Program-made: the position numbers and the translations under genes
DNA from: a virus
Length of the DNA stretch: 64,000 nucleotides
Direction: 5' to 3' (one strand)
IMG/VR virus record: IMGVR_UViG_3300038468_000223
Coordinates: 41,512-105,511 of that record
Notes under the pieces: model-generated
The model's input: only the letters and a program-made list of their open reading frames with translations
What the model was told of the DNA's origin: nothing
The model's database searches: none
In this document: one piece after another, positions 1 through 64,000 of the stretch
How the letters are laid out: the number at the start of each line of letters is the position of its first letter
How positions within the stretch are numbered: position 1 is the first letter of the stretch

Positions 1-9432: not shown

Positions 9433-9529
9433 GACGCCTGTCCAGCAAAGAAGGTTGACCTGCTCCGCGGTCGGGCGTAGAAGCGGGTGATGGACTCCGG
9501 GTCGCGTCCCGGATGAAAGGGGAAAACTG

Positions 9530-10282
9530 ATGCCGTACTCGGTCGCGGACATCCGCGCTCGGCAGTTCTTGCTTCGGATGCTCCTCGTGGCGCCGCCGAA
9601 GCAGGGCAAGAGCACGTGCGCGATCTCGACGTGCCCGAAGCCCTGCTTCGTCCTGAACACGGACGGCAAGGGCGCCTTCGACTACGCCGTGCTCGCCGGC
9701 AAGGTCCAGGAGGGGGAGATGGACGTCGAGGACCTGACGAGCGTCAAGGGGTTCAAGAGAGGTCTTGCGCACGTGCGCGCGAACCCCGACAAGTACAAGA
9801 CGGTGGTCCTCGACAACCTCACCTTCTTCGCCGGGATCGTGGAGGAGGAGGTGCGTCGCGAGACCAAGGGGGAGGACGGGCGCCAGGTCTACCCGAAGAT
9901 CGAGCGCATCCTCCTCACCTGCCTGAACGACCTCATCTCGCTCCCGCACCACGTGATCGTGATCGGCCACGTCGATCCGAGCGAGGAGAAGAAGGCGGCC
10001 GGATCGTTCGGACACATCCTGTCCATCTCCGGCAAGGCCAAGATCAAGGTGCCCAGTCTCATGCAGGACTGGGTGTGGCTAGAGGTCTCGATCGACGAAG
10101 ATACGGGTCTCGCCAAATACGAGTTCTTGCTCGCTCCAGAAGGACACTGGAAGCAGGCAGTGCGATCGATCAAGACGGATACGAAGCGAATGGCTGCGGA
10201 TGTTTCCAAGTTCATTCGCCTCGCATCGAAACGCGCAGCACCGAAGGCAGCCAAAGAAGCCAATTCGAAGGAGTCGCAATGA
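9530..10282 (+). CDS. AAA_24/Sak4-like ATPase (ssDNA annealing)
   Basis: APPKQGKST Walker A, TVVLDNLT, VIVIGH; followed by DUF669 gene. Confidence 0.8.
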   Translation: MPYSVADIRARQFLLRMLLVAPPKQGKSTCAISTCPKPCFVLNTDGKGAFDYAVLAGKVQEGEMDVEDLTSVKGFKRGLAHVRANPDKYKTVVLDNLTFFAGIVEEEVRRETKGEDGRQVYPKIERILLTCLNDLISLPHHVIVIGHVDPSEEKKAAGSFGHILSISGKAKIKVPSLMQDWVWLEVSIDEDTGLAKYEFLLAPEGHWKQAVRSIKTDTKRMAADVSKFIRLASKRAAPKAAKEANSKESQ

Positions 10283-11091
10283 GCTACGACGAGCACGAGG
10301 ACTACACCGAGGAGATGAACTGGGACGAGGTCGGTACGGTCGTCCCAGAAGGGAAGTACACGCTCGAAGTCGAGAAGGCGTCGTACAAGCCCACCAAAGA
10401 CAAGAAGCACATGGCGGTCGTACAGTTCAACATCGTCGCCGCCTACGATCCGGAGAACGAGAAGTACGTCGGCAAGAAGGTGTTCGAGAACTTCGTGTTC
10501 ACGATGACCGCCGCGTTCACCGTGAAGAAGTTCATGCGCGCCGCGCAGCTCGAACAGCCGAAGGTCATCTCGAAGAAGTTTCTCGAGGACACGTGGTGTG
10601 ACGAGGTCCTCGGCGTGCAGGTCGACGCGGAGCTGAAACACGAGACCTTCCAGGGCGACACGCGCGCCAAGGTCAAGCAGTACTTCCCCGCCGGCACCGC
10701 CGAGGAGGAGGTCGACGACGAGGCCGACGACGACAAGGAGAAGAAGAAGTCGAAGCCGGCCGCGCCGACTTCGACGAAGAAGAAGAAGGAGAAGGAGGAG
10801 AAGCCCGCGCCCGAGCCGGAGGACGACGAGGACGACGACGAGGAGGAGGACGACGAGGAGGACGACGAGGAGGACGACGACGAGGAGGACGACGACGAGG
10901 AGGACGACGACGAGGAGGACGACGAGGAGGAGGAGGAGCCCGCGCCGAAGGCCGCGACCAAGCCGGCGCCCAAGACCGCCAAGAAGTCGGAGGCGGCGGC
11001 GGCGGCACCGCCACCGAAGGCGGCGCCGAAGTCGTCGCCACCGAAGGCGGCGACGAAGAAGGGGGCGAAGACGACGAAGAAGGGGAAGTGA
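10279..11091 (+). CDS. DUF669-like ssDNA-binding protein with long Asp/Glu tract
   Basis: VPEGKY.LEV, MAVVQF, GKKVFENF, HETFQG..RAKVK; acidic tract 10820-10938. Confidence 0.75.
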   Translation: MSYDEHEDYTEEMNWDEVGTVVPEGKYTLEVEKASYKPTKDKKHMAVVQFNIVAAYDPENEKYVGKKVFENFVFTMTAAFTVKKFMRAAQLEQPKVISKKFLEDTWCDEVLGVQVDAELKHETFQGDTRAKVKQYFPAGTAEEEVDDEADDDKEKKKSKPAAPTSTKKKKEKEEKPAPEPEDDEDDDEEEDDEEDDEEDDDEEDDDEEDDDEEDDEEEEEPAPKAATKPAPKTAKKSEAAAAAPPPKAAPKSSPPKAATKKGAKTTKKGK

Positions 11092-11094
11092 GCC

Positions 11095-12246
11095 ATGGCG
11101 TCCGCGGCAGCCCGCTATCTCGACCTCGGTTGGAACGTGATCCCCGTCGACGGCACGACGAAGAAGCCGCTCATCGGCACCTGGAAGGAGTTCCAGACGC
11201 GCCGGGCGGCGCCGGACGAGATCGAGTCGTGGTCGCGGCGGTTCCCCAGCGGGGGGATCGCCGTCATCTGCGGCAAGATCTCCGGCCTGCTCGTGCTCGA
11301 CGCCGACGGGGCCGAGGGTGTCGCCGAGGCCGAGAGACGCGGGCTGCCCAAGACGCCCATGGTCAAGACGCCGGGGGGCGGGATGCACATCTACTTCAAG
11401 CTCCCGCACGGCTTCAACTCTCCCAGCTCCTGCAAGGTCGGCGACAGCCGCAGGCTCGACGTCCGCGGCGACGGCTCGTACGTCGCCGCGCCGCACACGA
11501 AGCGGTCGGACGGCCGGCGCTACGAGTGGGTCGTCAAGCCGTCGACGAAGCTCGCCGACGCGCCAGAGTGGTGGAGGAAGCTGCTCAAGCAGCGGGACGG
11601 CGGCGAGTTGGAGAGGCGGAGGCAGAAGGTTGAAGCTCGAACGTCGGGGCTCCCACTGGTGGGGGCGGGGTTCGAGCGCCTCGACCCCGTCGTGCGGGGG
11701 TGGATCGAGAACGGGCACGACCTCGAGCGGTTCCCGAGCCGCAGCGAGTGCGACTTCGCGGCGGTGATGGCGCTGCTCGCGATCGGGATGGAGGACGACG
11801 AGATCGAGCGGGTCTTCGCGACCTACCCGATCGGGGAGCGGTACCGCGAGCCGGGGACGGGGGGACCGCGCTACCTCGAGCTGACCATCCGGACCGCGCG
11901 CCGGAAGCTCAAGGCGGTGCGCATCAAGTACGCGGACCTCACGGACTACGAGGCCGACGGCCGCAAGAGCGGGTGCCGGCGCCTGCACCTCGCGCTCGTC
12001 GTCGAGGACGGCGACGACGTCGGGCGGTGGATCAGGACGGGGATCACGGTCCCCAGCGACGGCCGGGAGGCGTGCGCGGCGCGCTGGCAGCGCCTGTTCG
12101 AGGCGCTCGGCGTGCCGCCCATCCCTCCGGGGGAGGTCACGCCGCGCAGCTTCAGCGGCCTGGTCGGACGCACGCTCGTCGTGGAGGTCGACCGCTCGCG
12201 GCAGCAGAACCAGGTGGTCGCGTTTCACAAGGGGAGGTGGCAGTGA
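11095..12246 (+). CDS. Bifunctional DNA primase/polymerase (Prim-Pol N-terminal domain)
   Basis: GWNVIPV..TKKP, LVLDAD, TPGGGMHIYF, DVRGDGSYVAAP; SRSECDF. Confidence 0.9.
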   Translation: MASAAARYLDLGWNVIPVDGTTKKPLIGTWKEFQTRRAAPDEIESWSRRFPSGGIAVICGKISGLLVLDADGAEGVAEAERRGLPKTPMVKTPGGGMHIYFKLPHGFNSPSSCKVGDSRRLDVRGDGSYVAAPHTKRSDGRRYEWVVKPSTKLADAPEWWRKLLKQRDGGELERRRQKVEARTSGLPLVGAGFERLDPVVRGWIENGHDLERFPSRSECDFAAVMALLAIGMEDDEIERVFATYPIGERYREPGTGGPRYLELTIRTARRKLKAVRIKYADLTDYEADGRKSGCRRLHLALVVEDGDDVGRWIRTGITVPSDGREACAARWQRLFEALGVPPIPPGEVTPRSFSGLVGRTLVVEVDRSRQQNQVVAFHKGRWQ

Positions 12247-12470
12247 TCGACGTGGTGGTCCTCGACCCCGCCCACCGCGAGATCCTCGTGCGGGTGATGT
12301 GGCGCAAGGGCCTGCGCTTCCTCGAGCTGGCGATCTCGGGCTCCTTCCCCGAGCCGACCAAGGCGGTGTCGGAGAGCACCATCAGGGCCGCGATGGGCGG
12401 CGAGGCGATCGAAAGCCTCGCGGCGGAGAAGATCGCCTACTTCATCAAGGAGCGCGCCGAGCGGACGTAG
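12243..12470 (+). CDS. Small HTH-like hypothetical protein
   Basis: GTGA overlap, GGAGG SD. Confidence 0.45.
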   Translation: MIDVVVLDPAHREILVRVMWRKGLRFLELAISGSFPEPTKAVSESTIRAAMGGEAIESLAAEKIAYFIKERAERT

Positions 12471-12826
12471 GTTGGAGTGGAGGAAGTGGAGGGTGACGCG
12501 TGGTGTGGTGCAAGGGGCACCCACAGTGACGAGAAGAAGAAGAAGAAGGAGTGATGGAGGCCCAGCATGGGCTCGCGTCCTCGTACTGAGTTCGAGTATC
12601 GCTGGCATGGTGCGCCGGTGGTGTGGGTCGAGAGCGAGCTGACCATGGTGCACGCCGTTCCCGAGGCGCTCGCTAACGTGACGCCTCTGCGCGACGTGCA
12701 CGCAATTTGCGGCAGCTTCATGCGCGGCGAGGTGTCGCTTCGGGATCGATGTTGGGGGATGCCCGTGGAGCCGTGGACGATCATGTGCTGTGGCCGGTGC
12801 GAACGAATGGTGAGGAGGAGGAAGAG

Positions 12827-13450
12827 ATGCTGAACAGCAGCGAGATCAAGACGCTCTGCGAGGAGTCGCACCGCATCGCCGAGGAGCACGGCTGGCTCGA
12901 CACGCCGCGCCCCTTCGGCACCATCATGGCGCTCCTGCACTCGGAGCTGAGCGAGGCGCTCGAGGAGTTCCGCGCCCACCGCGGGCTCGCCGAGATCTAC
13001 TACGAGACTACAAAGGGTGAGTGCTCCGAGGCGGAGGCGCCGGAACGTCTCGCGCAGGGCTACAAGTTGAAGCCCTGTGGCATCCCCATCGAGCTGGCCG
13101 ACTTCCTGATCCGCATCGCGCAGGAGATCGAGACGGCCGACTTCACCGGGCGCTTCTGCTCGCTCTTCAACGGGCCGTCGGGCGTGTCGGTCGGCAAGGG
13201 GCTGTACCTCGGGCAGCACGAGTTCGATGCCGGGTTCGACGCGGACCTCCTCCCGAACCTGCACCGGCTCGTGTCGAAGGCCTACGACGAGGGCAGCTTC
13301 AACGTCATCGCGGCGGCCTACCTGCATACCGCCTTCGTGCTCACGGTCCTGTACTGCGACCGCTTCGAGATCGACATCCGCCGCGCGCTCGAGATCAAGG
13401 CGGCGTACAACGAGAAGCGCCCCTACCGCCACGGCGGCAAGGCCTGCTAG
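12827..13450 (+). CDS. MazG-like NTP pyrophosphohydrolase
   Basis: LLHSELSEALEEFR, KPCGIPIELAD, K..YN..RPYRHGGK. Confidence 0.85.
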   Translation: MLNSSEIKTLCEESHRIAEEHGWLDTPRPFGTIMALLHSELSEALEEFRAHRGLAEIYYETTKGECSEAEAPERLAQGYKLKPCGIPIELADFLIRIAQEIETADFTGRFCSLFNGPSGVSVGKGLYLGQHEFDAGFDADLLPNLHRLVSKAYDEGSFNVIAAAYLHTAFVLTVLYCDRFEIDIRRALEIKAAYNEKRPYRHGGKAC

Positions 13451-13452
13451 CC

Positions 13453-14022
13453 GTGGGGCGCTGGACGCTCATCGCCGAGGCGGCCTACGAGGCGTTCTGC
13501 AAGCGCCTCGATCTAGAGCAGCACGGCCCGGGAGAGGAGTGGTCCGTCCTCCCCCCGGGCGTCCAGGCTGCCTGGGAGGCGGCGGTGGAGGCCGCCGCCG
13601 TCGCGACGAGCAAGGCCGTCCTGCCGCGTTCGAAGTCGAACGCCGTCCTCGAGCGAGCCGTCAAGCGCCTCACCATCTCGCAGCGCAACCACGTCTACGC
13701 CCTCGCCGTCCGGACCTCGTGGCACACCAGCAGTGTGCCCCGTCGTTCGACTCTGAATGCGCTGCGGCTGCTCGGCTTCGTCTACGTCCACAACGACCGC
13801 GCGATGTTGACGGCGAAGGGGAGGGCGGCGCACGAACTGCTCAAGAAGACGGATCACTACCCGTCCGTTCGCGCCAGGAGGATGGCGGGCCAGCCGATCG
13901 TCGTCGCGCAACCCGTCGCCGGCTGCGACGGGTCCGGCGAGTACTTCGACGATCCGACTCGAGAAGATGGGCGCGGGGCGAAGAGGCCGGTGCGATGCCC
14001 GGGCTGCCGCGCGTGTTCATGA
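13453..14022 (+). CDS. Hypothetical protein
   Basis: AEAAYEAF...W.AA N-terminus; C-terminal CDGSG/CPGC. Confidence 0.5.
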   Translation: MGRWTLIAEAAYEAFCKRLDLEQHGPGEEWSVLPPGVQAAWEAAVEAAAVATSKAVLPRSKSNAVLERAVKRLTISQRNHVYALAVRTSWHTSSVPRRSTLNALRLLGFVYVHNDRAMLTAKGRAAHELLKKTDHYPSVRARRMAGQPIVVAQPVAGCDGSGEYFDDPTREDGRGAKRPVRCPGCRACS

Positions 14023-14042
14023 TCCAAGCCACGGAGGAAGCG

Positions 14043-14570
14043 ATGGACAGCAGCAAAGACAACAGCGAACAGGCCAAGCTCGTGACCCGCCCGGTCGTGT
14101 GGGACGGTGCCGTGCGCGTCGTCATCGACGAGCACGCGCTTCAGACGTACACGGCGAGGGGGTGGGTCCTGCTCGATCGCTACGAAGCCCCCGTGACCGA
14201 GCACACGCCGGTGACCGGCGACCGCTACGGAAGCGTCAGCGTCAACGTCGTTTCGAAAACGTACTTCTTGCTCGGCCAAGATCGCGAGAGCACGATGCGG
14301 GCGCTCGCCGACGCCAACGAGGAGCTGCGCCGCGCGGCGAATGCACACAACGGTCGAGCACGCGAAGCCGAGGCGAAGCTCGCAGCCGCCGAAAAGGCGT
14401 TTCAAGAGGAAAAGGCGAGACACCACCGTCTCTTGCAAGACGCCGAGCAAGCGCGACAGATCGCCGTAGAGGAGCGCAAGCGCTCGTGCAAGATGGAACT
14501 CGATCTCGCGAAGGTGCGCGCGCACTTCGGCGAGAAGGCGATGAACGAGGCGTTGGCGGGGAAGAAGTAA
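14043..14570 (+). CDS. Coiled-coil hypothetical protein
   Basis: GGAGGA SD. Confidence 0.55.
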   Translation: MDSSKDNSEQAKLVTRPVVWDGAVRVVIDEHALQTYTARGWVLLDRYEAPVTEHTPVTGDRYGSVSVNVVSKTYFLLGQDRESTMRALADANEELRRAANAHNGRAREAEAKLAAAEKAFQEEKARHHRLLQDAEQARQIAVEERKRSCKMELDLAKVRAHFGEKAMNEALAGKK

Positions 14571-14575
14571 CGGCC

Positions 14576-15118
14576 ATGCGCTTCATCTCCGTGGACGTCG
14601 AGACCGACGGGCCGCTCGTCGGCCGGAACTCGCTGCTCTCCGTCGGGGCCGTGGCGTTTTGCACGGAACACGGCGAACTCGCGTCGTTCAAGGTCAACCT
14701 GAAACGAGCCGGACGGCCGGATCCCGACACGATGAAGTTCTGGGCGGCGCACCCGGTCGCCTTCATTCGCGCGACGTCGGATCAGGAGGCCCCGCGGACC
14801 GCGATGAGGAAGTTCGCGGCCTGGTCGTCCCGCTTCCCCGACGCCGCGTTCGCCGCGTGGCCGGTCGCGTTCGACTACGCGTTCTGCCACGCCTACTTCC
14901 TGAAGTACCTCGGAGCCGACCCGTTCGGGTACGGCCAGCGAACGATCGACATCTCCTCGTACGCGATGGCGGTGACCGGGCTGCCTCGGTCCGAGGTCGG
15001 GGAGTGGCTCGAGAAGCTGTACCCGATGAAGAACACCCACGACGCGCTCGAGGACGCGCGCGAGCAGGGTCGGGCCTTCCTGCGCCTGCTCGAGCGCGCG
15101 AAGACGGTGGTGCGATGA
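14576..15118 (+). CDS. DEDDh 3'-5' exonuclease (Rv2179c-like)
   Basis: SVDVETDGP, FDYAF, HDALEDA. Confidence 0.85.
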   Translation: MRFISVDVETDGPLVGRNSLLSVGAVAFCTEHGELASFKVNLKRAGRPDPDTMKFWAAHPVAFIRATSDQEAPRTAMRKFAAWSSRFPDAAFAAWPVAFDYAFCHAYFLKYLGADPFGYGQRTIDISSYAMAVTGLPRSEVGEWLEKLYPMKNTHDALEDAREQGRAFLRLLERAKTVVR

Positions 15119-15378
15119 ACGACCTGTTCGACGAAGACGACGACCTGTACGCGACGCTCTTCGCGTTGACGTACACCCAGCACGTTGCCGGCAAGCTGCC
15201 GCTCCCCGGGCTTCGTGATCGGATGGGGCGTCTCGAGGCCGCGATCTGCGCCGATCTGCAAGAGCGCAATCGCAGAAAAGGGCTCTGTACGTGCCCCTGT
15301 CACCTGTCGCCGGGCATGAAGCACGTCGTGCCGTGCTGCGACGGCGGCGGTTTCGGTCGGCCTGGTCGTTCCAAGTAG
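15115..15378 (+). CDS. Hypothetical protein
   Basis: ATGA overlap; CTCPCH..CC. Confidence 0.5.
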   Translation: MNDLFDEDDDLYATLFALTYTQHVAGKLPLPGLRDRMGRLEAAICADLQERNRRKGLCTCPCHLSPGMKHVVPCCDGGGFGRPGRSK

Positions 15379-15387
15379 GAGGTCATC

Positions 15388-15600
15388 ATGGAAGAAGATC
15401 GCATGCTCAAGTGGTTCGCGGTGCCGGCGGCGCCGGAGGGTGTCCTGCCGCAGCCGTTGCTGGACCTATCGCGCACGTTCTCGACGGTCGCGCATCACCT
15501 CTGCAAGGAGATCCGGCCGGGCCCCGAGCGCACCGTCATGCTGCGCAAGCTGCTCGAGGCGAAGGACGCCGCCGTTCGTGCGATGGTGGACCCCGGATGA
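15388..15600 (+). CDS. Small helical-hairpin protein, possibly Acb2/Tad1-like
   Basis: GPERTVMLRKLLEAKDAAVRA motif; GGAGG SD. Confidence 0.5.
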   Translation: MEEDRMLKWFAVPAAPEGVLPQPLLDLSRTFSTVAHHLCKEIRPGPERTVMLRKLLEAKDAAVRAMVDPG

Positions 15601-15821
15601 CGTTCGAGTGCGATCACTGCGGTGGACCGGCCTACGACGGCGACCTGAGCGACGCCGTCGAGGGCGCCACGCGACCGTGCCTGTCGTGCGGGTTCCCTGG
15701 ACGGCTCGTGTGGGACGCGGAGACGCCTGCCGAGTGGTCTACCAACCATGACCTGCACGCCGTCTGCTTCGACGGCGACTGCGTGCAGTGTAGACGCGAC
15801 AGCGAACAGGAAGGTCCGAAG

Positions 15822-17114
15822 ATGAAGACTCGCATCATCGACAATCTGTCCCCCGAGGACATCGCCATGGCCCAGGCGCTCTACAGCCGCAGCCCGGAGA
15901 GCGTCGACGTGCACCTCGAGAAGGTCCGCCAGACCGGCTCGGGCAAGTTCATGCAGAAGTACTACGTCGGCTACGGCCACAAGAGCATCGCCGACTGCGG
16001 TACCACGACCCTCTTCATCGAGGGGGTGAGCCTGCTCGCGGCGAAAGCCGTCCAGGACTGGCCGCTCTACTGCGGCCAGGAGACGAGCACGCGCTTCATC
16101 GACATGGCGCGGCAGCCGATCATCGACATGATCAACACACTCGACACCAGGACGATCCTCTTCGAGTGGATGCGGTTCTACGCGGGCGCACAGGAGCCGA
16201 CGCGGGTCGAGATCCGGCGCCGGTACCCGCGCCGCCCCGACGAGGATCCCGACGTCTACGAGCGTGCGGTCAAGGCGCGCACGTTCGACATCCTGCGCGG
16301 CTTTTTGCCGGCGGGCATCACCACGCAGCTCTCGTGGCACACCAACCTGCGCCAGGCGGGCGACCACCTCGCGCTCCTGCGCAACCACCCGAGCCCCGAG
16401 ATCGCGAGCCTGGGGGAGGGGCTCCTCCACGCAATGCGAACGCAGTATCCCTCTAGCTTCAGTCGTCCGGACAAGGCGTGGGACCGGCTCGTCGCTCAAG
16501 ACTACGCGTACGACTACGAGAGCGGCGGGCGCCGCACACCCTTCATGGAGTCGACCATCGTCCACGAGGATCTCGACCCCATGGCCGATCTCTTCGCCGA
16601 GCGTGGGCGCGGGGACGAGCTTCCGCATTCGTTCACTCGCTTCGGGCAGATGACCTGGCGGTTCCCGCTCGACTTCGGCAGCTTCCGCGACCTGCAGCGG
16701 CACCGCAACGGCGTGTGCGTGATGCCCTTGCTCACGACCGATCTCGGCTTCGAGCCGTGGTATCTGGAGCAGCTCGATCCCACCAGTCGGCAGCGCGCCG
16801 CACTTCTCGTCCTGGAGCAGACGGCGCGCATCGCCGAGATCCGCGATCCTGTCATGCGGCAGTACTACTGCGCGCTCGGCTTCAGGGTCCCCTGTACGGT
16901 GTGCTACGCACTGCCGGCGACGGTGTACTTGCTCGAACTCCGATCGAGTAAGATGGTGCACCCGACGCTCCGGCGCGTGGTGCAGCGGATGGCGGACACC
17001 TTCAAGAAGGAGCTGCCGATGGTCGTGCTCCACGACGACCAGGACGAGGACGACTGGTCGGTGCGGCGCGGGACGCAGACGATCGTGGAGAAGGTCGCGA
17101 CGGAGGAGGAATGA
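15822..17114 (+). CDS. thyX: FAD-dependent thymidylate synthase (double-domain type); frame open upstream to a Cys-rich segment at 15597
   Basis: GYGHKSIAD, ETSTRF, DILRGFLPAG, DFGSFRDLQRHR. Confidence 0.9.
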   Translation: MKTRIIDNLSPEDIAMAQALYSRSPESVDVHLEKVRQTGSGKFMQKYYVGYGHKSIADCGTTTLFIEGVSLLAAKAVQDWPLYCGQETSTRFIDMARQPIIDMINTLDTRTILFEWMRFYAGAQEPTRVEIRRRYPRRPDEDPDVYERAVKARTFDILRGFLPAGITTQLSWHTNLRQAGDHLALLRNHPSPEIASLGEGLLHAMRTQYPSSFSRPDKAWDRLVAQDYAYDYESGGRRTPFMESTIVHEDLDPMADLFAERGRGDELPHSFTRFGQMTWRFPLDFGSFRDLQRHRNGVCVMPLLTTDLGFEPWYLEQLDPTSRQRAALLVLEQTARIAEIRDPVMRQYYCALGFRVPCTVCYALPATVYLLELRSSKMVHPTLRRVVQRMADTFKKELPMVVLHDDQDEDDWSVRRGTQTIVEKVATEEE

Positions 17115-17476
17115 GCGCGCAGAAGAAGTGGGAAACGGTTGGCACGGACACGGAGTACGGCAAGGGGTACTCCGACGGCTTCGACGTCGCCGAGGAGTTG
17201 ACAGAGAAGAAGGCGGTCGCGTGGCTCGAGGCCTGCGGCTTCCACGATCTCGCGAGGCGTGCTGAGAGCGAACTGCACAAGTTCGAAGAGCCGAAGGCTC
17301 CGGAGACCCCGAAACAGGACTGCCACTCCTGCGGTTACTACGGCATAACCATGTACATGGAGCCCTACTGCTTCGCCTTTCCACACGGCAAGACGCTCTC
17401 GCGAGGCGCCCCGAAGGAGTGCCTCGTCGACGGCGTGTACACGCTCTGGACGAAGGACACGAGGAGGTCGAAGTGA
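17111..17476 (+). CDS. Hypothetical protein
   Basis: ATGA overlap, GGAGGA SD. Confidence 0.55.
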   Translation: MSAQKKWETVGTDTEYGKGYSDGFDVAEELTEKKAVAWLEACGFHDLARRAESELHKFEEPKAPETPKQDCHSCGYYGITMYMEPYCFAFPHGKTLSRGAPKECLVDGVYTLWTKDTRRSK

Positions 17477-18162
17477 AGCTGATCGGCGTCTGCGGCATGG
17501 CGGGATCCGGCAAGGACACCTTCGCCGACTTCCTCGTCCGCGATCACGGCTGGGTCAAGATCGCCCTCGCCGACCCGCTCAAGCGGTTCTGCCAGGAGGT
17601 CTTCGACTTCTCCGACGAGCAGCTCTGGGGACCGAGCGAGAAGCGCAACGCGCCCGACCGCCGCTACGTGATCAGCAAGGGCTACGAGGAGGTCGTCAAG
17701 CGGTTCGAGGCTACAGGCGACCTCGAGCGGGCGGCGTCCTACGCCGAGCAGGCCTACCTCACGCCGCGCTACGCCCTGCAGCAGCTCGGCACGGAGTGGG
17801 GGCGCCGGTGCTATCCCGACGTCTGGGTGAAGCTCGCCCTGCGCAACGCCAGGGACCTGCTCCGGCCGGTCGACGACTCCGGCCTCAACGGCTTCGGGAA
17901 CATCCAGGGCGTCGTCATCAGCGACGTCCGCTTCAAGAACGAGGTCGCCGCGATCCAGGACGCCGGCGGCACCGTGGTGCGCCTCCTGCGCGGCGCGCCG
18001 CTCCCGGGAGAGGCCGGCCGCCACCAGAGCGAGACCGAGGTGCAGGAGATCCCGGACTCGCTCTTCGACCACGTCATCGACAACCGCGAGTTCACGCTCG
18101 AGGAGCTGCGGCAGGCCGCCGGCCGACTCGTCGGGCTCTTCGCCAGGAAGAAATCTCGATGA
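17473..18162 (+). CDS. Deoxynucleoside monophosphate kinase
   Basis: GMAGSGKDT, ADPLK, TPRYALQQLGTEWGR, ISDVRFKNE, HQSE. Confidence 0.9.
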   Translation: MKLIGVCGMAGSGKDTFADFLVRDHGWVKIALADPLKRFCQEVFDFSDEQLWGPSEKRNAPDRRYVISKGYEEVVKRFEATGDLERAASYAEQAYLTPRYALQQLGTEWGRRCYPDVWVKLALRNARDLLRPVDDSGLNGFGNIQGVVISDVRFKNEVAAIQDAGGTVVRLLRGAPLPGEAGRHQSETEVQEIPDSLFDHVIDNREFTLEELRQAAGRLVGLFARKKSR

Positions 18163-18788
18163 ACAACGACTGGATCCAGACGGTCGACGGCAGGGCCTTC
18201 CACTTCCTCGACCCCAGGCCCGAGGACATCGACATCGAGGTCGTCGCGCACGTCCTCTCGCGCGAGGGTCGGTGGGGCAACCACCTCAAGATGTTCTACT
18301 CGGTGGCCGAGCACTGCTACCGCGTGAGCTACGTGTGCGAGCCCCAGGACGCGCTCTGGGGCCTCCTGCACGACCTGGCGGAGGCCTACCTGCGCGACAT
18401 CTCGACGCCGATCAAGCGCCACCTGCGCCACGGCGTCGACGAGGTCGTGCGGCGGCTGAAGCTCGTCATGGACCTCGATCCCGTCCTGGAGGGGATGATC
18501 CGGGGCGCCTGCAGCGACATGCTCGGCTACGACGAGATGGAGCGGCGGATCATGCGCGCGGCCTGCACGAAGTTCGGGCTGCCCGAGCAGATGCCGGAGT
18601 CGGTCGTGCGCGCCGACGCCGTGCTCCTCGTCACCGAGAAGCGCGACCTCGCCGCGCCCCCGCCGCTCCCCTGGGGACGGGCGGACGTCGAGCCGCTTCC
18701 CTACCACATCAACGATCCCTGGACGCCGAAGATGGCTCGAGAGCTGTTCCTCCGGCGCTTCGAGGAGCTGACCCGGAGGAACCCATGA
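18159..18788 (+). CDS. HD-domain 5'-deoxynucleotidase (YfbR/YfdR-like)
   Basis: PEDIDIEVVAHVLS, YSVAEHC, LLHDLAEAYL. Confidence 0.85.
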   Translation: MNNDWIQTVDGRAFHFLDPRPEDIDIEVVAHVLSREGRWGNHLKMFYSVAEHCYRVSYVCEPQDALWGLLHDLAEAYLRDISTPIKRHLRHGVDEVVRRLKLVMDLDPVLEGMIRGACSDMLGYDEMERRIMRAACTKFGLPEQMPESVVRADAVLLVTEKRDLAAPPPLPWGRADVEPLPYHINDPWTPKMARELFLRRFEELTRRNP

Positions 18789-19198
18789 ATGCGATCGAGA
18801 GCCTCATCGAGCCCTGCGCCCGCGCGGCGCACGAAGTCAACCGCGCCTACTGCCTGGCACTCGGTGACACGTCCCAGGCCCCCTGGGACCACGCGCCGGC
18901 GTGGCAGAGGGAGAGCGCGCGCAGAGGCGTGCGAGGCGTCCTGCTCGACGGCAACGGGCCGGGCGCGTCGCACGCGTCGTGGCTCGCCGAGAAGACGCGG
19001 GCGGGGTGGAAGTACGCCCCGATCAAGAACGCTGCTAAGAAGGAGCACCCGTGCATGGTGCCCTTCGAGGAGCTGCCCATCGAGCAGCGGTACAAGGACG
19101 TGCTGTTCGTGGCGGTCGTCAGGCAGGTGGCCACCGCGATCCGCAAGGAGCCGATCGAGGGAGAGGCCGCCCACTACCAGAGCGAGACCGAGGGATGA
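18785..19198 (+). CDS. RyR-domain protein
   Basis: AHEVNRAYC, HASWLAEK..AGWKY, KKEHPCMVPFEELP.EQRYKD. Confidence 0.8.
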   Translation: MNAIESLIEPCARAAHEVNRAYCLALGDTSQAPWDHAPAWQRESARRGVRGVLLDGNGPGASHASWLAEKTRAGWKYAPIKNAAKKEHPCMVPFEELPIEQRYKDVLFVAVVRQVATAIRKEPIEGEAAHYQSETEG

Positions 19199-20802
19199 AC
19201 TGGAGCACCTACCAGCTCGCCTACTTCCGCGACACGGCGCAGGGCACCGGGAACACCGTGCTCGACGCCGTCGCCGGCAGCGGCAAGTCCACCACCGTGA
19301 TGGCGGCGATCCCGCACATCCCGAAGGACAAGGACGCGCTCATCACCAGCTTCTCCACCGCCTGCGTCGACGACCTGAAGAAGAAAGGGAGCGGCGGCGG
19401 GTGGGCGGGGCCGGAGATCCGTACGCTCAACAGCCTCGGCTTCCGCGCGTGCCGCGACGAGTTCGGCTCGCTCGAGGTCGACACCGATCGGATCTACAAG
19501 GTGCTCGACAAGGTGACCGGCGAGTCGTCGACGGTGCCGGACTCGCGGCGCGGCGAGTTCAACGCCATGCGCTACCGGCTCAAGCTCACCGTCGACCTCG
19601 CCAAGAACCACCTCGCCGACAAGCCCGAGCAGATCGTCGAGCTGTGCGACCAGTACGAGATCGCCCAGGACGTCCCCGCGTGGGCCGAGGACGCGCTCGG
19701 TCAGAAGTACGAGGCCGAGGGCAACGAGCTGTTCGCGCGCATGGCGCTCGCCGCGATGAGGATCTGCAAGAAGCCGACGGGCGGCAAGATCGACTTCACC
19801 GACCAGATCTGGATGCCCGCCGCGCTCAAGCTCGACATGCCGAAATACGATCGCATCTTCGTCGACGAGGCGCAGGACATGTGCGCCGCGCAGGTGGAGA
19901 TGGTCTTCCGATCCATCACCAAGGGCGGGCGCCTCTGCGCGATCGGCGACGATCACCAGTCCATCTACGGCTTCCGAGGCGCGGGCATCGGGATGGCGCC
20001 GTTCGTCGAGCGCGGCAAGGCGACCAAGCTCCCCCTGTCGATCAGCTATCGCTGCCCGAAGGCCGTCGTGCGAGAGGCGAAGCGGCTGGTCCGCCACATC
20101 GAGGTGGCCCCCAACGCCGCCGAGGGCCTGGTCGAGACGATCAACGTCGAGACGCTCCCGGGGCGCGTGCGGCCCGGTGACGCCATCCTCTCGCGCACCA
20201 ACGCGCCGCTCGTGCGCATCTTCTTCGACTACCTGCGGCGCGGCATCCCCACCGTGATCCAGGGGCGCGACCTCGGCGGGGCCCTCCTGGCGCTGCTCAA
20301 CAAGAGCCAGGCTCGGTCGATCGCGGCGCTGCTCGACTACGTCGCGGAGTGGCAGAAGAAGGAGAACGCGGAGCGCCACGCGAAGTTCCCGAACTGCCGC
20401 ACCGACTCGATCGACGACCGGGCGGACACGATGCGCATCATCTGCGAGATCTCCTTGAACATCGACGACGTGCGCCGCAACATCCAGCGCCTGACGCCGC
20501 CGGCGAGGGGGGGCGAACGTCGGGGGTCACAGGTGCTTACGGGTCAGGAGGTGGTGCTGTCGAGCGTGCACCGGAGCAAGGGGCGCGAGTGGACCCGGGT
20601 GTTCCTCATCGAGTCGAGCTTCGTGACCTCGGAGCACTACTGGCGCGTGCGCACGAAGGACGGTGGTGCGTCACAGAACAGCAAGCGCTGGATCCGCGAC
20701 CGGGTGGCGGAGGCGATCAGGACACCCGAGGACCGCAACATCCGCTACGTCGCGATCACTCGGAGCAAGAGCGAGCTGTACTTCGCCGCTCCGCCGGTCT
20801 GA
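19195..20802 (+). CDS. UvrD/Rep-like SF1 helicase
   Basis: AVAGSGKST, VDEAQD, GDDHQSIYGFRGA, SVHRSKGREW, YVAITR. Confidence 0.92.
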   Translation: MNWSTYQLAYFRDTAQGTGNTVLDAVAGSGKSTTVMAAIPHIPKDKDALITSFSTACVDDLKKKGSGGGWAGPEIRTLNSLGFRACRDEFGSLEVDTDRIYKVLDKVTGESSTVPDSRRGEFNAMRYRLKLTVDLAKNHLADKPEQIVELCDQYEIAQDVPAWAEDALGQKYEAEGNELFARMALAAMRICKKPTGGKIDFTDQIWMPAALKLDMPKYDRIFVDEAQDMCAAQVEMVFRSITKGGRLCAIGDDHQSIYGFRGAGIGMAPFVERGKATKLPLSISYRCPKAVVREAKRLVRHIEVAPNAAEGLVETINVETLPGRVRPGDAILSRTNAPLVRIFFDYLRRGIPTVIQGRDLGGALLALLNKSQARSIAALLDYVAEWQKKENAERHAKFPNCRTDSIDDRADTMRIICEISLNIDDVRRNIQRLTPPARGGERRGSQVLTGQEVVLSSVHRSKGREWTRVFLIESSFVTSEHYWRVRTKDGGASQNSKRWIRDRVAEAIRTPEDRNIRYVAITRSKSELYFAAPPV

Positions 20803-21120
20803 TGGTTGGAGTGATGGAGGGTGGTGGACCTGCCGCTGCCGAAGGACCTCGCCGTCGGCAAGATCCTCCCGGCGATGGGGGGCGGCGAGATCGGCGCCGC
20901 AGTGCACGTCGCTGTTCGGCAACGGCACCCACCAGGTCAACATGCTGGTCCGCGGGTATCGGGTCTCGTTCTTGCTCGACCCCGTCGGGTTCGTGCTCAA
21001 GGTCTGGGGCCCCGACAACTTCTTGCGGCTCGCGCAGGACCCCCGCATCTTCTGGCCCGGCGGGCCCCCGGCCCGCCGGCCCGACACCCAGTGACCCCCA
21101 ACGTTCAAGGAAAAGGACCC

Positions 21121-21393
21121 ATGGTAAAGACCCTGAAATCTCGTCACGAAGAAGTGCTTCGCGCTCTCGCCAAGGCCTCCGAGGCCGACCCGAAGGCGTG
21201 GATCAAGCCGTCGCAGGTCGGCGGCACCAGCGGCAGCCGCCACTCCCTCACGCTCAAGCAGTTGTGGGAGCACGAACTAGTGGCGCGCGACGGCAACGCC
21301 GGCCAGGTGCGGACGACCTACCGCTACCGCCTGCTCGCCTCGGGGCGGCGCTACCTCGCGAAGCTCCAGGCCCCCAAGAAGGCCAAGCGGTAA
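21121..21393 (+). CDS. Small winged-helix-like protein
   Basis: AAGGA SD; basic; YRL..SGR wing. Confidence 0.5.
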   Translation: MVKTLKSRHEEVLRALAKASEADPKAWIKPSQVGGTSGSRHSLTLKQLWEHELVARDGNAGQVRTTYRYRLLASGRRYLAKLQAPKKAKR

Positions 21394-21407
21394 GAAGGAG
21401 GATCTCC

Positions 21408-21791
21408 ATGACCGAAGAGAAGAAGAAGAAGCAGGCCCTGAACCTGCACCGCCTCGTCCCCTTCCTCGCCAGCTACAACAACTTCATCCTCACCGAGAAG
21501 CTCGTCGAGACCGAGGAGCAGACGACCGAGGCCGGCATCATCGTGCCGGTCGACAAGGACAAGGCGGTGCACACCTTCAGCCGCGTCGTGTACGTCGGCT
21601 GGAGCTGCTCGAAGCGCCTCGACCCCGGCGACATCGTCATCGCCGAGAAGGCGTTCAAGACGCACCTCACGAGCCCGCGAGGTCACGAGCTGCAGCTCGT
21701 CAGGGAGACCGACATCTGCGGCTACGTGAAGTGTGAGTTCCTCCCCGAGGACCTCATCGTCGACGACTACCTGTTCATCGACGATGGCTGA
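21408..21791 (+). CDS. GroES-like co-chaperonin
   Basis: EEQTTEAGIIVP mobile loop, VVYVG, PGDIV, LVRETDI. Confidence 0.7.
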   Translation: MTEEKKKKQALNLHRLVPFLASYNNFILTEKLVETEEQTTEAGIIVPVDKDKAVHTFSRVVYVGWSCSKRLDPGDIVIAEKAFKTHLTSPRGHELQLVRETDICGYVKCEFLPEDLIVDDYLFIDDG

Positions 21792-22527
21792 CAACTCCTG
21801 GCGCTTCAAGCAGCGGCAGATGGTGGCGGAGGCCCTCGAGCGGGGCCTCCGCCGCGTCCTGCTGCTGGACACCGAGACCACGGGGCTCGACCCGGAGGAC
21901 GGCGCGGTCTGCATCGAGGCGGCGTGCATCCGCTTCGACCTGCGGCACGCTCAGGTGCTCGACGCCTACTCGTCGCTCATTCACCATCCCGCCGGCAACC
22001 CGATCGAGGACGTCAACCACATCCCGAGCGAGATGGTCCGGCGCGCGCCCAAGGCCGAGGCGGTCTGGCGGCGCGTGGCGAAGATGATCCGGGGCTCGGA
22101 CCTGATCGTCGCGCACCGGGTCGAGTTCGACTACCAGTTCGTCCCGGACGAGTTGCGGACGACGAGGCCGTGGTGCTGCTCGAAGTTCGACATCGAGTGG
22201 CCGCACGGCAAGAACGGCGACGACCTGCTCCACCTCGCGCTCGCCAACGGCGTGGGCGTGGTCTACGCCCACCGGGCGATGAGCGACACCGAGGTCCTGG
22301 CTCGGGTCTTCGCTCGCACGATGGAGCGCTACGACATCCTCGAGATCCTGCGCAGGGCGCTCCGGCCCAAGACGCTCGTCGTCTCGCTCGAGCCCTTCCA
22401 GCGTAAGGACCACGTCAAATCTCTCGGGTTCGCCTTCGATTCCAAGACGAAGGACTGGTACAAGTGGATGCCGATCGAGGACGTCGGCAAGCTGTCCATC
22501 AAGTACAAGGTGGTGGAATCCGGCTGA
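21784..22527 (+). CDS. DnaQ-like DEDDh exonuclease
   Basis: LDTETTGL, AHRVEFD, HRAMSD. Confidence 0.85.
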   Translation: MADNSWRFKQRQMVAEALERGLRRVLLLDTETTGLDPEDGAVCIEAACIRFDLRHAQVLDAYSSLIHHPAGNPIEDVNHIPSEMVRRAPKAEAVWRRVAKMIRGSDLIVAHRVEFDYQFVPDELRTTRPWCCSKFDIEWPHGKNGDDLLHLALANGVGVVYAHRAMSDTEVLARVFARTMERYDILEILRRALRPKTLVVSLEPFQRKDHVKSLGFAFDSKTKDWYKWMPIEDVGKLSIKYKVVESG

Positions 22528-22573
22528 AATCGTCGACTTCCACGCGCATCGGCTCGTGTGGTACAACTGACGC

Positions 22574-24214
22574 ATGAACCGTGCGCAAGGTAGGGTCGGT
22601 TGGGCGGCAGACACGTACCCCCAGACCGGACGCGTCGGAGGATCTTCCGGCGCGCTCGCGGCGGCAAACATCGCCGCCGCGTCGGCCCTGAACTTCGTCC
22701 CCGTCGACGGGACCTGGATCTACGTCGACTCGGTGAAGGACTACTTCTACTACGACGGCGACTCGAACCTCGTCGTCGACGGGATCACGATCATCCCCTC
22801 CTTCATGGGCGGCAACACGCGGCTCATCAGGGCTGACTACAAGGGGCATCCCTCGTGGGCGCTGCAGGCGTCGTGGGGGATCAACGGCACGACCGGCAAC
22901 GACGAGAATCCCGGCTCCCTCGCCCAGCCCCTCAAGACCTGGGGCGAGTTCGAGCGGCGCGTCAAGGGCAACACGCTCGATCAGAACACGACGGTGCGCT
23001 TCCTCGATGATCAGGCGCCGAACGACCTGATTCAGGGCACGTTCCGGGTTCGTCCCGGCTTCGGGCTCGGCATCCAGGGCGGCGTCAAGCAGGTCGTGCG
23101 CACCGCGGCGATCACCAACCTCGCGGCCATCAACCGCGCCGCCAACCAGCCGCTCATCGTGTCGGACGCGACGATCGCGACGTGGGCGCCCTACGTCGGG
23201 ATGCGGATCGCCGTCGCGGGTGGCCCGAACAACGGCGAGACCGGCTGGGTGCTCGTCGTCAACGGCGGCGACGCGACCACGTGCAACGTGTCGCGTCCGA
23301 CCAACGTACCGACCAACCCGCTCACGCCGTGGCTCGGGGCGCTCGCCCTCGGCACGTTCACCAACGGCGACACCTACGAGGTGCAGCAGCTCGTCCAGGC
23401 GACGCTCGGCTCGATCATCGTCGAGGTCGACGGGACCGATCTCGCCGGCACGCCGTCTCTCGGCTTCGCGGACCTCACGGTCGTCGGCGCGAACGACTTC
23501 CTCTTCCTCCCGACGTGCCAGGGGCCGGTCGTCTTCTACGGCTGCTACTTCCTCGATTCGCCGCTGCAGCAGACGGCCCAGACCTCGGTCGTCTACATGC
23601 TCAACTGCGGCATGTCTGGCGGCGTCTTCGTCAGCGAGGGTCAGTTCTACGCGCAGGCCGGCTACGCGTTTCCCTTCGTGGCGGCTCCGTCGCCCGCGAT
23701 CCTCGTCAACAACGCCTACGTCAACCTCGACGGCGACTTCACCGCGCAGGGCGGCGGGATCAGCATCGGCTCCGGCAAGGCGGAGATCGGCTTCGCCGCG
23801 GCCTTCGACGCGACCGCCGCGCCGGGCGACGCGGGCGGCGCGGGGCTCAACGTCGGCGGGGGGGCCACTCCTCTCGGCGGGTTCTGCACGCCGGCGACGA
23901 GCTGTTCGATGCGCACGGGCCTCTTCGGTGGCAACTCCATCTGGGGCGCCGGCAACGTCGTCGGGGTGCAGATCGGCGCGGGCTGCTTCTTCGGCTACGA
24001 CGCCGACACGCTGCTCGCGATCGCGGGGGCCGGGGCGAACGACGACTGGCGCCTCGGCACGGCGGCCAACACCGTGCAGGCCATCGACGCCGGGGGCGCG
24101 GCCATCGGCCCCAACGCCGAGTCGTGGGGCAACCTCGCGGCCGCCCGGCCGGGCGGCTTCGGCGGCTTCGCCTCCAACCCCACCAACCTCGCAACCATCT
24201 GCCCGAACGCGTGA
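22574..24214 (+). CDS. Putative spike/receptor-binding structural protein (beta-rich)
   Basis: Gly/Asn/Thr-rich; W.I...GNDENPG..A.PL motif; paralog of 24477-25943. Confidence 0.6.
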   Translation: MNRAQGRVGWAADTYPQTGRVGGSSGALAAANIAAASALNFVPVDGTWIYVDSVKDYFYYDGDSNLVVDGITIIPSFMGGNTRLIRADYKGHPSWALQASWGINGTTGNDENPGSLAQPLKTWGEFERRVKGNTLDQNTTVRFLDDQAPNDLIQGTFRVRPGFGLGIQGGVKQVVRTAAITNLAAINRAANQPLIVSDATIATWAPYVGMRIAVAGGPNNGETGWVLVVNGGDATTCNVSRPTNVPTNPLTPWLGALALGTFTNGDTYEVQQLVQATLGSIIVEVDGTDLAGTPSLGFADLTVVGANDFLFLPTCQGPVVFYGCYFLDSPLQQTAQTSVVYMLNCGMSGGVFVSEGQFYAQAGYAFPFVAAPSPAILVNNAYVNLDGDFTAQGGGISIGSGKAEIGFAAAFDATAAPGDAGGAGLNVGGGATPLGGFCTPATSCSMRTGLFGGNSIWGAGNVVGVQIGAGCFFGYDADTLLAIAGAGANDDWRLGTAANTVQAIDAGGAAIGPNAESWGNLAAARPGGFGGFASNPTNLATICPNA

Positions 24215-24226
24215 GGAGAATTGACT

Positions 24227-24502
24227 ATGTGGTTCAAGTCCGAAGGCGTCTTCCACTTCGTCGTCGCGCGCGGGCACGCCAGGCAGCTCCACCGGACAGC
24301 CTGCGGGCTCTCTTACAACCCGGTGGCGACGAAGCTCGATCTCGACGAGCAAGACGTCGCGTGCTCGAAGTGCTCGGCGAACGAACAGGCCGCAGAGAGC
24401 CTCAAGGCGCGCGAGGAGCGCCTGCTCGCCCTGGAGGAGGCTCGACTCGAGGGACTGCACGAGCAGGCACACGAGCATGACGCGCCACAGCCGACTGGCT
24501 GA
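24227..24502 (+). CDS. Small Zn-finger-like protein
   Basis: GAGGAG SD; H..TACG, CSKC. Confidence 0.5.
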   Translation: MWFKSEGVFHFVVARGHARQLHRTACGLSYNPVATKLDLDEQDVACSKCSANEQAAESLKAREERLLALEEARLEGLHEQAHEHDAPQPTG

Positions 24503-25943
24503 TTTCGCGGCGGGTACCTACCCGCAACGAACGCCGCCCACGATCGTACCTGCAGGTACGACCGGCGCCGCATCGACCATGTCCCTGCCGCCGCTCGACG
24601 GCATGCTGATCTTCGTCGAGTCGGTGTCGGACTACTTCCGACTCGAGTTGGACAGCACCTACGTGGTCGACGGCGTCAACGTCCTCGGGTGCAGCATCCC
24701 GAACGCGCGCCTCGAGAGGCTCTACGTGCGCGACCTGCGCTGGGCCGACCAGGCGGCCTGGTACATCGATCCGGTAGGCGGTGACAACAACAATGACGGC
24801 GCTTCGCCTGCGAGCGCCCTGCAGAGCCATCAGGAACTCGAGGCGCGCCTCGATCGGATCAACCAGAGCATCACGGTTACCTACCTCAACGAACCGGCGG
24901 CGAGCGACTTCGTTCGCATCGACTTCACCCCCGACAGGCACAGCGACGGACCGTTCGACATCCCGACGGTGACGTACGTCGGGTTCCGTACGCCCCTCCT
25001 GTCGTCGACGTTCACCGCGGTCGCTGCCGCGACGCCCTCGGCGGCCGTGCCCGAGGCCACGCTCGTCACCGACGCGGCGACGGCCTCTTTCGCCGCCTAC
25101 GTAGGCAAGTGCATCGTCGTGACGAGTGGTGCGGCCGCCGGCGCCATCGCTTGGATCGCCAAGGCGACGGCGGCCAACAAGGCACGCGTGTCGCCGTTCT
25201 ACTTCGTCGACTTCTTTTCCCCGTCCCCGCTGCCCGCGCCGGGCGACAGCTACCAGATCTGCGACGCGATGGCGCTGCCGACGGTGACGGCGACCACGCA
25301 GCAGCTCGTCAGCTTCCAGAACTGCAGGATCGCGGGCGGGAGCCTCTTCTACGGCCCGCAGCTCGTCGCATACTTCGGCTGCGACCTCGACGACGTGGGC
25401 TTGAGTGCCGCCTTCATCGTCGGTTGTCGCGTGCACGTCACGAGCGTCGCGGTGCAGATCGCCAACACGGTCTGCACCGTCGACGGATCACTGATTGATA
25501 CGACCCGGCCCTCGTTCATGAACCAGGTCAACGAGAGCGGCTTCGTCGAGATCGTCCGTTCGATCATGCAGGGGCCGGGAACGGGGACCGCAATCCTTCT
25601 TGGGCGCCCAGATCCTGGGGGTCTGCTCTCGATGACGGACGTCGGCTTCTTCGACTTCGGCACGGTGATCTCGGCGGCGGGCGGCGCCAACCTGAACCTC
25701 AACCCTGGCACCTTCCCGATCACCGGGCCCTCGATCTGGGGGGCGTCGATCGCTACGAGCGGCGTCGATCTGGACGGCAACACGCGACTGCAGCACGGCA
25801 ACACGGGCCTGCCCGGCAACTTCCCGAACTTCGACGGCCCGGGGCCCGCGACGCTTCGCATCGGCGGCGTCAACACGGCGTGGGGCGCGCTGCCGCTTCA
25901 GGACCCTACTACCGGCGTGAGCGCCGTCACCTTCGCCCCATGA
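24477..25943 (+). CDS. Putative spike/receptor-binding structural protein, paralog of 22574-24214
   Basis: Shared AA.TYPQ, DG..I.V.SV.DYF, VVDG and WYID..GDNNNDG motifs. Confidence 0.6.
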   Translation: MTRHSRLADFAAGTYPQRTPPTIVPAGTTGAASTMSLPPLDGMLIFVESVSDYFRLELDSTYVVDGVNVLGCSIPNARLERLYVRDLRWADQAAWYIDPVGGDNNNDGASPASALQSHQELEARLDRINQSITVTYLNEPAASDFVRIDFTPDRHSDGPFDIPTVTYVGFRTPLLSSTFTAVAAATPSAAVPEATLVTDAATASFAAYVGKCIVVTSGAAAGAIAWIAKATAANKARVSPFYFVDFFSPSPLPAPGDSYQICDAMALPTVTATTQQLVSFQNCRIAGGSLFYGPQLVAYFGCDLDDVGLSAAFIVGCRVHVTSVAVQIANTVCTVDGSLIDTTRPSFMNQVNESGFVEIVRSIMQGPGTGTAILLGRPDPGGLLSMTDVGFFDFGTVISAAGGANLNLNPGTFPITGPSIWGASIATSGVDLDGNTRLQHGNTGLPGNFPNFDGPGPATLRIGGVNTAWGALPLQDPTTGVSAVTFAP

Positions 25944-26125
25944 GCAAGCTCGATCTCTTCAAGAAGCGGACCTCGCCGGCGGCGCCTCCTACGGGCGAGC
26001 TGCTGCGACAACTCGTCGCCCGATGGTCCGACGAGCAGATCATCGCGAACTGGCCGCTGGTCGACCGCGAGGAGCTTCGACGTCTTCGGGGAGCTTGCTA
26101 GGGCCTCCGAGGACGTGCTAGACAT

Positions 26126-26428
26126 GTGTCTAACATGTCCGACGAGCAGGTCCCCGCCGCACAGTCCACCTCCCAGCAGGAAGCCGTCGACAAGCTCGCG
26201 ATGGCGTGCACCGAGGGCCTCGTCCGCGGCGGCTTCAAGCCGCACGGCGTCTTCCTCGTCGTCCAGTTCGAGATGGAGGCCTGCGGCGCCATCAACGCCC
26301 CCTCGCAGCTCTCGACGACGGCGCTGATGCGCCTCGCGGACAAGCTCGTACGCGGGGCGACGCAGATCGCGGCGAAGTGGAAGCTCGCGGTCAACACGAA
26401 GCGCAAGCCGCCGGCCAATGCGCACTGA
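26126..26428 (+). CDS. Hypothetical protein
   Basis: ORF in operon. Confidence 0.5.
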   Translation: MSNMSDEQVPAAQSTSQQEAVDKLAMACTEGLVRGGFKPHGVFLVVQFEMEACGAINAPSQLSTTALMRLADKLVRGATQIAAKWKLAVNTKRKPPANAH

Positions 26429-26705
26429 AACCGACCTGGAGCTGCTCGACAAGCTCCTGGACAACTACGAGATGCTGCTTACAGAGAGGCAGCGGGACGC
26501 TTTCACCGAGATGCGGGAGAAGCTGCTCGAGGGGGTGCGCAAGCGCCTGTCGGAGAAGCAGCGCCGGTGGGCGGAGAAGATCCTCCAGGAGTGGGAGCCG
26601 AGGCCGGTCGCATCGTCCGAGTTCGTGCCGCGCGGCCGTGAGGTAGAGACGCCGGCGGCGCTTCGACGGGAGAACCTGCCCATGCGACCGCCGGGGAGAC
26701 GATGA
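26418..26705 (+). CDS. Hypothetical protein
   Basis: LTE..RDAF..M....LSEKQRRW motif common in small phage proteins. Confidence 0.55.
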   Translation: MRTETDLELLDKLLDNYEMLLTERQRDAFTEMREKLLEGVRKRLSEKQRRWAEKILQEWEPRPVASSEFVPRGREVETPAALRRENLPMRPPGRR

Positions 26706-26968
26706 TGCCGCCGCATGAAGGAACGACGAGGCTCCCACTGGAGCTGGAGGTGGACGGGGCGCTCGCGGAGGCGATGCGGGGGGTCGAGCGCCGGCCGCGG
26801 GCCGCGATCCTGGTCATGGTCTGGGAGGACGAGACCGAGGTGGGGCTGCACCTCCCCTACCAGCCCGAGCAGGCGGAGGAGGCGACCCGCGCCCTCGTGG
26901 CGCTGCGCCGCGGCGCTCGGGAGGCGTTCGACGCGCTGCTGAAGCCCGCCAAGAGGCAGGACGCGTGA
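26702..26968 (+). CDS. Hypothetical protein
   Basis: ATGA overlap. Confidence 0.5.
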   Translation: MMPPHEGTTRLPLELEVDGALAEAMRGVERRPRAAILVMVWEDETEVGLHLPYQPEQAEEATRALVALRRGAREAFDALLKPAKRQDA

Positions 26969-27176
26969 TCGGGCGCCTGCTCTCTTGGGTCGCCTCCGGC
27001 GTGGCTCGCGTCGCGAGCCTTCCGGTCTGCGCGGCGTGCGTCCGGGAGAGCGACGAGATCATCGACGAGGACAAGTTCGGCGACTACGCTGCCTGCGGTC
27101 GTTGCGGGAAACCGAAGACCTCCAAGGACGCAGTGTATTACGTCATGGAGACCAAGACATAAAAGGGGAAGACGTC

Positions 27177-27491
27177 ATGAGCGAGTACGAGATCCAGCAG
27201 CTCCAGACGGCGAACACCAGGCTCCGCCTGCAGCTCTCCCACAAGGAGAAGGAGGTCGCCGAGCTGAAGGCGACGATCGAGACGATCACGAACGCGCGGT
27301 CCGAGCAGATCGAGATGCTCAACGAGATCTTGAACGGCAAGAGCGACGCGCTGAAGGCGGCGACCGAGGCGCTCGAGGCCGGGAACATCAAGTGGACGAG
27401 GGCCGCCAACATCCTCCGCAAGCTCGCGGAGACCGAGCTGCCCGACCCGGCCGGCGAGCTGGTCCAGCGGGCCCTCGACAGCATCACCTGA
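27177..27491 (+). CDS. Coiled-coil hypothetical protein
   Basis: AGGGGA SD. Confidence 0.5.
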   Translation: MSEYEIQQLQTANTRLRLQLSHKEKEVAELKATIETITNARSEQIEMLNEILNGKSDALKAATEALEAGNIKWTRAANILRKLAETELPDPAGELVQRALDSIT

Positions 27492-27498
27492 TCCCCTC

Positions 27499-30400
27499 GT
27501 GGCCACGACGGTCGGCCACTGGAAGCGCGACGCCGACTGCGACGTGTACGTGGGGCGCCCCAGCGTATGGGGCAACCCGTACAAGGTCGGGCGCAACGGG
27601 ACGCGCGAAGAGGTCCTCCAGAAGTACGAGGAGTTCCTCAAGGCTCGCCCCGCGTTCGTCGAGCGCGCGCGCCGGGAGCTGAAGGGCAAGAAGCTCGGGT
27701 GCTGGTGCAAGCCGAAGGCTTGCCACGCCGACATCCTCGCCCGGTACGTCGACGCGCCCCCTCCTCCGCTCCCCGACCACGGACCGAACTACGTCGTCTG
27801 CCCGAAGTGCCGGTGCGCCTACTACCACACGCTCTGGAAGGAGAAGGGCTGCTCGACCTGCGGGATCCCCCTCGGTGAGAGCCCCGTCGTTCGGCCGAAG
27901 AAGATCCTCGTCACCGGTGACAGGGAGTGGACCGACCGTAAGGCTGTCCTGCGCGAGCTGAGGGCCTTCCCCGAGGGGACCATCCTCGTCCACGGCGGAT
28001 GCCGCGGGCTCGACACCATCGCGGCGAAGATCGGCGCCCGGCGCGGCTTCGTGGTCCGAGAGTACAAGGCGAAGTGGACCGCTCGAGGAGCGGTGGCAGG
28101 TCACGAGCGCAACGCGGAGATGCTCGCGCGCGAGCATCTTCCGGAGGAGCCGATCGACCTCGCGCTCGCCTTCCACGACGATCTGACCAGGAGCCGCGGG
28201 ACCGCGGACATGGTCCGCAAGATCGCGCTCGCGCGCATCCCGCATCGGGTCGTGAAAAGTAGAGCGGGGGCCCCAGCTTCCGCCGGGGCCCCCGTTCCTT
28301 CCGTACCGAGCGTGCAGAGCGATGGAGCCCTCAAGGTACCTGCTCGTCAGCTCCCCGTCTACGATCCTCGTGCGCACGGCGCGCTCTGCGACGAATGCCC
28401 GCTGAGCGGGCGCGTCGTCGTGCCGCCGTCGCCTCCGACGGCGCCGGTCGAGGGGATCGTGGTCGGCATGAACCCCGGCGCCGAGGAGGAGCGCAGCCGA
28501 CGACCCTTCTGCGGCCCCTCCGGGCGCCTGCTGGACCGGCTGCTCGACAAGAACGACCTCAGACGCGAGGCCTTCCACGTGACCAACGCGTGGCTGTGCC
28601 GTCACCGCGACGAGGTGGAGGCGTTCGAGGCGTCGCGGTGCTGCCGGCCGCGCCTGCACCGGGAGATCGACTCCTACGACAAGTCCATCCCCGTCATGAC
28701 GACGGGCAAGGAGGCCTTCCAGTCCGCCTTCGGCAGGAAGGGGGCGATGACGAAGCTCCGGGGCTTCCAGTGGAAGAAGGAAGACGGGCGCGAGTTCTAC
28801 CCGACCGTCCATCCCGCCTTCGTCTTGCGCGACAAGATCCAGTTCCCGCTCATCAGCCGCGACTTCCAGCGGTTCGCCAAGCGCATCCACCTCGGGCACC
28901 TGCCGCTCGAGCGAACCCACTACGTCTACCGCAAGCACACACCGCGCACGCTCCCGCGCCTCCGGCGCTTGCTGCGCCGCTTCGGCGACGGGATCGTCGC
29001 CTGCGACATCGAGACGACCGAAGAGCCGCCGACGGTCGCCGAGCTTCAGTGCGTCGGCATCAGCGACGGGCGGCGCACGATCGTCGTGCCGTGGCAACCG
29101 GAGTTCAAGGAGCCGCTAGCCGCCTTCTTCAAGGACCGGCGCGTCATCTTCCACAACGGGCTCTCCTTCGACACGATCGTACTCACGCGCTACGGCATCC
29201 CGATCAAGAAGGTCGAGGACACGCTCATCGCGCACCACACCTTCGCGAGTCACTTCAGGCAGGGACTCGACCACGTCGCGAGCTTCTACCTGGACACGAT
29301 CCCGTGGAAGCTCCTGTACGGCAAGGCGGCCGGGGACGAGAAGGGCGTCGCCAAGATCCAGGACGAGCGGACCTTCTTCAAGTACAACGCCATCGACGTC
29401 CATCACACCTTCCGCGTCTGGCAGGAGATGCAGAAGGACCTCGAGCCCTTCCTGTCGCTCTACAAGCACGACAAGCGGCTCGCGGTCGTCGGCCGTCGCA
29501 TGACGAGGCACGGCATCCGCGTCGACCGTCCGCGGCGCAAGGAGCTGATCAAGGCGATCACGGAGAAAGAAGAGCGACTCGTTCGTCAGATGCGCGAAGA
29601 GTGTGGTCGAGAGGATCTCGTACCGACCAAGGTGGACGACATACGCGCCATTCTGTACGAGCAGTTCGGCGCACCCGTCATCGAGCGCACGGAGAAGGAC
29701 TGCAAACCCAGTACTGGTAAGAAGATCCTGCAGTCGTTCGCCGAGGCAGTAGATCGACCGTACGCGAAATTCTGTCGCGACCTGGTCGACTGGCGCACGT
29801 GCACCAAGATGAAGAAGACCTACTTGGTCAACCTGCCGATCGACAAGGACGGAAGGGTTCGACCCAGTTGGCGATCGTTCGGTGCGTACACGGGCCGCTT
29901 CGCTTGCCGCAGGCCTAACCTGATGAACTTGAAGCGCATGAACAAGCGCTACAAGGACGAGCCCGAGCAGCACATTCGTTCGATCTACATCCCGTCGAAG
30001 GGGTGCAAGTTCGTCACGTATGACATGAGCCAGGTGGAGCCTCGTGTCGCGGCGTACATCAGCAACGATGAGGCGTTCATCGCCGCAATCGAGACTGGTG
30101 ATTTCCACACGAACAACGCGATCGTCTTGTTCGGAGAGTGTCCGGAACTACTCGACCTGAAACGCGCAAAGGATGGTGACGGGAAGCCCAAGCGAGATGT
30201 AGCCAAATCGTGCGGACTCGCAGTCAACTACCTCGCCGAGGCTCCGGCACTCAAAGACTTCTTGGCGTCGCAGGACTACTTCGTCAAGTTGAGCGACATC
30301 CAAGTGATGATCGATCGTCTGCGAAAGAAGTACCACGTTTACTTCAAGTTCGTGGCGAACAACATCGAGTTGGTCCAGCGTCAGGGTTGGCTGCGGATCG

Positions 30401-30729
30401 GTGCGCTTTCCGGTCGCATCAGGTGGCTAGGCTTCATGCCGAGCCCCTCTAGGGTCGCGGACACGCCGATCCAGGCGACAGCAGCCGACATCATGAACTA
30501 TCGGCTGATCGAGATCGATCAACTCCTGCTCGATCGCGGTTACTACAGGCGCGGCGTGCGGATCGTGGCGCAGATCCACGACGCCGTCATCTTCGACGTC
30601 CCCGAACCTCTCGTGGAAGAGATCAAGCAGCTCATCAGGGAGGTGATGGGTCAGAAGGTGAAGATCGGCGGCAAGGCGCGCACGTTCCCCATCGACATGA
30701 AAGAGGGCGCGCGCTGGAGCGAACTCTGA
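27499..30729 (+). CDS. polA: Family A DNA polymerase fused to DUF4326, YspA/SLOG-like, family-4 uracil-DNA glycosylase and 3'-5' exonuclease domains
   Basis: VYVGRPSVWGNPY/LGCWCKPKACH (DUF4326); ILVTGDREW/VHGGCRGLD/RN..ML/SRGT..MV (SLOG); VGMNPG..E...RPF.G.SG/TVHPAFVLR (UDG); DIET, FHNGLSFD, YNAID (exo); DMSQVEPR, R...K.....NY, QIHDA (PolA motifs A/B/C). Confidence 0.92.
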   Translation: MATTVGHWKRDADCDVYVGRPSVWGNPYKVGRNGTREEVLQKYEEFLKARPAFVERARRELKGKKLGCWCKPKACHADILARYVDAPPPPLPDHGPNYVVCPKCRCAYYHTLWKEKGCSTCGIPLGESPVVRPKKILVTGDREWTDRKAVLRELRAFPEGTILVHGGCRGLDTIAAKIGARRGFVVREYKAKWTARGAVAGHERNAEMLAREHLPEEPIDLALAFHDDLTRSRGTADMVRKIALARIPHRVVKSRAGAPASAGAPVPSVPSVQSDGALKVPARQLPVYDPRAHGALCDECPLSGRVVVPPSPPTAPVEGIVVGMNPGAEEERSRRPFCGPSGRLLDRLLDKNDLRREAFHVTNAWLCRHRDEVEAFEASRCCRPRLHREIDSYDKSIPVMTTGKEAFQSAFGRKGAMTKLRGFQWKKEDGREFYPTVHPAFVLRDKIQFPLISRDFQRFAKRIHLGHLPLERTHYVYRKHTPRTLPRLRRLLRRFGDGIVACDIETTEEPPTVAELQCVGISDGRRTIVVPWQPEFKEPLAAFFKDRRVIFHNGLSFDTIVLTRYGIPIKKVEDTLIAHHTFASHFRQGLDHVASFYLDTIPWKLLYGKAAGDEKGVAKIQDERTFFKYNAIDVHHTFRVWQEMQKDLEPFLSLYKHDKRLAVVGRRMTRHGIRVDRPRRKELIKAITEKEERLVRQMREECGREDLVPTKVDDIRAILYEQFGAPVIERTEKDCKPSTGKKILQSFAEAVDRPYAKFCRDLVDWRTCTKMKKTYLVNLPIDKDGRVRPSWRSFGAYTGRFACRRPNLMNLKRMNKRYKDEPEQHIRSIYIPSKGCKFVTYDMSQVEPRVAAYISNDEAFIAAIETGDFHTNNAIVLFGECPELLDLKRAKDGDGKPKRDVAKSCGLAVNYLAEAPALKDFLASQDYFVKLSDIQVMIDRLRKKYHVYFKFVANNIELVQRQGWLRIGALSGRIRWLGFMPSPSRVADTPIQATAADIMNYRLIEIDQLLLDRGYYRRGVRIVAQIHDAVIFDVPEPLVEEIKQLIREVMGQKVKIGGKARTFPIDMKEGARWSEL

Positions 30730-30844
30730 GCGAGGTTGCTGGACAGCGGTCGAGCAGGGGTCTAGTCTCTCGAGAAAAGGGGGGATGCGACGGCCGTCTT
30801 GCTCAAAGCGGCCGAGCGGTTACGTTCGCGCGAGGAGGCGGACA

Positions 30845-31549
30845 ATGTCTTGCGGCTGCGATCAGAAGACCAGGCGGGTGCTCGATCCCGCGGCGACCGA
30901 GGGTCCGGTGCTCGTGGTGGCGGACGGCGAGGAGGACGCGGCCTTCGCGTGCGGGTCGGAGGAGTGTGGCGCCGAGGTCGCGCCCGCCATCCGGGCGGTG
31001 CGGGTCGAGCGCGCGCGCAAGGCTGGGGACGCGTACGAGGTGACCGAACAAGAGGTCGCGCTGCCGGAGTCCTTCGGCGCAGCCTCGCAGGACAGTCCCG
31101 GCTGCCTGCCGTGGGTCCGGATCACGCACGACACCAAGCGCTACAAGGCCTGCCTCGCCGCCGCGCGGCGCATGGGGCAGATGACCGACTCGTCGCGCCT
31201 CTACGCGGTCATCAAGGATCACATGATGGCACAGGAGCAGGAATGCTTCCTGGTCATCATGGTGGACACGCAGCTCCACGTGCGCGGCGTCTCCGAGCTG
31301 ACGCGTGGGGCGCGCGACCGCGTGATGGCCCCCATCCCGGACGTGCTCCGCCTGCCGCTCGTGGACGGGGCGATGGGCTTCGCCGTCGCACACAACCACC
31401 CGTCGGGCAAGAGCCAACCCAGCAACGCCGACACGGAGCTGACCAGGGCGCTGAAGGCGGCGGCCGACACCGTGGAGCTGCTCCTCCTCGATCACCTCGT
31501 GGTCGGGATCGACAGCTACTACTCCTACCGCGACAACGGTCTGCTCTGA
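30845..31549 (+). CDS. RadC-like JAB/MPN domain protein
   Basis: QECFLV, AHNHPSG...PSNAD, LLDHLVV. Confidence 0.88.
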   Translation: MSCGCDQKTRRVLDPAATEGPVLVVADGEEDAAFACGSEECGAEVAPAIRAVRVERARKAGDAYEVTEQEVALPESFGAASQDSPGCLPWVRITHDTKRYKACLAAARRMGQMTDSSRLYAVIKDHMMAQEQECFLVIMVDTQLHVRGVSELTRGARDRVMAPIPDVLRLPLVDGAMGFAVAHNHPSGKSQPSNADTELTRALKAAADTVELLLLDHLVVGIDSYYSYRDNGLL

Positions 31550-31569
31550 TCGATGGAAGGAACAAGACG

Positions 31570-32295
31570 ATGAACGAGAGCGCTCAGCAGCCCAAGAAGA
31601 AGACCATGCGGGTCGTGCAGGTCCACTGCATGGACAAGTCGGTGTGGGGTCTCGGCCAGCCGATCCCGACCCGGCCGGAGACCGTCATCCGCAACATCGT
31701 CGTGGTCAACGACTGCGTCGAGGTCTTCGCGACGGACAACGCCAACGCGATGCAGGTGCCCCACGTCACGCTGTTCCCGCCGCTCGCCATGTGCGTCACC
31801 TCCGTGTGCCCGCTCGAGACCTGGCAGGAGATGATCGCCGACTACGAGCAGATGCAGTTCGCGGTGCAGCTCAACGAGGTGGCCGACCTGCACGGCAGCC
31901 AGTGGCGCGTCGGCGGGGCCGTTCCCGGATCGGAGGTGCCGCTTCGGATCGACCGCATCGTGCGCGAGCTGGGCGACGCCAGCGTCCACATCTTCGTCTC
32001 GCCGCTCCCCGGCAGCGACATGGCGCAGAAGGGGTTCGCCCTGTACTTCCGGCTCATGCCACTGACCGTGACCGCCGCCTCGACGATCCACAACCTCGCC
32101 AAGTCGCGCGAGATCATCACGATGCTCGAGGAGCTGCAGGCCGCCATCGAGGAGCCCGAGGAGGAGGACGACGACGAGGAAGAGGAGGAGGACGAGGAAG
32201 AGGAGGAGGTCGTGCAGGCCGCCGCCGCCCCTCCCGAGACCCCGCCGCTGCCGCCGCCCCCCAACGGAGCCCCCGAGGCCCCCTCCACCAACTGA
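31570..32295 (+). CDS. Hypothetical protein with internal duplication and acidic tail
   Basis: Two W..G..(I/V)P...I..IV repeats; poly-E/D tract. Confidence 0.6.
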   Translation: MNESAQQPKKKTMRVVQVHCMDKSVWGLGQPIPTRPETVIRNIVVVNDCVEVFATDNANAMQVPHVTLFPPLAMCVTSVCPLETWQEMIADYEQMQFAVQLNEVADLHGSQWRVGGAVPGSEVPLRIDRIVRELGDASVHIFVSPLPGSDMAQKGFALYFRLMPLTVTAASTIHNLAKSREIITMLEELQAAIEEPEEEDDDEEEEEDEEEEEVVQAAAAPPETPPLPPPPNGAPEAPSTN

Positions 32296-32304
32296 GAGGA
32301 TCCC

Positions 32305-32631
32305 ATGCCCTCACCCACCACGGCCACGCTCGTCTACACGGTGACGCGCGCGAAGCCGATCAAGATCGCCGACCTCGTCACCGCCGTGGGCAACGTGGTC
32401 CTGACCACCGACGAACTCACGCAGTGCGGCGTGACGCTCAACAGCGACATCACCGCGATGGTCGATGGCGATCACGCCGCGCGCACGATCGTGTTCGATC
32501 TGTCCGCCGACTTCATCGTGCAGTTCCCCGACAACACCGACCAGGCGGCGCCGTTCCGGGGTCTGTTCACCCAGACCCTCTCCGCCGCGCTCAAGACCGT
32601 CGTGGCGGCTGCGGCGCCCGTTCTCGCGTAG
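32305..32631 (+). CDS. Hypothetical protein
   Basis: GAGAGGA SD. Confidence 0.6.
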   Translation: MPSPTTATLVYTVTRAKPIKIADLVTAVGNVVLTTDELTQCGVTLNSDITAMVDGDHAARTIVFDLSADFIVQFPDNTDQAAPFRGLFTQTLSAALKTVVAAAAPVLA

Positions 32632-32639
32632 GAGGCAGC

Positions 32640-34511
32640 ATGGCCAGCCGGAAGAAGGAACCCAAGACGCCGCCCGACTTCGACGTGGATCTCGCGACCG
32701 TGACCGACAAGGTCTTCCCCGAGAGCGTCCCCAAGGAGGCGGACGGGACCGTCGCCGAGGAGGCCGTGATCTCGATCGAGACGGCGAAGAAGATCGGTGC
32801 CCTGAGCGCGGAGAGCGCGCGCGCCAACAAGGAGGCCGCGCGCGTCATCGACCAGAAGCTCGATCGAGTGACGAACGTGGCGTGGAACACGCGCGACGCG
32901 ATGTCGATGTTCGACAACGTGAGGACCCTGTGCGGGACGAGCCAGATCTACGTCCACGTCCACCGCGTGGACCCGGTACCGCCCGTGCAGTTCGATCCCA
33001 TCCGCATGAACAGCTTCCGGGACGCCCCGGAGCTGTACCAGTTCATCAAGAAGAACTGCCACAAGAAGCAGCGGGAGGCGAAGTACGTCCTCTACTTCCG
33101 CGAGGGCGGCAAGGAGCGCGGGCAGGCCGACCTCATCATGCCCGACACCATGGACGAGGAGCCCGGGATGTCACCACCGAACCAGCCACCGTTCTTTCCC
33201 TTCCCGCCGATCTACGGCTACCCGCCGCCCGGGTACGGTGCCCCCGGCTACGGCGGACCTCCGCCGGGCTACGGGGGCCCGCCCCCCGGCTACGGGCCGC
33301 CACCCTGGGGCCCCGCACCCTACGCCCCGCGGTCGCCGGAGCCGCCCCCCGGCGTCGCCGCACCCCCGGCACCCGCCCCGGCCCCGCCGCCCGCCCCCGT
33401 CGCGGGGCCCCCGACCGCGCCCGCCGGGCCCGCCCCGCCCGCACCCTACGGTGTGCCCCCGACGTACGACCCGGTGCACCAACACGTCGCGACGGTGTAC
33501 CAGGAGCTGCAGCGGACGCAGGGTCTGCTGGGTCAGAACCAGCTCCAGCTCGAACGCGCGCTCGCGCGGCTCGAGGCCTTCGAGCAGCACCAGCAGCACC
33601 AGCCGGCCGCGGCGCCCTCGCCGCCGGCGCCGGTGGCGGCGGCGCCCCCGGCTCCGCCCGCGGGGCAGTGGATCTGGAACGCCGCCCGCGGCGCCTACGA
33701 CTGGCAGGTGGCCCCGCCGCCGCCTCCTCCTCCTCCTCCCCCACCGCCTCCGCCTCCTCCGCCGCCGGCTCCCTCGTCGGCGATCTGGGACGCCGCGCGG
33801 CAGCAGTGGACCTACCCGGCCCCGCCGCCGCCTCCTCCTCCTCCCCCTCCACCGCCACCGACGCCGGTCATGACCCAGCAGGTCTGGGACCCGCATCAGC
33901 AGCGATGGGTGGCGAGCGTCGGCGTCAGCGGTCCGCCGGTGCCCCCGCCCGCTCCGCAGATGGCGCCCCCCGCGAGCTTCCTCGAGCAGGCGAAGGAGTT
34001 GGGGTCCGTCGCCCGCGCGCTGAGCAAGACCGTGCACGAGATCCGCGAGGCGACGGTGGAGATGTCGGGGTTCGACGACGACGACGAGGCGCCGCCGGCC
34101 CCACCACCGCCGCCGCCGGCGCCGCCGGAGCCCGGCGTGGCGGCGATGCCGGTCGGCGACTACCAGTACGTGTTCGATCCCAAGACCGGCAACCCCAACA
34201 TCACGGGGACCATCTTCGCGAACGTGAACAAGATCCCCGACCTCCTCAGCGGGCTGGCGACCGCACTCAAGGAGGTGCAGAAGGCGGCGCAGCCGCCCCC
34301 CACGCAGCTCGTGGAGCACGTCCGCGTCGTCCACGAACCCGCTCCACTGCCGCCGCGGCCCGCGCGTCCGGCGGCCCCGCCGGCGCCTCCGCCTCCTCCT
34401 CCACCGCCGCCTGCGGCAGCGGCAGCGGCGGCCCCCGTGCCGCCCACGCCGCCTCCGGCCGCACCGGCTCCGAGCTACATGCCGTCGCTCGACGTTCTCA
34501 ACGATTTCTAG
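32640..34511 (+). CDS. Large proline-rich protein
   Basis: GGAGG SD; PPGY repeats, poly-Pro, three (I/V)W(D/N)....(Q)W repeats. Confidence 0.75.
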   Translation: MASRKKEPKTPPDFDVDLATVTDKVFPESVPKEADGTVAEEAVISIETAKKIGALSAESARANKEAARVIDQKLDRVTNVAWNTRDAMSMFDNVRTLCGTSQIYVHVHRVDPVPPVQFDPIRMNSFRDAPELYQFIKKNCHKKQREAKYVLYFREGGKERGQADLIMPDTMDEEPGMSPPNQPPFFPFPPIYGYPPPGYGAPGYGGPPPGYGGPPPGYGPPPWGPAPYAPRSPEPPPGVAAPPAPAPAPPPAPVAGPPTAPAGPAPPAPYGVPPTYDPVHQHVATVYQELQRTQGLLGQNQLQLERALARLEAFEQHQQHQPAAAPSPPAPVAAAPPAPPAGQWIWNAARGAYDWQVAPPPPPPPPPPPPPPPPPPAPSSAIWDAARQQWTYPAPPPPPPPPPPPPPTPVMTQQVWDPHQQRWVASVGVSGPPVPPPAPQMAPPASFLEQAKELGSVARALSKTVHEIREATVEMSGFDDDDEAPPAPPPPPPAPPEPGVAAMPVGDYQYVFDPKTGNPNITGTIFANVNKIPDLLSGLATALKEVQKAAQPPPTQLVEHVRVVHEPAPLPPRPARPAAPPAPPPPPPPPPAAAAAAAPVPPTPPPAAPAPSYMPSLDVLNDF

Positions 34512-34553
34512 CCAGATCGAGCTGCGTGGTTCGACTGGTGATACAGTCGAGCC

Positions 34554-35828
34554 ATGTACCGCCACGTACATTCGATCGGGCTCGGCGCTTCCGAGTTCGA
34601 TCAAAATCTCACGACCTATTTGACGACGAACGCTCCGCCGGAGGTCAGGCAGGCGATCTCGACGGAGGCGTCGGCCGAGCAGTTCGCCGCGCGCTCTCAA
34701 GCCACGATCGATTCGATGCGCGACATCGCCGAGGGCAAACAGCTCACGGTGGCGCAAGCAACAACGATCCTGACCACTGCCGCGAGCGCGATGGCCTTCG
34801 TCGCTGCAGGAGGCGTCGGATCGATCCTCGCTGGTGCCGGAGCCGCGGCCGCCACGACCGTCGCGCTCGGCGCCGCCGCTTCGGCCGGTGCGGTGATGGC
34901 GGCGATGGTCGCGGTGGTCATCGTCGTGGTTGCGGCCGTCGGATGGGCGCAAGGTGGGACGGGCAAGTGCGGGGACGCCTCGACGATCCCGTCCAGCCCT
35001 ACCGATCCTAGGTGGGTGGAGTTCACGGAATACGGACCAATCGCACAGCCTCGAAATGACTTCGAACGCTGGGCATCTCCAGTTCTAGTTCTGAACCACG
35101 AAATGAACGACAACTGCAGAAGCAGTCTGCCGGACCTTGTGCAGACGCTAGCATCGTTGTGGAATGAGCGGCACGAGGCCACGTCGATCCTGACCTACAT
35201 CGGTTACGACATCGACAAGCTTCCTACTTCAGGCCGATACAATTGGCCTGTCTACCCCAATCCACTCAACATCGTCGAGTTCGACCTGCGTGGTGGATCG
35301 ACACTCGGCGCGCCGAAAAAGATCTCCGTCAATCTCGGCAAGTTCATTCCTACTACACCTGCAGAGAAGTCGTTGCTGGTTGGACAGCTCAAAAAGGTGA
35401 GCCTGGTCGAACAACTAAACCTGAGCACGCCGTCGACGCAGTCTGCACAAACATCAACCGCGTCGAAAGTGATCGCTGGAGTCGCGGTGACCGCAGCGAT
35501 TTCTGCCGCGGCACTTTGGGCGTACGCCTACTACCAGAAGATCACCTTCGGGTCGGCGTTGTACAAGGTGGTGGGGCGCTTCGCGAAAGAGAACCCGATC
35601 GCCGTCGACGTTCCGCGCCGACGCACGTCGAAGGGACGCAGGCTGGCCTATCGCGTCAGACTCGATGCGTCGCCCTCGATGGAGTATGTTCAGGTCATGC
35701 CGGATGGATCAGCGATCCTGTTGCGCCACGGCCACCAGGTTGCGAAGTTCCGGCCTACGACCTACCAGCTCCCGAAGATCCATGCCGGCGACGGCGAGCT
35801 TCTGATCTTCGTCGATCAGCTCATCTGA
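34554..35828 (+). CDS. Membrane protein, putative virion component
   Basis: N-terminal IGLG, two hydrophobic segments, AKENP after the second TM. Confidence 0.7.
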   Translation: MYRHVHSIGLGASEFDQNLTTYLTTNAPPEVRQAISTEASAEQFAARSQATIDSMRDIAEGKQLTVAQATTILTTAASAMAFVAAGGVGSILAGAGAAAATTVALGAAASAGAVMAAMVAVVIVVVAAVGWAQGGTGKCGDASTIPSSPTDPRWVEFTEYGPIAQPRNDFERWASPVLVLNHEMNDNCRSSLPDLVQTLASLWNERHEATSILTYIGYDIDKLPTSGRYNWPVYPNPLNIVEFDLRGGSTLGAPKKISVNLGKFIPTTPAEKSLLVGQLKKVSLVEQLNLSTPSTQSAQTSTASKVIAGVAVTAAISAAALWAYAYYQKITFGSALYKVVGRFAKENPIAVDVPRRRTSKGRRLAYRVRLDASPSMEYVQVMPDGSAILLRHGHQVAKFRPTTYQLPKIHAGDGELLIFVDQLI

Positions 35829-35841
35829 GGAGAACGCCACG

Positions 35842-36582
35842 ATGCCCACGCTCACGCATCCGATCTTCAGCTCGGCGTACAACTTCGTGCAGCAGCAGCC
35901 GGTAGCCGCCGTGCAGCCGCTGCCGCCGACGCAGACGGTGACGACGCCGATCCAGACGCAGTCTCCGTCACCGCCGGTGATGGCGGTGAATCCGCAGGCG
36001 CCGGTCACGGCGGCGGTCCCCAACACGAACGGCCTCACCGAGATTGCGGACCGCCTGCTCGCGATGGACCAGGCGGCAGGAGGGCCGCAGAACATCGCGC
36101 AGAACATCGCGGCGGTCCAGAGCAACACCTCCTTCGGACCCGGGAACCCTCCGGTACGCCTGCTCACGGGGCTGCAGAACACGCTCTACGGCAACCCGAC
36201 CCAGAACCCGACCCAGTACAACGCCGATCAGCTCAAGGCGTCGGCGACGTACCTGCGCGACGTGGCAACGCACATGACGGCGCTCGAGGCGCAGGTGGCG
36301 ACCCTGCAGCAGCAGCTCGCTGCGGCCAACGCCGTCCCCACCACCACGAACGTGACGGTGCCGCAGGCACCGGCGTCGGGGTCGAGCATCAACTGGACCA
36401 CGCTCCTCGTCAGCGTGGGCGTCATCGCGGCGGTCGGCATCGGCGCTTGGTACGTGATGACGCACCGTCGGAAGCCGGCCGGAGTGCGCGAGGAGGAAGA
36501 GGAAGAGGCTCCGCCGCGCGTGATCGGCGGCGAGAACAAGCGCCTGTTCCCGCCGGCGCCGTCGCAGAAGCGGAAGAAGTGA
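35842..36582 (+). CDS. Single-TM putative virion protein
   Basis: GAGGAG SD; coiled coil, TM, basic/acidic tail. Confidence 0.7.
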   Translation: MPTLTHPIFSSAYNFVQQQPVAAVQPLPPTQTVTTPIQTQSPSPPVMAVNPQAPVTAAVPNTNGLTEIADRLLAMDQAAGGPQNIAQNIAAVQSNTSFGPGNPPVRLLTGLQNTLYGNPTQNPTQYNADQLKASATYLRDVATHMTALEAQVATLQQQLAAANAVPTTTNVTVPQAPASGSSINWTTLLVSVGVIAAVGIGAWYVMTHRRKPAGVREEEEEEAPPRVIGGENKRLFPPAPSQKRKK

Positions 36583-36592
36583 GGAGAGGACG

Positions 36593-37324
36593 ATGAGGAA
36601 GATCAAGGCAGCAAAGAAGATCAAACACGGCGCGTACCGCGGCTGGGAAGTGATGGTCATCGACGCGACTGGCGATGGATTCCCCGGATTGTGGTGGGCG
36701 CACGCCAAACCTGCCGGCCATGCCCAATGGGTGATCTCCACCGAGCAGCGTTCATCCGCACAAGCGTTCGCTGTCATCCACCACAAGATCGACAAGATCC
36801 TCGCGCGCGCTGGTTTCCAGAAGAACCCCGTCAGCAACACCGAGACTGCCGTCATGATCGTCCTCGGAGCGGCGGCCGTCGGGGCGCTGCTCTACGCCTT
36901 CTGGCCCAAGTCGACGGCGGCGGCACCCGCCGTCACGCCGGCACCCGCACCGACGCCCGTACCGGCTCCGGTGACCAAGCCGAGCATCCCGGTCGCGACC
37001 AACAAGACGGTGGCCGTCGGTCCCGAGGCCAACGGGCAGACCATCACCCTGAACGTAGGGGACGTCCTCATCGTCCGCCTGCCGCAGCAGTCGGACACGG
37101 GCTACGTCTGGGAGTTCGCCGTCACAGGGACCTCGGTCGCTCCCAACACGAGCTACACCGAGGGCGGTACGGGCCCCGGCGACGTCCAGACGCTGGTGTC
37201 GGTCTTCAACGTCATGAGCCCCGGTTCGACCTTCGTCTCGGCGGTCTCACGCCGCGGCGGCGCGTTCGGCCAGAGCTTCACCGTCGCAGTCAACGTCCCC
37301 TCCACCACCGGCATCGAGGTCTGA
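36593..37324 (+). CDS. TM protein with C-terminal chagasin (I42 cysteine-protease inhibitor)-like domain
   Basis: NGQTITLNVGDVLIVRLPQQSDTGYVW...G.G...F....PG.T.V....RR matches the I42 pattern (NPTTGY.W variant); KNP before TM. Confidence 0.65.
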   Translation: MRKIKAAKKIKHGAYRGWEVMVIDATGDGFPGLWWAHAKPAGHAQWVISTEQRSSAQAFAVIHHKIDKILARAGFQKNPVSNTETAVMIVLGAAAVGALLYAFWPKSTAAAPAVTPAPAPTPVPAPVTKPSIPVATNKTVAVGPEANGQTITLNVGDVLIVRLPQQSDTGYVWEFAVTGTSVAPNTSYTEGGTGPGDVQTLVSVFNVMSPGSTFVSAVSRRGGAFGQSFTVAVNVPSTTGIEV

Positions 37325-37327
37325 TCC

Positions 37328-39466
37328 ATGAGCGGCTTCGCCCCCGGCGTCGACAGCGCCCGCAAGAACCTGAACGGCGTCACGATCACCGAGAAGGCGT
37401 TCCCGCAGAACGCCGCGCACGGGGCGAAGTTCAGTCTGGAGGAGGTCGCCGCTCGCATCCTCAAGGGCGGCGCCGATCCGCGGATCCGCGGGTGGGCAGG
37501 CAAGGCGCTCGTCGAGGCGGGCTCGCCGAGCGACCGCCGGGAGCAGGCGCGTGCGGTGCTCAAGAAGCTGCGCTCGCAGACGGTCTACGTCGCCGATCCC
37601 GTCGGCGTCGAGTTCATCGCCGACGCGAAGTACACGCTCTGCCTCGACGAGCTGGGGCTGTGCCTTCCTGGGGCGGATTGCTTTCCGAAGGGAACGCTCC
37701 TGCTTCGCGACGACCTCGAACTCGTTCCGATCGAGGACATCCAGGTCGGCAACAAGATCTGGGGCTTGGACCAGTGGACGACCGTGCAGGCGAAGGCTTC
37801 CAAGGGCATCCTTGCGATCGATGCCCTCTTCTTGAACAACGGCTCGGTCGTCAAGCTCACCGGCGATCATCACGTCTACGTGGGTCGCTGCGAACAACAT
37901 GGACATGCCTGTTCGTGCAGATGGTCCGAGCGAAAGGAACAGCGCATCCGCGTCTCCGATCTTCGAGAAGGGGACGTGCTTGCGCAGCCCGAACGTGTTC
38001 CGTTCGGAGAAACCCCCATCTGGCGGCTCGGCGGCGATGAGTGGGCGATCTCACCGAATCGGCTGAAAGAAGATCGTGCGCCCGGTCGAATGCTTCGGGT
38101 CAAAGGGATCGAACGCGCGGTGATGGAGGTTCCGTGCTTCGACATCCAGACCGAGGACCACCGCGTCTACCTGCCCGAGCACGACGTGACGGTGAGCAAC
38201 TGCGACGATCTCGCGGTGGCCCTCGGCTCCGGACTGCTCGCCCTCGGCATCCCGGTGCAGGTCGTCGCCCAGTCCTTCGACAACTCGGGCATCCCGTCAC
38301 ACGTCCTCGTCGCCGCCGAGACGAGCCCCGACTACTGGGAGCGCGTCGATCCCTCGTCGCGCACCTACGACGTCGGTCAGTACTACCCCGCCGCTCGCGA
38401 GTGGTGGTTCGACCCTACCGGCGAGATCAAGCTCTCCGACGGCCGGCTGCGCGGCAGGTTCGTCGGCGTCGGGAACCTGCCGGACGTCTTCCCCGGCTAC
38501 CCGGGCACCGGGCTCGGGCAGTACGAGAACGTCTCGTTCCAGATCCCCAACATGACGCCCGAGCCGACGGCGAAGCAGAAGGAGGCCGTCTTCCTCACCG
38601 CGACCGAGCAGCTCTACGCCGCCGTCAACGGGCTCGACCTCGCGGTGACCGGACTGGAGAAGGCCGTCGGGCAGCTCGAGAGCGTACGACAGGTCCTGCG
38701 CCCCAGCGATCCGTTCGACCCCGGTGCGGAGGTGACCAGCGTCTCGCAGTTCCCGCGCGACGGGACGTGGTCGAAGAACATGAGCGCGATCTCGCACTGG
38801 CTGATCGACACGGGCAAGCGGCTCGTGAAGGCCGGCCGCGAGGCGCTCGCCGGCGGCCGGCGCATCTTCCTCGATCAGAAGACGCAGGACGCGTACATCG
38901 AGGGCAACGACTCCGACCCCTTCCGCCTCAACACCATCTTCAAGGTGAACGACGCGGTGCTCGCGTTCGTCAACCCACTCGGCGCCGCAGTCGCCGGGCT
39001 CACCGCGAAGGAAGGTCGCGTCCTCTCCAAGGAGGAGACGGAGGCCGAGCTGCTCGCCGCGCGGTCCAGCACGAGCGCGCAGGGCATGCAGCAAGGGCTC
39101 GGCAACCCCATCATCATCGTCGTCGTCGCCGTGGTCGCCGGCGTCATCGTCACCGGCATCGTCGCGATGCTGATCGTCAAGGAGTGGTGCCACACCGCCG
39201 AGGTGACCGCGATCGAGGCCACCAGGCAGGAGATGATGAAGTGTGTCGCCGCCGGCAGGTGCACACCCGACGACGTCATCAAGATGGAAAAGCAGCAGCA
39301 CGACAACCGCGTCGCCGAAGAGAAGGCCCGGTCCGAGAGCGACTTCTTCTCCAAGCTGGAGAAGATCGCGATCTACATGGCCGTCGGCGGCGCCGTCATC
39401 GCCGGTGCCTACGTCGCGGCCCCCGTCGTGAAGACCTTCGCCGAGAAGTGGAGCCACCGCACCTGA
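37328..39466 (+). CDS. Transglutaminase-like cysteine protease with intein and two C-terminal TM helices
   Basis: YVADP..VE; spliced GADCDDLAV..GS.L..LGIP; SHV; W..VDP (Cys-His-Asp triad). Confidence 0.85.
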   Translation: MSGFAPGVDSARKNLNGVTITEKAFPQNAAHGAKFSLEEVAARILKGGADPRIRGWAGKALVEAGSPSDRREQARAVLKKLRSQTVYVADPVGVEFIADAKYTLCLDELGLCLPGADCFPKGTLLLRDDLELVPIEDIQVGNKIWGLDQWTTVQAKASKGILAIDALFLNNGSVVKLTGDHHVYVGRCEQHGHACSCRWSERKEQRIRVSDLREGDVLAQPERVPFGETPIWRLGGDEWAISPNRLKEDRAPGRMLRVKGIERAVMEVPCFDIQTEDHRVYLPEHDVTVSNCDDLAVALGSGLLALGIPVQVVAQSFDNSGIPSHVLVAAETSPDYWERVDPSSRTYDVGQYYPAAREWWFDPTGEIKLSDGRLRGRFVGVGNLPDVFPGYPGTGLGQYENVSFQIPNMTPEPTAKQKEAVFLTATEQLYAAVNGLDLAVTGLEKAVGQLESVRQVLRPSDPFDPGAEVTSVSQFPRDGTWSKNMSAISHWLIDTGKRLVKAGREALAGGRRIFLDQKTQDAYIEGNDSDPFRLNTIFKVNDAVLAFVNPLGAAVAGLTAKEGRVLSKEETEAELLAARSSTSAQGMQQGLGNPIIIVVVAVVAGVIVTGIVAMLIVKEWCHTAEVTAIEATRQEMMKCVAAGRCTPDDVIKMEKQQHDNRVAEEKARSESDFFSKLEKIAIYMAVGGAVIAGAYVAAPVVKTFAEKWSHRT
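37679..38200 (+). mobile_element. Mini-intein (174 aa, no homing endonuclease)
   Basis: N-terminal CFPKGTLL, PIEDIQVG, block B LTGDH, block F CFDIQTEDH, C-terminal VSN followed by Cys+1. Confidence 0.9.
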
Positions 39467-39531
39467 CACACCCAGTGAGCCCTCAACGTTCGAACGTTGA
39501 GGCCTGCACTGGTTGGGTGCAGACTCCTGGT

Positions 39532-39972
39532 GTGATTTACGTCAAGGGGTCGCACATCAAGTTCGAGCTGGTCTCGGGCGAGATCCTCTCGCTGCCGAAG
39601 TCCTTCGGGATCATCCACGATCAGGAGGGCCAGGACATCCCGCGCTGCGAGGTGTACTTCGGTCCGTTCAAGGTGATCGGGCGCGACGCGGGGCTGACGC
39701 CGGCCGCACGAGCATACTTCGGCGACGCCTATCACCCCGATCGGGTGTCGGTTGACCTACCTGAAGGGTCGTGGAATCCTATCTCCGAAGTGGTGCAGAT
39801 CTTCTACAGGCGTCCGTCGGGGGTCAGAGTCGCCAAGCACACCGGCAAGTACCACCACCCGTTCAAGAAGGTGGCGAGGCCGACGTTGTTGAAGGCGGCC
39901 CACGAGCGCTTCTACAAGTTCGAGATGACGAGCTTCTGCATCATCGATGACCGAGGGTTCGTCTTTCCGTGA
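39532..39972 (+). CDS. Hypothetical protein
   Basis: Real C-terminal part of track ORF 38041-39972; start uncertain. Confidence 0.6.
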   Translation: MIYVKGSHIKFELVSGEILSLPKSFGIIHDQEGQDIPRCEVYFGPFKVIGRDAGLTPAARAYFGDAYHPDRVSVDLPEGSWNPISEVVQIFYRRPSGVRVAKHTGKYHHPFKKVARPTLLKAAHERFYKFEMTSFCIIDDRGFVFP

Positions 39973-42014
39973 AGCCCAAGAGCTACGTCGATGCGATGCG
40001 GAAGTTCCGGGGCGTGAGCAAACACGCCGCGGAGGGTCATCGCCGCCTCGTCGGATTGGCAGAGGGATCGACCTCAAATCCGCTGCGGGTTCCGGCCTCG
40101 TACGATCGTCAAGAGGAACTTCAACGATATTTGACCGAGAACTACGAAAGCTGTATCGTCCAGAAAACTGGTGGTGAGAGTGCTGCCGGTGCGCGCGACA
40201 AGACTCACTGCGCTAGGGTCGCGTGGAAGAGGGCTGAAGAGAGCGGGCGGTTTTCGGACTATCCAGCGTTCCACGGAGGAAGCAGGAACATGTCACGTCG
40301 CAACCTGAAGCCGCGCGCGCGGCGCCACGATCGGTGGGGTCGCTTCGCCGAGGTGATGGAGAGCAAGGCGCAGCGCAAGGCCGCCCGCAAGAAGTCGGAC
40401 AAGGCCGCGCACAAGGCCAAGAAGACGAGCAAGAAGGCCGCTGCCAAGCGCTCCGCGATGCAGGTCAAGGCCTCGAAGACCGCGGCGCAGGCGGAGAAGT
40501 CGTCGGCGATCTCGCGCGGCAAGGCGGAGGCGGCCAAGAAGGCTGCCGCCACCAAGGCGGAGAAGCACGCCAAGCGCGTGGCCGCCGGCAAGAAGGCGGC
40601 CGCCGCCAAGGCGGAGAAGCACGCCAAGCGCGTGGCCGCCGCCAAGAAGGCCGCGGAGACGCGCAAGAAGAACGAAGCCGCGGCTGCCAAGCCGGCGGCG
40701 AAGAACGAAGCCGCGGCTGCCAAGCCGGCGGCGAAAAAGAAGCCGAAGAAGACGGCCGCCAAGAAGCAGGCGAAGAAGGTCAAGAAGGAGAACAAGGCCA
40801 TGGCGCTGACCAACAGGCAGAAGGCGGCTCGGAAGGCCGCGAGGACGCGCGAGAAGAACCGGAAGGCCGAGGAGGAGCGCAAGGCGGCGGCCGCGCGCAA
40901 GCGTGCGCGCAAGGCCAAGGGCGGCGCCAAGAAGAGCAAGGGCACCAAGAAGAGCAAGGGCAAGAAGGGCGGCGCCAAGAAGACCGCCAAGAAGTCGAAG
41001 GGCAAGAAGGGCAAGCGCAAGGCCACCGTCGCCACCGTCCCCGGCACGCGCCGCGTGAAGGTCGGCGGGCACTCGCGCCAGGTCCCGAGCAACATCCGCA
41101 TCACCATCGGCGCCCCGGTGCACGCCCGCAAGGCGGCCAAGCGTCCGGCCAAGCGCAAGGGCGCGCGCGAGGACCTCGTGCTCGAGTCGATGTCGAACCC
41201 GATCTCCGAGGAGTACGCGCTCGAGAACCCGATGACGGGCGGCGAGATGTTCCTCGCGGCGGTCACGGGCGGCCTCGGCATCCTCGCCGCGAGCGGCCTC
41301 GATCGCTACCTCGCGACGCGCGACCAGACGCCGGCGCAGGGCCAGCCCGCGCTGACCCCGGCCGAGCAGGTCGCGTCGCCGCCGGGCATCCTGCGCGTCC
41401 TCGCCCAGGGCGGCATCGCGGCGGCGGCGTTCGTCGGCGCGTACTTCGTCCCGCAACCGATGGGCCGCGCGGCGCTGCAGGGCGCCGGCCTCGGCGCGTT
41501 CTCGCACCTCGTCGGGCAGGCCTTCATGACCTACCTCGTGCCGCGGTTCTTCAAGTCCAACGACACCGCGCGCAAGATGTTCCCCGCCGAGATCGCGGTC
41601 TACGAGCGCCTCAACCCGCCGCAGGCCACGACCACCGGGCAGCAGGGCCTGCCGATGGGCGTCGGCGGGTACCTGCCGCGCCACGGCATGGGCGTCGACC
41701 CCGCCGCCGCCATGATCGTGCGGCCGCAGAACCTCGACTACATGGGTCCGGCGCTGACGCGCAACCCGGTCGCGCCCCCGGCGCCGGCCGCGAACGGCGG
41801 CGGCGGATGTGGCCCGTGCGGCGGGTGCGGGGACCGCATCGAGCAGGGCGTCCCCAACGCGATCGAGAACGTCGCCAACGCCGCCAACGCGCCTGCCTCC
41901 ACGTCCGAGACCCTCTCGAGCGTGATGAGCGCGACGCGCGACGCGGTCTGCAACCCCGGCCTCGCCGGCACGAGCCGCTGGTACAACGCCGTCACCTTCG
42001 CGCCGGAGCACTGA
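39969..42014 (+). CDS. Lys/Ala-rich histone-H1-like putative core protein with ChaB-like N-terminus and membrane C-terminus (possible internal start 40290)
   Basis: About 270 aa of K/A repeats (AEKHAKRVAA x2, KNEAAAAKPAA x2); SNP..ENP followed by hydrophobic helices. Confidence 0.75.
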   Translation: MKPKSYVDAMRKFRGVSKHAAEGHRRLVGLAEGSTSNPLRVPASYDRQEELQRYLTENYESCIVQKTGGESAAGARDKTHCARVAWKRAEESGRFSDYPAFHGGSRNMSRRNLKPRARRHDRWGRFAEVMESKAQRKAARKKSDKAAHKAKKTSKKAAAKRSAMQVKASKTAAQAEKSSAISRGKAEAAKKAAATKAEKHAKRVAAGKKAAAAKAEKHAKRVAAAKKAAETRKKNEAAAAKPAAKNEAAAAKPAAKKKPKKTAAKKQAKKVKKENKAMALTNRQKAARKAARTREKNRKAEEERKAAAARKRARKAKGGAKKSKGTKKSKGKKGGAKKTAKKSKGKKGKRKATVATVPGTRRVKVGGHSRQVPSNIRITIGAPVHARKAAKRPAKRKGAREDLVLESMSNPISEEYALENPMTGGEMFLAAVTGGLGILAASGLDRYLATRDQTPAQGQPALTPAEQVASPPGILRVLAQGGIAAAAFVGAYFVPQPMGRAALQGAGLGAFSHLVGQAFMTYLVPRFFKSNDTARKMFPAEIAVYERLNPPQATTTGQQGLPMGVGGYLPRHGMGVDPAAAMIVRPQNLDYMGPALTRNPVAPPAPAANGGGGCGPCGGCGDRIEQGVPNAIENVANAANAPASTSETLSSVMSATRDAVCNPGLAGTSRWYNAVTFAPEH

Positions 42015-42078
42015 AGGAATTTCCAACGGCTTGCGTCTTGACTGATGTCGGCAGGCCAGAAGGAAGAGGGAACGAAAG

Positions 42079-43413
42079 ATGAACCCGTCGAACCAGATCA
42101 ACGTCAAGTCCGCATCGAAGTTCTACCGCGAGATGGGCCTCGGGCAGCCGCCCGACGCCTACGTCTCCGGCCCGCGCACCGCCGACGGCCAGCTCGCCGG
42201 CCCCGTGGGCATCGGCGACATGATGGACGCCGTCAAGAAGGCGCTCGAGGTCAACTTCCTGCAGGTCCCGGTCATCGAGTACGTGGCGTGGACCACGACC
42301 GTGCCGCTGACCGACGCGCAGGTGACCAGCACCTTCGGCGACACCATCAACCCGCTCGGCGGGGCGGCGCAGGTGCCCGGCATCCTGAGCGTCGACAGCT
42401 CGTTCGTCATCAACGGGCTGCTGCAGGTGGACATGATCTGCCTCGGGTTCGGGGTGCACATCTTCGGCGAGCCGCTGGCCTTCACGGTGCCCGGCAACTC
42501 GATCGAGCCGGCGCCGGCGAACGGCACCGCGCCGCTGGTCAGCCCCGACGTGTTCACCCAGAACGACCTCGCCAACGGCGCGCTCGGCGCCACGAGCGGG
42601 ATCAACCCCGCCACGATGGAGTGGGGCGTCGCCGACTGGAACGCCGCCTGGCACATGGCCAACGGCTACGAGTTCCAGTGGCTCTACCAGCAGCGCCACC
42701 TGCTCGTGAAGGAGCTGGCCGCCGACGTCTGCTACTTCGGCCCGTACGCCGAGGCGCTCGCCGCCGGCACCAGCGACATCGAGGTGCAGCAGTACATCCG
42801 GCAGGTGAACGACACCTACCGGACCCAGGGCGGCGGCGGCATCTTCGCCCCCATCAACTGGCGCCGCGTCGGGTCGGCCACGGTCAACCAGAACAACGTC
42901 GGCATCTTCCGCGCGACGCGCGACTTCGACCAGGCCAACTGCACCTGGGGCGGCATCCGCAACCAGGGCGCGACCGGCTGCTGCAACCCGTTCCGGCGCC
43001 TGTCGCGCCCGGTCCTCCTCGAGAAGGGCATCCCCATCGGGATGCAGCTCGTGGCCAAGGACCAGTACCACCAGGCGCAGATGCAGCGCTACCTCTCGAT
43101 CAGCGAGAGCCAGGGCGGCAACCTCGCGACGGTCGCGTACGACCAGAGCGTCGGCGCCGGTGGCCTCGCGGGCACCGGCGTCTCGCCGGTCGGCCTCGAG
43201 CTGACGCTCGACGCGAACCCGGTCCCCGTGCCGCAGCGGGTCCAGACCAACCGCGTGCTCTACAAGGGCGGCACCATCAAGGTGGCCATCCTGATCAAGG
43301 GCTACGAGGTGACCGGCGAGTGGAAGCAGCTCGTCGCGAGCTACCCCGGCGTCCTCAACGTCGGGGGCGTTCAGGGCATGAGCGGCGTGGGAGCGGCGGC
43401 CCTGCACCGCTGA
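42079..43413 (+). CDS. Probable major capsid protein (beta-rich, jelly-roll candidate)
   Basis: 444 aa, strongly GC3-biased codons, no TM, follows core protein; no HK97 neighbourhood genes. Fold is inferred. Confidence 0.55.
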   Translation: MNPSNQINVKSASKFYREMGLGQPPDAYVSGPRTADGQLAGPVGIGDMMDAVKKALEVNFLQVPVIEYVAWTTTVPLTDAQVTSTFGDTINPLGGAAQVPGILSVDSSFVINGLLQVDMICLGFGVHIFGEPLAFTVPGNSIEPAPANGTAPLVSPDVFTQNDLANGALGATSGINPATMEWGVADWNAAWHMANGYEFQWLYQQRHLLVKELAADVCYFGPYAEALAAGTSDIEVQQYIRQVNDTYRTQGGGGIFAPINWRRVGSATVNQNNVGIFRATRDFDQANCTWGGIRNQGATGCCNPFRRLSRPVLLEKGIPIGMQLVAKDQYHQAQMQRYLSISESQGGNLATVAYDQSVGAGGLAGTGVSPVGLELTLDANPVPVPQRVQTNRVLYKGGTIKVAILIKGYEVTGEWKQLVASYPGVLNVGGVQGMSGVGAAALHR

Positions 43414-43499
43414 TCGAACCGCTCCGCGCTCGTTGAGAGGGTGCCGGCGGCCCGAGAGGGGGCACCGGCACCCTTTCTTCTAGAGGGAAAGGAAAGGCC

Positions 43500-44102
43500 A
43501 TGGAGCCCACGTCGATCGATCTCCAGCGACTCGCTCTGTACGACCCCATCGCGGCGTACGGGATCTTGCTCGGCCTCAAGCGGGTGCCGTTCCACATCCC
43601 GATCAGTGCCACGTTCTCCTCGTTCACCGTGCCGCAGCAGGCGATCCAGGGCAACCAGACCGTCACGCTCGCGCAGCGGACGTGGATCGAGAAGATCAAC
43701 TACAGCCTCGCGCTGCCGAACTGCTTCGCCGGCAACATCTTCAAGCCGCAGTTCGACGCCTACCTCAAGATGCACCCCGGCATCAGCGTCCAGCTCGCGG
43801 TGCTCAGCGGGCCGCGCTACCTCACGTCGCCGGTCTTCGTCGCGCTCGAGAACATGGCCGACATGTTCAACTCGAGCTGGCCGGCCGGCTGGCCGCTCGA
43901 CAAGCTGCAGGCGCTGCAGATGACCTTCCAGCTCACGCAGGCGCCCGCGACCGCGCCCAACGTGCCGCCGTACAACGTCGAGGTCGTCTTCACGTGCTGG
44001 CAGTTCCTCGACCAGACGATCGACAACGTCAGCGAGGAGGAGGCGCGCGAGGCGCTCCGCAGGGCCGGGCTCTGCACCCCGCTGGTGTGCCGAAAGGACT
44101 GA
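43500..44102 (+). CDS. Putative second capsid protein (single jelly-roll size)
   Basis: 200 aa of alternating beta strands, directly after MCP candidate. Confidence 0.5.
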   Translation: MEPTSIDLQRLALYDPIAAYGILLGLKRVPFHIPISATFSSFTVPQQAIQGNQTVTLAQRTWIEKINYSLALPNCFAGNIFKPQFDAYLKMHPGISVQLAVLSGPRYLTSPVFVALENMADMFNSSWPAGWPLDKLQALQMTFQLTQAPATAPNVPPYNVEVVFTCWQFLDQTIDNVSEEEAREALRRAGLCTPLVCRKD

Positions 44103-44105
44103 CCG

Positions 44106-44927
44106 ATGCGCGGACGCCGCTTCGAGGTCTCGACGTACGGGTTCGACGCTGATCTGCAGCTCCTCAGCTCGGATCCGTACGGCGGCGCCGCCTCGCTCGG
44201 TCTCGCCGTACCCGCGACGCTGCCCACCGACCCGGCGCAGCGCTACCTCTTCCTCCTCGCGCAAGCGGAGTTCGGGCCGAACGTGAAGGGGCGCGTCGTC
44301 GGCCTGCGGCAGTACCTCGAGATCGGGACCTACGTGGACAACCAGGGCGGCTGCTCGTACCCGCTGTCTCTCGAGGTGACGTCGCCGAGGTGGCGCTTCA
44401 TCGACGGCAACGTGTCGTGGCACCTCACGCGGGTCGACCCGACCCTGTACCGCAACGAGCACCCGAACGACGCAGAGGGGCTGCAGTTCGCCGACTCCAC
44501 GACGCCGGCGCTGATCTTCCAGGTCCCGCCCGCCGACTACCACGGACCGAACGGCGGCAGACCGTACGGGACCGCCGTCGACCCGCAGCTCTCGTGCTTC
44601 TACGACCTGCGCTACCCGTGGAACAACGACGACGCGCAGTACCTCGACGACGAGTTCGAGGGGCCGTGCCGGATCGCGTTCTGGGCGAGCGTCCTGCAGA
44701 CCGACCCGAACGCGCGCTGCACGCTCGCCCTGCCGGGCAACGTCACCACGCTCATGATCCCGCCGGAGGACGCGTTCGTCGTGAACTTCCCGAACAGCGT
44801 CTACACGCGGGTGGCGGGGAGCATCATCTTCGAGACGGAGAACATGATCGAGCTGCCGCGCGATCTCGTCGAGCAGCGCGCCAAGTTCGATCGCTGCGGG
44901 CGCCCCGATCCGCGGATGCCCAGGTGA
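44106..44927 (+). CDS. Putative minor capsid/penton-like protein
   Basis: Beta-rich, co-transcribed with capsid candidates. Confidence 0.45.
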   Translation: MRGRRFEVSTYGFDADLQLLSSDPYGGAASLGLAVPATLPTDPAQRYLFLLAQAEFGPNVKGRVVGLRQYLEIGTYVDNQGGCSYPLSLEVTSPRWRFIDGNVSWHLTRVDPTLYRNEHPNDAEGLQFADSTTPALIFQVPPADYHGPNGGRPYGTAVDPQLSCFYDLRYPWNNDDAQYLDDEFEGPCRIAFWASVLQTDPNARCTLALPGNVTTLMIPPEDAFVVNFPNSVYTRVAGSIIFETENMIELPRDLVEQRAKFDRCGRPDPRMPR

Positions 44928-44944
44928 AAGGGACGAGGGACACC

Positions 44945-46309
44945 ATGACGACCTATCGAGTGGGCATCGGGGAGACTCCGGAGAGCATCGCGCGGCGGTT
45001 CGGCGGCACGACGAAGGCGCTGCTGAACGCGAACCCGCAGGCTCACCGCGTGCGCGACGGCAAGATGACCTTCCTGGGCTTCGGGGCGGGGCAGCAGATC
45101 AAGCTGCCGGCGCAGTGGAGCCGCCGACGCCAGGGCCCCGGCGCCCCCTCCTTCAAGGTGGTCGCCGGCGGGGTCTTCGTCGACCCGCAGATCGCGCTGG
45201 CGGTGTGCCAGGGCGGGTGGAGCGGCGTGCCCTCGAGCTGGCCGTCTGCGATCACACAGCAAGCTGTCCTGATCAACGGTCAGGCGAGCACCGGCGACAT
45301 CAACTACGTCTACTACGACGGCAAGCTCTACGAGTTCACCTCGGGTGGCGGCAACACGTGGATCAGCCGCGTGTGCTCGAGCCCCGTCGCCTCCAAGATC
45401 CCCGGCGCGGGGCAGCAGATCAAGCTGCCGGCGCAGTGGAGCCGCCGACGCCAGGGCCTCGGCGCCCCCTCCTTCAAGGTGGTCGCCGGCGGGGTCTTCG
45501 TCGACCCGCAGATCGCGCTGGCGGTGTGCCAGGGCGGGTGGAGCGGCGTGCCCTCGAGCTGGCCGTCGCCCATGACCGACCAGGCCCGCGCCATCAACGG
45601 GCAGGCCTCGGACGGCGACATCAACTACGTCTACTACGACGGCAAGCTCTACGAGTTCACCAGCCGCTCCGGCGGCGGCTTCTCCATGAACACGTGGATC
45701 AGCCGCGTGTGCTCGAGCCCCGTCGCCTCCAAGATCCCCGGCGTCGTCCTCTCCAGCACCGGGCCCAACCCCACCACCCCAGTGACCCCCGTCGTTCTGC
45801 CAGTCAACTACAAGATCCCCGGCTCGACGACCACGCCGACGACGACGACCTCCCCTTCGTCGTCGAACGCGGTGCCGATCGCGATCGGCATCGCGGCGCT
45901 CGCCGCGGGCGTCGGGCTCGCGTACCTCGTCTCTAGGAAGAAGAAGGAAGAGGAGATGGGGGTGGTCCCGGCGACGGTGCCGGCGACGGAGGAGTGCGGA
46001 GCCTGCGCCGAGTCGTACGAGAACCCGGTGCTGACGTTGCAATGGAGTCGTGCCACCGGAAGTGACAACGTGTGGCGCGGCACCGGAAGGGTGAGTGCTA
46101 CGACATACGTATACGTTGTCACGGAATGGCAGGGTGGGTTCTATGTGACACGGTACGACGATGAGTACGACGATGAGTACCCAGTGGGTACGCGTTTCGC
46201 GAGTTTGGTGGCGGCGCAACAAGCGGCCGAAGCCGATTTTCAGCATCTGCGTCGCAGGGTCGCGGCCATAAAGGGAGCCCATGCTCGACGCGCAGCTCGT
46301 CGTCACTGA
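44945..46309 (+). CDS. LysM-like domain protein with tandem 107-aa repeat, TM helix and ENP-linked C-terminal module
   Basis: YRVGIGETPESIARRFG...LLNANP...GQQIKLP. Confidence 0.75.
   Translation: MTTYRVGIGETPESIARRFGGTTKALLNANPQAHRVRDGKMTFLGFGAGQQIKLPAQWSRRRQGPGAPSFKVVAGGVFVDPQIALAVCQGGWSGVPSSWPSAITQQAVLINGQASTGDINYVYYDGKLYEFTSGGGNTWISRVCSSPVASKIPGAGQQIKLPAQWSRRRQGLGAPSFKVVAGGVFVDPQIALAVCQGGWSGVPSSWPSPMTDQARAINGQASDGDINYVYYDGKLYEFTSRSGGGFSMNTWISRVCSSPVASKIPGVVLSSTGPNPTTPVTPVVLPVNYKIPGSTTTPTTTTSPSSSNAVPIAIGIAALAAGVGLAYLVSRKKKEEEMGVVPATVPATEECGACAESYENPVLTLQWSRATGSDNVWRGTGRVSATTYVYVVTEWQGGFYVTRYDDEYDDEYPVGTRFASLVAAQQAAEADFQHLRRRVAAIKGAHARRAARRH
45086..45742 (+). repeat. In-frame tandem duplication, period 321 bp
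   Basis: 45086-45406 and 45407-45742 nearly identical. Confidence 0.95.
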
Positions 46310-46321
46310 AGGAGATCCATC

Positions 46322-46735
46322 ATGGCCGATACCGTCGTCGTTCAGCCGCCGCAGAAGGAGAGCAGCGCGATCCCCTTCATCCTCGTCGGGGTCGCCGGGG
46401 CCGTCGCCGGCGCGTTCCTCTACGCGATGGCGATGAAGAAGCGCCACACGTCGCTCCTCGGCTTCGAGCCCGTACTCGAGGAGCGCCGCCACGCCAAGCG
46501 GCTCACCGCCGCGCAGCGCCGGAACCTCCCGCGCTCGGCGTTCGCGCTGCCCGACCGCGATCCGCCGGACCTCCCGCTCGACAAGTGCAGCCGCGTCGCG
46601 AACGCGCCCGCGCGGCTCTCGATGATGAGGCACAAGCATCACGTGACCAAGCGCGAGTACCAACAGGCCGCGCGCCGCATCCTGCACGCCTCGCGCCGGT
46701 GCGGCATCCACAGCCAGTTCGAAGGGCGGTTCTGA
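46322..46735 (+). CDS. TM protein with DUF6582-like domain
   Basis: LTAAQRRNLPRSAFALP.R...PLD....ANA.ARL. Confidence 0.65.
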   Translation: MADTVVVQPPQKESSAIPFILVGVAGAVAGAFLYAMAMKKRHTSLLGFEPVLEERRHAKRLTAAQRRNLPRSAFALPDRDPPDLPLDKCSRVANAPARLSMMRHKHHVTKREYQQAARRILHASRRCGIHSQFEGRF

Positions 46736-46738
46736 GTC

Positions 46739-47164
46739 GTGGCCACCACCACCACCACGACCACCGCCGTCGCGCCCGCAGCGTCGTCGAGCCCCTCGCT
46801 CGTGCGGTGCGCGGACGGGTCCCTCGTCGCTCCGGGGCAGCCGTGCCCGGAGAAGAGGAGCTGGATGCCGTGGATCGTGGGGGCGGTGGCCGTGGTGGCA
46901 GGAGTCGGCGCCGCCTACTGGATCGCGCGGCAGAAGGGTCTCGTGGCGCGCGAAGCGGCCGAGCCGACTCGAGTGCTGAGGTGGCTCCCGGGGCGCCAGG
47001 GCGTCGTCGCCCACAGCGAGGTCGGGACCTACCGGATCACGGGCCAGGACGAGGGCGGTGGCCCCTACGAGCTTCACCTCGGCTCGACGTCTCTCGGCAA
47101 CCACCGGAAGTACAAGGACGCGAAGGACGCCGCCAAGGCGGACTACGACAGGAGAACGCGATGA
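46739..47164 (+). CDS. Single-TM putative virion protein
   Basis: TM followed by AREA and a small beta-beta-beta-alpha module. Confidence 0.65.
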   Translation: MATTTTTTTAVAPAASSSPSLVRCADGSLVAPGQPCPEKRSWMPWIVGAVAVVAGVGAAYWIARQKGLVAREAAEPTRVLRWLPGRQGVVAHSEVGTYRITGQDEGGGPYELHLGSTSLGNHRKYKDAKDAAKADYDRRTR

Positions 47165-47439
47165 GCCTCGCCGTCGACAGCGCGCGCTGTGTCGAACTCG
47201 CTCAGGCGGCGATCGAGTCGCTCGCCGAGCGGATGAAGAAGTCACAGCGGCTGCAGAACCAGTACAAGCGGATCATGTCGCGCCTCGACGCGGCCGAACG
47301 CAAGAAGAACGAGGCGGAGAGCAGGATGCTCGAGGAGCAGCGCGCCCTCGCGGCCTTCTTCGGCGTCTCGAAGAAGGCGACGGCCGAGGAGCTGACCACC
47401 ATCGCAAGGGCGCTGCGCAGCGCCATGAAGGGTCGGTGA
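47161..47439 (+). CDS. Coiled-coil hypothetical protein
   Basis: ATGA overlap, AGGAG SD. Confidence 0.55.
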   Translation: MSLAVDSARCVELAQAAIESLAERMKKSQRLQNQYKRIMSRLDAAERKKNEAESRMLEEQRALAAFFGVSKKATAEELTTIARALRSAMKGR

Positions 47440-47442
47440 TCC

Positions 47443-47913
47443 ATGAGCAACATCAGGCAGTATGCGGCGCCGTTCATCCCGACCGTCTCCAATACGCGGG
47501 GCGAATCAGCCTACTCGGCCGCCACGAACGTCGGCGATCGACTCAGCGACGCGCAGGTCGGGCCCAACAGCCCGATCTCGTTCCAGTTGGGGACGGCGCT
47601 GACCTCGCGGACGGGCGGGCGCTTTCGCATCTCGGCCACCATCTCCGGCACCACCTCGGTCGCCGGCGACGCCGTCTCCGTGCAGCTCGCACATACCATC
47701 CAAGGCGTCGGACCCACGCTCTTCGGACCGGTCGTGACCGTGAAATCTGGTGCGGCGACGGGCGAGTGGTCGGCGACGATCGAGGCGCTGACCCCCGCGG
47801 TCACCGCCGGGCAGACACTCCTGCCGGTAGTGGTTGTCACGGAACTCGGTGCCGGCACCGTGACTTCCCCCGCGGGAGCCGCGTACATCATGGCCGAAGA
47901 ACTGCCTGCCTAA
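47443..47913 (+). CDS. Beta-rich structural protein, 'EELP' paralog 1
   Basis: TRG.SA..AA.N, G(R/K)FR(I/L), C-terminal EELPA. Confidence 0.7.
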   Translation: MSNIRQYAAPFIPTVSNTRGESAYSAATNVGDRLSDAQVGPNSPISFQLGTALTSRTGGRFRISATISGTTSVAGDAVSVQLAHTIQGVGPTLFGPVVTVKSGAATGEWSATIEALTPAVTAGQTLLPVVVVTELGAGTVTSPAGAAYIMAEELPA

Positions 47914-47928
47914 AGGAAGGGAAGGATC

Positions 47929-48984
47929 ATGCCCGTTCAGTGCCCCCAAGGAGTTCCGCAGGCCGCGTGCGACACGCTCGGCGGCCTCCTGCAGGCTCAG
48001 GGCGTCAACCCGCAGGGGTGGGACGCCTCGAACGTCGCGACGACGCTCCAGCAGTGGTACGCCACGATGTCGAAGCAGAACCCCAACGTCCCGCCGGCGC
48101 TACCCCCCAACGCCGCCGACTACGCCCTGCCCCCCTTCGCGAGCGTGCTGCCGTCGGTCCTGTCGTACTGGACCAACGTCGGCTACCGCAACCCGGGGAT
48201 CATGGGCAACGTCAACCCCGCCGCGTGGACCTTCCCGTGGCAGTACGTGAGCCCCCAAGCCACGGACTGGAAGCAGGCGACCGTCACCGCGCTCGGATCG
48301 ATGCTCGGTGACCCGAACGCGCTACCCGGCCTGCTCAAGGGTCAGCTCCCGCCGTTCGATCCGACCAAGATCAACTGGCAGCAGTTCGGCATCGCGCCGA
48401 TCGCGAGCGACCCGAACACGTTCGCGAACACCGCCAACGGCGTCGGGCAGCTCACGCCCGTCATGCAGGACTTCTTGACGAGGGCTGCGGCGTGCAACCT
48501 CCTGCAGAAGTCCGCGACCGAGGTGCAGCAGGCCTGGTCCGACTTCGTGTCCTTCGGCAAGGACCCCTGCGCGACCGCGCAGCCTCAGCAGCAGCTCCCG
48601 CCGGTCATCATCCAGCCGATCCCGGTCCCGCCCCCGACGGCCCCGCCGACGACGACCACGACGCCGGCGACGTCGAACGGCGCCCTCATCGTGGTCGGCG
48701 TGGTGGGGCTCGGCGCCGTCGGCGTGCTCCTCTACATGCTCGCCAAGAGCAGGCCCACCGCCGCCGCCGTCCCCCGCCCCGCCGAGGCCTCCGAGGAGGA
48801 AGACGCGCACCAGCACTCGTTCTGGCGCGGCTGGAACATCGTCGTCGAGCCCCGCGGCCGAGGCGCGTGGCACGCGTACGCGATGCGCCCGCAGACCAAC
48901 AAGACCTTCAAGGCCACCGCGCGTTCGAGCTACGATGCGGTGGAGGCGGTCAAGCACAAGATCGCCCACCACTACAGGAGCTGA
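47929..48984 (+). CDS. Single-TM putative virion protein with C-terminal RGW module
   Basis: Pro/Gln-rich ectodomain, TM, FWRGWNIVV. Confidence 0.7.
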   Translation: MPVQCPQGVPQAACDTLGGLLQAQGVNPQGWDASNVATTLQQWYATMSKQNPNVPPALPPNAADYALPPFASVLPSVLSYWTNVGYRNPGIMGNVNPAAWTFPWQYVSPQATDWKQATVTALGSMLGDPNALPGLLKGQLPPFDPTKINWQQFGIAPIASDPNTFANTANGVGQLTPVMQDFLTRAAACNLLQKSATEVQQAWSDFVSFGKDPCATAQPQQQLPPVIIQPIPVPPPTAPPTTTTTPATSNGALIVVGVVGLGAVGVLLYMLAKSRPTAAAVPRPAEASEEEDAHQHSFWRGWNIVVEPRGRGAWHAYAMRPQTNKTFKATARSSYDAVEAVKHKIAHHYRS

Positions 48985-48987
48985 GCG

Positions 48988-49173
48988 ATGAAGACCGAGA
49001 AGATCACCCTCATGTGCCAGGGCAAGTGCCCGCGCTGCCCCGAGATCACGATCCGCGAGGACGGATCGGCCGTCATCGAGGACAACGACGTCGATCCGCC
49101 GCAGCGCATCGAACTCAAGGACCGGGAGCAGGTCGTGCTGCTCAGGGACTTCCTCATCAAGAAGACCACGTAG
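48988..49173 (+). CDS. Small hypothetical protein
   Basis: C...C..CPEI, AGGAG SD. Confidence 0.55.
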   Translation: MKTEKITLMCQGKCPRCPEITIREDGSAVIEDNDVDPPQRIELKDREQVVLLRDFLIKKTT

Positions 49174-49186
49174 GAAGGAGACCATC

Positions 49187-49645
49187 ATGGGCAGGGAACG
49201 ACAGATCTTCATCCCGCAGCCGGGCGCCGACCCCACCACGCGCGGGAACGCGGCCTTCACCGCGGGCGCCAACAACGGAGAGGCGATCAACGCCGCGCAG
49301 ATCGGCCCCGCCGCGCCGGCGGTGCAGACGGGCGCCGTGACGCTCACGCCGCGCGTGAGCGGCAAGTTCCGCCTGACGGCCTCGGTCTCTGGCGTCACCG
49401 CCGCCGACGCGGACGTGACCGGCACGTTCCGCGCGAACGCCGCCGCGCTCAACAACACGATGCCGCCGCTGGCGGTCGTGACGTCGGGCGGCGCGACGCA
49501 CCGCTTCGCCCTCGACATGGAGGTGATCACGAGGGCGTACGCGCTCGGGACGCCGGTCGCCTTCGATCTCAACATCGCCTCGACGCAGAACATCACCATC
49601 GCGATCGGGCAGGCGACCTTCACCGCCGAAGAGCTGCCGGCCTGA
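49187..49645 (+). CDS. Beta-rich structural protein, 'EELP' paralog 2
   Basis: Highly similar to 49659-50123. Confidence 0.75.
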   Translation: MGRERQIFIPQPGADPTTRGNAAFTAGANNGEAINAAQIGPAAPAVQTGAVTLTPRVSGKFRLTASVSGVTAADADVTGTFRANAAALNNTMPPLAVVTSGGATHRFALDMEVITRAYALGTPVAFDLNIASTQNITIAIGQATFTAEELPA

Positions 49646-49658
49646 AAGGAGCTGCATC

Positions 49659-50123
49659 ATGGGAAGCAAGGTGCAGCAGTTCGTTCCGCAACCGGAACAG
49701 CCGACCACGCGCGGGTCCTCGGCGTTCGCCGCCGCCGCCAACAACGGGCAGGCCATCAACGCGGCCCCGATCGGGCCCGCGGCCGCGGTCCAGACGGGCG
49801 CCGTGGTGGTCACGCCGCACGTCAGCGGCAAGTTCCGCCTGACCGTCAACATCACCGGCGTCACCGACGCCGACGACCTGGTCTCCGGCGCCTTCGCCGC
49901 CGACGGCAACCCGATCAACACGGTCACGCCCCCCGGCGCCGTCGTGCAGTCGGGCGGCGTCGCGCATCGCTTCGGCTTGAACGCCGAGGCGATCACCGCG
50001 GCCTACGCCGTCGGGACGCCGGTCTCGTTCGACTACCGCTTCGACACGTCGGTCGGCATCGGCTCGAACATCACCGTCGGGATCGGCCAGTCCGTCCTCA
50101 CCGTCGAAGAGCTGCCGGGCTGA
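49659..50123 (+). CDS. Beta-rich structural protein, 'EELP' paralog 3
   Basis: PTTRG..AF.A.ANNG.AINAA.IGPA shared with paralog 2. Confidence 0.75.
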   Translation: MGSKVQQFVPQPEQPTTRGSSAFAAAANNGQAINAAPIGPAAAVQTGAVVVTPHVSGKFRLTVNITGVTDADDLVSGAFAADGNPINTVTPPGAVVQSGGVAHRFGLNAEAITAAYAVGTPVSFDYRFDTSVGIGSNITVGIGQSVLTVEELPG

Positions 50124-50125
50124 TC

Positions 50126-50389
50126 ATGATCGTGGCGTTCGACATCCTCGCGCTGTCGTGCGCCACGATCATCTTCACCTGGGGCTCGCTCTTCGAGCGC
50201 CTCCGCGCCCTCTACCCCAAGATGCTCAACTGCCCGCTCTGCTGCGGGTTCTGGATCGGCCTCGGCGGCCACGTCCTGCGCTACAAGATGCAGACCGTCG
50301 TCGTCGACGCCTTCTACAGCGCCTGCGTGACGAGCGTGCTGGCGCTCGGGCTGTCGCTCGTCTTCGATCGACTGGTCGTCAAGTCATGA
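50126..50389 (+). CDS. DUF1360-like small membrane protein
   Basis: MLNCPLCCGFWIG plus TM helices. Confidence 0.6.
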   Translation: MIVAFDILALSCATIIFTWGSLFERLRALYPKMLNCPLCCGFWIGLGGHVLRYKMQTVVVDAFYSACVTSVLALGLSLVFDRLVVKS

Positions 50390-50859
50390 GCGACGACTAC
50401 AACTACATCCTCGGTGCCGTGCTCGCGATGGGGGGAGCGCCGCCAGAAGGGCGAGAGCTGCCGTTCGACACGCTCGTACTCTGCGCGCTGGAGCACCAGC
50501 CTCCTTCGCTCTGGTTCCCGAACACCCGCGTGATGCGGGTCATGCTCGACGACTCCGGGCCGCCCCCGACGCAGACCGAGATCCTGGCGGCAGTCGCCAT
50601 GGGACGAGAGGTCGCGCGACAGCTCCGGCACGGACGACGCGTGCTCGTGACGTGCTGGAAGGGGAGGAACCGATCGGGTCTCGTGACCGGCATCGCCCTA
50701 CTCGAGCTGGGTCTGTCGTGCCGCGCAGCGTTCTTCAACATCCGCTACGCGCGCGGTCTGAAGGCGCTCAACAACGAGCATTTCGTAGAGGTTCTGAGGC
50801 GCTACCGACCACATTCTGCGCTAGAGTTGGTCAATGACCGTCCTCGACACCATCCGTGA
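50386..50859 (+). CDS. Dual-specificity/tyrosine protein phosphatase
   Basis: LDD acid loop; VLVTCWKGRNRSG (CX5R); IR.AR; N..F. Confidence 0.85.
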   Translation: MSDDYNYILGAVLAMGGAPPEGRELPFDTLVLCALEHQPPSLWFPNTRVMRVMLDDSGPPPTQTEILAAVAMGREVARQLRHGRRVLVTCWKGRNRSGLVTGIALLELGLSCRAAFFNIRYARGLKALNNEHFVEVLRRYRPHSALELVNDRPRHHP

Positions 50860-51358
50860 GTACGCCGGCTACCTGGGGGTGGCCGGTGGCGGTGTCGCAG
50901 CGGAGATCTACAGGCGGTTTCGGCGCGCAGAGGCCCTCGCCAAGCAGGCGAACAAGAAGGCCGGCGACGCGATCGACAAGGCGAACGAGGCGATCACGTC
51001 GACTAAAACTCTAGCCGTAACGTTCGATCAACTACGACACGGTTTCCGACTCGAAGTTACGCAGTTCAAAGACGAGATCGAGAACCGCATCAACGCGATC
51101 GTGCGCGGCAGTCGTCCTGATCAGATCTTTGATCAGAGGCAAATCGATGAACTAGGAAAAGACATCGAGAAGCTTCACAAGATCTGCGACGAACTGAAGC
51201 AGGACATGCTCCGCGAACGCGGTCAACGCCACGCGCTACAAAAGGACATTCAGGAGCGTAGCCAAAAGGAAGCAGAATCATGGAGACACCTCGAAAGGAC
51301 TCTTGGAAGGATCGAGACGACGATCGAGATGCTCAAGACGCATCCACCGACGAGATGA
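50834..51358 (+). CDS. N-terminal TM, coiled-coil protein
   Basis: Hydrophobic N-terminus then heptads. Confidence 0.55.
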   Translation: MTVLDTIREYAGYLGVAGGGVAAEIYRRFRRAEALAKQANKKAGDAIDKANEAITSTKTLAVTFDQLRHGFRLEVTQFKDEIENRINAIVRGSRPDQIFDQRQIDELGKDIEKLHKICDELKQDMLRERGQRHALQKDIQERSQKEAESWRHLERTLGRIETTIEMLKTHPPTR

Positions 51359-51476
51359 ACGAATCGGACGTCTACGACAAGCTCAAGATGTGCGAGTCGG
51401 CGCGCGCCAGTGCGCTCTCGAAAGCGAACGCACTTCTCGACGTGACCATCACTGCGGCAGCAAAGGAGTGAGCGGC

Positions 51477-51875
51477 ATGGACGACATCAAGCAGTACCTC
51501 GTGGACGACAAGAAGCTCGCCATCTTCATCGGGGCGCTCGTCATCGGGATGGTCGTGCGCCTGCTCAAGAGCGACGTGAAGGGACCCTCGATCGACCCGC
51601 GCTGGCGCATGCTCGCGGTGTGGATCCTCGGCGTCGGGCAGATGGTCCTGAACTACGGCCTGCACATGTCGTGGAAGCAGGCCGCCGAGTACGCGGTGGT
51701 CTCCGCGCTGATGGCGGTGGCGGGACACGAGACCATCATCGAGTGGTGGCGCGACGGCAAGGAGCTGCCCCTACCGGGCCTGATGGTCGCGCCATCGAAC
51801 GACAACGCGACGCCGACCAACAGCGTCGACGCGAAGAAGGATCCGCCCCCGCAAGACTCGAACAAGGCGGCATGA
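51477..51875 (+). CDS. Holin-like membrane protein
   Basis: Three TM helices, charged C-terminal tail. Confidence 0.5.
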   Translation: MDDIKQYLVDDKKLAIFIGALVIGMVVRLLKSDVKGPSIDPRWRMLAVWILGVGQMVLNYGLHMSWKQAAEYAVVSALMAVAGHETIIEWWRDGKELPLPGLMVAPSNDNATPTNSVDAKKDPPPQDSNKAA

Positions 51876-51900
51876 ACGACGAGGGGCACAGGAGGTCGTG

Positions 51901-52134
51901 ATGAGCGAGAAGAAGGTGGGCGAGATGGTGGCGGGAGCCCTGGTGGGCGTGCTGCGCGACGTAGCGGTGAAGGCGGTGGGGGCGGCAGTCGAGAGCGTGC
52001 TCGAGGACGTGTCCAAGGGGCTGCAGTCGACCGACGAGAAGGTCGCGCGCACGCGCCGCAAGGTGGCGAAGACCACGCGCCGCCGCAAGGTCATCGACGT
52101 CGAGGTCGTCGACGCCGGCGAGAAGAGGCACTGA
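51901..52134 (+). CDS. Hypothetical protein
   Basis: GGAGG SD. Confidence 0.55.
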   Translation: MSEKKVGEMVAGALVGVLRDVAVKAVGAAVESVLEDVSKGLQSTDEKVARTRRKVAKTTRRRKVIDVEVVDAGEKRH

Positions 52135-52508
52135 TGCGCCGGCGCCCCAAGGTCCGGCACATGTCGGAGCCCGCGGTCTTGCGGCGGGTGACCTACTTCT
52201 ACCCGCGCGCCGACGCGGGCGGTGTCCTGCACGGCGAGGCGCTCGCGATGCCGCAGGGGACGCAGCTCGTGATCATCGAGCAGCGCGGTCACCGCTACCT
52301 CGCCATGACGGAGCGCGCGCACCAGAAGTGGTGGGCGTGGCTCGAGGTGGACGCGTTCAGGACCGAGTTCCCGAACCCCATCTCGCGCCCGCTCGGGGCG
52401 GCGCTCGTGTTCGGCGCCGGCGTCGGAGCCGGCGTCCTGCTCACGATGATCCTCAACAGCGCGACGAAGGCGCAGGCGCCTTCGACGGCCGTCACCGTTC
52501 GGAGCTGA
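52134..52508 (+). CDS. Single-TM protein (PNP before TM)
   Basis: TGATG overlap; EFPNPISRPLGAALVFGAG. Confidence 0.6.
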   Translation: MRRRPKVRHMSEPAVLRRVTYFYPRADAGGVLHGEALAMPQGTQLVIIEQRGHRYLAMTERAHQKWWAWLEVDAFRTEFPNPISRPLGAALVFGAGVGAGVLLTMILNSATKAQAPSTAVTVRS

Positions 52509-52510
52509 CC

Positions 52511-53158
52511 ATGCCGCTCTCCATCGATCGTTCGTACCCACGCTGGCGCCGGATGGAGCGCGACCTGACGCGCTACTACGAGGAGTGCGCGTCGAGCGCG
52601 CCGGCGAGGTTCCGCGGCAAGCGGCGCAAGAGCTACTGCGCCGGCGTGGCGTGGAAGCGCCTCAAGATGGCGGGGCGCTACCGCGACTACCCGGGCTTCG
52701 GGCGCGCGGCGGCCGAAGGCCGCGAGAACCCCCTCCCCTCCAAGACCAAGGACGCGCTCATCGCGACCGCGGTCATCGCCGGGGGCTTCGGCCTGATCCT
52801 CTACATGATCTCGAAGCTGCCGAAGAAGGCGCCGGCTCCGCCGCAGCCCTCTCCTCTTCCCGCGACGACGCCCACGGGCATCCCGGTCGTCCTCACCGAG
52901 CCGACCTACTACGTGCACCAGCGCCTCATCGACAGCCTCGACACGCAGGCGATGCGGTGCACCCTCCCCATGTTCGTATTCGCCGGGCCGAAGTCCGCGG
53001 CCGACGCCCTCGCGCGCCAGCTCACGACGCGCGCGCCGATCGGGGGGAGCGGCATGGTCGCCGTCTCGGTCGCCTCGCCGGCCGTCGAGCCGACGTGCAA
53101 CTGGCGCCGGGTCTGCCTCGCCGACGGCTCGTGCGTCGGCGCGGTCGGTCTCGGCTGA
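52511..53158 (+). CDS. TM protein with ChaB-like N-terminal module
   Basis: CAGVAWKR...GRY.DYPGF, GRENP, TM, ends AVGLG. Confidence 0.65.
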   Translation: MPLSIDRSYPRWRRMERDLTRYYEECASSAPARFRGKRRKSYCAGVAWKRLKMAGRYRDYPGFGRAAAEGRENPLPSKTKDALIATAVIAGGFGLILYMISKLPKKAPAPPQPSPLPATTPTGIPVVLTEPTYYVHQRLIDSLDTQAMRCTLPMFVFAGPKSAADALARQLTTRAPIGGSGMVAVSVASPAVEPTCNWRRVCLADGSCVGAVGLG

Positions 53159-53169
53159 AGGAGGTCCTC

Positions 53170-53547
53170 GTGGTCGGCAAGGTCGTCGCGGCAGCAGCGA
53201 TCGGGGGCGTCACCGGGTGGCTGCTCGAGAACCTGCTGTTCGGGCGGCGCAACTCGAACCTGTTCGGCGGCCGGGAGGTGCCCTTCCTGCCGGTCTACGC
53301 CGTGGGGGCGGCCGCGGTCGTCGCCGCCGCCCCGCACCTGCGCGAGCTGCCCGCGGTCGCGCGCGCGGGCGTCTACGCGGGCGGCCTCTCGCTCCTCGAA
53401 CTCGCGGCCTGCGGCGCGGACCGCGAGCTTGGCCCCGCGTCCTGGGACTACGGCAACGGGGGCTGCGTAGACGTCCCCCACGCCATCACCTGGGGCGCGC
53501 TCGGCCTCGCCCTCGACGCCCTCACGACCAGTGAGCCTCGACGTTAG
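53170..53547 (+). CDS. CmpB/TMEM229-like membrane protein
   Basis: GWLLE, PFLPVYA.G, WDY, WG motifs. Confidence 0.6.
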   Translation: MVGKVVAAAAIGGVTGWLLENLLFGRRNSNLFGGREVPFLPVYAVGAAAVVAAAPHLRELPAVARAGVYAGGLSLLELAACGADRELGPASWDYGNGGCVDVPHAITWGALGLALDALTTSEPRR

Positions 53548-53555
53548 GAGAATCC

Positions 53556-54435
53556 ATGGATCCGATTCAGCAGACGAATCAGACGGCCGAAGAGGCGTTG
53601 TTCCTGGCACAGATGATGATGGCGCGCCTGTCGGGACGATCGGGCTCGAAGCTCTTCGTCTACCGCCCCGGCGGAGCGACGCTGCGAGACCAGAACGTCT
53701 TCGCCGACTGGAACGACCTCGAAGAGGTCCGGTCGCAGACCGTCGGTCCGAAGATCGTCCAGATCGACGACACCATCGTGTCGCCGGCAGTGATTCCTGT
53801 CGGCGTCTACGACATGGAGTCGACGACCCTCGTCGGCGACCTCGAGCGCGTGCACGCCGGCGTCAACGTGCTCTGCGACATCTCCGACGGCGCTCGTCTC
53901 GAGAACCTCGGCGACGTCGCGAACGGGCTCACCCTCACGTCGCACAGCACGACGGTGCCGGTGCACACGATGTCGGCAAACGACTTGCTCATCGTCGAGC
54001 GCGGAGCGGTCGTCCAGAACGCGCCGGGGTCGACGGTGTTCTTCAAGCTGCCGAACGGTGCGCAGGCGATCATCGTCTCGTACCTCGGCGGTCAGCTCGG
54101 CGGTGGGACGGGCGTCCCCTTCCTCAGCATCGACGCGGGCGGCGTCGCCACCGTCCTCCTCCTTCTCGGTGCTCGCCAACAACGTCATCGTGGGCGGTGG
54201 CACGGCCGGCATCATCGTGACGTCGCAGAGCGCGTTCGTTCAGACGCCGTTCCCGATCGTGCAGGGAGGGATCGCCGCACTCACCACGACGATCTACAGC
54301 TTCGCCAACTACACCGGCTTCCAGGGGCTGAACGCGGCTCCGTGGACGGCGCCGCCCCCGACGAACGTCGAAGACGCGATCAATCGCATGGCGGCGCTGC
54401 TTCAGGTCTTGAACGGTGGCGCGACCATTCCGTGA
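53556..54435 (+). CDS. Structural protein split by a +1 frameshift near 54160
   Basis: Frame 53556 is protein-like to ..ATVLL; frame 54058 continues FSVLANN...W..PPPTNVEDAINRMAA. Confidence 0.6.
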
Positions 54436-54447
54436 TAGGATTCGATC

Positions 54448-54723
54448 ATGAAGAAACTCATCGCGATCGTGTTCACCTCCGTCCTCGTGTTCGCTCAGGG
54501 TTGTACCAAGGAGCAACTCACGAAGGCCGAGCAGACCGTCTACGACATGCGGGCCGACCAGTTCGCCTGCGTCCTCGTCGCGAACCTCACGAGCGAGGAC
54601 GACGTCATGAAGTTCTGCCAGCTCGAGGAGCGCCTGCGGCCGCAGGTGCATCAGGTCTTCGTCGGCAAGGCGGCCGCCCGGCACGCCGAGGAGGCCGCGG
54701 CGGCGGCGCACAAGGGGCAGTGA
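54448..54723 (+). CDS. Lipoprotein
   Basis: MKKLIAIVF...AQGC lipobox. Confidence 0.7.
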   Translation: MKKLIAIVFTSVLVFAQGCTKEQLTKAEQTVYDMRADQFACVLVANLTSEDDVMKFCQLEERLRPQVHQVFVGKAAARHAEEAAAAAHKGQ

Positions 54724-55448
54724 TGGGACGCCGCGGGTTCGGACTCAAGCTGGAGGCGCCGGTAGGGTTGCCGCTGCGGCCGCACCTCGGCGCCGCCGGC
54801 GATCCGATTCCGTCATCGGCCTCCATCGAAGACCTCGTCGACAAGGTCCGCGATCAGGGTCCGACCGAGGCGTGCGTGGCCTTCTGGCTCGGCGGCTCCC
54901 TCGAGATCGAGGCGCGCGCGCAGGGCATCGACCTCGGCGGCGAGATCTCGCGCCGCGGCCTGTACACGATGGCGCGCGAAGAGGAGGGGCTCTCCATCGT
55001 CGACACGGGGAGTCTCCCCTCGCTCGCCGTCTTTTCGGCGCAGAAGCGCGGCATCGTCTCCGAGCTGCGCTGGCCGTGGTCGGTGGCCGACATCAACGAG
55101 CTTTTGCCCTGGGACGTCTTCCAGCACGCGGTGAGGGTGACCGGCATCTACCGCGCCGAGGATCTCGGCGCCGTGCAGCTCGCGATCGTCAAGCGCCGCC
55201 CCGTCGGCTTCGACATGGTCGTGGACGAGTCCTACTACCACTACACGGGCGGCCTCTACGTGCCCGGCGGCAGGGTCCTCGGGCGGCACATGCAGACGAT
55301 CGTCGGCTACGAGCCCGGTCGCTACCGCGTGCTCGGGTCCTGGGGGCCCGACTTCGGTGAGAAGGGGTACGCCTGGGTTCCGGAGAGCATCGTCGACATC
55401 GCGACGAGCCGCTACGTCGTGAGCATCGCTCCGCAGGGGGTCGAATGA
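54723..55448 (+). CDS. Papain-like (C1A) cysteine peptidase
   Basis: VRDQGPTEACVAF, GRHMQTIVGY, GSWG.DFGEKGY (Gly in place of the usual Asn). Confidence 0.85.
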   Translation: MGRRGFGLKLEAPVGLPLRPHLGAAGDPIPSSASIEDLVDKVRDQGPTEACVAFWLGGSLEIEARAQGIDLGGEISRRGLYTMAREEEGLSIVDTGSLPSLAVFSAQKRGIVSELRWPWSVADINELLPWDVFQHAVRVTGIYRAEDLGAVQLAIVKRRPVGFDMVVDESYYHYTGGLYVPGGRVLGRHMQTIVGYEPGRYRVLGSWGPDFGEKGYAWVPESIVDIATSRYVVSIAPQGVE

Positions 55449-55717
55449 AGACGATCGTTCTCGTCCTGCTCCTCGTCGTCGCTTGCGCGCCGTCGCCGGC
55501 CCCTCCGCCGCCGCTCGTACTCAGTGGGACGCCCTGCGAGCGGGCCTGCACGAACCTGCGCGCCGCGGGCTGCCCCGAGGGCGACGAGGTCAAGGGGCGC
55601 ACGTGCGAGACCGTCTGCGAGGAGAACGCGACGCTGCTCAACGTGAGCTGCATCGCGAGCGTCGAGCCGAAGCCGGAGAAGATCCGCGCCTGCGGGCGTG
55701 TTCGCTGCATGAAGTGA
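55445..55717 (+). CDS. Cys-rich lipoprotein
   Basis: VVAC lipobox; CERAC.NL...GC. Confidence 0.7.
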   Translation: MKTIVLVLLLVVACAPSPAPPPPLVLSGTPCERACTNLRAAGCPEGDEVKGRTCETVCEENATLLNVSCIASVEPKPEKIRACGRVRCMK

Positions 55718-55721
55718 CCCC

Positions 55722-56267
55722 ATGACCTGGACCAAGCTCACCCCCGAGGCGCCCATCTCGACGTTCGAGGGACCGATGTACCCGCTCGTGATGGGGCGCA
55801 CCTACCGTGGCACACTCACGCTTCCCGAGTTCAGGAGCGGGGTGCCGCAAACCTACGAGCCGTACCTGATCTCGGCCCTGACGGCGGCCTTCGCCGCGTA
55901 CGGCAACCCGACGCTCTGGCAGGCCGATCAGCAGCCCAAGGACTGGCCGGCGGAAGACGACGTGCCGACGACGGCGTCCGTCATCCGGTTCCAGCTCGTG
56001 ACGTTCCGAGATGGGGTCTTGCGAGGGCGCCTCCCGATCCCGCTCCCCAACACGCAGCCGGCACGGATCAACTACCTCTGGCGCCTCGACGAGACGACGC
56101 CCGTGACGCCGGCGCCGACTGCGCCCGCGACGCCGACCACGCCGCCAGCGACGCCGGTGAAGGGCTCGGGCGGGTGGGGCGCACTCTTCGCGCTCGCCGC
56201 GGTCGTCGCCGGGACCGGGGCGGTGGTGATGTACGTTCGATCTCAGCGACGTCTTCGACCCGCGTGA
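55722..56267 (+). CDS. C-terminally TM-anchored putative virion protein
   Basis: GRTYRGTLTLP/PKDWP, P/T linker, TM. Confidence 0.65.
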   Translation: MTWTKLTPEAPISTFEGPMYPLVMGRTYRGTLTLPEFRSGVPQTYEPYLISALTAAFAAYGNPTLWQADQQPKDWPAEDDVPTTASVIRFQLVTFRDGVLRGRLPIPLPNTQPARINYLWRLDETTPVTPAPTAPATPTTPPATPVKGSGGWGALFALAAVVAGTGAVVMYVRSQRRLRPA

Positions 56268-56281
56268 TGTCAGGTTCCGCC

Positions 56282-56309
56282 TTGACAGTCGTCGAATAAG
56301 GCATAGGGT
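56282..56309 (+). promoter_or_regulatory. Sigma70-type promoter of the tRNA array
   Basis: TTGACA-16 nt-TAGGGT. Confidence 0.8.
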
Positions 56310-56316
56310 CAACACG

Positions 56317-56412
56317 ATGGCACTGAGCTGGCGCTCCCACAAACAGACCTCGTTGCTTCCAGCGACGACGTCGACGTATGCCGGCCAGGATTTCAACCCG
56401 GAGACCGGATAG
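56317..56412 (+). CDS. Leaderless 31-aa leader peptide MALSWRSHKQTSLLPATTSTYAGQDFNPETG
   Basis: ATG 7 nt after the -10 box; stop overlaps antiterminator strand. Confidence 0.65.
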   Translation: MALSWRSHKQTSLLPATTSTYAGQDFNPETG

Positions 56413-56475
56413 GGAGCGGCAGAGCGCCCACGCGAGGCCGCTCCCGGGAGACCGAGAGCGGCCTTCGACGTTTCT
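56412..56475 (+). terminator. Attenuator (alternative antiterminator/terminator hairpins)
   Basis: GGGAGCGGC (56412-20) pairs with GCCGCTCCC (56437-45), which alternatively forms AGGCCGCTC..GAGCGGCCT (56435-64); weak U tract. Confidence 0.65.
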
Positions 56476-56555
56476 GGAGCGTGACCAGGGCATGGAGCCC
56501 AAGCCGGCTGTAACCCGGTGGCCGATGGCGAGTGGTTCGAATCCACCACGCTCCA
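56476..56555 (+). tRNA. tRNA-Tyr(GTA)
   Basis: Loop CTGTAAC, long variable arm, TTCGAAT. Confidence 0.85.
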
Positions 56556-56621
56556 CGAGGAAAGAACGATGGGACTCAAACGCAAGCTCGTGCCGGCGAG
56601 GGCCGGCATGCAGACCAAGGA

Positions 56622-56694
56622 GGACTCCTAGCTCAATCGGCAGAGCAACCGGCTTTTACCCGGGAGGTTGCGGGATCGTTGCCCGCGGGGTCCA
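56622..56694 (+). tRNA. tRNA-Lys(TTT)
   Basis: Loop CTTTTAC; atypical T loop. Confidence 0.8.
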
Positions 56695-56701
56695 CGCAGA
56701 T

Positions 56702-56774
56702 GGATCCGTGGCGCAGTTGGTAGCGCAGCCGGCTCTTACCCGGAAGGTTGAGGGTTCGACCCCCTCCGGATCCA
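56702..56774 (+). tRNA. tRNA-Lys(CTT)
   Basis: Loop CTCTTAC. Confidence 0.9.
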
Positions 56775-56778
56775 CTAT

Positions 56779-56852
56779 TCCGGCCTCGTTCAATGGCAGG
56801 ACGGCAGCTTCTGAAGCTGCTCATCGGGGTTCGATTCCCCGGGCCGGGACCA
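56779..56852 (+). tRNA. tRNA-Gln(CTG)
   Basis: Loop TTCTGAA, CCA encoded. Confidence 0.9.
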
Positions 56853-56950
56853 AGCACTTCGTTCGTTGACAACCTGACGGGACCTGGCGCGGCGTCGCGC
56901 CTCTCTCGAGATCCATCAGGCGCGCCGCCGTCGTGGCGGCGCGCGTTCGT

Positions 56951-57022
56951 TCCGGGGTAGCACAATGGTCGTGCGTGCGTCTGTTCAACGCGAAGATGGG
57001 GGTTCGATTCCCTCCTCCGGAG
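56951..57022 (+). tRNA. tRNA-Asn(GTT)
   Basis: TCCGGGG acceptor, G73; loop CTGTTCA. Confidence 0.85.
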
Positions 57023-57025
57023 CTT

Positions 57026-57097
57026 GGTGACGAAGCTCAATGGCCGAGCAAGGGCCTGTTAGACCCGAGGAAGAAGGTCCGATTCCTTCCGTCACCG
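57026..57097 (+). tRNA. tRNA with GTT anticodon (Asn-like, atypical)
   Basis: Acceptor GGTGACG/CGTCACC, loop CTGTTAG, weak anticodon stem. Confidence 0.6.
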
Positions 57098-57102
57098 CTC
57101 TC

Positions 57103-57171
57103 GCCGACGACCCCATGGCGGGACCTCGCCTCGTAAGCGGGACCGATCGCGTTCGATTCGCGACGTCGGCT
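57103..57171 (+). tRNA. tRNA-Thr(CGT)
   Basis: Loop CTCGTAA. Confidence 0.8.
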
Positions 57172-57181
57172 CTCAGTAAAT

Positions 57182-57254
57182 GTCCTCGTCTTCTAGTGGT
57201 CCAGGACGCTAGGTTTTCACCCTGGCAACGCGGGTTCGATTCCCGCCGAGGACA
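57182..57254 (+). tRNA. tRNA-Glu(TTC)
   Basis: Loop TTTTCAC. Confidence 0.85.
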
Positions 57255-57262
57255 CTCATCAT

Positions 57263-57335
57263 GCCCCCATCGACTTCTGGTGAGGTCGTCGGCCTCTCAA
57301 GCCGACCAGGCTCGGTTCGATTCCGACTGGGGGTA
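57263..57335 (+). tRNA. tRNA-Glu(CTC)
   Basis: Loop CTCTCAA. Confidence 0.85.
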
Positions 57336-57347
57336 CTGTCAGTAAAC

Positions 57348-57422
57348 GCATGGAGAGCAAGTCTGGTGATTGCGGTTGGCTGAAAACCGACAGAACTCGG
57401 TTCGATCCCGAGTCCATGCACC
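57348..57422 (+). tRNA. tRNA-Phe(GAA)
   Basis: Loop CTGAAAA. Confidence 0.85.
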
Positions 57423-57483
57423 GTCTGGATCGAGACGCTTGCGACTCGTGCAACTCTTTCGAGAGTTGCTCTAGACGATCCTA

Positions 57484-57559
57484 CGGGGTGTAGCCCAGTG
57501 GAAAGGCGCCTGCTTCGGGAGCAGGAGATGCGCGAGTTCGATTCTCGCCGCCCCGACCA
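57484..57559 (+). tRNA. tRNA-Pro(CGG)
   Basis: Loop TTCGGGA, CCA. Confidence 0.9.
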
Positions 57560-57563
57560 AAAA

Positions 57564-57635
57564 CAGCGTGTAGCGCAACGGTAGCGCGCTTCGTTGGGGA
57601 CGAAGAGGCAGCGGGTTCGATTCCCGCCACGCTGA
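57564..57635 (+). tRNA. tRNA-Pro(GGG)
   Basis: Loop TTGGGGA. Confidence 0.9.
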
Positions 57636-57727
57636 CTGACGTGTTCGGCCGAGGAGATCCTACACGCTGGCGCAAGCCATCCTCTTTGGAATGAGACCTC
57701 GCGGTCTCCTCACTCGAACGCGTTTCT

Positions 57728-57803
57728 CGGGGAGTAGCACAGATGGAAGTGCACGAGCTTTGGGTGCTCGTCGTCGCGGGTTCGAATCCCGTCTCCCCGA
57801 CCA
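57728..57803 (+). tRNA. tRNA-Pro(TGG)
   Basis: Loop TTTGGGT, CCA. Confidence 0.9.
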
Positions 57804-57875
57804 GGCGTGGTGCGCCAATCCGGATCGGCCTACTCGGACGCGAGTAGGTTGGTGGCGCACCATGCCTCCGTACAT

Positions 57876-57945
57876 GGTGAACGAAGGTATCTGGTGATGC
57901 CGGCAGGTCGTGACCTTAGGCGGGTTCGATCCCCGTCGTTCACCC
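57876..57945 (+). tRNA. tRNA-His(GTG), short or degenerate variable region
   Basis: G-1:C73, loop TCGTGAC. Confidence 0.65.
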
Positions 57946-58056
57946 TGGGTAGCTGCGAACCCGATGAGAGACCGAACGCCGAAGTTGCCTGATCAGCCCT
58001 TCGCTCGGGGCGACCCTCGGTTGCGACCTCGCAAGTAGCAGCGCCCTCCCCTCTTC

Positions 58057-58132
58057 CTCCGGGTCCGGGTGGACTGTTCCCGGCTCGCGTCTCCTAAGCG
58101 CGCTGCGAAGGGTTCGATTCCCTTCCCGGAGA
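58057..58132 (+). tRNA. tRNA-Arg(CCT)
   Basis: Loop CTCCTAA. Confidence 0.8.
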
Positions 58133-58140
58133 CTTCAACT

Positions 58141-58215
58141 GCCTCGTGATGCGACCGGTGTCGCAGTTCCGCTGTCTACGGAGTGAGACGGGTTCGATTC
58201 CCGTACGAGGCGCCA
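58141..58215 (+). tRNA. tRNA-Asp(GTC)
   Basis: Loop CTGTCTA, G73-CCA. Confidence 0.85.
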
Positions 58216-58216
58216 C

Positions 58217-58284
58217 AGGTCCGCGCACTGGGTGCAACACGGTTTCCAAGTCCGTGGAAGAGGGTTCGAATCCTTCCGGATCTG
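58217..58284 (+). tRNA. tRNA-Trp(CCA)
   Basis: AGG acceptor, G73, loop TTCCAAG, minimal D arm. Confidence 0.7.
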
Positions 58285-58285
58285 C

Positions 58286-58359
58286 GGGGGCGTCGTCCAA
58301 CGGGAGGACTGCTGCCTTGCAAGCAGCAAATGCCAGTTCGATTCTGGCCGTCTCCACCA
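58286..58359 (+). tRNA. tRNA-Ala(TGC)
   Basis: G3:U70, loop CTTGCAA, CCA. Confidence 0.9.
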
Positions 58360-58362
58360 TCT

Positions 58363-58436
58363 GCCGGCTTCTTCTGGCGAGGCGTCGTCCTTGGTATGGA
58401 CGCACGAGGCGAATTCAACTCTCGCAGCCGGCTCCA
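58363..58436 (+). tRNA. tRNA-Thr(GGT)
   Basis: Loop TTGGTAT, CCA. Confidence 0.75.
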
Positions 58437-58438
58437 GT

Positions 58439-58510
58439 GCCAGTTTTGTCTTGGAGACGAGGCGGTTTTGTACCTCGTCTGAGCGCGTTCGACTCGCGCA
58501 CTTGGCTCCA
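58439..58510 (+). tRNA. tRNA-Thr(TGT)
   Basis: Loop TTTGTAC, CCA. Confidence 0.7.
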
Positions 58511-58511
58511 C

Positions 58512-58584
58512 GCGAGCATGGTGTATTGGTGCATGCAGGTCTTCAAACCTTGCGGTGCCCGTTCGAATCGGGTTGCTCGCTCCA
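58512..58584 (+). tRNA. Gly-type tRNA body with TCA anticodon (possible opal suppressor)
   Basis: GCG acceptor, U73-CCA, loop CTTCAAA. Confidence 0.65.
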
Positions 58585-58608
58585 GAGTTCGATATTATCG
58601 TTCGCTCC

Positions 58609-59097
58609 ATGGGCTACGATGACAAAGAAAAACAACGTGCATATCAGTTGGCCTGGCTGCAAAGACGCCGTCTGAAGTGGCTAGAACAAAACGGCCCGTG
58701 CACTGTGTGCGGTTCGACAAAGGATCTTGAAGTAGATCACATCAACCCCAATACGAAGGTCGATCATAAGGTATGGGGCTGGTCCGAGAAACGACGTTCA
58801 AAGGAGTTGGCTAAATGCCAAGTTCTTTGTGCCGAATGCCACCAGAAAAAGACGTCGGCCCATGCACGTAGTCTGGTGCGACACGGGACATCTACTATGT
58901 ACGACAGAATCGGTTGTAGATGCTTCAAATGTCGAGCGTACAAATCGGCGGTGAACAAACGACGATACGAGCCCGAACCATCCGGTGATGGGCGCGGTCT
59001 GCAAAACCGCGAGCGATCGGTTCGACACCGATCGGGCTCTCCAGCTCGAGGTCTTCTTGAGCAACTGCGGAGGACGTCCGCCGGGAAGGCTGCGTAA
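58609..59097 (+). CDS. HNH endonuclease inside tRNA array
   Basis: CTVCG...LEVDHINP...KCQVLCAECH, HGT..MY...CRC..C; lower GC. Confidence 0.85.
   Translation: MGYDDKEKQRAYQLAWLQRRRLKWLEQNGPCTVCGSTKDLEVDHINPNTKVDHKVWGWSEKRRSKELAKCQVLCAECHQKKTSAHARSLVRHGTSTMYDRIGCRCFKCRAYKSAVNKRRYEPEPSGDGRGLQNRERSVRHRSGSPARGLLEQLRRTSAGKAA
58969..59043 (+). tRNA. tRNA-Cys(GCA)
   Basis: Loop CTGCAAA, U73-CCA. Confidence 0.85.
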
Positions 59098-59193
59098 CCC
59101 CGTTACTGCGTGCAGCGCCCAGCGTCTCGGGTGAGCGGAGACGCTGATCGAAGCAAGGCCGGGCTTCGGAAGGTTCGATCCCTTCCTCGATCA
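59044..59193 (+). ncRNA. tRNA-like RNA with large structured insertion
   Basis: T arm GAAGG-TTCGATC-CCTTC; acceptor-like pairing; internal hairpins. Confidence 0.5.
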
Positions 59194-59196
59194 TCT

Positions 59197-59264
59197 GCCC
59201 CCGCTAGTGGATGGGTGGCGGTCCTCTAAACCGCACAACGCAGGTTCGACTCCTGCCGGGGGCG
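59197..59264 (+). tRNA. tRNA-Arg(TCT)
   Basis: GCGGT-CCTCTAA-ACCGC. Confidence 0.7.
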
Positions 59265-59294
59265 CCGAGTTGACAGGAGGTCTGTCAGCTCACA

Positions 59295-59340
59295 GCGGGT
59301 GTCGAGAAGTTGACCGGCTGCTGGAGCCGTACCCGCACCA
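59295..59340 (+). pseudogene. tRNA remnant or minihelix (Gly-like acceptor, ACCA end)
   Basis: GCGGGTG/TACCCGC-ACCA with a single inner stem. Confidence 0.5.
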
Positions 59341-59346
59341 GCACTC

Positions 59347-59418
59347 TTCTCTGTCCGGGCGGACTCCCGGCGCGAGCCTCCGAAGCTCGCCGTTGCGGTT
59401 CGACTCCGCACAGAGAGA
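59347..59418 (+). tRNA. tRNA-Arg(CCG)
   Basis: Loop CTCCGAA. Confidence 0.8.
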
Positions 59419-59424
59419 CTTCTT

Positions 59425-59494
59425 CTCCCCACCAGCGGACCTGGCGCCGAGGCTACGAACCTTGGTTGCGGTGGTTCAACTCCATCTGGGGAGA
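59425..59494 (+). tRNA. tRNA-Arg(ACG)
   Basis: Loop CTACGAA. Confidence 0.8.
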
Positions 59495-59495
59495 C

Positions 59496-59569
59496 CGCGG
59501 GAAGGGTCGTCCTAGCTCCCAACGAAGGCTCATAACCTTCGCCAGGCCGGTGCAACACGGCTCCCGCAA
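59496..59569 (+). tRNA. tRNA-Met(CAT), initiator-like
   Basis: C1xA72 mismatch, loop CTCATAA. Confidence 0.7.
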
Positions 59570-59570
59570 C

Positions 59571-59628
59571 GCACGTGTGGCGAAAGGCATACGCAGACGG
59601 TCTCAAAAACCGTTGCCGAAAGGCGCTC
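59571..59628 (+). pseudogene. tRNA-Leu(CAA) lacking T arm and 3' acceptor strand
   Basis: 5' half with ACGGT-CTCAAAA-ACCGT and variable arm, then runs into tRNA-Val. Confidence 0.65.
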
Positions 59629-59700
59629 GCGCGGCTCGCCGTCTGGTGACGGCACCGGCGTGACACGCCGGCGAGGCGGGTTCGATCCCCGCGCTGCGCA
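59629..59700 (+). tRNA. tRNA-Val(GAC)
   Basis: Loop GTGACAC, A73. Confidence 0.8.
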
Positions 59701-59702
59701 CC

Positions 59703-59756
59703 GGGGGCTCGAAGACAGTAAGTCCTTTTCGGCATCCTCTTCGCGTCCCCCGACCA
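59703..59756 (+). pseudogene. tRNA-Ala(GGC)-like remnant
   Basis: GGGGGC...CGTCCCCC ends, TCGGCAT, no T arm. Confidence 0.4.
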
Positions 59757-59829
59757 CGAAGCGGTAAGGGCTGGTCGCCCTACGGCGTCTGATAAGCGCC
59801 GCGCTCAGGTTCGATTCCTGCCGCTTCGA
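59757..59829 (+). tRNA. tRNA-Ile(GAT), 8/4 acceptor/T-stem fold
   Basis: CGAAGCGG/CCGCTTCG, T stem CAGG/CCTG, loop CTGATAA. Confidence 0.75.
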
Positions 59830-59857
59830 CCCCATCCATGCTACGAAAGCGAAGACC

Positions 59858-60379
59858 ATGAACTGCCTCGTCCTCCTGCCGTGGATGGCCCCTCACCGCT
59901 CGATCGACTGGACCGAGGCGGTGACGCTCGTCTTCCTCGGCAAGGCGGACGTGCTCGAGGAGTACGAGGCGACCGTCAGCTCGCCGTCGACGACGATCCG
60001 ACTCCCCGCGGTCCTGCAACTGAAGAAGCACGTCGTCCGCAACAAGAAGGACGTGAAGTTCTCGCGCGCGAACGTCTACCAGCGCGACGACCACCGCTGC
60101 CAGTACTGTGGGACGCGCAAGCCGGTCTCGGGGCTCAACTACGACCACGTCCTGCCGCGCTCGCGCGGCGGCAAGACGACGTGGGAGAACATCGCCACCT
60201 CGTGCGTCGCGTGCAACCTGAAGAAGGACAACCGCACGCCGGAGGAGGCGGGGATGAGGCTCCTGCGCAAGCCGACCAAGCCCCGGTCCCTGCCGCTCGT
60301 GAGCGTCTTCGCGCTCCCGAAGCACGTGCCCGAGCAGTGGCTCCCGTACTTGAACGCGACCACGGAGGCTGTCGGATGA
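59858..60379 (+). CDS. HNH endonuclease (tRNA-array-associated type)
   Basis: FSRANVYQRD..RCQYCG, DHVLPRSRGG..TWEN...SC..CN.KK.NRTPEEAGM. Confidence 0.92.
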   Translation: MNCLVLLPWMAPHRSIDWTEAVTLVFLGKADVLEEYEATVSSPSTTIRLPAVLQLKKHVVRNKKDVKFSRANVYQRDDHRCQYCGTRKPVSGLNYDHVLPRSRGGKTTWENIATSCVACNLKKDNRTPEEAGMRLLRKPTKPRSLPLVSVFALPKHVPEQWLPYLNATTEAVG

Positions 60380-60561
60380 CGAAAATCCTGTCCCGAACGT
60401 CATTTCGCCTCTCGAAGTACGCCATCATCGGCGTCGACCCCTCCGTCGCCGCCCCCGACACCACCCACACGTGGACCCTCGTCGTTCTTGGCCGATCGCG
60501 AGAGGTCGCCGCGAGCAACGACCGCGAAGCGATCGAAGCCGCATGGCGCTTGATGAATGTC

Positions 60562-60643
60562 GGAGAGTGAACCGCGCGGGCGGACCTGCTTGGAACGCAG
60601 CGTGGCGCCGCAAGGCGCTCCGGATCGAGACCGGCTCTCTCCT
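60562..60643 (+). tRNA. tRNA-Ser(GGA), 8/4 type
   Basis: Long variable arm; T stem CCGG/CCGG, T loop ATCGAGA. Confidence 0.75.
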
Positions 60644-60655
60644 CTCGCTTGACTT

Positions 60656-60742
60656 GGAGGGTTGGCCGAGCGGCAAGGCTCCGGCGTTGAATACCGGTGA
60701 CGACGCGCGAGCGTCGCGGGGGTTCGATCCACCCACCCTCCT
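60656..60742 (+). tRNA. tRNA-Ser(TGA)
   Basis: Loop GTTGAAT, long variable arm. Confidence 0.8.
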
Positions 60743-60749
60743 CTCTCTT

Positions 60750-60835
60750 GGAAGACGAACCGGTCAGGCGACCGGACCTGTTTCGAAAACAGAGTGCGCC
60801 CGCAAGGGCGCGGGGATCGAGACCTCCGTCTTCCT
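60750..60835 (+). tRNA. tRNA-Ser(CGA), 8/4 type
   Basis: GGAAGACG/CGTCTTCC. Confidence 0.8.
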
Positions 60836-60840
60836 CCCGT

Positions 60841-60924
60841 GGAAGCTGAACTCGCGATGGAGCGAGGCCTCCCTGCTAAGGAGTGCGCGGGTAACACCGT
60901 GCGGATCGTGACCGCCAGCTTCCT
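60841..60924 (+). tRNA. tRNA-Ser(GCT), 8/4 type
   Basis: GGAAGCTG/CAGCTTCC. Confidence 0.8.
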
Positions 60925-60928
60925 CTAC

Positions 60929-61001
60929 GCCGGGGTAGTTCAGTCGGCAGAACGCGAGCCTTTGAAGCTCGATGTCGCCGGTTCGAGTCCGGCACCCGGT
61001 A
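60929..61001 (+). tRNA. tRNA with TTG anticodon (Gln by anticodon; body looks Phe/Thr-like)
   Basis: CGAGC-CTTTGAA-GCTCG, GCC start, A73. Confidence 0.75.
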
Positions 61002-61002
61002 C

Positions 61003-61257
61003 CTAGACGCGGCGCAGGTGGCTCGCGCGATGAGATCTCGGAGTGCGCGGCTTCTTGCGAGCCACAGCGTCCTTCTCCTCCTCGACGTACGCCGCCTTGT
61101 CGAGCACCGACGCGATGGTCGTGAGGCTGTCCCTGATCGTCTGGATCGACGGCCCGTCGTCCGGGATGCGCAGCCACTTGAGGAACTTCTTCGACATGTG
61201 GACGTCGAAGGTGTCCTCGGACGAGCTGGTGATGCTGAACAAGATCTCGTCGGCCAT
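61003..61257 (-). CDS. Hypothetical protein
   Basis: MADEILFSITS... real part of track ORF. Confidence 0.5.
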   Translation of the reverse strand: MADEILFSITSSSEDTFDVHMSKKFLKWLRIPDDGPSIQTIRDSLTTIASVLDKAAYVEEEKDAVARKKPRTPRSHRASHLRRV

Positions 61258-61333
61258 GGGGGCGAAACGTAACCAGCGTCGAACGCCGAGCAAGCGCTGA
61301 ACGACGAGGGGCACAGGTGGCGGCGGGGCTCGG

Positions 61334-61648
61334 CTAGGAGGGGACGTCTGCCGGTCGGTACCCGGCCGCGATGAGGGCGTCGATGCGGGCCCACATTTTC
61401 TGGAGCGCCTCGTTCTCCGTGGTTCCGGTTGTCTCGATCTTTTCCTTCGTGCCGTTTGGGCTAAAGCCGTACGTGAACACTCTCGGAGGTTCGTCCTGCC
61501 CGGACCACGAAGTGGTCGCGTACCACCCGCGGTACTTGTACCCCCCGAACAGGCCCGGGAGCGGATCCTTCGACCAGCGGTAAAATTCGAGCGTGATCCA
61601 TACGAGCGCGATCCCGGCACCCACCCTGACCAGCGTCTTGGGGTTCAT
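61334..61648 (-). CDS. Small TM protein (MNP start) with RGW module
   Basis: ATGA overlap; YKYRGW...RIDALIA. Confidence 0.65.
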   Translation of the reverse strand: MNPKTLVRVGAGIALVWITLEFYRWSKDPLPGLFGGYKYRGWYATTSWSGQDEPPRVFTYGFSPNGTKEKIETTGTTENEALQKMWARIDALIAAGYRPADVPS

Positions 61649-62373
61649 GCCGCCCTCGCGAGGATCTTGTCGATGTGGTTCTTGGCGCCGACGACGGCGC
61701 GCTCGCGCGTCCTGTCGCAGATGGCCGTGGCCGCCGGCCGGAAGCGCGAGAGGCGCAGGACCCCGCCGTAGTCGGCGCAGAACCCGCCGTCGGTCTGGTG
61801 GACGTGGATGGGGACCCCGCGGTGGGTGACCGTGGAGTCGTACTTGACCGGGTTCGTGACCTCGTACGCCGGCCGGGCGTAGGCCGAGCGCGGCCTGGTC
61901 ATGAGCCAGACGAGCCCGACGATCGCCGTTGCCGCGGCCACCGCGAGCAGGAGCGTCCCGCCGCCGCCGGCGCTCGCCGGCGGCGCGGGCTCCGGAGGGG
62001 GCTGCGCGGGGCCGGCGGGGCTGTACCAGACCGCCAGCGGCCCGTACATGAGCGTCCCGTCGTAGTCGGGCAGCGTGGCCGGCTTGGCGTCCTTCCAGTT
62101 GGCGATGACCTTCAGGGCGATCGGCGGCGTCGGCGCGTTCTGGAGGGTCCCCAGCTTCGCCGCGAGCCCGGCGACCGCGGTCGCCATCTCGGGCGGCGGC
62201 GCGCCGGTGCTCACGACCTGCCAGCCACGCTGCTCGAGGTAGGCCTGCACCCACACGTCGTTGGTCTTGACCCCTCCCACCTCGCCCGGCGCGACGAGCG
62301 CGAAGAGGTAGCGGCCGCCGGGCGTGAGCGCGCGCGAGGCGAGGGGGGACCAGTAGGGTTCGAGGCTTGCCAT
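61645..62373 (-). CDS. TM protein with TNP-linked RGW-type module
   Basis: TM, VTNP, HRGV...HIDKILARA. Confidence 0.7.
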   Translation of the reverse strand: MASLEPYWSPLASRALTPGGRYLFALVAPGEVGGVKTNDVWVQAYLEQRGWQVVSTGAPPPEMATAVAGLAAKLGTLQNAPTPPIALKVIANWKDAKPATLPDYDGTLMYGPLAVWYSPAGPAQPPPEPAPPASAGGGGTLLLAVAAATAIVGLVWLMTRPRSAYARPAYEVTNPVKYDSTVTHRGVPIHVHQTDGGFCADYGGVLRLSRFRPAATAICDRTRERAVVGAKNHIDKILARAA

Positions 62374-62387
62374 GTAGCAAGCCTACA

Positions 62388-62774
62388 TCAGTGCTTTGAG
62401 CAAATCCAACCCGCAGCGGTTTGGCGCCATCCTCGATAGATCGCCAGCTCCGAATTGAACTCGCCGTGTTTGGGCGGAAGTCGTTCGGTGTGTTTGCACT
62501 GAGCGCAAACGATCTCGTCGTCGATGCCGCGGAGACGGCGGTTCTGCACGAACAGCTCCGTGCACCGCGCCTGCGTGTGGGTCAGGTTCTCGAGCGCGGC
62601 CGCCTCACCGTTGAGCGCGACGCGCAGCGCGCGCTTGATGGCGTCGAGCTGGTCGAGGACCTCGATCTGGCGCGCGTGCGCCTCGGACAAGGCCTTCTCG
62701 AGCCGCTCGCGCGCGGTGGCGGCGACGGCGAGGGCCTCCTCGAGCCGCGAGACGTGGCCGCCGACCTCGTTCAC
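62388..62774 (-). CDS. Coiled-coil/Zn-ribbon hypothetical protein
   Basis: GTGA overlap; CAQC...RGW...WICSKH. Confidence 0.5.
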   Translation of the reverse strand: MNEVGGHVSRLEEALAVAATARERLEKALSEAHARQIEVLDQLDAIKRALRVALNGEAAALENLTHTQARCTELFVQNRRLRGIDDEIVCAQCKHTERLPPKHGEFNSELAIYRGWRQTAAGWICSKH

Positions 62775-63205
62775 GGCTTCGGTCGCTCCACGTCGATGCC
62801 GAGCCGGAAGGAGGCCTCGCGGACGCGCTGGTCGTCGCGGTAGGTCTCGCCGTAGACGACCCGCTTGACGCCGGCGTTCGCCAGCATCTTGAAGCACGCC
62901 CAGCACGGGAAGTGCGTCACGTACGCCGTGGCCCCCTCGACGCGGTTGCCGACGCGCGCGGCGGCGACGACCGCGTTCACCTCGGCGTGGATGGTGCGCA
63001 CGCAGTGGTTGTCGACGACGTCGTGGCCCACGACGTCGCAGTGCGGCTCGCCCCGGATGCTGCCGTTGTAGCCCGTCGCCACGATGCTGTGGGTGTCCGG
63101 CTGGACCAGGACGCACCCGACGTGGGCGCGGTCGCAGGTCGCGCGCGAGGACACCTCGTGCGCGATCTTCAGGAAGTACTCGTCCCAGCTCGCTCGCTTC
63201 TCCAT
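62771..63205 (-). CDS. dCMP deaminase
   Basis: R.SWDEYF, RATC.R..VG, ATGYNG, HAEVNA, PCWAC. Confidence 0.95.
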   Translation of the reverse strand: MEKRASWDEYFLKIAHEVSSRATCDRAHVGCVLVQPDTHSIVATGYNGSIRGEPHCDVVGHDVVDNHCVRTIHAEVNAVVAAARVGNRVEGATAYVTHFPCWACFKMLANAGVKRVVYGETYRDDQRVREASFRLGIDVERPKP

Positions 63206-63210
63206 CCCCC

Positions 63211-63543
63211 TCACTCCTCGACTTCCTCTTCTTCTTCCTCTTCGGCCTCCTCCTCCTCCTCCTCCTCCTCCTCCTCCTCCTCCTCCTCCTCCTCGGCCCC
63301 CTCTTCGGCGGCGCCCTCCTCCTCCTCCTCCTCCTCTTCCTCTTCTTCCGGCGCCGACGCCTCGGCCCAGCGCTTCGGCAGCTCACCGCCGTCCTTGAGG
63401 TGCTTGTCGAGGTCGAGGACGAGCTGCGCCAGCTCCGCGCAGTCGTCGGGATCCAGCTCCTCCTCGCTGAGGATGTGGCGCGCGAAGTGGCGCTGCAGGC
63501 GGAGGTTGCGATCGGGGGTCAGCTCTGGGTTTCGTCGACTCAT
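63211..63543 (-). CDS. Small protein with poly-Glu tail
   Basis: MSRRNP...LAQLVLDLDKHL..GG.LP..W then poly-E. Confidence 0.65.
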   Translation of the reverse strand: MSRRNPELTPDRNLRLQRHFARHILSEEELDPDDCAELAQLVLDLDKHLKDGGELPKRWAEASAPEEEEEEEEEEEGAAEEGAEEEEEEEEEEEEEEEEAEEEEEEEVEE

Positions 63544-63597
63544 TGTTGGACGAGTGTACAGCAAGAGCGTGCGGGAGCCCAATGGTAGACTGAGCGC

Positions 63598-64000: not shown

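Follow-up and report, generated by a model that had tools for sequence, protein, structure and literature searches.

A candidate virion-formation gene block in an apparently undescribed lineage of large, probably tailless bacterial viruses

Introduction

What kind of particle does a bacterial virus build when its genome exceeds 100 kb and no terminase, portal or tail gene can be recognised in it? As far as we are aware, every bacterial virus so far described with a genome near 100 kb has a tail, and no described prokaryotic virus that combines jelly-roll proteins with a membrane exceeds ~30 kb. On balance we favour the reading that the 25-kb gene block analysed here contains the virion-formation module of an undescribed lineage of dsDNA viruses of bacteria whose circular maps measure 105-127 kb; these viruses would not be tailed and would assemble a jelly-roll shell without a packaging motor. 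We found no description of such a lineage in the literature, and its relatives are labelled as tailed phages by marker-based virus classifiers. If this reading is true, a widespread 105-127 kb lineage with jelly-roll proteins and no tail genes breaks both size rules, and the autonomy of large genomes (replisome, tRNAs, CRISPR-like systems) is not bound to the HK97/terminase particle.

The genome and its co-oriented gene block

The window, that is, the whole stretch of 64,000 nucleotides that was analysed, makes up the final 64 kb of a 105.4-kb virus genome that was recovered from a wetland metagenome and closes into a circle. The genome was assembled as one contig of 105,511 bp whose ends overlap by 127 bp, giving a circular map of ~105,384 bp. 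It is complete, a closed circle whose junction is spanned by an endolysin gene. The original prediction of a genome larger than 64 kb with its own replisome and tRNA array is thus borne out: PolA, a primase-polymerase, an AAA_25 helicase-like protein, a UvrD helicase, ThyX and a dNMP kinase are encoded, along with 23 predicted tRNA genes. An integrase, a TnpB/Cas12f-like gene and a CRISPR-like array are also present, and PolA is the only ORF above 800 aa.

GC3 frame analysis places ~35 tightly packed genes between 31570 and 56267, every one on the plus strand, in agreement with the 25-kb co-oriented block first described. Treating all 25 kb as a morphogenesis module, as was done then, is too generous: conservation in relatives is confined to the 5' 14 kb (31.5-45 kb), and the 10 kb at the 3' end is specific to the lineage and contains enzymes, namely a DSP-type phosphatase and a papain-family peptidase. 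As for the count of about 15 single-TM proteins, a Kyte-Doolittle scan finds a hydrophobic 19-mer in 17 block proteins, of which ~15 are credible as TM proteins and ~12 are single-pass.

Relatives and the conserved core

The lineage extends over 270 protein clusters and dozens of 50-200 kb contigs, found in metagenomes of wetlands and other sources. When four complete genomes are compared all against all in six frames, only seven families prove common to them; all seven fall within window positions 30785-44927, and none is an ATPase. Gene neighbourhoods were drawn from 40 IMG/VR loci. The features of this part of the window are as follows.

30785..31549, plus strand: RadC-like JAB-domain protein, 254 aa (Pfam RadC, E 5e-29)
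31570..32295, plus strand: 241-aa protein whose C-terminus is strongly acidic (D/E-rich) and rich in Pro (translation)
32640..34511, plus strand: 623-aa core protein, with long poly-Pro/Pro-Ala tracts after a conserved N-terminal domain (translation)
34554..37324, plus strand: three membrane proteins of 424, 246 and 243 aa (TM scan)
37328..39466, plus strand: 712-aa core protein with a transglutaminase-like Cys-His-Asp protease domain split by a predicted intein, and a C-terminal extension that holds two strong TM helices
37679..38197, plus strand: predicted mini-intein, residues 118-290 of the 712-aa protein, directly before the catalytic Cys (alignment)
39532..39972, plus strand: 146-aa conserved small protein, start uncertain (39448-39532) (in genomes G002 and G003 and 8 loci)
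39969..42014, plus strand: 681-aa basic protein (composition and sequence)
42079..43413, plus strand: 444-aa major capsid protein candidate, a predicted jelly-roll-type beta-sandwich with large loop insertions
43500..44102, plus strand: 200-aa conserved beta-rich protein, second shell-protein candidate (38 of 40 loci)
44106..44927, plus strand: 273-aa conserved protein, predicted single jelly roll, penton/vertex candidate

The RadC-like protein is the first of the seven core families and occurs in genomes G000-G003 and in 20 of the 40 loci. The 241-aa protein has no family match; an acidic-tailed family of ~155 aa holds its position in 21 loci. The 623-aa family is common to all four genomes, with members of ~600 aa in 23 loci, and is possibly a scaffold or linker. 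The three membrane proteins that follow are not conserved in relatives, and the 243-aa one carries a weak chagasin-like Inhibitor_I42 domain (Pfam E 9.6e-6, just under the cut-off). We further note that GIY-YIG homing endonucleases lie among the 200/273-aa genes in two relatives. Inteins and homing endonucleases tend to insert in conserved genes, and their occurrence here suggests that the block is under strong conservation. The seven-gene core offers markers with which such viruses could be found and reclassified.

Three beta-rich proteins as candidates for the shell

The 444-aa gene is found at every related locus, always flanked by the gene for the basic protein on one side and the 200/273-aa genes on the other. 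The 444-, 200- and 273-aa genes also have the strongest codon bias in the block, with GC3 values of 0.99, 0.97 and 0.95, respectively. The original prediction had singled out these three as beta-rich; their coordinates stand, and AF2 models analysed with DSSP are mostly beta for the 444- and 273-aa proteins. In Foldseek searches of the PDB with these two models, all of the matches listed are viral jelly-roll capsid proteins, with no HK97 protein among them, and no match reaches E <= 0.001 in either the PDB or BFVD. The structural check proposed at the outset returned, for these two models, jelly-roll matches short of that threshold. The best VIA matches are the HHIV-2 penton, SGIV MCP, PRD1 P3, SPV1 and STIV. 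Matches to double-barrel proteins cover only one of the two barrels and extend over the whole 444-aa model (residues 58-414), a pattern more suggestive of one barrel bearing large loops than of a double jelly roll.

The Atlas model of the 200-aa protein (pTM 0.70) has unnamed viral proteins and jelly-roll domains as neighbours, and the nearest Pfam-bearing clusters, P2_N/P2_C at 0.79, are a lead only. The ESM Atlas model of the 273-aa protein is unusable (pLDDT 0.28), and a complex prediction for the 444-, 273- and 200-aa proteins scored 0.00, which speaks neither for nor against binding. Sequence searches place none of them in a described family: no structural candidate matches Pfam or PHROGs, a tblastn search of 50,697 phage records with the 444-aa protein returns nothing, and Pfam finds no capsid domain in 24 distant members of its family. 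Profiles of the 444-, 200- and 273-aa and protease families find nothing significant among PDB sequences, and hhalign detects no relationship between the three beta-rich families.

Packaging and tail genes

No head, packaging or tail family is matched among ~120 ORFs scanned against PHROGs or Pfam, apart from "tape measure" PHROG matches that all coincide with endolysin or peptidase domains. Six-frame HMM searches, which had positive controls in named genomes, were negative for TerL_ATPase, Phage_capsid and Phage_portal (one Pfam portal family) in five genomes and for Terminase_6N in the 105.4-kb genome. FtsK_SpoIIIE and Pox_A32, searched in this genome and five relatives, gave one sub-threshold match of 11.4 bits. 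Terminase, portal, HK97 capsid and tail genes (tape measure, tube, sheath, baseplate), as well as an FtsK/A32 ATPase, likewise went undetected in up to five related genomes of 109-127 kb. What had been said of the block, that no terminase, portal, HK97 capsid or tail gene is recognisable, is thus the same across the genome, and a search of the full genome for an FtsK/HerA/A32 ATPase as opposed to TerL/portal found neither. No conserved P-loop protein was found; Walker A motifs are confined to replication/recombination proteins and one membrane protein without Walker B.

Several candidates for the missing functions were considered and rejected. The 546- and 488-aa proteins (22574-25943), suggested as terminase and portal by size alone, are paralogous Gly/Ala/Asn-rich repeat proteins that contain no P-loops and are not conserved in relatives. 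A minus-strand operon predicted to be highly expressed (genome 38554-42113), considered as a sheath/tube set, encodes five products that are all TM proteins, including the 413-aa membrane protein whose Walker-A-like GPTLGGKS is the one without Walker B. The families that only the three relatives have in common are recombination genes (AAA_24, a PD-(D/E)XK nuclease), an integrase and GIY-YIG endonucleases, and none of them serves packaging.

These results bear first on a strict PRD1/PM2- or sphaerolipovirus-type virion, icosahedral with an internal membrane, in which an FtsK/HerA-type packaging ATPase has gone undetected or is supplied by the host. We consider this unlikely. An FtsK/HerA-superfamily ATPase characterises Tectiliviricetes, Tectiviridae and Corticoviridae (PRD1, PM2) included, and none was detected in six genomes by HMM, nor is any ATPase common to the genomes. 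Those families have 10-18 kb genomes and a double-jelly-roll capsid protein, whereas the 444-aa model points to a single barrel, and there is no sequence similarity. Tectivirus and sphaerolipovirus genomes are linear and protein-primed, unlike the circular 105.4-kb map here, with its gene across the junction and replication by PolA and a primase-polymerase, and the genome is 3.5 to 10 times their size. Sphaerolipoviridae and other vertical single-beta-barrel viruses (HHIV-2, HCIV-1, SH1, P23-77) are characterised by two neighbouring single-jelly-roll capsid genes together with a single-jelly-roll penton protein. Published surveys of double-jelly-roll prokaryotic viruses are not known to include a virus of 105-127 kb.

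Slightly less probable again is a highly divergent member of Caudoviricetes, whose hallmark genes would lie beyond profile detection and whose jelly-roll proteins would serve as decoration, cement or fibre. A large terminase may indeed have diverged too far to be detected. As a rule, few phage genes are better conserved or easier to detect than those for terminase and portal, and six-frame HMMs, PHROGs and Pfam picked up neither in as many as five complete genomes of 105-127 kb. A stronger point is that genomes whose 444-aa proteins are 45% identical have no ATPase or other large protein in common. There is also no tape-measure-sized gene or sheath/tube set, and the one other operon predicted to be highly expressed encodes membrane proteins. 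Finally, the best-conserved and most codon-biased protein, at 444 aa, is modelled as a beta-sandwich with nothing like HK97's long spine helix.

The basic protein and the membrane proteins

The Lys-rich core protein of the original prediction is the 681-aa product, with 12.3% Lys, 19.5% Ala and 21% K+R. It runs from an N-terminal module through a histone-H1-like K/A-rich stretch (~130-400) and Gly/Ala-rich hydrophobic segments (~425-520) to a Cys-rich C-terminus; the N-terminal module recurs in 52508-53158 (E 4e-13). Homologues that are likewise basic and hydrophobic immediately precede the 444-aa gene in 30-32 loci and in four of four complete genomes. We propose that this protein may condense DNA while anchored in a membrane.

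Such an arrangement would also suit a non-icosahedral enveloped or pleomorphic virus, with the membrane outermost, the basic protein as nucleoprotein and the jelly rolls as matrix or spikes. The lack of a packaging ATPase, the many TM proteins and the predicted membrane anchor of the DNA-binding protein all fit this arrangement, and LysM-type and repeat proteins could serve as surface adhesins. We nonetheless regard it as improbable: the three proteins that lead in conservation and in predicted expression look like soluble jelly rolls, have no TM segment and best match shell and penton proteins, pentamer-forming ones included, and the only enveloped dsDNA viruses of bacteria that we know of are plasmaviruses of ~12 kb.

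We give least credence to a non-viral origin, in which a large circular plasmid or an integrative element would use the conserved block to make a system of beta-sandwich proteins for secretion or for the cell surface. The circular assembly with its integrase, TnpB/Cas12f-like gene and CRISPR-like array, the missing packaging machinery and the presence of four relatives in bacterial MAG bins could be fitted to this reading; against it stand the endolysins, the 23 tRNA genes, the nucleotide-metabolism and replisome genes, the extreme codon bias of three beta-sandwich genes linked to a protease and a proposed DNA-condensing protein, and the 36 related contigs listed as viral in IMG/VR, five of them rated complete by CheckV. 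The contigs in those MAGs are short, at 2.6-17 kb, and are spread over four unrelated bins, a pattern that points to binning noise. Judged by its gene content (endolysins, tRNA array, nucleotide metabolism), the element is a lytic-capable virus and not a plasmid. The bins were also considered as a source for the host and set aside, their labels being inconsistent (two Acidimicrobiales, one Binatia, one Polyangiaceae).

A transglutaminase-like protease interrupted by a predicted intein

The 712-aa family is present in 33 of 40 loci and in four of four complete genomes. PF01841 matches 18 of 20 family members (best E 2.2e-7), the first member scoring 29.4 bits against a cut-off of 23, and C107, H141 and D157 are invariant in the family alignment. 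The protein is thus, by sequence, a member of the transglutaminase-like superfamily with a predicted Cys-His-Asp triad; its two TM helices lie at residues 595-613 and 680-698. The copy in the window escapes Pfam because an intein splits the domain. Most relatives are without the insertion and read an uninterrupted GxD↓C (the arrow marks the junction), and in locus L043 an intein ends (…VSN↓C) at the same site. Within the alignment, residues 118-290 are unique to the copy in the window; this insertion starts with CFPKGT, has LTGDHH at its middle and ends in VSN↓C. Its penultimate residue is Ser, where His is usual, and its Pfam Hint match is weak (E 0.01); on these landmarks we assign it to the Hint superfamily as a predicted intein.

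G[LVIMF]G motifs are enriched in the block (32 observed against 14.2 +/- 3.6 expected) and not elsewhere, which suggests proteolytic maturation. One of them is an invariant GLG at residues 20-22 of the 444-aa protein.

Proposed assembly and comparison with known systems

From the anatomy of the block we infer a virion that would contain lipid, within an icosahedral shell. The 681-aa histone-H1-like protein would condense the genome on or inside a virus-modified membrane populated by the many small TM proteins, and the three presumably abundant, jelly-roll-like proteins would form the protein shell, in which the 444-aa protein would be the major capsomer and the 273-aa protein would occupy the vertices in the manner of a penton. 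The 712-aa Cys protease would mature structural proteins, probably at G-x-G motifs such as the GLG near the 444-aa N-terminus. Since no terminase or FtsK/HerA-type ATPase is found in any genome examined, the shell is most likely built round a pre-condensed nucleoprotein-membrane core, in the manner of SPV1, and not filled by a motor. If a packaging ATPase is indeed absent, whether a 100-kb genome can be encapsidated with no motor would become open to direct test. The earlier idea of an undescribed lineage of large lipid-containing phages is supported in part, the evidence for its lipid component being indirect, namely the ~15 predicted TM proteins of the block.

SPV1 combines single-jelly-roll shell proteins, an inner membrane, a VP1-DNA nucleoprotein core and a circular genome (PMC8459092). 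This member of Portogloboviridae, a family also marked by the lack of a packaging ATPase, infects hyperthermophilic archaea and has a 20-kb genome, whereas the genome described here is five times larger and encodes a replisome and tRNAs of its own. The two share no sequence similarity, and the structural match is within noise. Unlike in SPV1, the basic protein here is itself predicted to be membrane-anchored, and a Cys protease is part of the core.

Adenovirus, ASFV and poxvirus likewise carry a papain-fold cysteine protease in the morphogenesis module, and short Gly-containing motifs at the termini or domain borders of structural proteins; protease-matured Bamfordvirae also have a basic core protein that condenses DNA, as proposed here. 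The adenovirus protease cuts (M/L/I)xGG↓x or (M/L/I)xGx↓G, the ASFV protease GG↓x and the poxvirus protease AG↓x. The protease here differs in being transglutaminase-like (PF01841) and not adenain/Ulp1, its cleavage is a prediction, and the host is bacterial.

A bolder and clearly less likely reading, which we put forward tentatively, is that these viruses are the first of a group of bacterial viruses at the rank of realm or kingdom, with 100-kb-class membrane particles, several unrelated single-jelly-roll shell proteins, a membrane-tethered histone-like condenser, motor-free assembly and a transglutaminase-fold protease. They would then be a bacterial counterpart of the SPV1 architecture with giant-phage-like autonomy (replisome, tRNAs, CRISPR-like array).

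The 3' part of the block

The genes downstream of the conserved core are the following.

44945..46309, plus strand: 454-aa protein that has a LysM-like motif at its N-terminus (borderline, Pfam LysM E 3.9e-4), is internally duplicated in tandem and carries a single TM helix
46322..53547, plus strand: ~17 small genes, mostly lineage-specific, nine with credible TM helices (TM scan)
50386-50859, plus strand: DSP-type phosphatase (DSPc E 9e-5, under the cut-off)
50834-51358, plus strand: coiled-coil protein
53556..54435, plus strand: Gly-rich repeat protein (first part, phrog_5596 E 1.3e-11)
54723..55448, plus strand: papain-family (C1) cysteine peptidase, 241 aa (Pfam Peptidase_C1 E 2.2e-7, 31.6 bits, above the cut-off)
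55445..56267, plus strand: two small TM proteins that end the block just 5' of the tRNA array (TM scan)

LysM+TM families are also found in relatives, and the 454-aa protein possibly binds the host cell wall. The genes of 46322-53547 show almost no conservation among relatives. The Gly-rich repeat protein is possibly a beta-helix; phrog_5596 is a family of unknown function, and the frame plot and translations show the coding signal shifting frame near 54100-54150. The tRNA array begins at 56622.

The circular genome and its co-oriented gene block

The contig is a virus record of 105,511 bp from wetland metagenomes (sequencing-run data), and the window is its last 64 kb. Because its first 127 bases recur at its end and a GH25-type endolysin gene spans the contig-end junction, the genome is circularly closed at about 105.4 kb; its G+C content is 67%, and CheckV puts its completeness at 64% despite this closure. 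The original prediction of a genome exceeding 64 kb with its own replisome and tRNA array is borne out, with a PolA-UDG fusion, a primase-polymerase, an AAA_25 helicase-like protein, a UvrD helicase, ThyX and a dNMP kinase encoded upstream of the block (31570-56267) and an array of 21 tRNA genes downstream. At 27499-30729, the 1076-aa DNA polymerase A is a fusion that carries four additional N-terminal parts: DUF4326, a YspA-type SLOG domain, a uracil-DNA-glycosylase-superfamily domain and a 3'-5' exonuclease.

GC3 frame analysis resolves the block into about 35 tightly spaced genes, every one on the plus strand. Codon bias is highest in the genes for the 444-, 200- and 273-aa proteins (GC3 0.99, 0.97 and 0.95), and about 15 products have credible TM helices, about 12 of them single-pass. 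The frames, composition and TM counts thus confirm the earlier description of a co-oriented 25-kb block with a Lys-rich protein, these three genes and about 15 TM products.

A conserved core of seven families

All 97 close relatives of the 444-aa protein are annotated "hypothetical", and many are on contigs of 50-200 kb; at 50% identity the family makes up 270 clusters in a set of 1.84 billion representatives. Of 36 related contigs in IMG/VR, five (109-127 kb) are complete according to CheckV, and automatic taxonomy attaches a Uroviricota label to some related clusters. Around the 444-aa gene, the 712-aa family, the basic protein and the 444-, 200- and 273-aa proteins are conserved in 32-40 of 40 loci. 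When all six-frame ORFs of four genomes (this one and three relatives fetched whole) are compared, only seven families are common to all, none of them an ATPase, and all lie within window 30785-44927.

Families present in four of four genomes (window coordinates)
RadC-like JAB protein
32640-34511, plus strand, Pro-rich 623-aa protein
37328-39466, plus strand, 712-aa transglutaminase-like protease family
39969-42014, plus strand, basic protein (681 aa here)
42079-43413, plus strand, 444-aa protein
43500-44102, plus strand, 200-aa protein
44106-44927, plus strand, 273-aa protein

Recombination genes, an integrase and GIY-YIG endonucleases are common to the three relatives only. GIY-YIG homing-endonuclease genes sit amid the 200-/273-aa homologues in two relatives (G001, 47542-48711; G002, 42300-43292), and a third copy lies elsewhere in the remaining one (G003, 81067-81987). 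Homing elements and inteins tend to insert in conserved genes, so the GIY-YIG genes, together with the intein described below, suggest strong conservation of the capsid block. Its 3' 10 kb, by contrast with 30.8-45 kb, are not conserved, and encode a DSP-type phosphatase and a papain-family peptidase as well as a frame-change gene, so the earlier reading of all 25 kb as a morphogenesis module should be narrowed to a core at 30.8-45 kb.

Shell candidates, basic protein and protease

An AF2 model of the 444-aa protein, built on a 67-sequence alignment, is confident and beta-rich (pLDDT 84.7, pTM 0.82). Foldseek returned no significant match for it; the PDB matches listed, none significant, are all viral jelly-roll capsid proteins. 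The 200-aa protein has an Atlas model (pTM 0.70) with a beta-sandwich, whose neighbours are unnamed viral proteins. Its nearest Pfam-bearing clusters carry P2_N/P2_C, the domain pair of the PM2 coat protein, at a score that makes this a lead only.

In the 681-aa protein (12% Lys, 20% Ala), a histone-H1-like AKKAA stretch (about residues 130-400) precedes hydrophobic segments rich in Gly and Ala. The protein shares a 66-aa N-terminal module (39969-40270) with a 216-aa TM protein (52508-52700; 41% identity, E 4e-13), and in both the module is followed by a basic stretch and then a membrane anchor.

PF01841 (transglutaminase-like) matches 18 of 20 members of the 712-aa family, with invariant Cys, His and Asp. 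Relatives are about 190-270 aa long; the 712-aa protein carries a fused C-terminal extension with two strong TM helices, and residues 118-290 (37679-38197, about 173 aa) form an insertion missing from most relatives. The insertion starts with CFPKGT, contains LTGDHH and ends in VSN|C directly before the catalytic Cys, its penultimate residue being Ser, not His. Judged by these sequence signatures, a mini-intein sits at the active site; a homologous intein end with the same junction is present in one related locus (L043).

The motif G[LVIMF]G occurs 32 times in the block against 14.2 ± 3.6 expected (maximum 27 in 300 shuffles), and is not enriched in the rest of the genome (31 observed, 34.6 expected). 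Several copies read G-L-G-(Q/A/N)-P and lie close to termini or directly before TM anchors. In the 444-aa protein, G20 and G22 lie within a disordered N-terminal arm and are invariant in 67 homologues, and a GVG at residue 380 of the 712-aa protein falls near the end point of the relatives' shorter proteins. Given a conserved papain-fold protease in the core and this enrichment, it is reasonable to infer a proteolytic maturation in which the core protease would cleave structural proteins at G[LVIMF]G motifs.

Packaging genes and the nature of the virus

The larger block proteins have no Pfam or PHROGs match. Across about 120 ORFs of the whole genome, PHROGs and Pfam gave no head, packaging or tail family other than tape-measure PHROGs, whose matches adjoin endolysin and peptidase matches; the families matched belong only to replication, recombination, nucleotide metabolism, methylases, HNH, endolysin and peptidase. 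HMMs were also run in six frames, every search having positive controls in named genomes, and all were negative: Terminase_6N in this genome, TerL_ATPase, Phage_portal and Phage_capsid each on five genomes, and FtsK_SpoIIIE and Pox_A32 in this genome and five relatives, where a sub-threshold 11-bit match was the sole hit. P-loop motifs are confined to proteins of replication or recombination. The failure to recognise a terminase, portal, HK97 capsid or tail gene in the window thus extends genome-wide; the rest of the contig had been proposed as the place to look for an FtsK/A32 packaging ATPase or a TerL/portal, and HMMs found neither type. The absence of a packaging motor is the least expected result, since the capsid candidates are 45% identical between genomes and a conserved terminase or FtsK-type motor should be detectable at such distances.

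The conserved set comprises a basic protein proposed to condense DNA while anchored to the membrane, a putative protease, three probably abundant proteins with predicted jelly-roll folds and many small TM proteins, on a circular map with no recognisable packaging motor. On balance these genomes probably belong to large, tailless, membrane-associated phages of the jelly-roll kind, a so far undescribed lineage that does without a packaging ATPase as well. The original prediction of a tailless, membrane-containing lineage is in part supported and is sharpened to this reading. The closest described virus appears to be Sulfolobus polyhedral virus 1 (SPV1, Portogloboviridae), through likeness of architecture and not membership; SPV1 is not known to have a packaging ATPase. 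It has a single-jelly-roll outer shell, an inner lipid layer with sub-capsomer proteins, a VP1-DNA nucleoprotein core and a circular genome (PMC8459092). The two share no sequence similarity, their hosts belong to different domains and the SPV1 genome is one fifth the size of this one.

A strict PRD1- or sphaerolipovirus-type virus with a hidden ATPase is unlikely, as the packaging ATPase that defines PRD1/PM2-type and sphaerolipovirus-type viruses was not found, and the linear protein-primed genome of tectiviruses and sphaerolipoviruses is not matched by the circular one here. A hyper-divergent tailed phage seems improbable in view of the terminase, portal and tail genes not found. The same genes could belong to an enveloped non-icosahedral virus, which we doubt, or to a non-viral element, which is very improbable.

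Other genes in and near the block

A papain-family (C1) cysteine peptidase (54723-55448) and a TM protein with a chagasin-like (I42) domain, matched just below the Pfam cut-off (36593-37324), are both encoded in the block. I42 is an inhibitor family for C1 peptidases, and the two could be an enzyme-inhibitor pair. In the Gly-rich repeat gene (53556-54435), the frame from 53556 stays open until 55448, while at a CTCCTCCTTCTC run, near 54100-54150, the GC3 coding signal shifts to the +1 frame, in which the sensible protein runs on to 54435; a programmed +1 frameshift or else an indel of the assembly accounts for the shift. Amid TM-protein genes, 50386-50859 encodes a putative dual-specificity phosphatase, a small protein that has a CX5R motif (CWKGRNRS) and matches Pfam DSPc weakly. 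Within the LysM-like TM protein (44945-46309), about 110 aa are duplicated in tandem almost perfectly; the repeat unit starts at GAGQQIKLPAQWSRRRQG and contains a Cys-containing domain.

Two paralogous Gly/Ala/Asn-rich proteins of 546 aa (22574-24214) and 488 aa (24477-25943) have a 215-aa N-terminal domain in common (31% identity, E 1e-20) and differ in their C-terminal parts, a pattern that, on sequence grounds, would suit interchangeable receptor-binding spikes with one type of anchoring domain. Neither is conserved in the relatives or matches anything in PDB, Pfam or PHROGs. On the minus strand, genome 36844-42113 (its last gene reaching window 3-602) is a very highly codon-biased operon (GC3 0.93-0.99) for five membrane proteins of 413, 105, 149, 154 and 292 aa, the 105-aa one holin-like in appearance with three TM helices; the 413-aa protein alone has a homologue, which is in a single relative. 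A plus-strand gene for a 487-aa TM-anchored protein adjoins the operon.

ARAGORN calls a tRNA with anticodon TTA ('Stop') adjoining tRNA-Arg(TCG) on the minus strand (950-1103) and one with anticodon TCA ('SeC') within the main array (58512-58584), both possible suppressor tRNAs. Outside the window, genome 3731-5668 encodes a 645-aa TnpB/Cas12f-like protein (OrfB_IS605 and Cas12f1-like TNB domains) adjoining a repeat array, with a tyrosine integrase nearby (genome 7528-8520); the virus may therefore be temperate, with a miniature CRISPR-like system aboard.

Follow-up and report, generated by a model that had tools for sequence, protein, structure and literature searches.

Few systems of Asn-Pro autoproteolysis are known. 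Such autocleavage has been described for RsgI, a single-pass anti-sigma factor (PMC10328401), for the Asn42-Pro43 bond of reovirus mu1 and aquareovirus VP5, where in reovirus an acidic group polarises the Asn (PMC10328401; PMC9148132), and for YscU, FlhB and EscU, which are cut at NPTH (PMC3189125, PMC4620466). The known self-cleavers rely on a folded, strained turn (PMC10328401). In adenovirus, two precursors of core proteins, pVII and p-mu, are matured by a protease that cuts at short (M/I/L)XGG-X motifs (PMC4246237). Here we analysed a 64,000-nucleotide stretch (the window) of a virus of ~105 kb, so far undescribed, in which several unrelated membrane-anchored proteins carry a common Asn-Pro (NP) motif (Table 1; proteins are named by their first coordinate). 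Judged by its strong conservation and its position exactly at the joint of a variable module and a membrane anchor, the motif is clearly a real signal, with a consensus of [RK]-[ED]-N-P-[LIVM] in which R replaces the last position inside Arg-rich arms. The best explanation is that one lineage-specific short linear motif recurs at the NP sites, in a flexible stretch that has a single-pass membrane anchor on one side and a variable module on the other; the module can be a small domain, a short basic leader or an arm rich in Arg and Lys. Three readings compete as to its role, as the chain may be cut, docked or merely bent at the Asn-Pro.

Table 1. NP-bearing proteins and neighbouring features of the window.
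Feature	Coordinates	Strand	NP codons	NP context and architecture	Basis
292-aa membrane protein (start only; C-terminal part upstream of window)	3..602	-	563-558	SIL-NP-NTPKKK	
Membrane protein, 2 TM	34554..35828	+	35592-35597	Tail: TM, basic linker, AKE-NP-I, spacer, conserved ~70-aa C-terminal domain	NP codons: translation
Protein with chagasin-like domain	36593..37324	+	36824-36829	Small N-terminal domain, QK-NP-VSNTE, TM, chagasin-like domain	
Transglutaminase-like cysteine-protease fold protein	37328..39466	+	39104-39109	C-terminal anchor after LG-NP-III	Profile matches; NP codons: translation
Mini-intein interrupting 37328 protein	about 37679-38200	+			Insert matches Hint, E 0.018
Soluble 146-aa protein	39532..39972	+		Invariant C39, H109, C136	
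Lys/Arg-rich membrane-anchored protein, directly upstream of capsid-protein candidate	39969..42014	+	40077-40082	STS-NP-L	Translation
Same protein, first pre-TM site		+	41196-41201	MS-NP-I	Translation
Same protein, second pre-TM site		+	41226-41231	ALE-NP-MTGGE, abutting TM helix start	Translation
Major capsid protein candidate	42079..43413	+	42082-42087	Starts M-NP	
LysM protein	44924..46309	+	46022-46027	LysM, duplicated domain, TM, basic/acidic linker, SYE-NP-V, C-terminal domain	
Small protein	52134..52508	+	52374-52379	FP-NP-ISR 8 residues ahead of C-terminal TM	
Protein with N-terminal module common to 39969	52553..53158	+	52727-52732	N-terminal module, GRE-NP-LPSKTKDAL (RENP), TM, conserved C-terminal domain	NP codons: translation
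Small membrane protein	61334..61648	-	61645-61640	Starts M-NP-KTLVRVGAG	
Protein with small C-terminal domain	61645..62373	-	61854-61849	N-terminal domain, TM, basic linker, EVT-NP-V, small C-terminal domain	

Like the proteins studied here, RsgI crosses the membrane once and has a conserved Asn-Pro near its TM helix, and its cut parts modules on one side of the membrane. In RsgI, however, a fixed turn between two strands (beta1/beta2) of a folded periplasmic domain holds the NP, whereas the NP here lies on the basic-cluster side in variable-length linkers without a predicted fold, and the sequences are not similar. In the 34554 family, the TM-to-NP distance varies from 7 to 54 aa and the NP-to-domain distance from 0 to 53 aa, and the pre-TM NP of 39969 falls in a low-pLDDT stretch of its AF2 model. 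Reovirus mu1 and VP5 offer a functional Asn-Pro bond in a virion protein with an assisting acidic group, and an acidic residue (Glu/Asp) is also the commonest before the Asn here, in the 34554 family and in the basic arms of the 39969 homologues. In mu1 and VP5, however, a single site lies close to the N-terminus of a folded capsid protein, and the virus is a eukaryotic one with an RNA genome; the virus here has DNA and prokaryote-type genes, and its many sites are spread over membrane-anchored proteins. The bond cut in YscU, FlhB and EscU likewise belongs to a membrane protein, on the cytoplasmic side, but the residue after Pro here is aliphatic or Arg. The analogy to FlhB/YscU drawn in a first-pass annotation of the window fails, as NPTH occurs in none of the genome's 63 NP contexts and Bac_export_2 (PF01312) has no match at E<=1 in the whole 105-kb genome, while controls were detected. 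Adenovirus is a jelly-roll-capsid DNA virus whose Arg-rich genome-associated precursors are cut at short repeated motifs, as may happen here, although its motif is GG and ours is NP; general Pfam/PHROGs scans of the module, not specifically targeted at PF00770 or PF02902, recognised no adenain-like protease.

Two further classes of processing site were compared. Class III (prepilin-type) signal peptides combine a short basic leader, a conserved junction and a Glu about five residues into a hydrophobic helix, and similar arrangements occur here (NP-I-T-T-A-E, NP-V-T-D-T-E and NP-L-S-G-G-E). The leaders here can reach 400 aa, however, and the position of the required Gly at -1 is taken by Pro in every copy. 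A Glu at +5 occurs in 36593, L004:6646, L006:17758 and the 39969 family but is missing in 52134, 37328, 61334 and the ORF starting at 602. Prepilin peptidase (Peptidase_A24, PF01478) was not found in the virus genome, although a host enzyme might supply the activity. The second class was the tailed-phage prohead-protease site (x-x-E cut), for which the genome has no S77/S78 protease (PF03420 and PF04586 absent).

The evidence for a selected signal comes mainly from three protein families in which NP is invariant or nearly so. In the 34554 family, 34 of 36 representatives, with at most 50% pairwise identity, retain NP, against 5.4 of 36 when the linkers are shuffled (maximum 13), and N41 and P42 are invariant in alignment A4. 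The length and sequence of the linker are otherwise free around NP; in 17 linkers the Asn of NP is the sole Asn, and it is never swapped for Ser, Thr or Asp, the two exceptions reading H-P and V-P. In the 52553 family (alignment A3), N73 and P74 are invariant in 5/5 sequences and homology begins exactly at NP, so that an invariant [E/D/A]NP ahead of the anchor is met by N-terminal modules unrelated to one another. In the 39969 family, the TM helix is preceded by two ENP sites; among homologues, both pre-TM sites are kept in 14/15 and the second in 15/15, and the pre-TM NP is also found in seven related loci. These comparisons show the motif to be under purifying selection and to mark a module junction. 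The first-pass annotation had placed NP at module boundaries beside membrane anchors, and every site that it cited is present at the coordinates it gave, as confirmed by translations and codon arithmetic; this placement is borne out by the conservation in the three families, and the modules distal to NP proved truly interchangeable, as the 52553 orthologues illustrate. Two of its cases look incidental: in 37328, two anchor-bearing homologues keep only the Pro of LGNP (GNP, GSP, V-P), and the MNP of the capsid candidate is present solely in this genome among 97 homologues.

The Lys/Arg-rich arms of the 39969 family carry the motif at its highest density. In the basic arms of 14 homologues there are 77 NP, and 71% of all Asn are followed by Pro, compared with 4.9% expected (a 14-fold excess) and with 10% after the TM helix. 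The consensus upstream of these sites is EE-(M/Y/V)-A-(L/A)-E. In one family, five to seven junctions of the form acidic/hydrophobic patch-E-NP-R[KR][KR] separate Arg-rich blocks, which gives this family the polyprotein-like look suggested by the first-pass annotation.

Within the genome, the signal is harder to separate from composition. There are 63 NP genome-wide against 46.8 expected, and five lie within 15 aa upstream of one of 44 TM helices; this is an enrichment over the global NP density (1.18 expected, P = 0.007) but not a significant one over flanks shuffled to keep local composition (2.85 expected, P = 0.13), which makes the in-genome test alone marginal. The comparative tests are decisive. 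Among strong TM helices, an upstream NP accompanies 5/26 in the window, 3/35 in the near clade and 1/135 in the far clade (Fisher P = 4e-4), and these 135 helices of relatives are nearly without the motif although overall NP density is the same; the motif is specific to one branch of the virus group. At the DNA level, the sites have only the preferred codons AAC CCG/CCC in common, so that no DNA-level element is involved.

The motif also co-occurs with a single small gene, 39532-39972. Of 28 related whole records, 7 have a homologue of this gene, and these are exactly those whose 39969 homologue has NP before the TM helix; over genomes, both are found in 8 and neither in 21, a perfect co-occurrence that includes L017 as a phylogenetically separate case. 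The 39532 protein, which has no match in Pfam, PHROG or PDB, is a candidate for the factor that reads or processes the motif, although the co-occurrence amounts to two independent events only and the genes are adjacent.

Our leading interpretation, to which we assign a probability of roughly one in three, is that the motif is a processing site and that the chain is cut at or beside the Asn-Pro bond. The protein might cleave itself, with the adjacent Glu/Asp aiding an attack of the Asn side chain on its own carbonyl, or a virus-encoded factor might make the cut. Candidates for such a factor are the Cys/His-bearing 39532 protein and, encoded just upstream, the protein with a transglutaminase-like cysteine-protease fold (an L002 homologue of 37328 matches Transglut_core, E 0.0045). 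As the virion matures, this would detach small domains and basic peptides from their anchors, in the way that adenovirus processes its basic core proteins. Processing is suggested by the strict NP within the free linker of the 34554 family, the unrelated modules that converge on an invariant NP in A3, the polyprotein-like repeats in the basic arms, an acidic residue as the commonest at -1 (in reovirus, an acidic group polarises the Asn), the precedents in RsgI, mu1/VP5, YscU/FlhB and adenovirus, and the adjacency of both candidate enzymes, one of them with invariant Cys, His and Cys. It is weakened by the placement of NP in linkers that are predicted disordered, modelled at low confidence or of variable length rather than in a folded, strained turn, by the GG-GM or E-A-P-RRR of distant relatives, and by copies that follow leaders of just 1-7 residues and leave no cargo to release; the case for 39532 as the enzyme is also weakened by the small number of independent co-occurrences.

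It is possible, and in our view only slightly less probable, that the motif is instead an uncleaved docking or sorting signal, a juxtamembrane address tag bound by a virus protein (a member of the 39532 family, the capsid protein or another conserved protein of the shell). Binding might gather the right membrane proteins into the future virion membrane patch, with a logic like that of the NPxY-type sorting signals read by coat adaptors, and some 39969 homologues indeed have F-x-N-P-x-Y at the first pre-TM site. An address tag would suit a motif that is invariant within a free linker, is common to unrelated membrane proteins of one gene module, persists where a leader of a few residues offers nothing to release, and co-occurs with a small soluble protein as its possible reader. 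Five to seven copies in one Arg-rich arm would be odd for such a tag, however, and the virion membrane itself is deduced from many TM proteins beside a capsid candidate that is weakly jelly-roll-like (model pLDDT 81; PRD1 P3 at Z 5.8 among weak matches).

We give slightly less weight again to a purely structural role, with Asn-Pro, or Gly-Gly or Ala-Pro in relatives, ending a disordered arm and setting the start of the next helix or strand, and with sites that are alike since the anchor modules are paralogous and shuffled. The pattern hydrophobic-[S/T]-x-x-E-hydrophobic is the hydrophobic staple plus capping box of a helix N-terminus. It directly follows NP in four independent proteins (NP-[ILVM]-[ST]-x-x-E-hydrophobic), and in AF2 model m4be4b97b3cf9 of 39969 a confident TM helix begins from residue 44 = G424, at T-G-G-E, with T423 as cap and N420-P421 three residues earlier, so that a structural role would be enough for this site. 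A helix that begins at the [S/T] of this box was seen at the 39969 pre-TM site only, and helix capping leaves unexplained the post-TM sites far from helix starts. Far relatives have GG-GM in place of NP before the TM helix and E-A-P-RRR at repeat junctions (EAP 18 observed, 2 expected), which indicates that not every relative depends on Asn chemistry; what is older is the Pro, or a helix breaker, rather than the Asn. The 37328 anchor, which keeps Pro while Asn becomes Ser or is lost, and the non-significant in-genome enrichment once local composition is controlled also fit. A structural role does not account for an Asn never replaced by Ser, Thr or Asp while TM and domain distances vary by ~50 residues, nor for the extended upstream consensus or the near absence of the motif before the far-clade helices.

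Chance and composition (Pro-rich polar linkers beside TM helices in a high-GC genome, with examples picked post hoc) are a most improbable source of the motif, as the within-flank shuffles and the two non-conserved cases that fit them are countered by the conservation, the far-clade contrast and the Pro excess in the basic arms, which refute them for the three families tested (34554, 39969 and 52553).

The choice of membrane proteins that enter the virion in internal-membrane viruses of bacteria, and any proteolytic maturation, are open questions (for a review of the field, see PMC6356626). A motif of four to five residues, with several natural substrates and a candidate partner gene, provides handles that make the question accessible in a lineage without a cultured member. 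Should the Asn-Pro bond prove to be cut, the known autoproteolysis systems would gain a viral member with multiple substrates; should it not, the motif would exemplify linear signals for sorting or docking in a virus whose genes are of prokaryote type. We tentatively propose that the motif is a maturation or cargo-selection code of a virus group so far undescribed, whose members are large (55-130 kb), rich in membrane proteins and apparently tailless and have a jelly-roll-like capsid protein, in which the 39532-family Cys/His protein would read [RK]-[ED]-N-P beside anchors and then either cut, releasing protamine-like basic peptides and small domains, or load proteins into the virion membrane; if true, no earlier system of proteolytic maturation or of sorting signals would have been described for a membrane-containing virus with prokaryote-type genes.

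A chance origin is possible for the single sites in 36593, 52134, 44924, 61645 and the ORF starting at 602, where SILNP lies 8 residues before the TM helix. Homologue retrieval gave none for the 36593 protein or for the tail of the 44924 protein, and the 61334 protein has no leader before NP that could be released. The C-terminal domain of the 61645 protein is paralogous to the N-terminus of the 36593 protein. Adenovirus p-mu also ends with a hydrophobic segment past its last cleavage site, resembling the pre-TM site here, and the far-clade relatives carry GG at that site, as does the adenovirus motif.

The Asn-Pro (NP) motif beside the membrane anchors of this virus is real, selected and lineage-specific, and it lies at module junctions. 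Each NP site listed in the first-pass annotation was found by translation at the codon it had named. Thirty-six related loci were fetched via the capsid protein, and three NP-bearing proteins (34554, 52553 and 39969, named by the window start coordinates of their ORFs) were then searched in large protein collections. Members of the 34554 family consist of a transmembrane (TM) helix, a basic linker, [RK]-E-N-P-[LI], a spacer and a conserved C-terminal domain of ~70 aa. NP falls between helix and domain in 34 of 36 representatives that are ≤50% identical to one another, at 7-54 aa from the helix and 0-53 aa from the domain; the N and P columns of the family alignment (A4) are invariant, and the two exceptions retain the Pro, reading H-P and V-P. 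As whole-record matches to the full 34554 alignment covered N-terminal regions only, they yielded no further copies of the NP-bearing tail, and the ESM Atlas gave no usable match to this tail. The five proteins of the 52553 family share an anchor and C-terminal domain (38-56% identity), and their alignable region starts exactly at an invariant [E/D/A]-N-P-[ILV]; three have N-terminal modules unrelated to that of the window's protein and to one another, and the homologue P0118 has the window's module.

In the 39969 family, two sites precede the TM helix in 14 of 15 homologues, F-F-E-N-P-[LR] and then Y-A-L-E-N-P-L-S-G-G-E, with a spacer of ~7-30 aa; P0110 lacks the first and has A-M-P there. 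Seven related loci likewise carry the pre-TM NP of 39969, namely L002-L006, L011 and L017, the last with R-N-N-P. Most 39969 homologues have a long basic arm that is split by 5-7 further NP copies per protein, the repeated junction being an acidic/hydrophobic patch, E-N-P and R-[KR]-[KR]. Within the arms of 14 proteins, 77 of 108 Asn residues (71%) are followed by Pro, which makes up 4.9% of arm residues, and after the TM helix the proportion is 10%. Conservation in homologues thus held for three families but failed at two sites: the MNP that opens the capsid candidate, listed with the others in the first-pass annotation, is unique to this genome among the homologues compared, and two homologues of 37328 read G-S-P and V-P at its anchor site. 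Strong TM helices with NP ≤15 aa upstream number 5 of 26 in this genome, 3 of 35 in the six closest loci and 1 of 135 in the distant loci (Fisher P=4e-4). Because the distant loci have an equal overall NP density and are nearly devoid of pre-TM NP, a general property of TM flanks is excluded.

The virus record is 105,511 bp long, with a 127-bp terminal repeat, 67% G+C and 159 genes in our own gene call, and the window is its last 64 kb. Phage-like replication genes (family A polymerase, primase-polymerase, UvrD-like helicase, ThyX and RadC) make up a module at 5-34 kb of the window, followed at 34.5-56 kb by a block of ~40 genes nearly without Pfam or PHROGs matches, which holds the majority of the 28 proteins (of 159) with a hydrophobic helix; Pfam and PHROGs scans of the structural-module proteins and small terminal domains returned almost nothing. 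Searches recovered 97 uncharacterised homologues of the capsid candidate, in some cases on contigs as long as 198 kb; the closest relative, a 75-kb contig, encodes a capsid protein 72% identical to it. Its AF2 model (pLDDT 81) gave weak matches to jelly-roll capsid proteins, namely PRD1 P3 (Z 5.8 over 177 aligned residues), HHIV-2, SPV1 and P23-77. No match was found by tblastn of the candidate against GenBank phages, by a single-sequence scan of viral contigs, or by megablast of 10 kb against phages. It is reasonable to call the NP-bearing TM proteins candidate virion membrane proteins. All 36 related loci share the capsid candidate and the next two genes, and no others; this trio is the conserved core of a virus group not described before, whose genomes span ~55-130 kb. 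No gene for a terminase, portal or tail was recognised.

The proposal that NP is a processing or sorting signal stands insofar as its conservation, its position at module junctions, the lineage contrast and the co-occurrence with the 39532 gene (below) are shown; the cleavage, the enzyme responsible and the placement of the motif with respect to the virion are what we infer. Our leading reading, with a probability of about 0.35, is processing, in which the chain would be cut at or next to Asn-Pro. Self-cleavage at Asn-Pro is established for the single-pass anti-sigma factor RsgI, for reovirus mu1/VP5 and for YscU/FlhB, in all three within a folded context (PMC10328401, PMC3189125); in mu1/VP5 an acidic group polarises the Asn (PMC10328401). 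In adenovirus, the precursors of basic core proteins are matured at short motifs (PMC4246237). An analogy with FlhB had been drawn, but the genome encodes no FlhB-like domain. Candidate enzymes would be 37328, which has a transglutaminase-like cysteine-protease fold (its intein-free L002 homologue matches Transglut_core at E 0.0045), and a papain-family peptidase (E 2e-7). Prepilin peptidase and the S77 and S78 prohead proteases are absent from the genome. Because that protease family is absent and the Glu is not invariant, [S/A/G]-x-E before NP was dropped as a site like that of giant-phage prohead proteases.

Two side observations concern these enzymes. The transglutaminase-like domain of 37328 is interrupted, immediately ahead of its presumed catalytic Cys, by a mini-intein of ~174 aa; this insert starts with Cys, contains T-G-D-H, ends in S-N with a Cys next to it and matches the Hint family weakly (E 0.018-0.07), and the L002 homologue is uninterrupted (G-D-C-D-D-L). 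The peptidase gene is flanked by two small lipoproteins with lipobox-like F-A-Q-G-C and V-V-A-C, which point to a bacterial host, and the region might be a cassette for lysis or entry.

That NP is instead an uncleaved docking or sorting tag is only slightly less probable. A candidate reader or processing factor is the 39532 protein, which has 146 aa, invariant C39, H109 and C136 and no known relatives (no usable ESM Atlas match; sole hit of a PDB profile search HtrA, E 0.55, not significant). Its gene is always flanked by the transglutaminase-like gene and 39969. Of 28 related whole records, 7 have it, and these are precisely the ones whose 39969 homologue has the pre-TM NP. In the capsid-protein tree, six of these records and the window make up a single clade. 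L017 falls within the distant clade, and its version of 39969 also belongs to the distant type but reads R-N-N-P-A-M-N-G-G-E. As L017 sits apart, beside a neighbour (L036) with neither the gene nor NP, the co-occurrence rests on two independent events, in adjacent genes, and is suggestive, not conclusive. A metagenome scan with the 39532 family gave four usable loci, two of them too short; L051 carries YVLS-NP-LSGGE before the TM helix, and L050 contains three junctions of the form E/A-NP-basic.

A purely structural role, in which NP would merely break the helix, ranks a little lower; part of the evidence fits it. In an AF2 model of the C-terminal part of 39969, built from 33 sequences, the pre-TM NP lies at the edge of a low-confidence linker, a confident TM helix begins three residues past P421, at G424, and T423-G-G-E426 is built like a capping box. 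Protein 36593 also shows the pattern NP-[ILVM]-[ST]-x-x-E-hydrophobic, as do small Arg-leader proteins from L004 and L006. At the pre-TM place the distant clade has R-G-G-G-M-G-x-A-E, and its repeat junctions read E-A-P-R-R-R (EAP 18 observed vs 2 expected). Because GG or E-A-P stands there, a helix breaker followed by Pro is the older feature and the Asn an innovation of one branch. Neither the post-TM sites nor the strict Asn can be put down to structure alone. A DNA-level element was ruled out, as the sites have only the preferred codons AAC CCG/CCC in common.

Chance is a very improbable explanation; shuffled 34554 linkers contained NP in 5.4 of 36 cases (maximum 13). The count within this genome is by itself weak evidence: NP occurs 63 times against 46.8 expected, and the anticipated enrichment ≤15 aa upstream of TM helices (5 of 44) appeared against global NP density (P=0.007) but lost significance when every flank was shuffled (2.85 expected, P=0.13).

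Several modules recur in this region. The protein 39969 and its homologues (P0099-P0113) are membrane-anchored and protamine/histone-like, and the gene is directly upstream of the capsid candidate. The window's protein has a Lys/Ala-rich arm; relatives have Arg-rich blocks of ~20 and ~78 aa with E-NP or E-A-P between them, and their sequences suggest internal tandem duplication. The N-terminal module of 52553 (Y-P-R-W ... C-A-G-V-A-W-K-R ... G-R-Y-R-D-Y-P-G-F) also stands at the N-terminus of the 39969 family (61-70% BLAST identity over 53-59 aa, L002 and L003), and close 52553 orthologues have unrelated modules in its place. A small domain (Y/W-R-G-W ... H-K-I-D-K-I-L-A-R-A), without a Pfam match, lies in every case on that side of the TM helix which bears NP and the basic residues. 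The protein with an N-terminal LysM has no signal peptide; it continues with two near-identical ~100-aa domains, a Thr/Pro-rich stalk, a TM helix and an SYE-NP tail. Three paralogues without a family match have N-terminal T-R-G ... I-N-A-A-Q-I-G-P in common and all terminate in A/V-E-E-L-P-A/G; they may represent a variant set of proteins on the virion surface.

Coordinates of the features discussed, in window positions
Feature	Position	Strand	Remark
Small paralogous domain, N-terminus of 36593	36593-36832	+	BLAST among domains E 2e-4 and 0.03
Small paralogous domain, C-terminus of 47929	48769-48981	+	as above
Small paralogous domain, C-terminus of 61645	61648-61878	-	as above
ORF 37328	37328-39466		transglutaminase-like
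Mini-intein	37679-38200	+	inside ORF 37328
39532 gene	39532-39972	+	candidate reader/processing factor
39969 gene	39969-42014	+	basic, membrane-anchored
Shared N-terminal module in 39969	39969-40298	+
Shared N-terminal module in 52553	52553-52732	+
Capsid candidate	42079-43413	+	core trio, 42079-44927
Second core gene	43500-44102	+	core trio
Third core gene	44106-44927	+	core trio
LysM protein	44924-46309	+
~155-aa paralogue	47443-47913	+	shared end segments
~155-aa paralogue	49187-49645	+	shared end segments
~155-aa paralogue	49659-50123	+	shared end segments
Lipoprotein and peptidase region	54448-55717	+
Papain-family peptidase	54723-55448
tRNA array	56622-59831	+	19 tRNA genes

One tRNA of the array has the anticodon TCA and was called SeC by ARAGORN; TGA recoding is unsupported because 121 of 159 genes terminate with TGA. 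Asn, three Pro, two Glu, two Lys and three Arg tRNAs are among those encoded, for the amino acids that make up the NP motif and the basic arms.

Follow-up and report, generated by a model that had tools for sequence, protein, structure and literature searches.

The DNA segment at 56283-56475, directly upstream of a tRNA array in a large phage, is in our reading rather probably a ribosome-dependent transcription attenuator that gates the array and senses translation in general rather than the supply of one amino acid. A short leader ORF runs into the first of two hairpins that share an arm, and the second hairpin ends just before the first tRNA gene; judged from its sequence, the phage probably makes the array tRNAs only while ribosomes run slowly. 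A sequence-only reading had recognized the classical geometry of attenuation here, and the same arrangement is kept in G006, the only other phage found with a homologous array. As far as we know, the regulation of phage tRNA arrays is largely unknown.

Genomic setting of the leader

The window, the whole stretch of 64,000 nucleotides that was analyzed, is the final 64 kb of a 105,511-bp IMG/VR record from a wetland metagenome, which has direct terminal repeats of 127 bp and a GC content of 67%. A capsid search places the phage in the lineage of large tailless jelly-roll phages. Genes on the + strand continue up to an ORFan at 55722-56267, which encodes a 181-amino acid protein with a C-terminal membrane anchor whose sole database match was itself, and the leader makes up the whole 208-nt spacer between this last protein gene and the first tRNA. 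Its sequence was identical, with no variation, in the two DNA runs compared.

The start of the array required correction. ARAGORN places the first tRNA at a tRNA-Lys at 56622, which we rejected as the first array gene since the program had missed a tRNA-Tyr(GUA) at 56476-56555. An Rfam clan match of 34.4 bits at 56475-56555 marks a tRNA-like gene at this position; by hand, the acceptor stem (7 bp), the T arm (GTGG/CCAC) and a long variable arm can be recognized, the D arm being odd, and the fold of 56476-56555 shows the acceptor, the T arm and the variable arm. The gene can also be aligned to the tRNA-Tyr that ARAGORN calls in G006 (z 3.6). With tRNA-Tyr as the first tRNA, the terminator-like hairpin of the leader ends only 4 nt before the array, which comprises about 30 tRNA genes as a whole. 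The features are as follows.

56283-56288, + strand: -35-like hexamer TTGACA, 15 nt past the stop codon of the upstream gene (sequence)
56305-56310, + strand: TAGGGT, a -10-like TANNNT or alternatively a Shine-Dalgarno-like AGGG, with a 16-nt spacer from TTGACA (sequence)
56317-56412, + strand: putative leader ORF, 31 sense codons and TAG, 17 different amino acids (translation MALSWRSHKQTSLLPATTSTYAGQDFNPETG)
56332-56338, + strand: segment 1, CGCUCCC, inside the ORF and able to pair with the antiterminator 5′ arm (GGGAGCG; full-leader MFE)
56412-56445, + strand: predicted antiterminator hairpin, GGGAGCGGC (56412-56420) with GCCGCUCCC (56437-56445) and an inner GCG:CGC stem (-26.1 kcal/mol)
56430-56471, + strand: terminator-like hairpin, core 56436-56463 (GGCCGCUC/GAGCGGCC; -30.0 kcal/mol)
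56472-56475, + strand: leftover U tract UUCU between the hairpin and tRNA-Tyr (sequence)
56476-56555, + strand: tRNA-Tyr(GUA), class II, first gene of the array, with an odd D arm (Rfam, fold, alignment to G006)
56622-61003, + strand: remaining tRNA array, ~29 tRNA genes (relaxed threshold) with two interspersed HNH endonuclease genes (tRNA scans)
G006, locus L145, 1320-1554: leader of the same design behind an unrelated upstream gene

Start signals and the leader ORF

The promoter-like pair that had been proposed, TTGACA and TAGGGT separated by 16 nt, is present at 56283-56288 and 56305-56310, and the window leader is one of 3 sites in 2 x 105 kb that carry a perfect TTGACN-16/18-TANNNT. A genome-wide scan for a -35 element (at least 4 of 6 matches) followed by 16 to 19 nt, TANNNT, 5 to 8 nt and ATG or GTG returned four sites, two of which lie at the first start codons of real genes with high GC3. 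When the -35 requirement was dropped, 10 phage genes were found in which TANNNT and exactly 6 nt precede the first ATG of the frame, making leaderless initiation plausible in the host of this phage. Mycobacteria (PMC4633059) and Deinococcus (PMC4007540) are well-documented cases of initiation on leaderless mRNA. The claim that the leader ATG lies at about +1 holds in part: the ATG at 56317 does follow the -10-like TAGGGT, but at a distance of 7 nt (CAACACG) rather than the 6 nt of the ten genes, so that the leader ORF matches the leaderless class only approximately. If transcription starts at the seventh base, as in those genes, the RNA would begin G-AUG. Alternatively, AGGG may act as a weak Shine-Dalgarno sequence on transcripts arriving from upstream. 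The start signals of the G006 leader differ from these: the motif matching TAGGGT is TAAGGGT, 9 nt before the ATG, which is not a TANNNT and reads better as a Shine-Dalgarno-like AAGGG (10 nt upstream of the ATG) than as a -10, and the G006 start shows no convincing -10.

The ORF was confirmed at 56317-56412, its 31 codons using 17 of the 20 amino acids (Cys, Ile and Val are absent from the peptide). Its TAG occupies 56410-56412, and the last letter of this stop codon, G, opens GGGAGCGGC, which pairs with GCCGCUCCC and can thereby sequester the 5′ arm of the terminator-like hairpin, as the sequence-only reading had described. An open frame is cheap in this DNA: 39% (window) and 35% (G006) of shuffles are open, and a second frame across the same stretch is also without a stop. 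An ATG-started frame of at least 25 codons that ends at that TAG appeared in 3.2% (window) and 6.1% (G006) of composition-matched shuffles. The window ORF has GC1/2/3 of 0.48/0.58/0.77, and in both frames the GC content peaks at the third codon position (0.77 and, in G006, 0.76). The codon score of the window ORF is intermediate, ranking at the 5th percentile among in-frame windows of real genes and at the 89th among out-of-frame windows; 8 of its 31 codons are rare, and its codon usage does not resemble that of a gene.

With its promoter-like site, start codon, ORF and terminator, the leader has all parts of a minimal unit, and it might accordingly be an independent small gene, for a peptide of 31 to 38 amino acids or a small RNA, that merely adjoins the array. 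The C-termini of the two leader peptides are faintly alike (F..NP..T.*), as would suit such a gene, but the peptides are otherwise unrelated and codon usage is poor. No small RNA in Rfam matched either leader above noise, and a free-standing gene leaves unexplained the mutually exclusive hairpins and the promoterless tRNAs behind the terminator. We consider this explanation very unlikely.

Alternative hairpins and the U tract

The antiterminator 3′ arm (56437-56445) is at the same time the 5′ arm of the terminator-like hairpin, where GCCGCUCC pairs with GAGCGGCC; the two structures are thus mutually exclusive. The full-length MFE structure uses CGCUCCC:GGGAGCG as a third pairing, which gives the leader the four-segment look of the trp leader, although segment 1 probably lies outside the conserved core, since it has no clear counterpart in G006. 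The leader fold has a z-score of -3.94, and none of 200 shuffles was as stable. Two overlapping sub-windows of this stability put the hairpin pair among 13 of 35,150 65-nt genome windows (9 loci), the top 0.04%. High GC yields many hairpins and open frames, and fortuitous pairings and a fortuitous frame in GC-rich intergenic DNA would be an explanation by chance. With these values, a z-score of -4.11 for the G006 leader fold, and a geometry conserved in a phage whose capsid protein is 47% identical, chance is in our view highly improbable.

The U tract is weak, as had been pointed out: the tail past the core stem of the window terminator reads UUCGACGUUUCU, and past the extended stem UUCU, and a consensus terminator scan did not call the hairpin at 56430-56471. 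Where G006 has UUUUUU, the window reads UUCGAC, which pairs with ACGCGA and lengthens the stem. It appears from this comparison that the U tract has been partly replaced by an extension of the stem, so that termination may be inefficient or lost here, and the window element may be a weakened version of that of G006. For comparison, the terminator of the capsid gene of the same phage has the tail UUUCUUCU. A hairpin followed by UUUCU and a tRNA also occurs inside the array, before tRNA-Pro(UGG), which implies that hairpins of this kind do not necessarily act as terminators.

Conservation in a second phage

Searches with the capsid protein gave 97 relatives, and an alignment of 30 led to 36 IMG/VR loci. 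Among the 32 lineage records searched, 27 are without tRNAs, and a large syntenic array is present in G006 alone (117 kb; capsid identity 47%); a leader of this kind is absent from the small tRNA clusters of the relatives G005, G010, G011 and G025. P0007, the nearest relative by its capsid (72% identity), lies on a 75.6-kb Logan contig that most likely carries a closer homologue of the leader. Pattern scans of IMG/VR returned 107 unrelated GC hairpins for the hairpin arms, 0 matches for the 3′ half of tRNA-Tyr, and 35 matches for CGCGAGGCCGC...CACGAGGA, with G006 the sole real one. The combined pattern gave 7 matches across GTDB genome contigs, all by chance, and a tblastn search with the capsid against cultured phages gave no match. 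Locus searches with a single protein, either the 181-amino acid upstream protein or the C1 peptidase of the neighborhood, yielded nothing useful; the peptidase has 2 homologues only, both on ~1 kb contigs. A metagenome scan found two contigs identical to G006 and no other copies. As these further scans gave only chance matches or G006 copies, the comparison is one of two independent sequences.

The G006 array begins Tyr, Lys UUU, Lys CUU, Gln, Asn, Thr CGU, Glu, Phe, Pro and so on, which is the order in the window, and the tRNA sequences themselves have strongly diverged, the exact shared words being T loops only. The gene upstream of the G006 leader is unrelated to that of the window and likewise co-directional; it ends in TTGACGATTGACG, the same boundary as the TTGACA of the window. 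The leader ORF that follows starts with ATG, has 38 codons and ends with TAG, and the G of this TAG is the first paired base of an antiterminator, GGGC-A-GCUUCGCG ... CGCGAGGC-C-GCCC (-26.2 kcal/mol). The antiterminator 3′ arm (CGCGAGGCCGC...) doubles as the 5′ arm of the terminator (shared arm CGCGAGGCCGCCC). The terminator, GAGGCCGCC ... GGCGGC (-21.8 kcal/mol), is followed by UUUUUUCAUUUC with a canonical U6 tract and ends 5-10 nt ahead of tRNA-Tyr; by its sequence, hairpin plus U6 is a textbook intrinsic terminator.

The two loci were compared by segment-wise global alignment, with z-scores against composition-matched shuffles.

TAG to tRNA: z 5.6
tRNA-Tyr: z 3.6
ORF body: z 2.5
Tyr-Lys spacer: z 1.7
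Upstream spacer: z 0.6

The stretch from the stop codon to the tRNA is thus better conserved than the tRNA itself, and the tRNA better than the ORF body, which places the conservation on the switch and not on the peptide. Since the geometry is kept behind an unrelated upstream gene and an ORF body that can hardly be aligned, it is not peculiar to the window. Covariation in the leaders of other tRNA arrays had been suggested as a check. G006 keeps the design, but between the two sequences the terminator stems show just one double-sided change, a U:A pair lost on both arms.

The same conservation pattern raises the question of what sets the switch. A real conditional terminator could be controlled by a factor other than the ribosome, such as an RNA-binding antiterminator protein of phage or host, a small RNA or tRNA attached to the 5′ arm, a ligand or temperature, with the ORF incidental. 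The switch region is the best conserved part while the ORF body is almost unalignable, open frames are common (35-39% of shuffles, with another frame stop-free), and the start signals are unlike in the two phages, all of which agree with such a control. However, the window leader matched no Rfam family, T-boxes included, at E ≤ 1; the G006 leader matched none either, its 22 bits for RcsR1 lying below the cut-off of 60; and a UGGN-type bulge that could take up the 3′ end of a tRNA is present in neither antiterminator. Control by another factor also leaves unexplained the fusion of stop codon and stem in both phages, the ATG frames that end there (3% x 6%) and the match of the G006 leader to 19 amino acids described below. 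We regard it as unlikely.

Fold models with a ribosome

We modeled a ribosome on the leader by moving a 27-nt footprint (P site -12 to +14) along it codon by codon and keeping the covered bases unpaired. For the whole G006 leader at equilibrium, the probability of the terminator was 0.02 without a ribosome and at most 0.10 with one at codons 1-34, and the terminator won at codons 37-39 (P 0.76, 0.83 and 0.97). G006 thus has a strong terminator that would otherwise always be masked, a design that is meaningful only if the terminator can be uncovered; the stop codon of the ORF sits exactly there. In the window, the full-length equilibrium favored the terminator at every ribosome position, so that the switch must be kinetic there; this result is not a refutation, because attenuators act kinetically. 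In the nascent window RNA, ending before the terminator 3′ arm, the antiterminator had a probability of ~1 unless the A site was at codons 30-32. With the ribosome at codons 2-28 of the nascent window RNA or at codons 1-34 of G006, the probability of the antiterminator was likewise ~1. The barrier on the direct path from antiterminator to terminator is 9.8 kcal/mol, which by a rough Arrhenius estimate suggests a lifetime of seconds, longer than the polymerase would need to clear the site. In the G006 model and the nascent-RNA model of the window, the proposal that a ribosome reaching the stop codon masks the antiterminator, and that a stall elsewhere leaves the read-through fold, agrees codon by codon with the predicted structures.

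The terminator-like hairpin could also be an ordinary leaky intrinsic terminator and stabilizing hairpin that closes the upstream late unit, the tRNAs being expressed by constitutive partial read-through or from an internal promoter and the upstream hairpin being no more than additional structure. The upstream genes are co-directional in both phages, the capsid gene is followed by a leaky terminator whose tail is similar, and GC-rich hairpins abut several tRNAs within the array. In addition, TTGACAACCTG, a possible internal promoter, is conserved between tRNA-Gln and tRNA-Asn in both arrays, but it has no TANNNT at 16-19 nt, and a promoter there would leave the Tyr, Lys, Lys and Gln tRNAs promoterless. 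The leader accompanies the array behind two unrelated upstream genes, and masking of the G006 terminator by the antiterminator at equilibrium would be pointless for a plain terminator. This makes a simple leaky terminator quite unlikely.

We return to the attenuator as the preferred reading. In both phages the space between the terminator and the first tRNA leaves no room for a promoter, and expression of the array must therefore pass through the hairpin. Transcription would enter from the TTGACA/TAGGGT promoter or as read-through from the co-directional upstream gene, and the 31-codon leader ORF would be translated while RNA polymerase proceeds. A ribosome that keeps pace and has reached the last codons or the TAG would cover GGGAGCGGC with its footprint (about 56395-56421); GCCGCUCCC would then be free for GAGCGGCC, the terminator would form 4 nt before tRNA-Tyr, and transcription would stop. 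A ribosome that lags or has stalled earlier, owing to slow decoding, scarce charged tRNA or too few ribosomes, would allow the antiterminator at 56412-56445 to form first, which would lock the shared arm and let the polymerase run on into the array. What is observed are the elements, their alternative folds and their conservation in G006; from these we infer that the ORF is translated, that transcription terminates at the hairpin and in which direction the switch works.

Amino acid content of the leaders

The leader had been proposed to be a general rather than an amino acid-specific sensor, which fits the diversity of both ORFs. The window leader uses 17 amino acids in 31 residues (p 0.07 against random ORFs of the same composition, p 0.064 against protein windows), and the G006 leader 19 in 38 (p 0.006 and p 0.010, respectively). 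Among 105 small ATG-started ORFs of the genome, 2% reach the level of the window leader and none that of G006. The commonest residue of the window leader is Thr (5 residues; codons 17-20 read ACG ACG TCG ACG), and a run of codons for one regulating amino acid is absent from it, nor is one conserved in G006. With no run of a single codon and with most amino acids sampled, the quantity sensed would be the general speed of decoding.

The proposal also fits the match of the G006 leader to its array. The + strand array tRNAs of G006 serve 19 amino acids, all except Leu, for which 3 tRNAs lie on the - strand, and the leader contains exactly those 19 amino acids and no Leu (19 of 19, in one sequence). 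For a random ORF of the composition of the G006 leader, the joint probability of at least 19 amino acids and no Leu is 6.5e-5, a value that comes from this one sequence. The window leader does not mirror the window array: Leu (three residues), His, Gly (two) and Asp are without an array tRNA, and Cys, Val and Ile have an array tRNA and no codon in the leader. Its array tRNAs cover 23 of 30 leader residues, approximately what an average protein gives. By synteny with G006, the window array looks remodeled: 2 HNH genes are inserted, there are additional Pro, Ser and Thr genes and a UCA tRNA with a Gly body, and the positions of the G006 His and Trp tRNAs are occupied by low-scoring remnants. As a conjecture, the mismatch between leader and array may be secondary to this remodeling.

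A further step, which we take tentatively and with somewhat more doubt than confidence, is to see in the leader the virus's generalist gauge of decoding speed for its own tRNA supply. The ORF would sample almost all amino acids served by the array (all of them in G006), a shortage of any one of these charged tRNAs would switch the array on, and restored decoding would switch it off. Such shortages could arise from a codon usage mismatch, host shut-off or the cleavage of host tRNAs by anticodon nucleases; the link of the leader to anticodon nucleases is speculation.

Relation to known regulatory leaders

In the classical attenuators of enterobacteria (trpL, hisL, leuL, thrL, pheL and ilvL), a short leader ORF is combined with mutually exclusive hairpins that have an arm in common. 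Once the ribosome has come to the end of the leader ORF, it covers the antiterminator 5′ arm and the terminator forms, whereas a lagging ribosome leads to read-through. T-boxes are another kind of leader with an antiterminator and a terminator; they sense tRNA status and regulate synthetase and amino acid genes and not tRNAs. Unlike T-boxes, both phage leaders are without an Rfam match and have no Stem I, specifier or T-box sequence. With the trp/his type (pheL is a described example, PMC3082878) the phage leader would share the short ORF, the exclusive hairpins with a common arm and the stop codon at the antiterminator 5′ arm. It differs in having no codon run for a single amino acid and in gating tRNAs instead of biosynthetic enzymes; moreover, it is a viral element without a conserved segment-1 anti-antiterminator, its start is possibly leaderless, and its U tract in the window is weak.

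Its logic is closer to that of general stall sensors than to the codon-run class. The bmrB leader of Bacillus subtilis bmrCD is a ribosome-mediated attenuator that senses general inhibition of translation (PMC4191407); msrD and other ARE-ABCF genes likewise have stall-sensing attenuators as leaders (bioRxiv 10.1101/2021.11.29.470318). In the proposed mechanism, the phage leader resembles these in a uORF without amino acid specificity, a read-through fold upon slowing of the ribosome, and an output that aids the recovery of translation. In contrast, bmrCD and msrD are triggered by antibiotics and control cellular transporters or ABCF factors, whereas the predicted trigger in the phage is slow decoding and the output a set of tRNAs. 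The leaderless short polycysteine ORFs of mycobacteria act on translation of the next gene (bioRxiv 10.1101/834739). They are ribosome-based sensors at the head of an operon in high-GC DNA, as the phage leader would be, and the phage ORF is possibly leaderless as well, but the phage leader has no Cys and no downstream RBS, and its predicted output is transcription termination.

A cellular counterpart for the output is the trn operon of Anabaena sp. PCC 7120, which has ~26 tRNA genes and is induced under translational stress (PMC8421152). As in the reading proposed here, an accessory array is kept low and comes on when translation is impaired; the control differs, since in Anabaena it is the repressor TrcR, a DNA-binding protein, at direct repeats over the -10 and transcription start site (PMC10272220), and the report on the operon makes no mention of an attenuator, leader peptide or terminator (PMC8421152).

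Our literature searches found leader-peptide attenuation only for protein-coding genes, namely amino acid biosynthesis operons and antibiotic-resistance genes, and none for tRNA genes. If the reading as a generalist gauge is true, tRNA genes would here be documented for the first time under leader-peptide attenuation, and the leader would act as a homeostatic counter-measure against defenses that target tRNAs. A terminator operated by the ribosome ahead of a tRNA array would provide direct feedback from decoding speed to tRNA supply, by which accessory tRNAs stay cheap until needed, and a testable link to anti-phage systems that target tRNAs. The element is available in two natural versions: in G006 the terminator is canonical and the leader matches the array exactly, and in the window the U tract is degraded and the leader does not correspond to the array.

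Distribution of the tRNA array

No tRNA gene was detectable in 27 of the 32 capsid relatives (G001-G032) from the tailless jelly-roll phage lineage, and large tRNA arrays were found, among the window phage and these relatives, only in the window phage itself and in G006, a 117-kb relative with a capsid 47% identical. Given this restriction, the array, together with the leader that precedes it, looks like an accessory module acquired within the lineage.

Spacers and reading frames within the array

Three parts of the array contain further elements, two of them kept in G006 (sequence L145):
window 56557-56631 and L145 1634-1689, second mini-ORF, in the tRNA-Tyr/tRNA-Lys spacer
window 56866-56876 and L145 1934-1944, TTGACAACCTG, in the tRNA-Gln/tRNA-Asn spacer
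window 58609-59097, first HNH endonuclease gene of the array, its open frame continuing across tRNA-Cys (58969-59043) to the first stop

The conserved mini-ORF has a strong SD sequence (GAGGA in the window, GAGGAGAGGAGG in G006) with its ATG 5-7 nt on the 3' side. The frame that follows is short and Lys/Arg-rich, with rare AAA codons (MGLKRKLVPARAGMQTKEDS in the window and MKRTGPKESEGR in G006), and extends into tRNA-Lys(UUU), stopping at a UAG in the D arm. This arrangement might link folding or processing of tRNA-Lys to Lys decoding; alternatively, the purine-rich block may serve some other function.

The remainder of the tRNA-Gln/tRNA-Asn spacer is unlike between the two arrays, and no TANNNT lies 16-19 nt 3' of TTGACAACCTG. 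Possible roles for this block are as a half-site of an internal promoter or as a site for protein binding.

ARAGORN at a 90% threshold called eight extra tRNAs (Asn, Ala CGC, Thr GGU, Thr UGU, Arg ACG, Ser GGA, Ser CGA and Ser GCU) in apparent spacers of the window array, in these regions:
57026-57098
58141-58215
58363-58510
59423-59496
60562-60644
60750-60925

The Arg(ACG)-like call corresponds to a CCAGCGGACCTGGCG-N42-GGGAGACCGCGGG block identical in the window and G006, and some of the "non-tRNA" spacers may be low-scoring tRNAs.

Other hairpins

Two further hairpins were observed:
window 57638-57727, long hairpin ending ...ACGCGUUUCU, directly 5' of tRNA-Pro(UGG)
window 43425-43480, hairpin with the tail UUUCUUCU, directly 3' of the capsid gene and 5' of the next SD-ATG

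The former repeats, within the array, the layout at the leader end (hairpin, UUUCU, tRNA). The post-capsid hairpin is probably a leaky terminator boosting capsid mRNA, and exemplifies the form of terminators in the window phage.

Predicted leaderless starts

At the start of ten real genes, TANNNT, often preceded by TGn, is followed by exactly 6 nt and then by the first ATG of the frame:
window positions 602, 8379, 54448, 62373 and 63598
genome positions 1701, 22350, 32350, 36559 and 36844, upstream of the window

The ten genes form a clear class of predicted leaderless, extended -10 transcription units.
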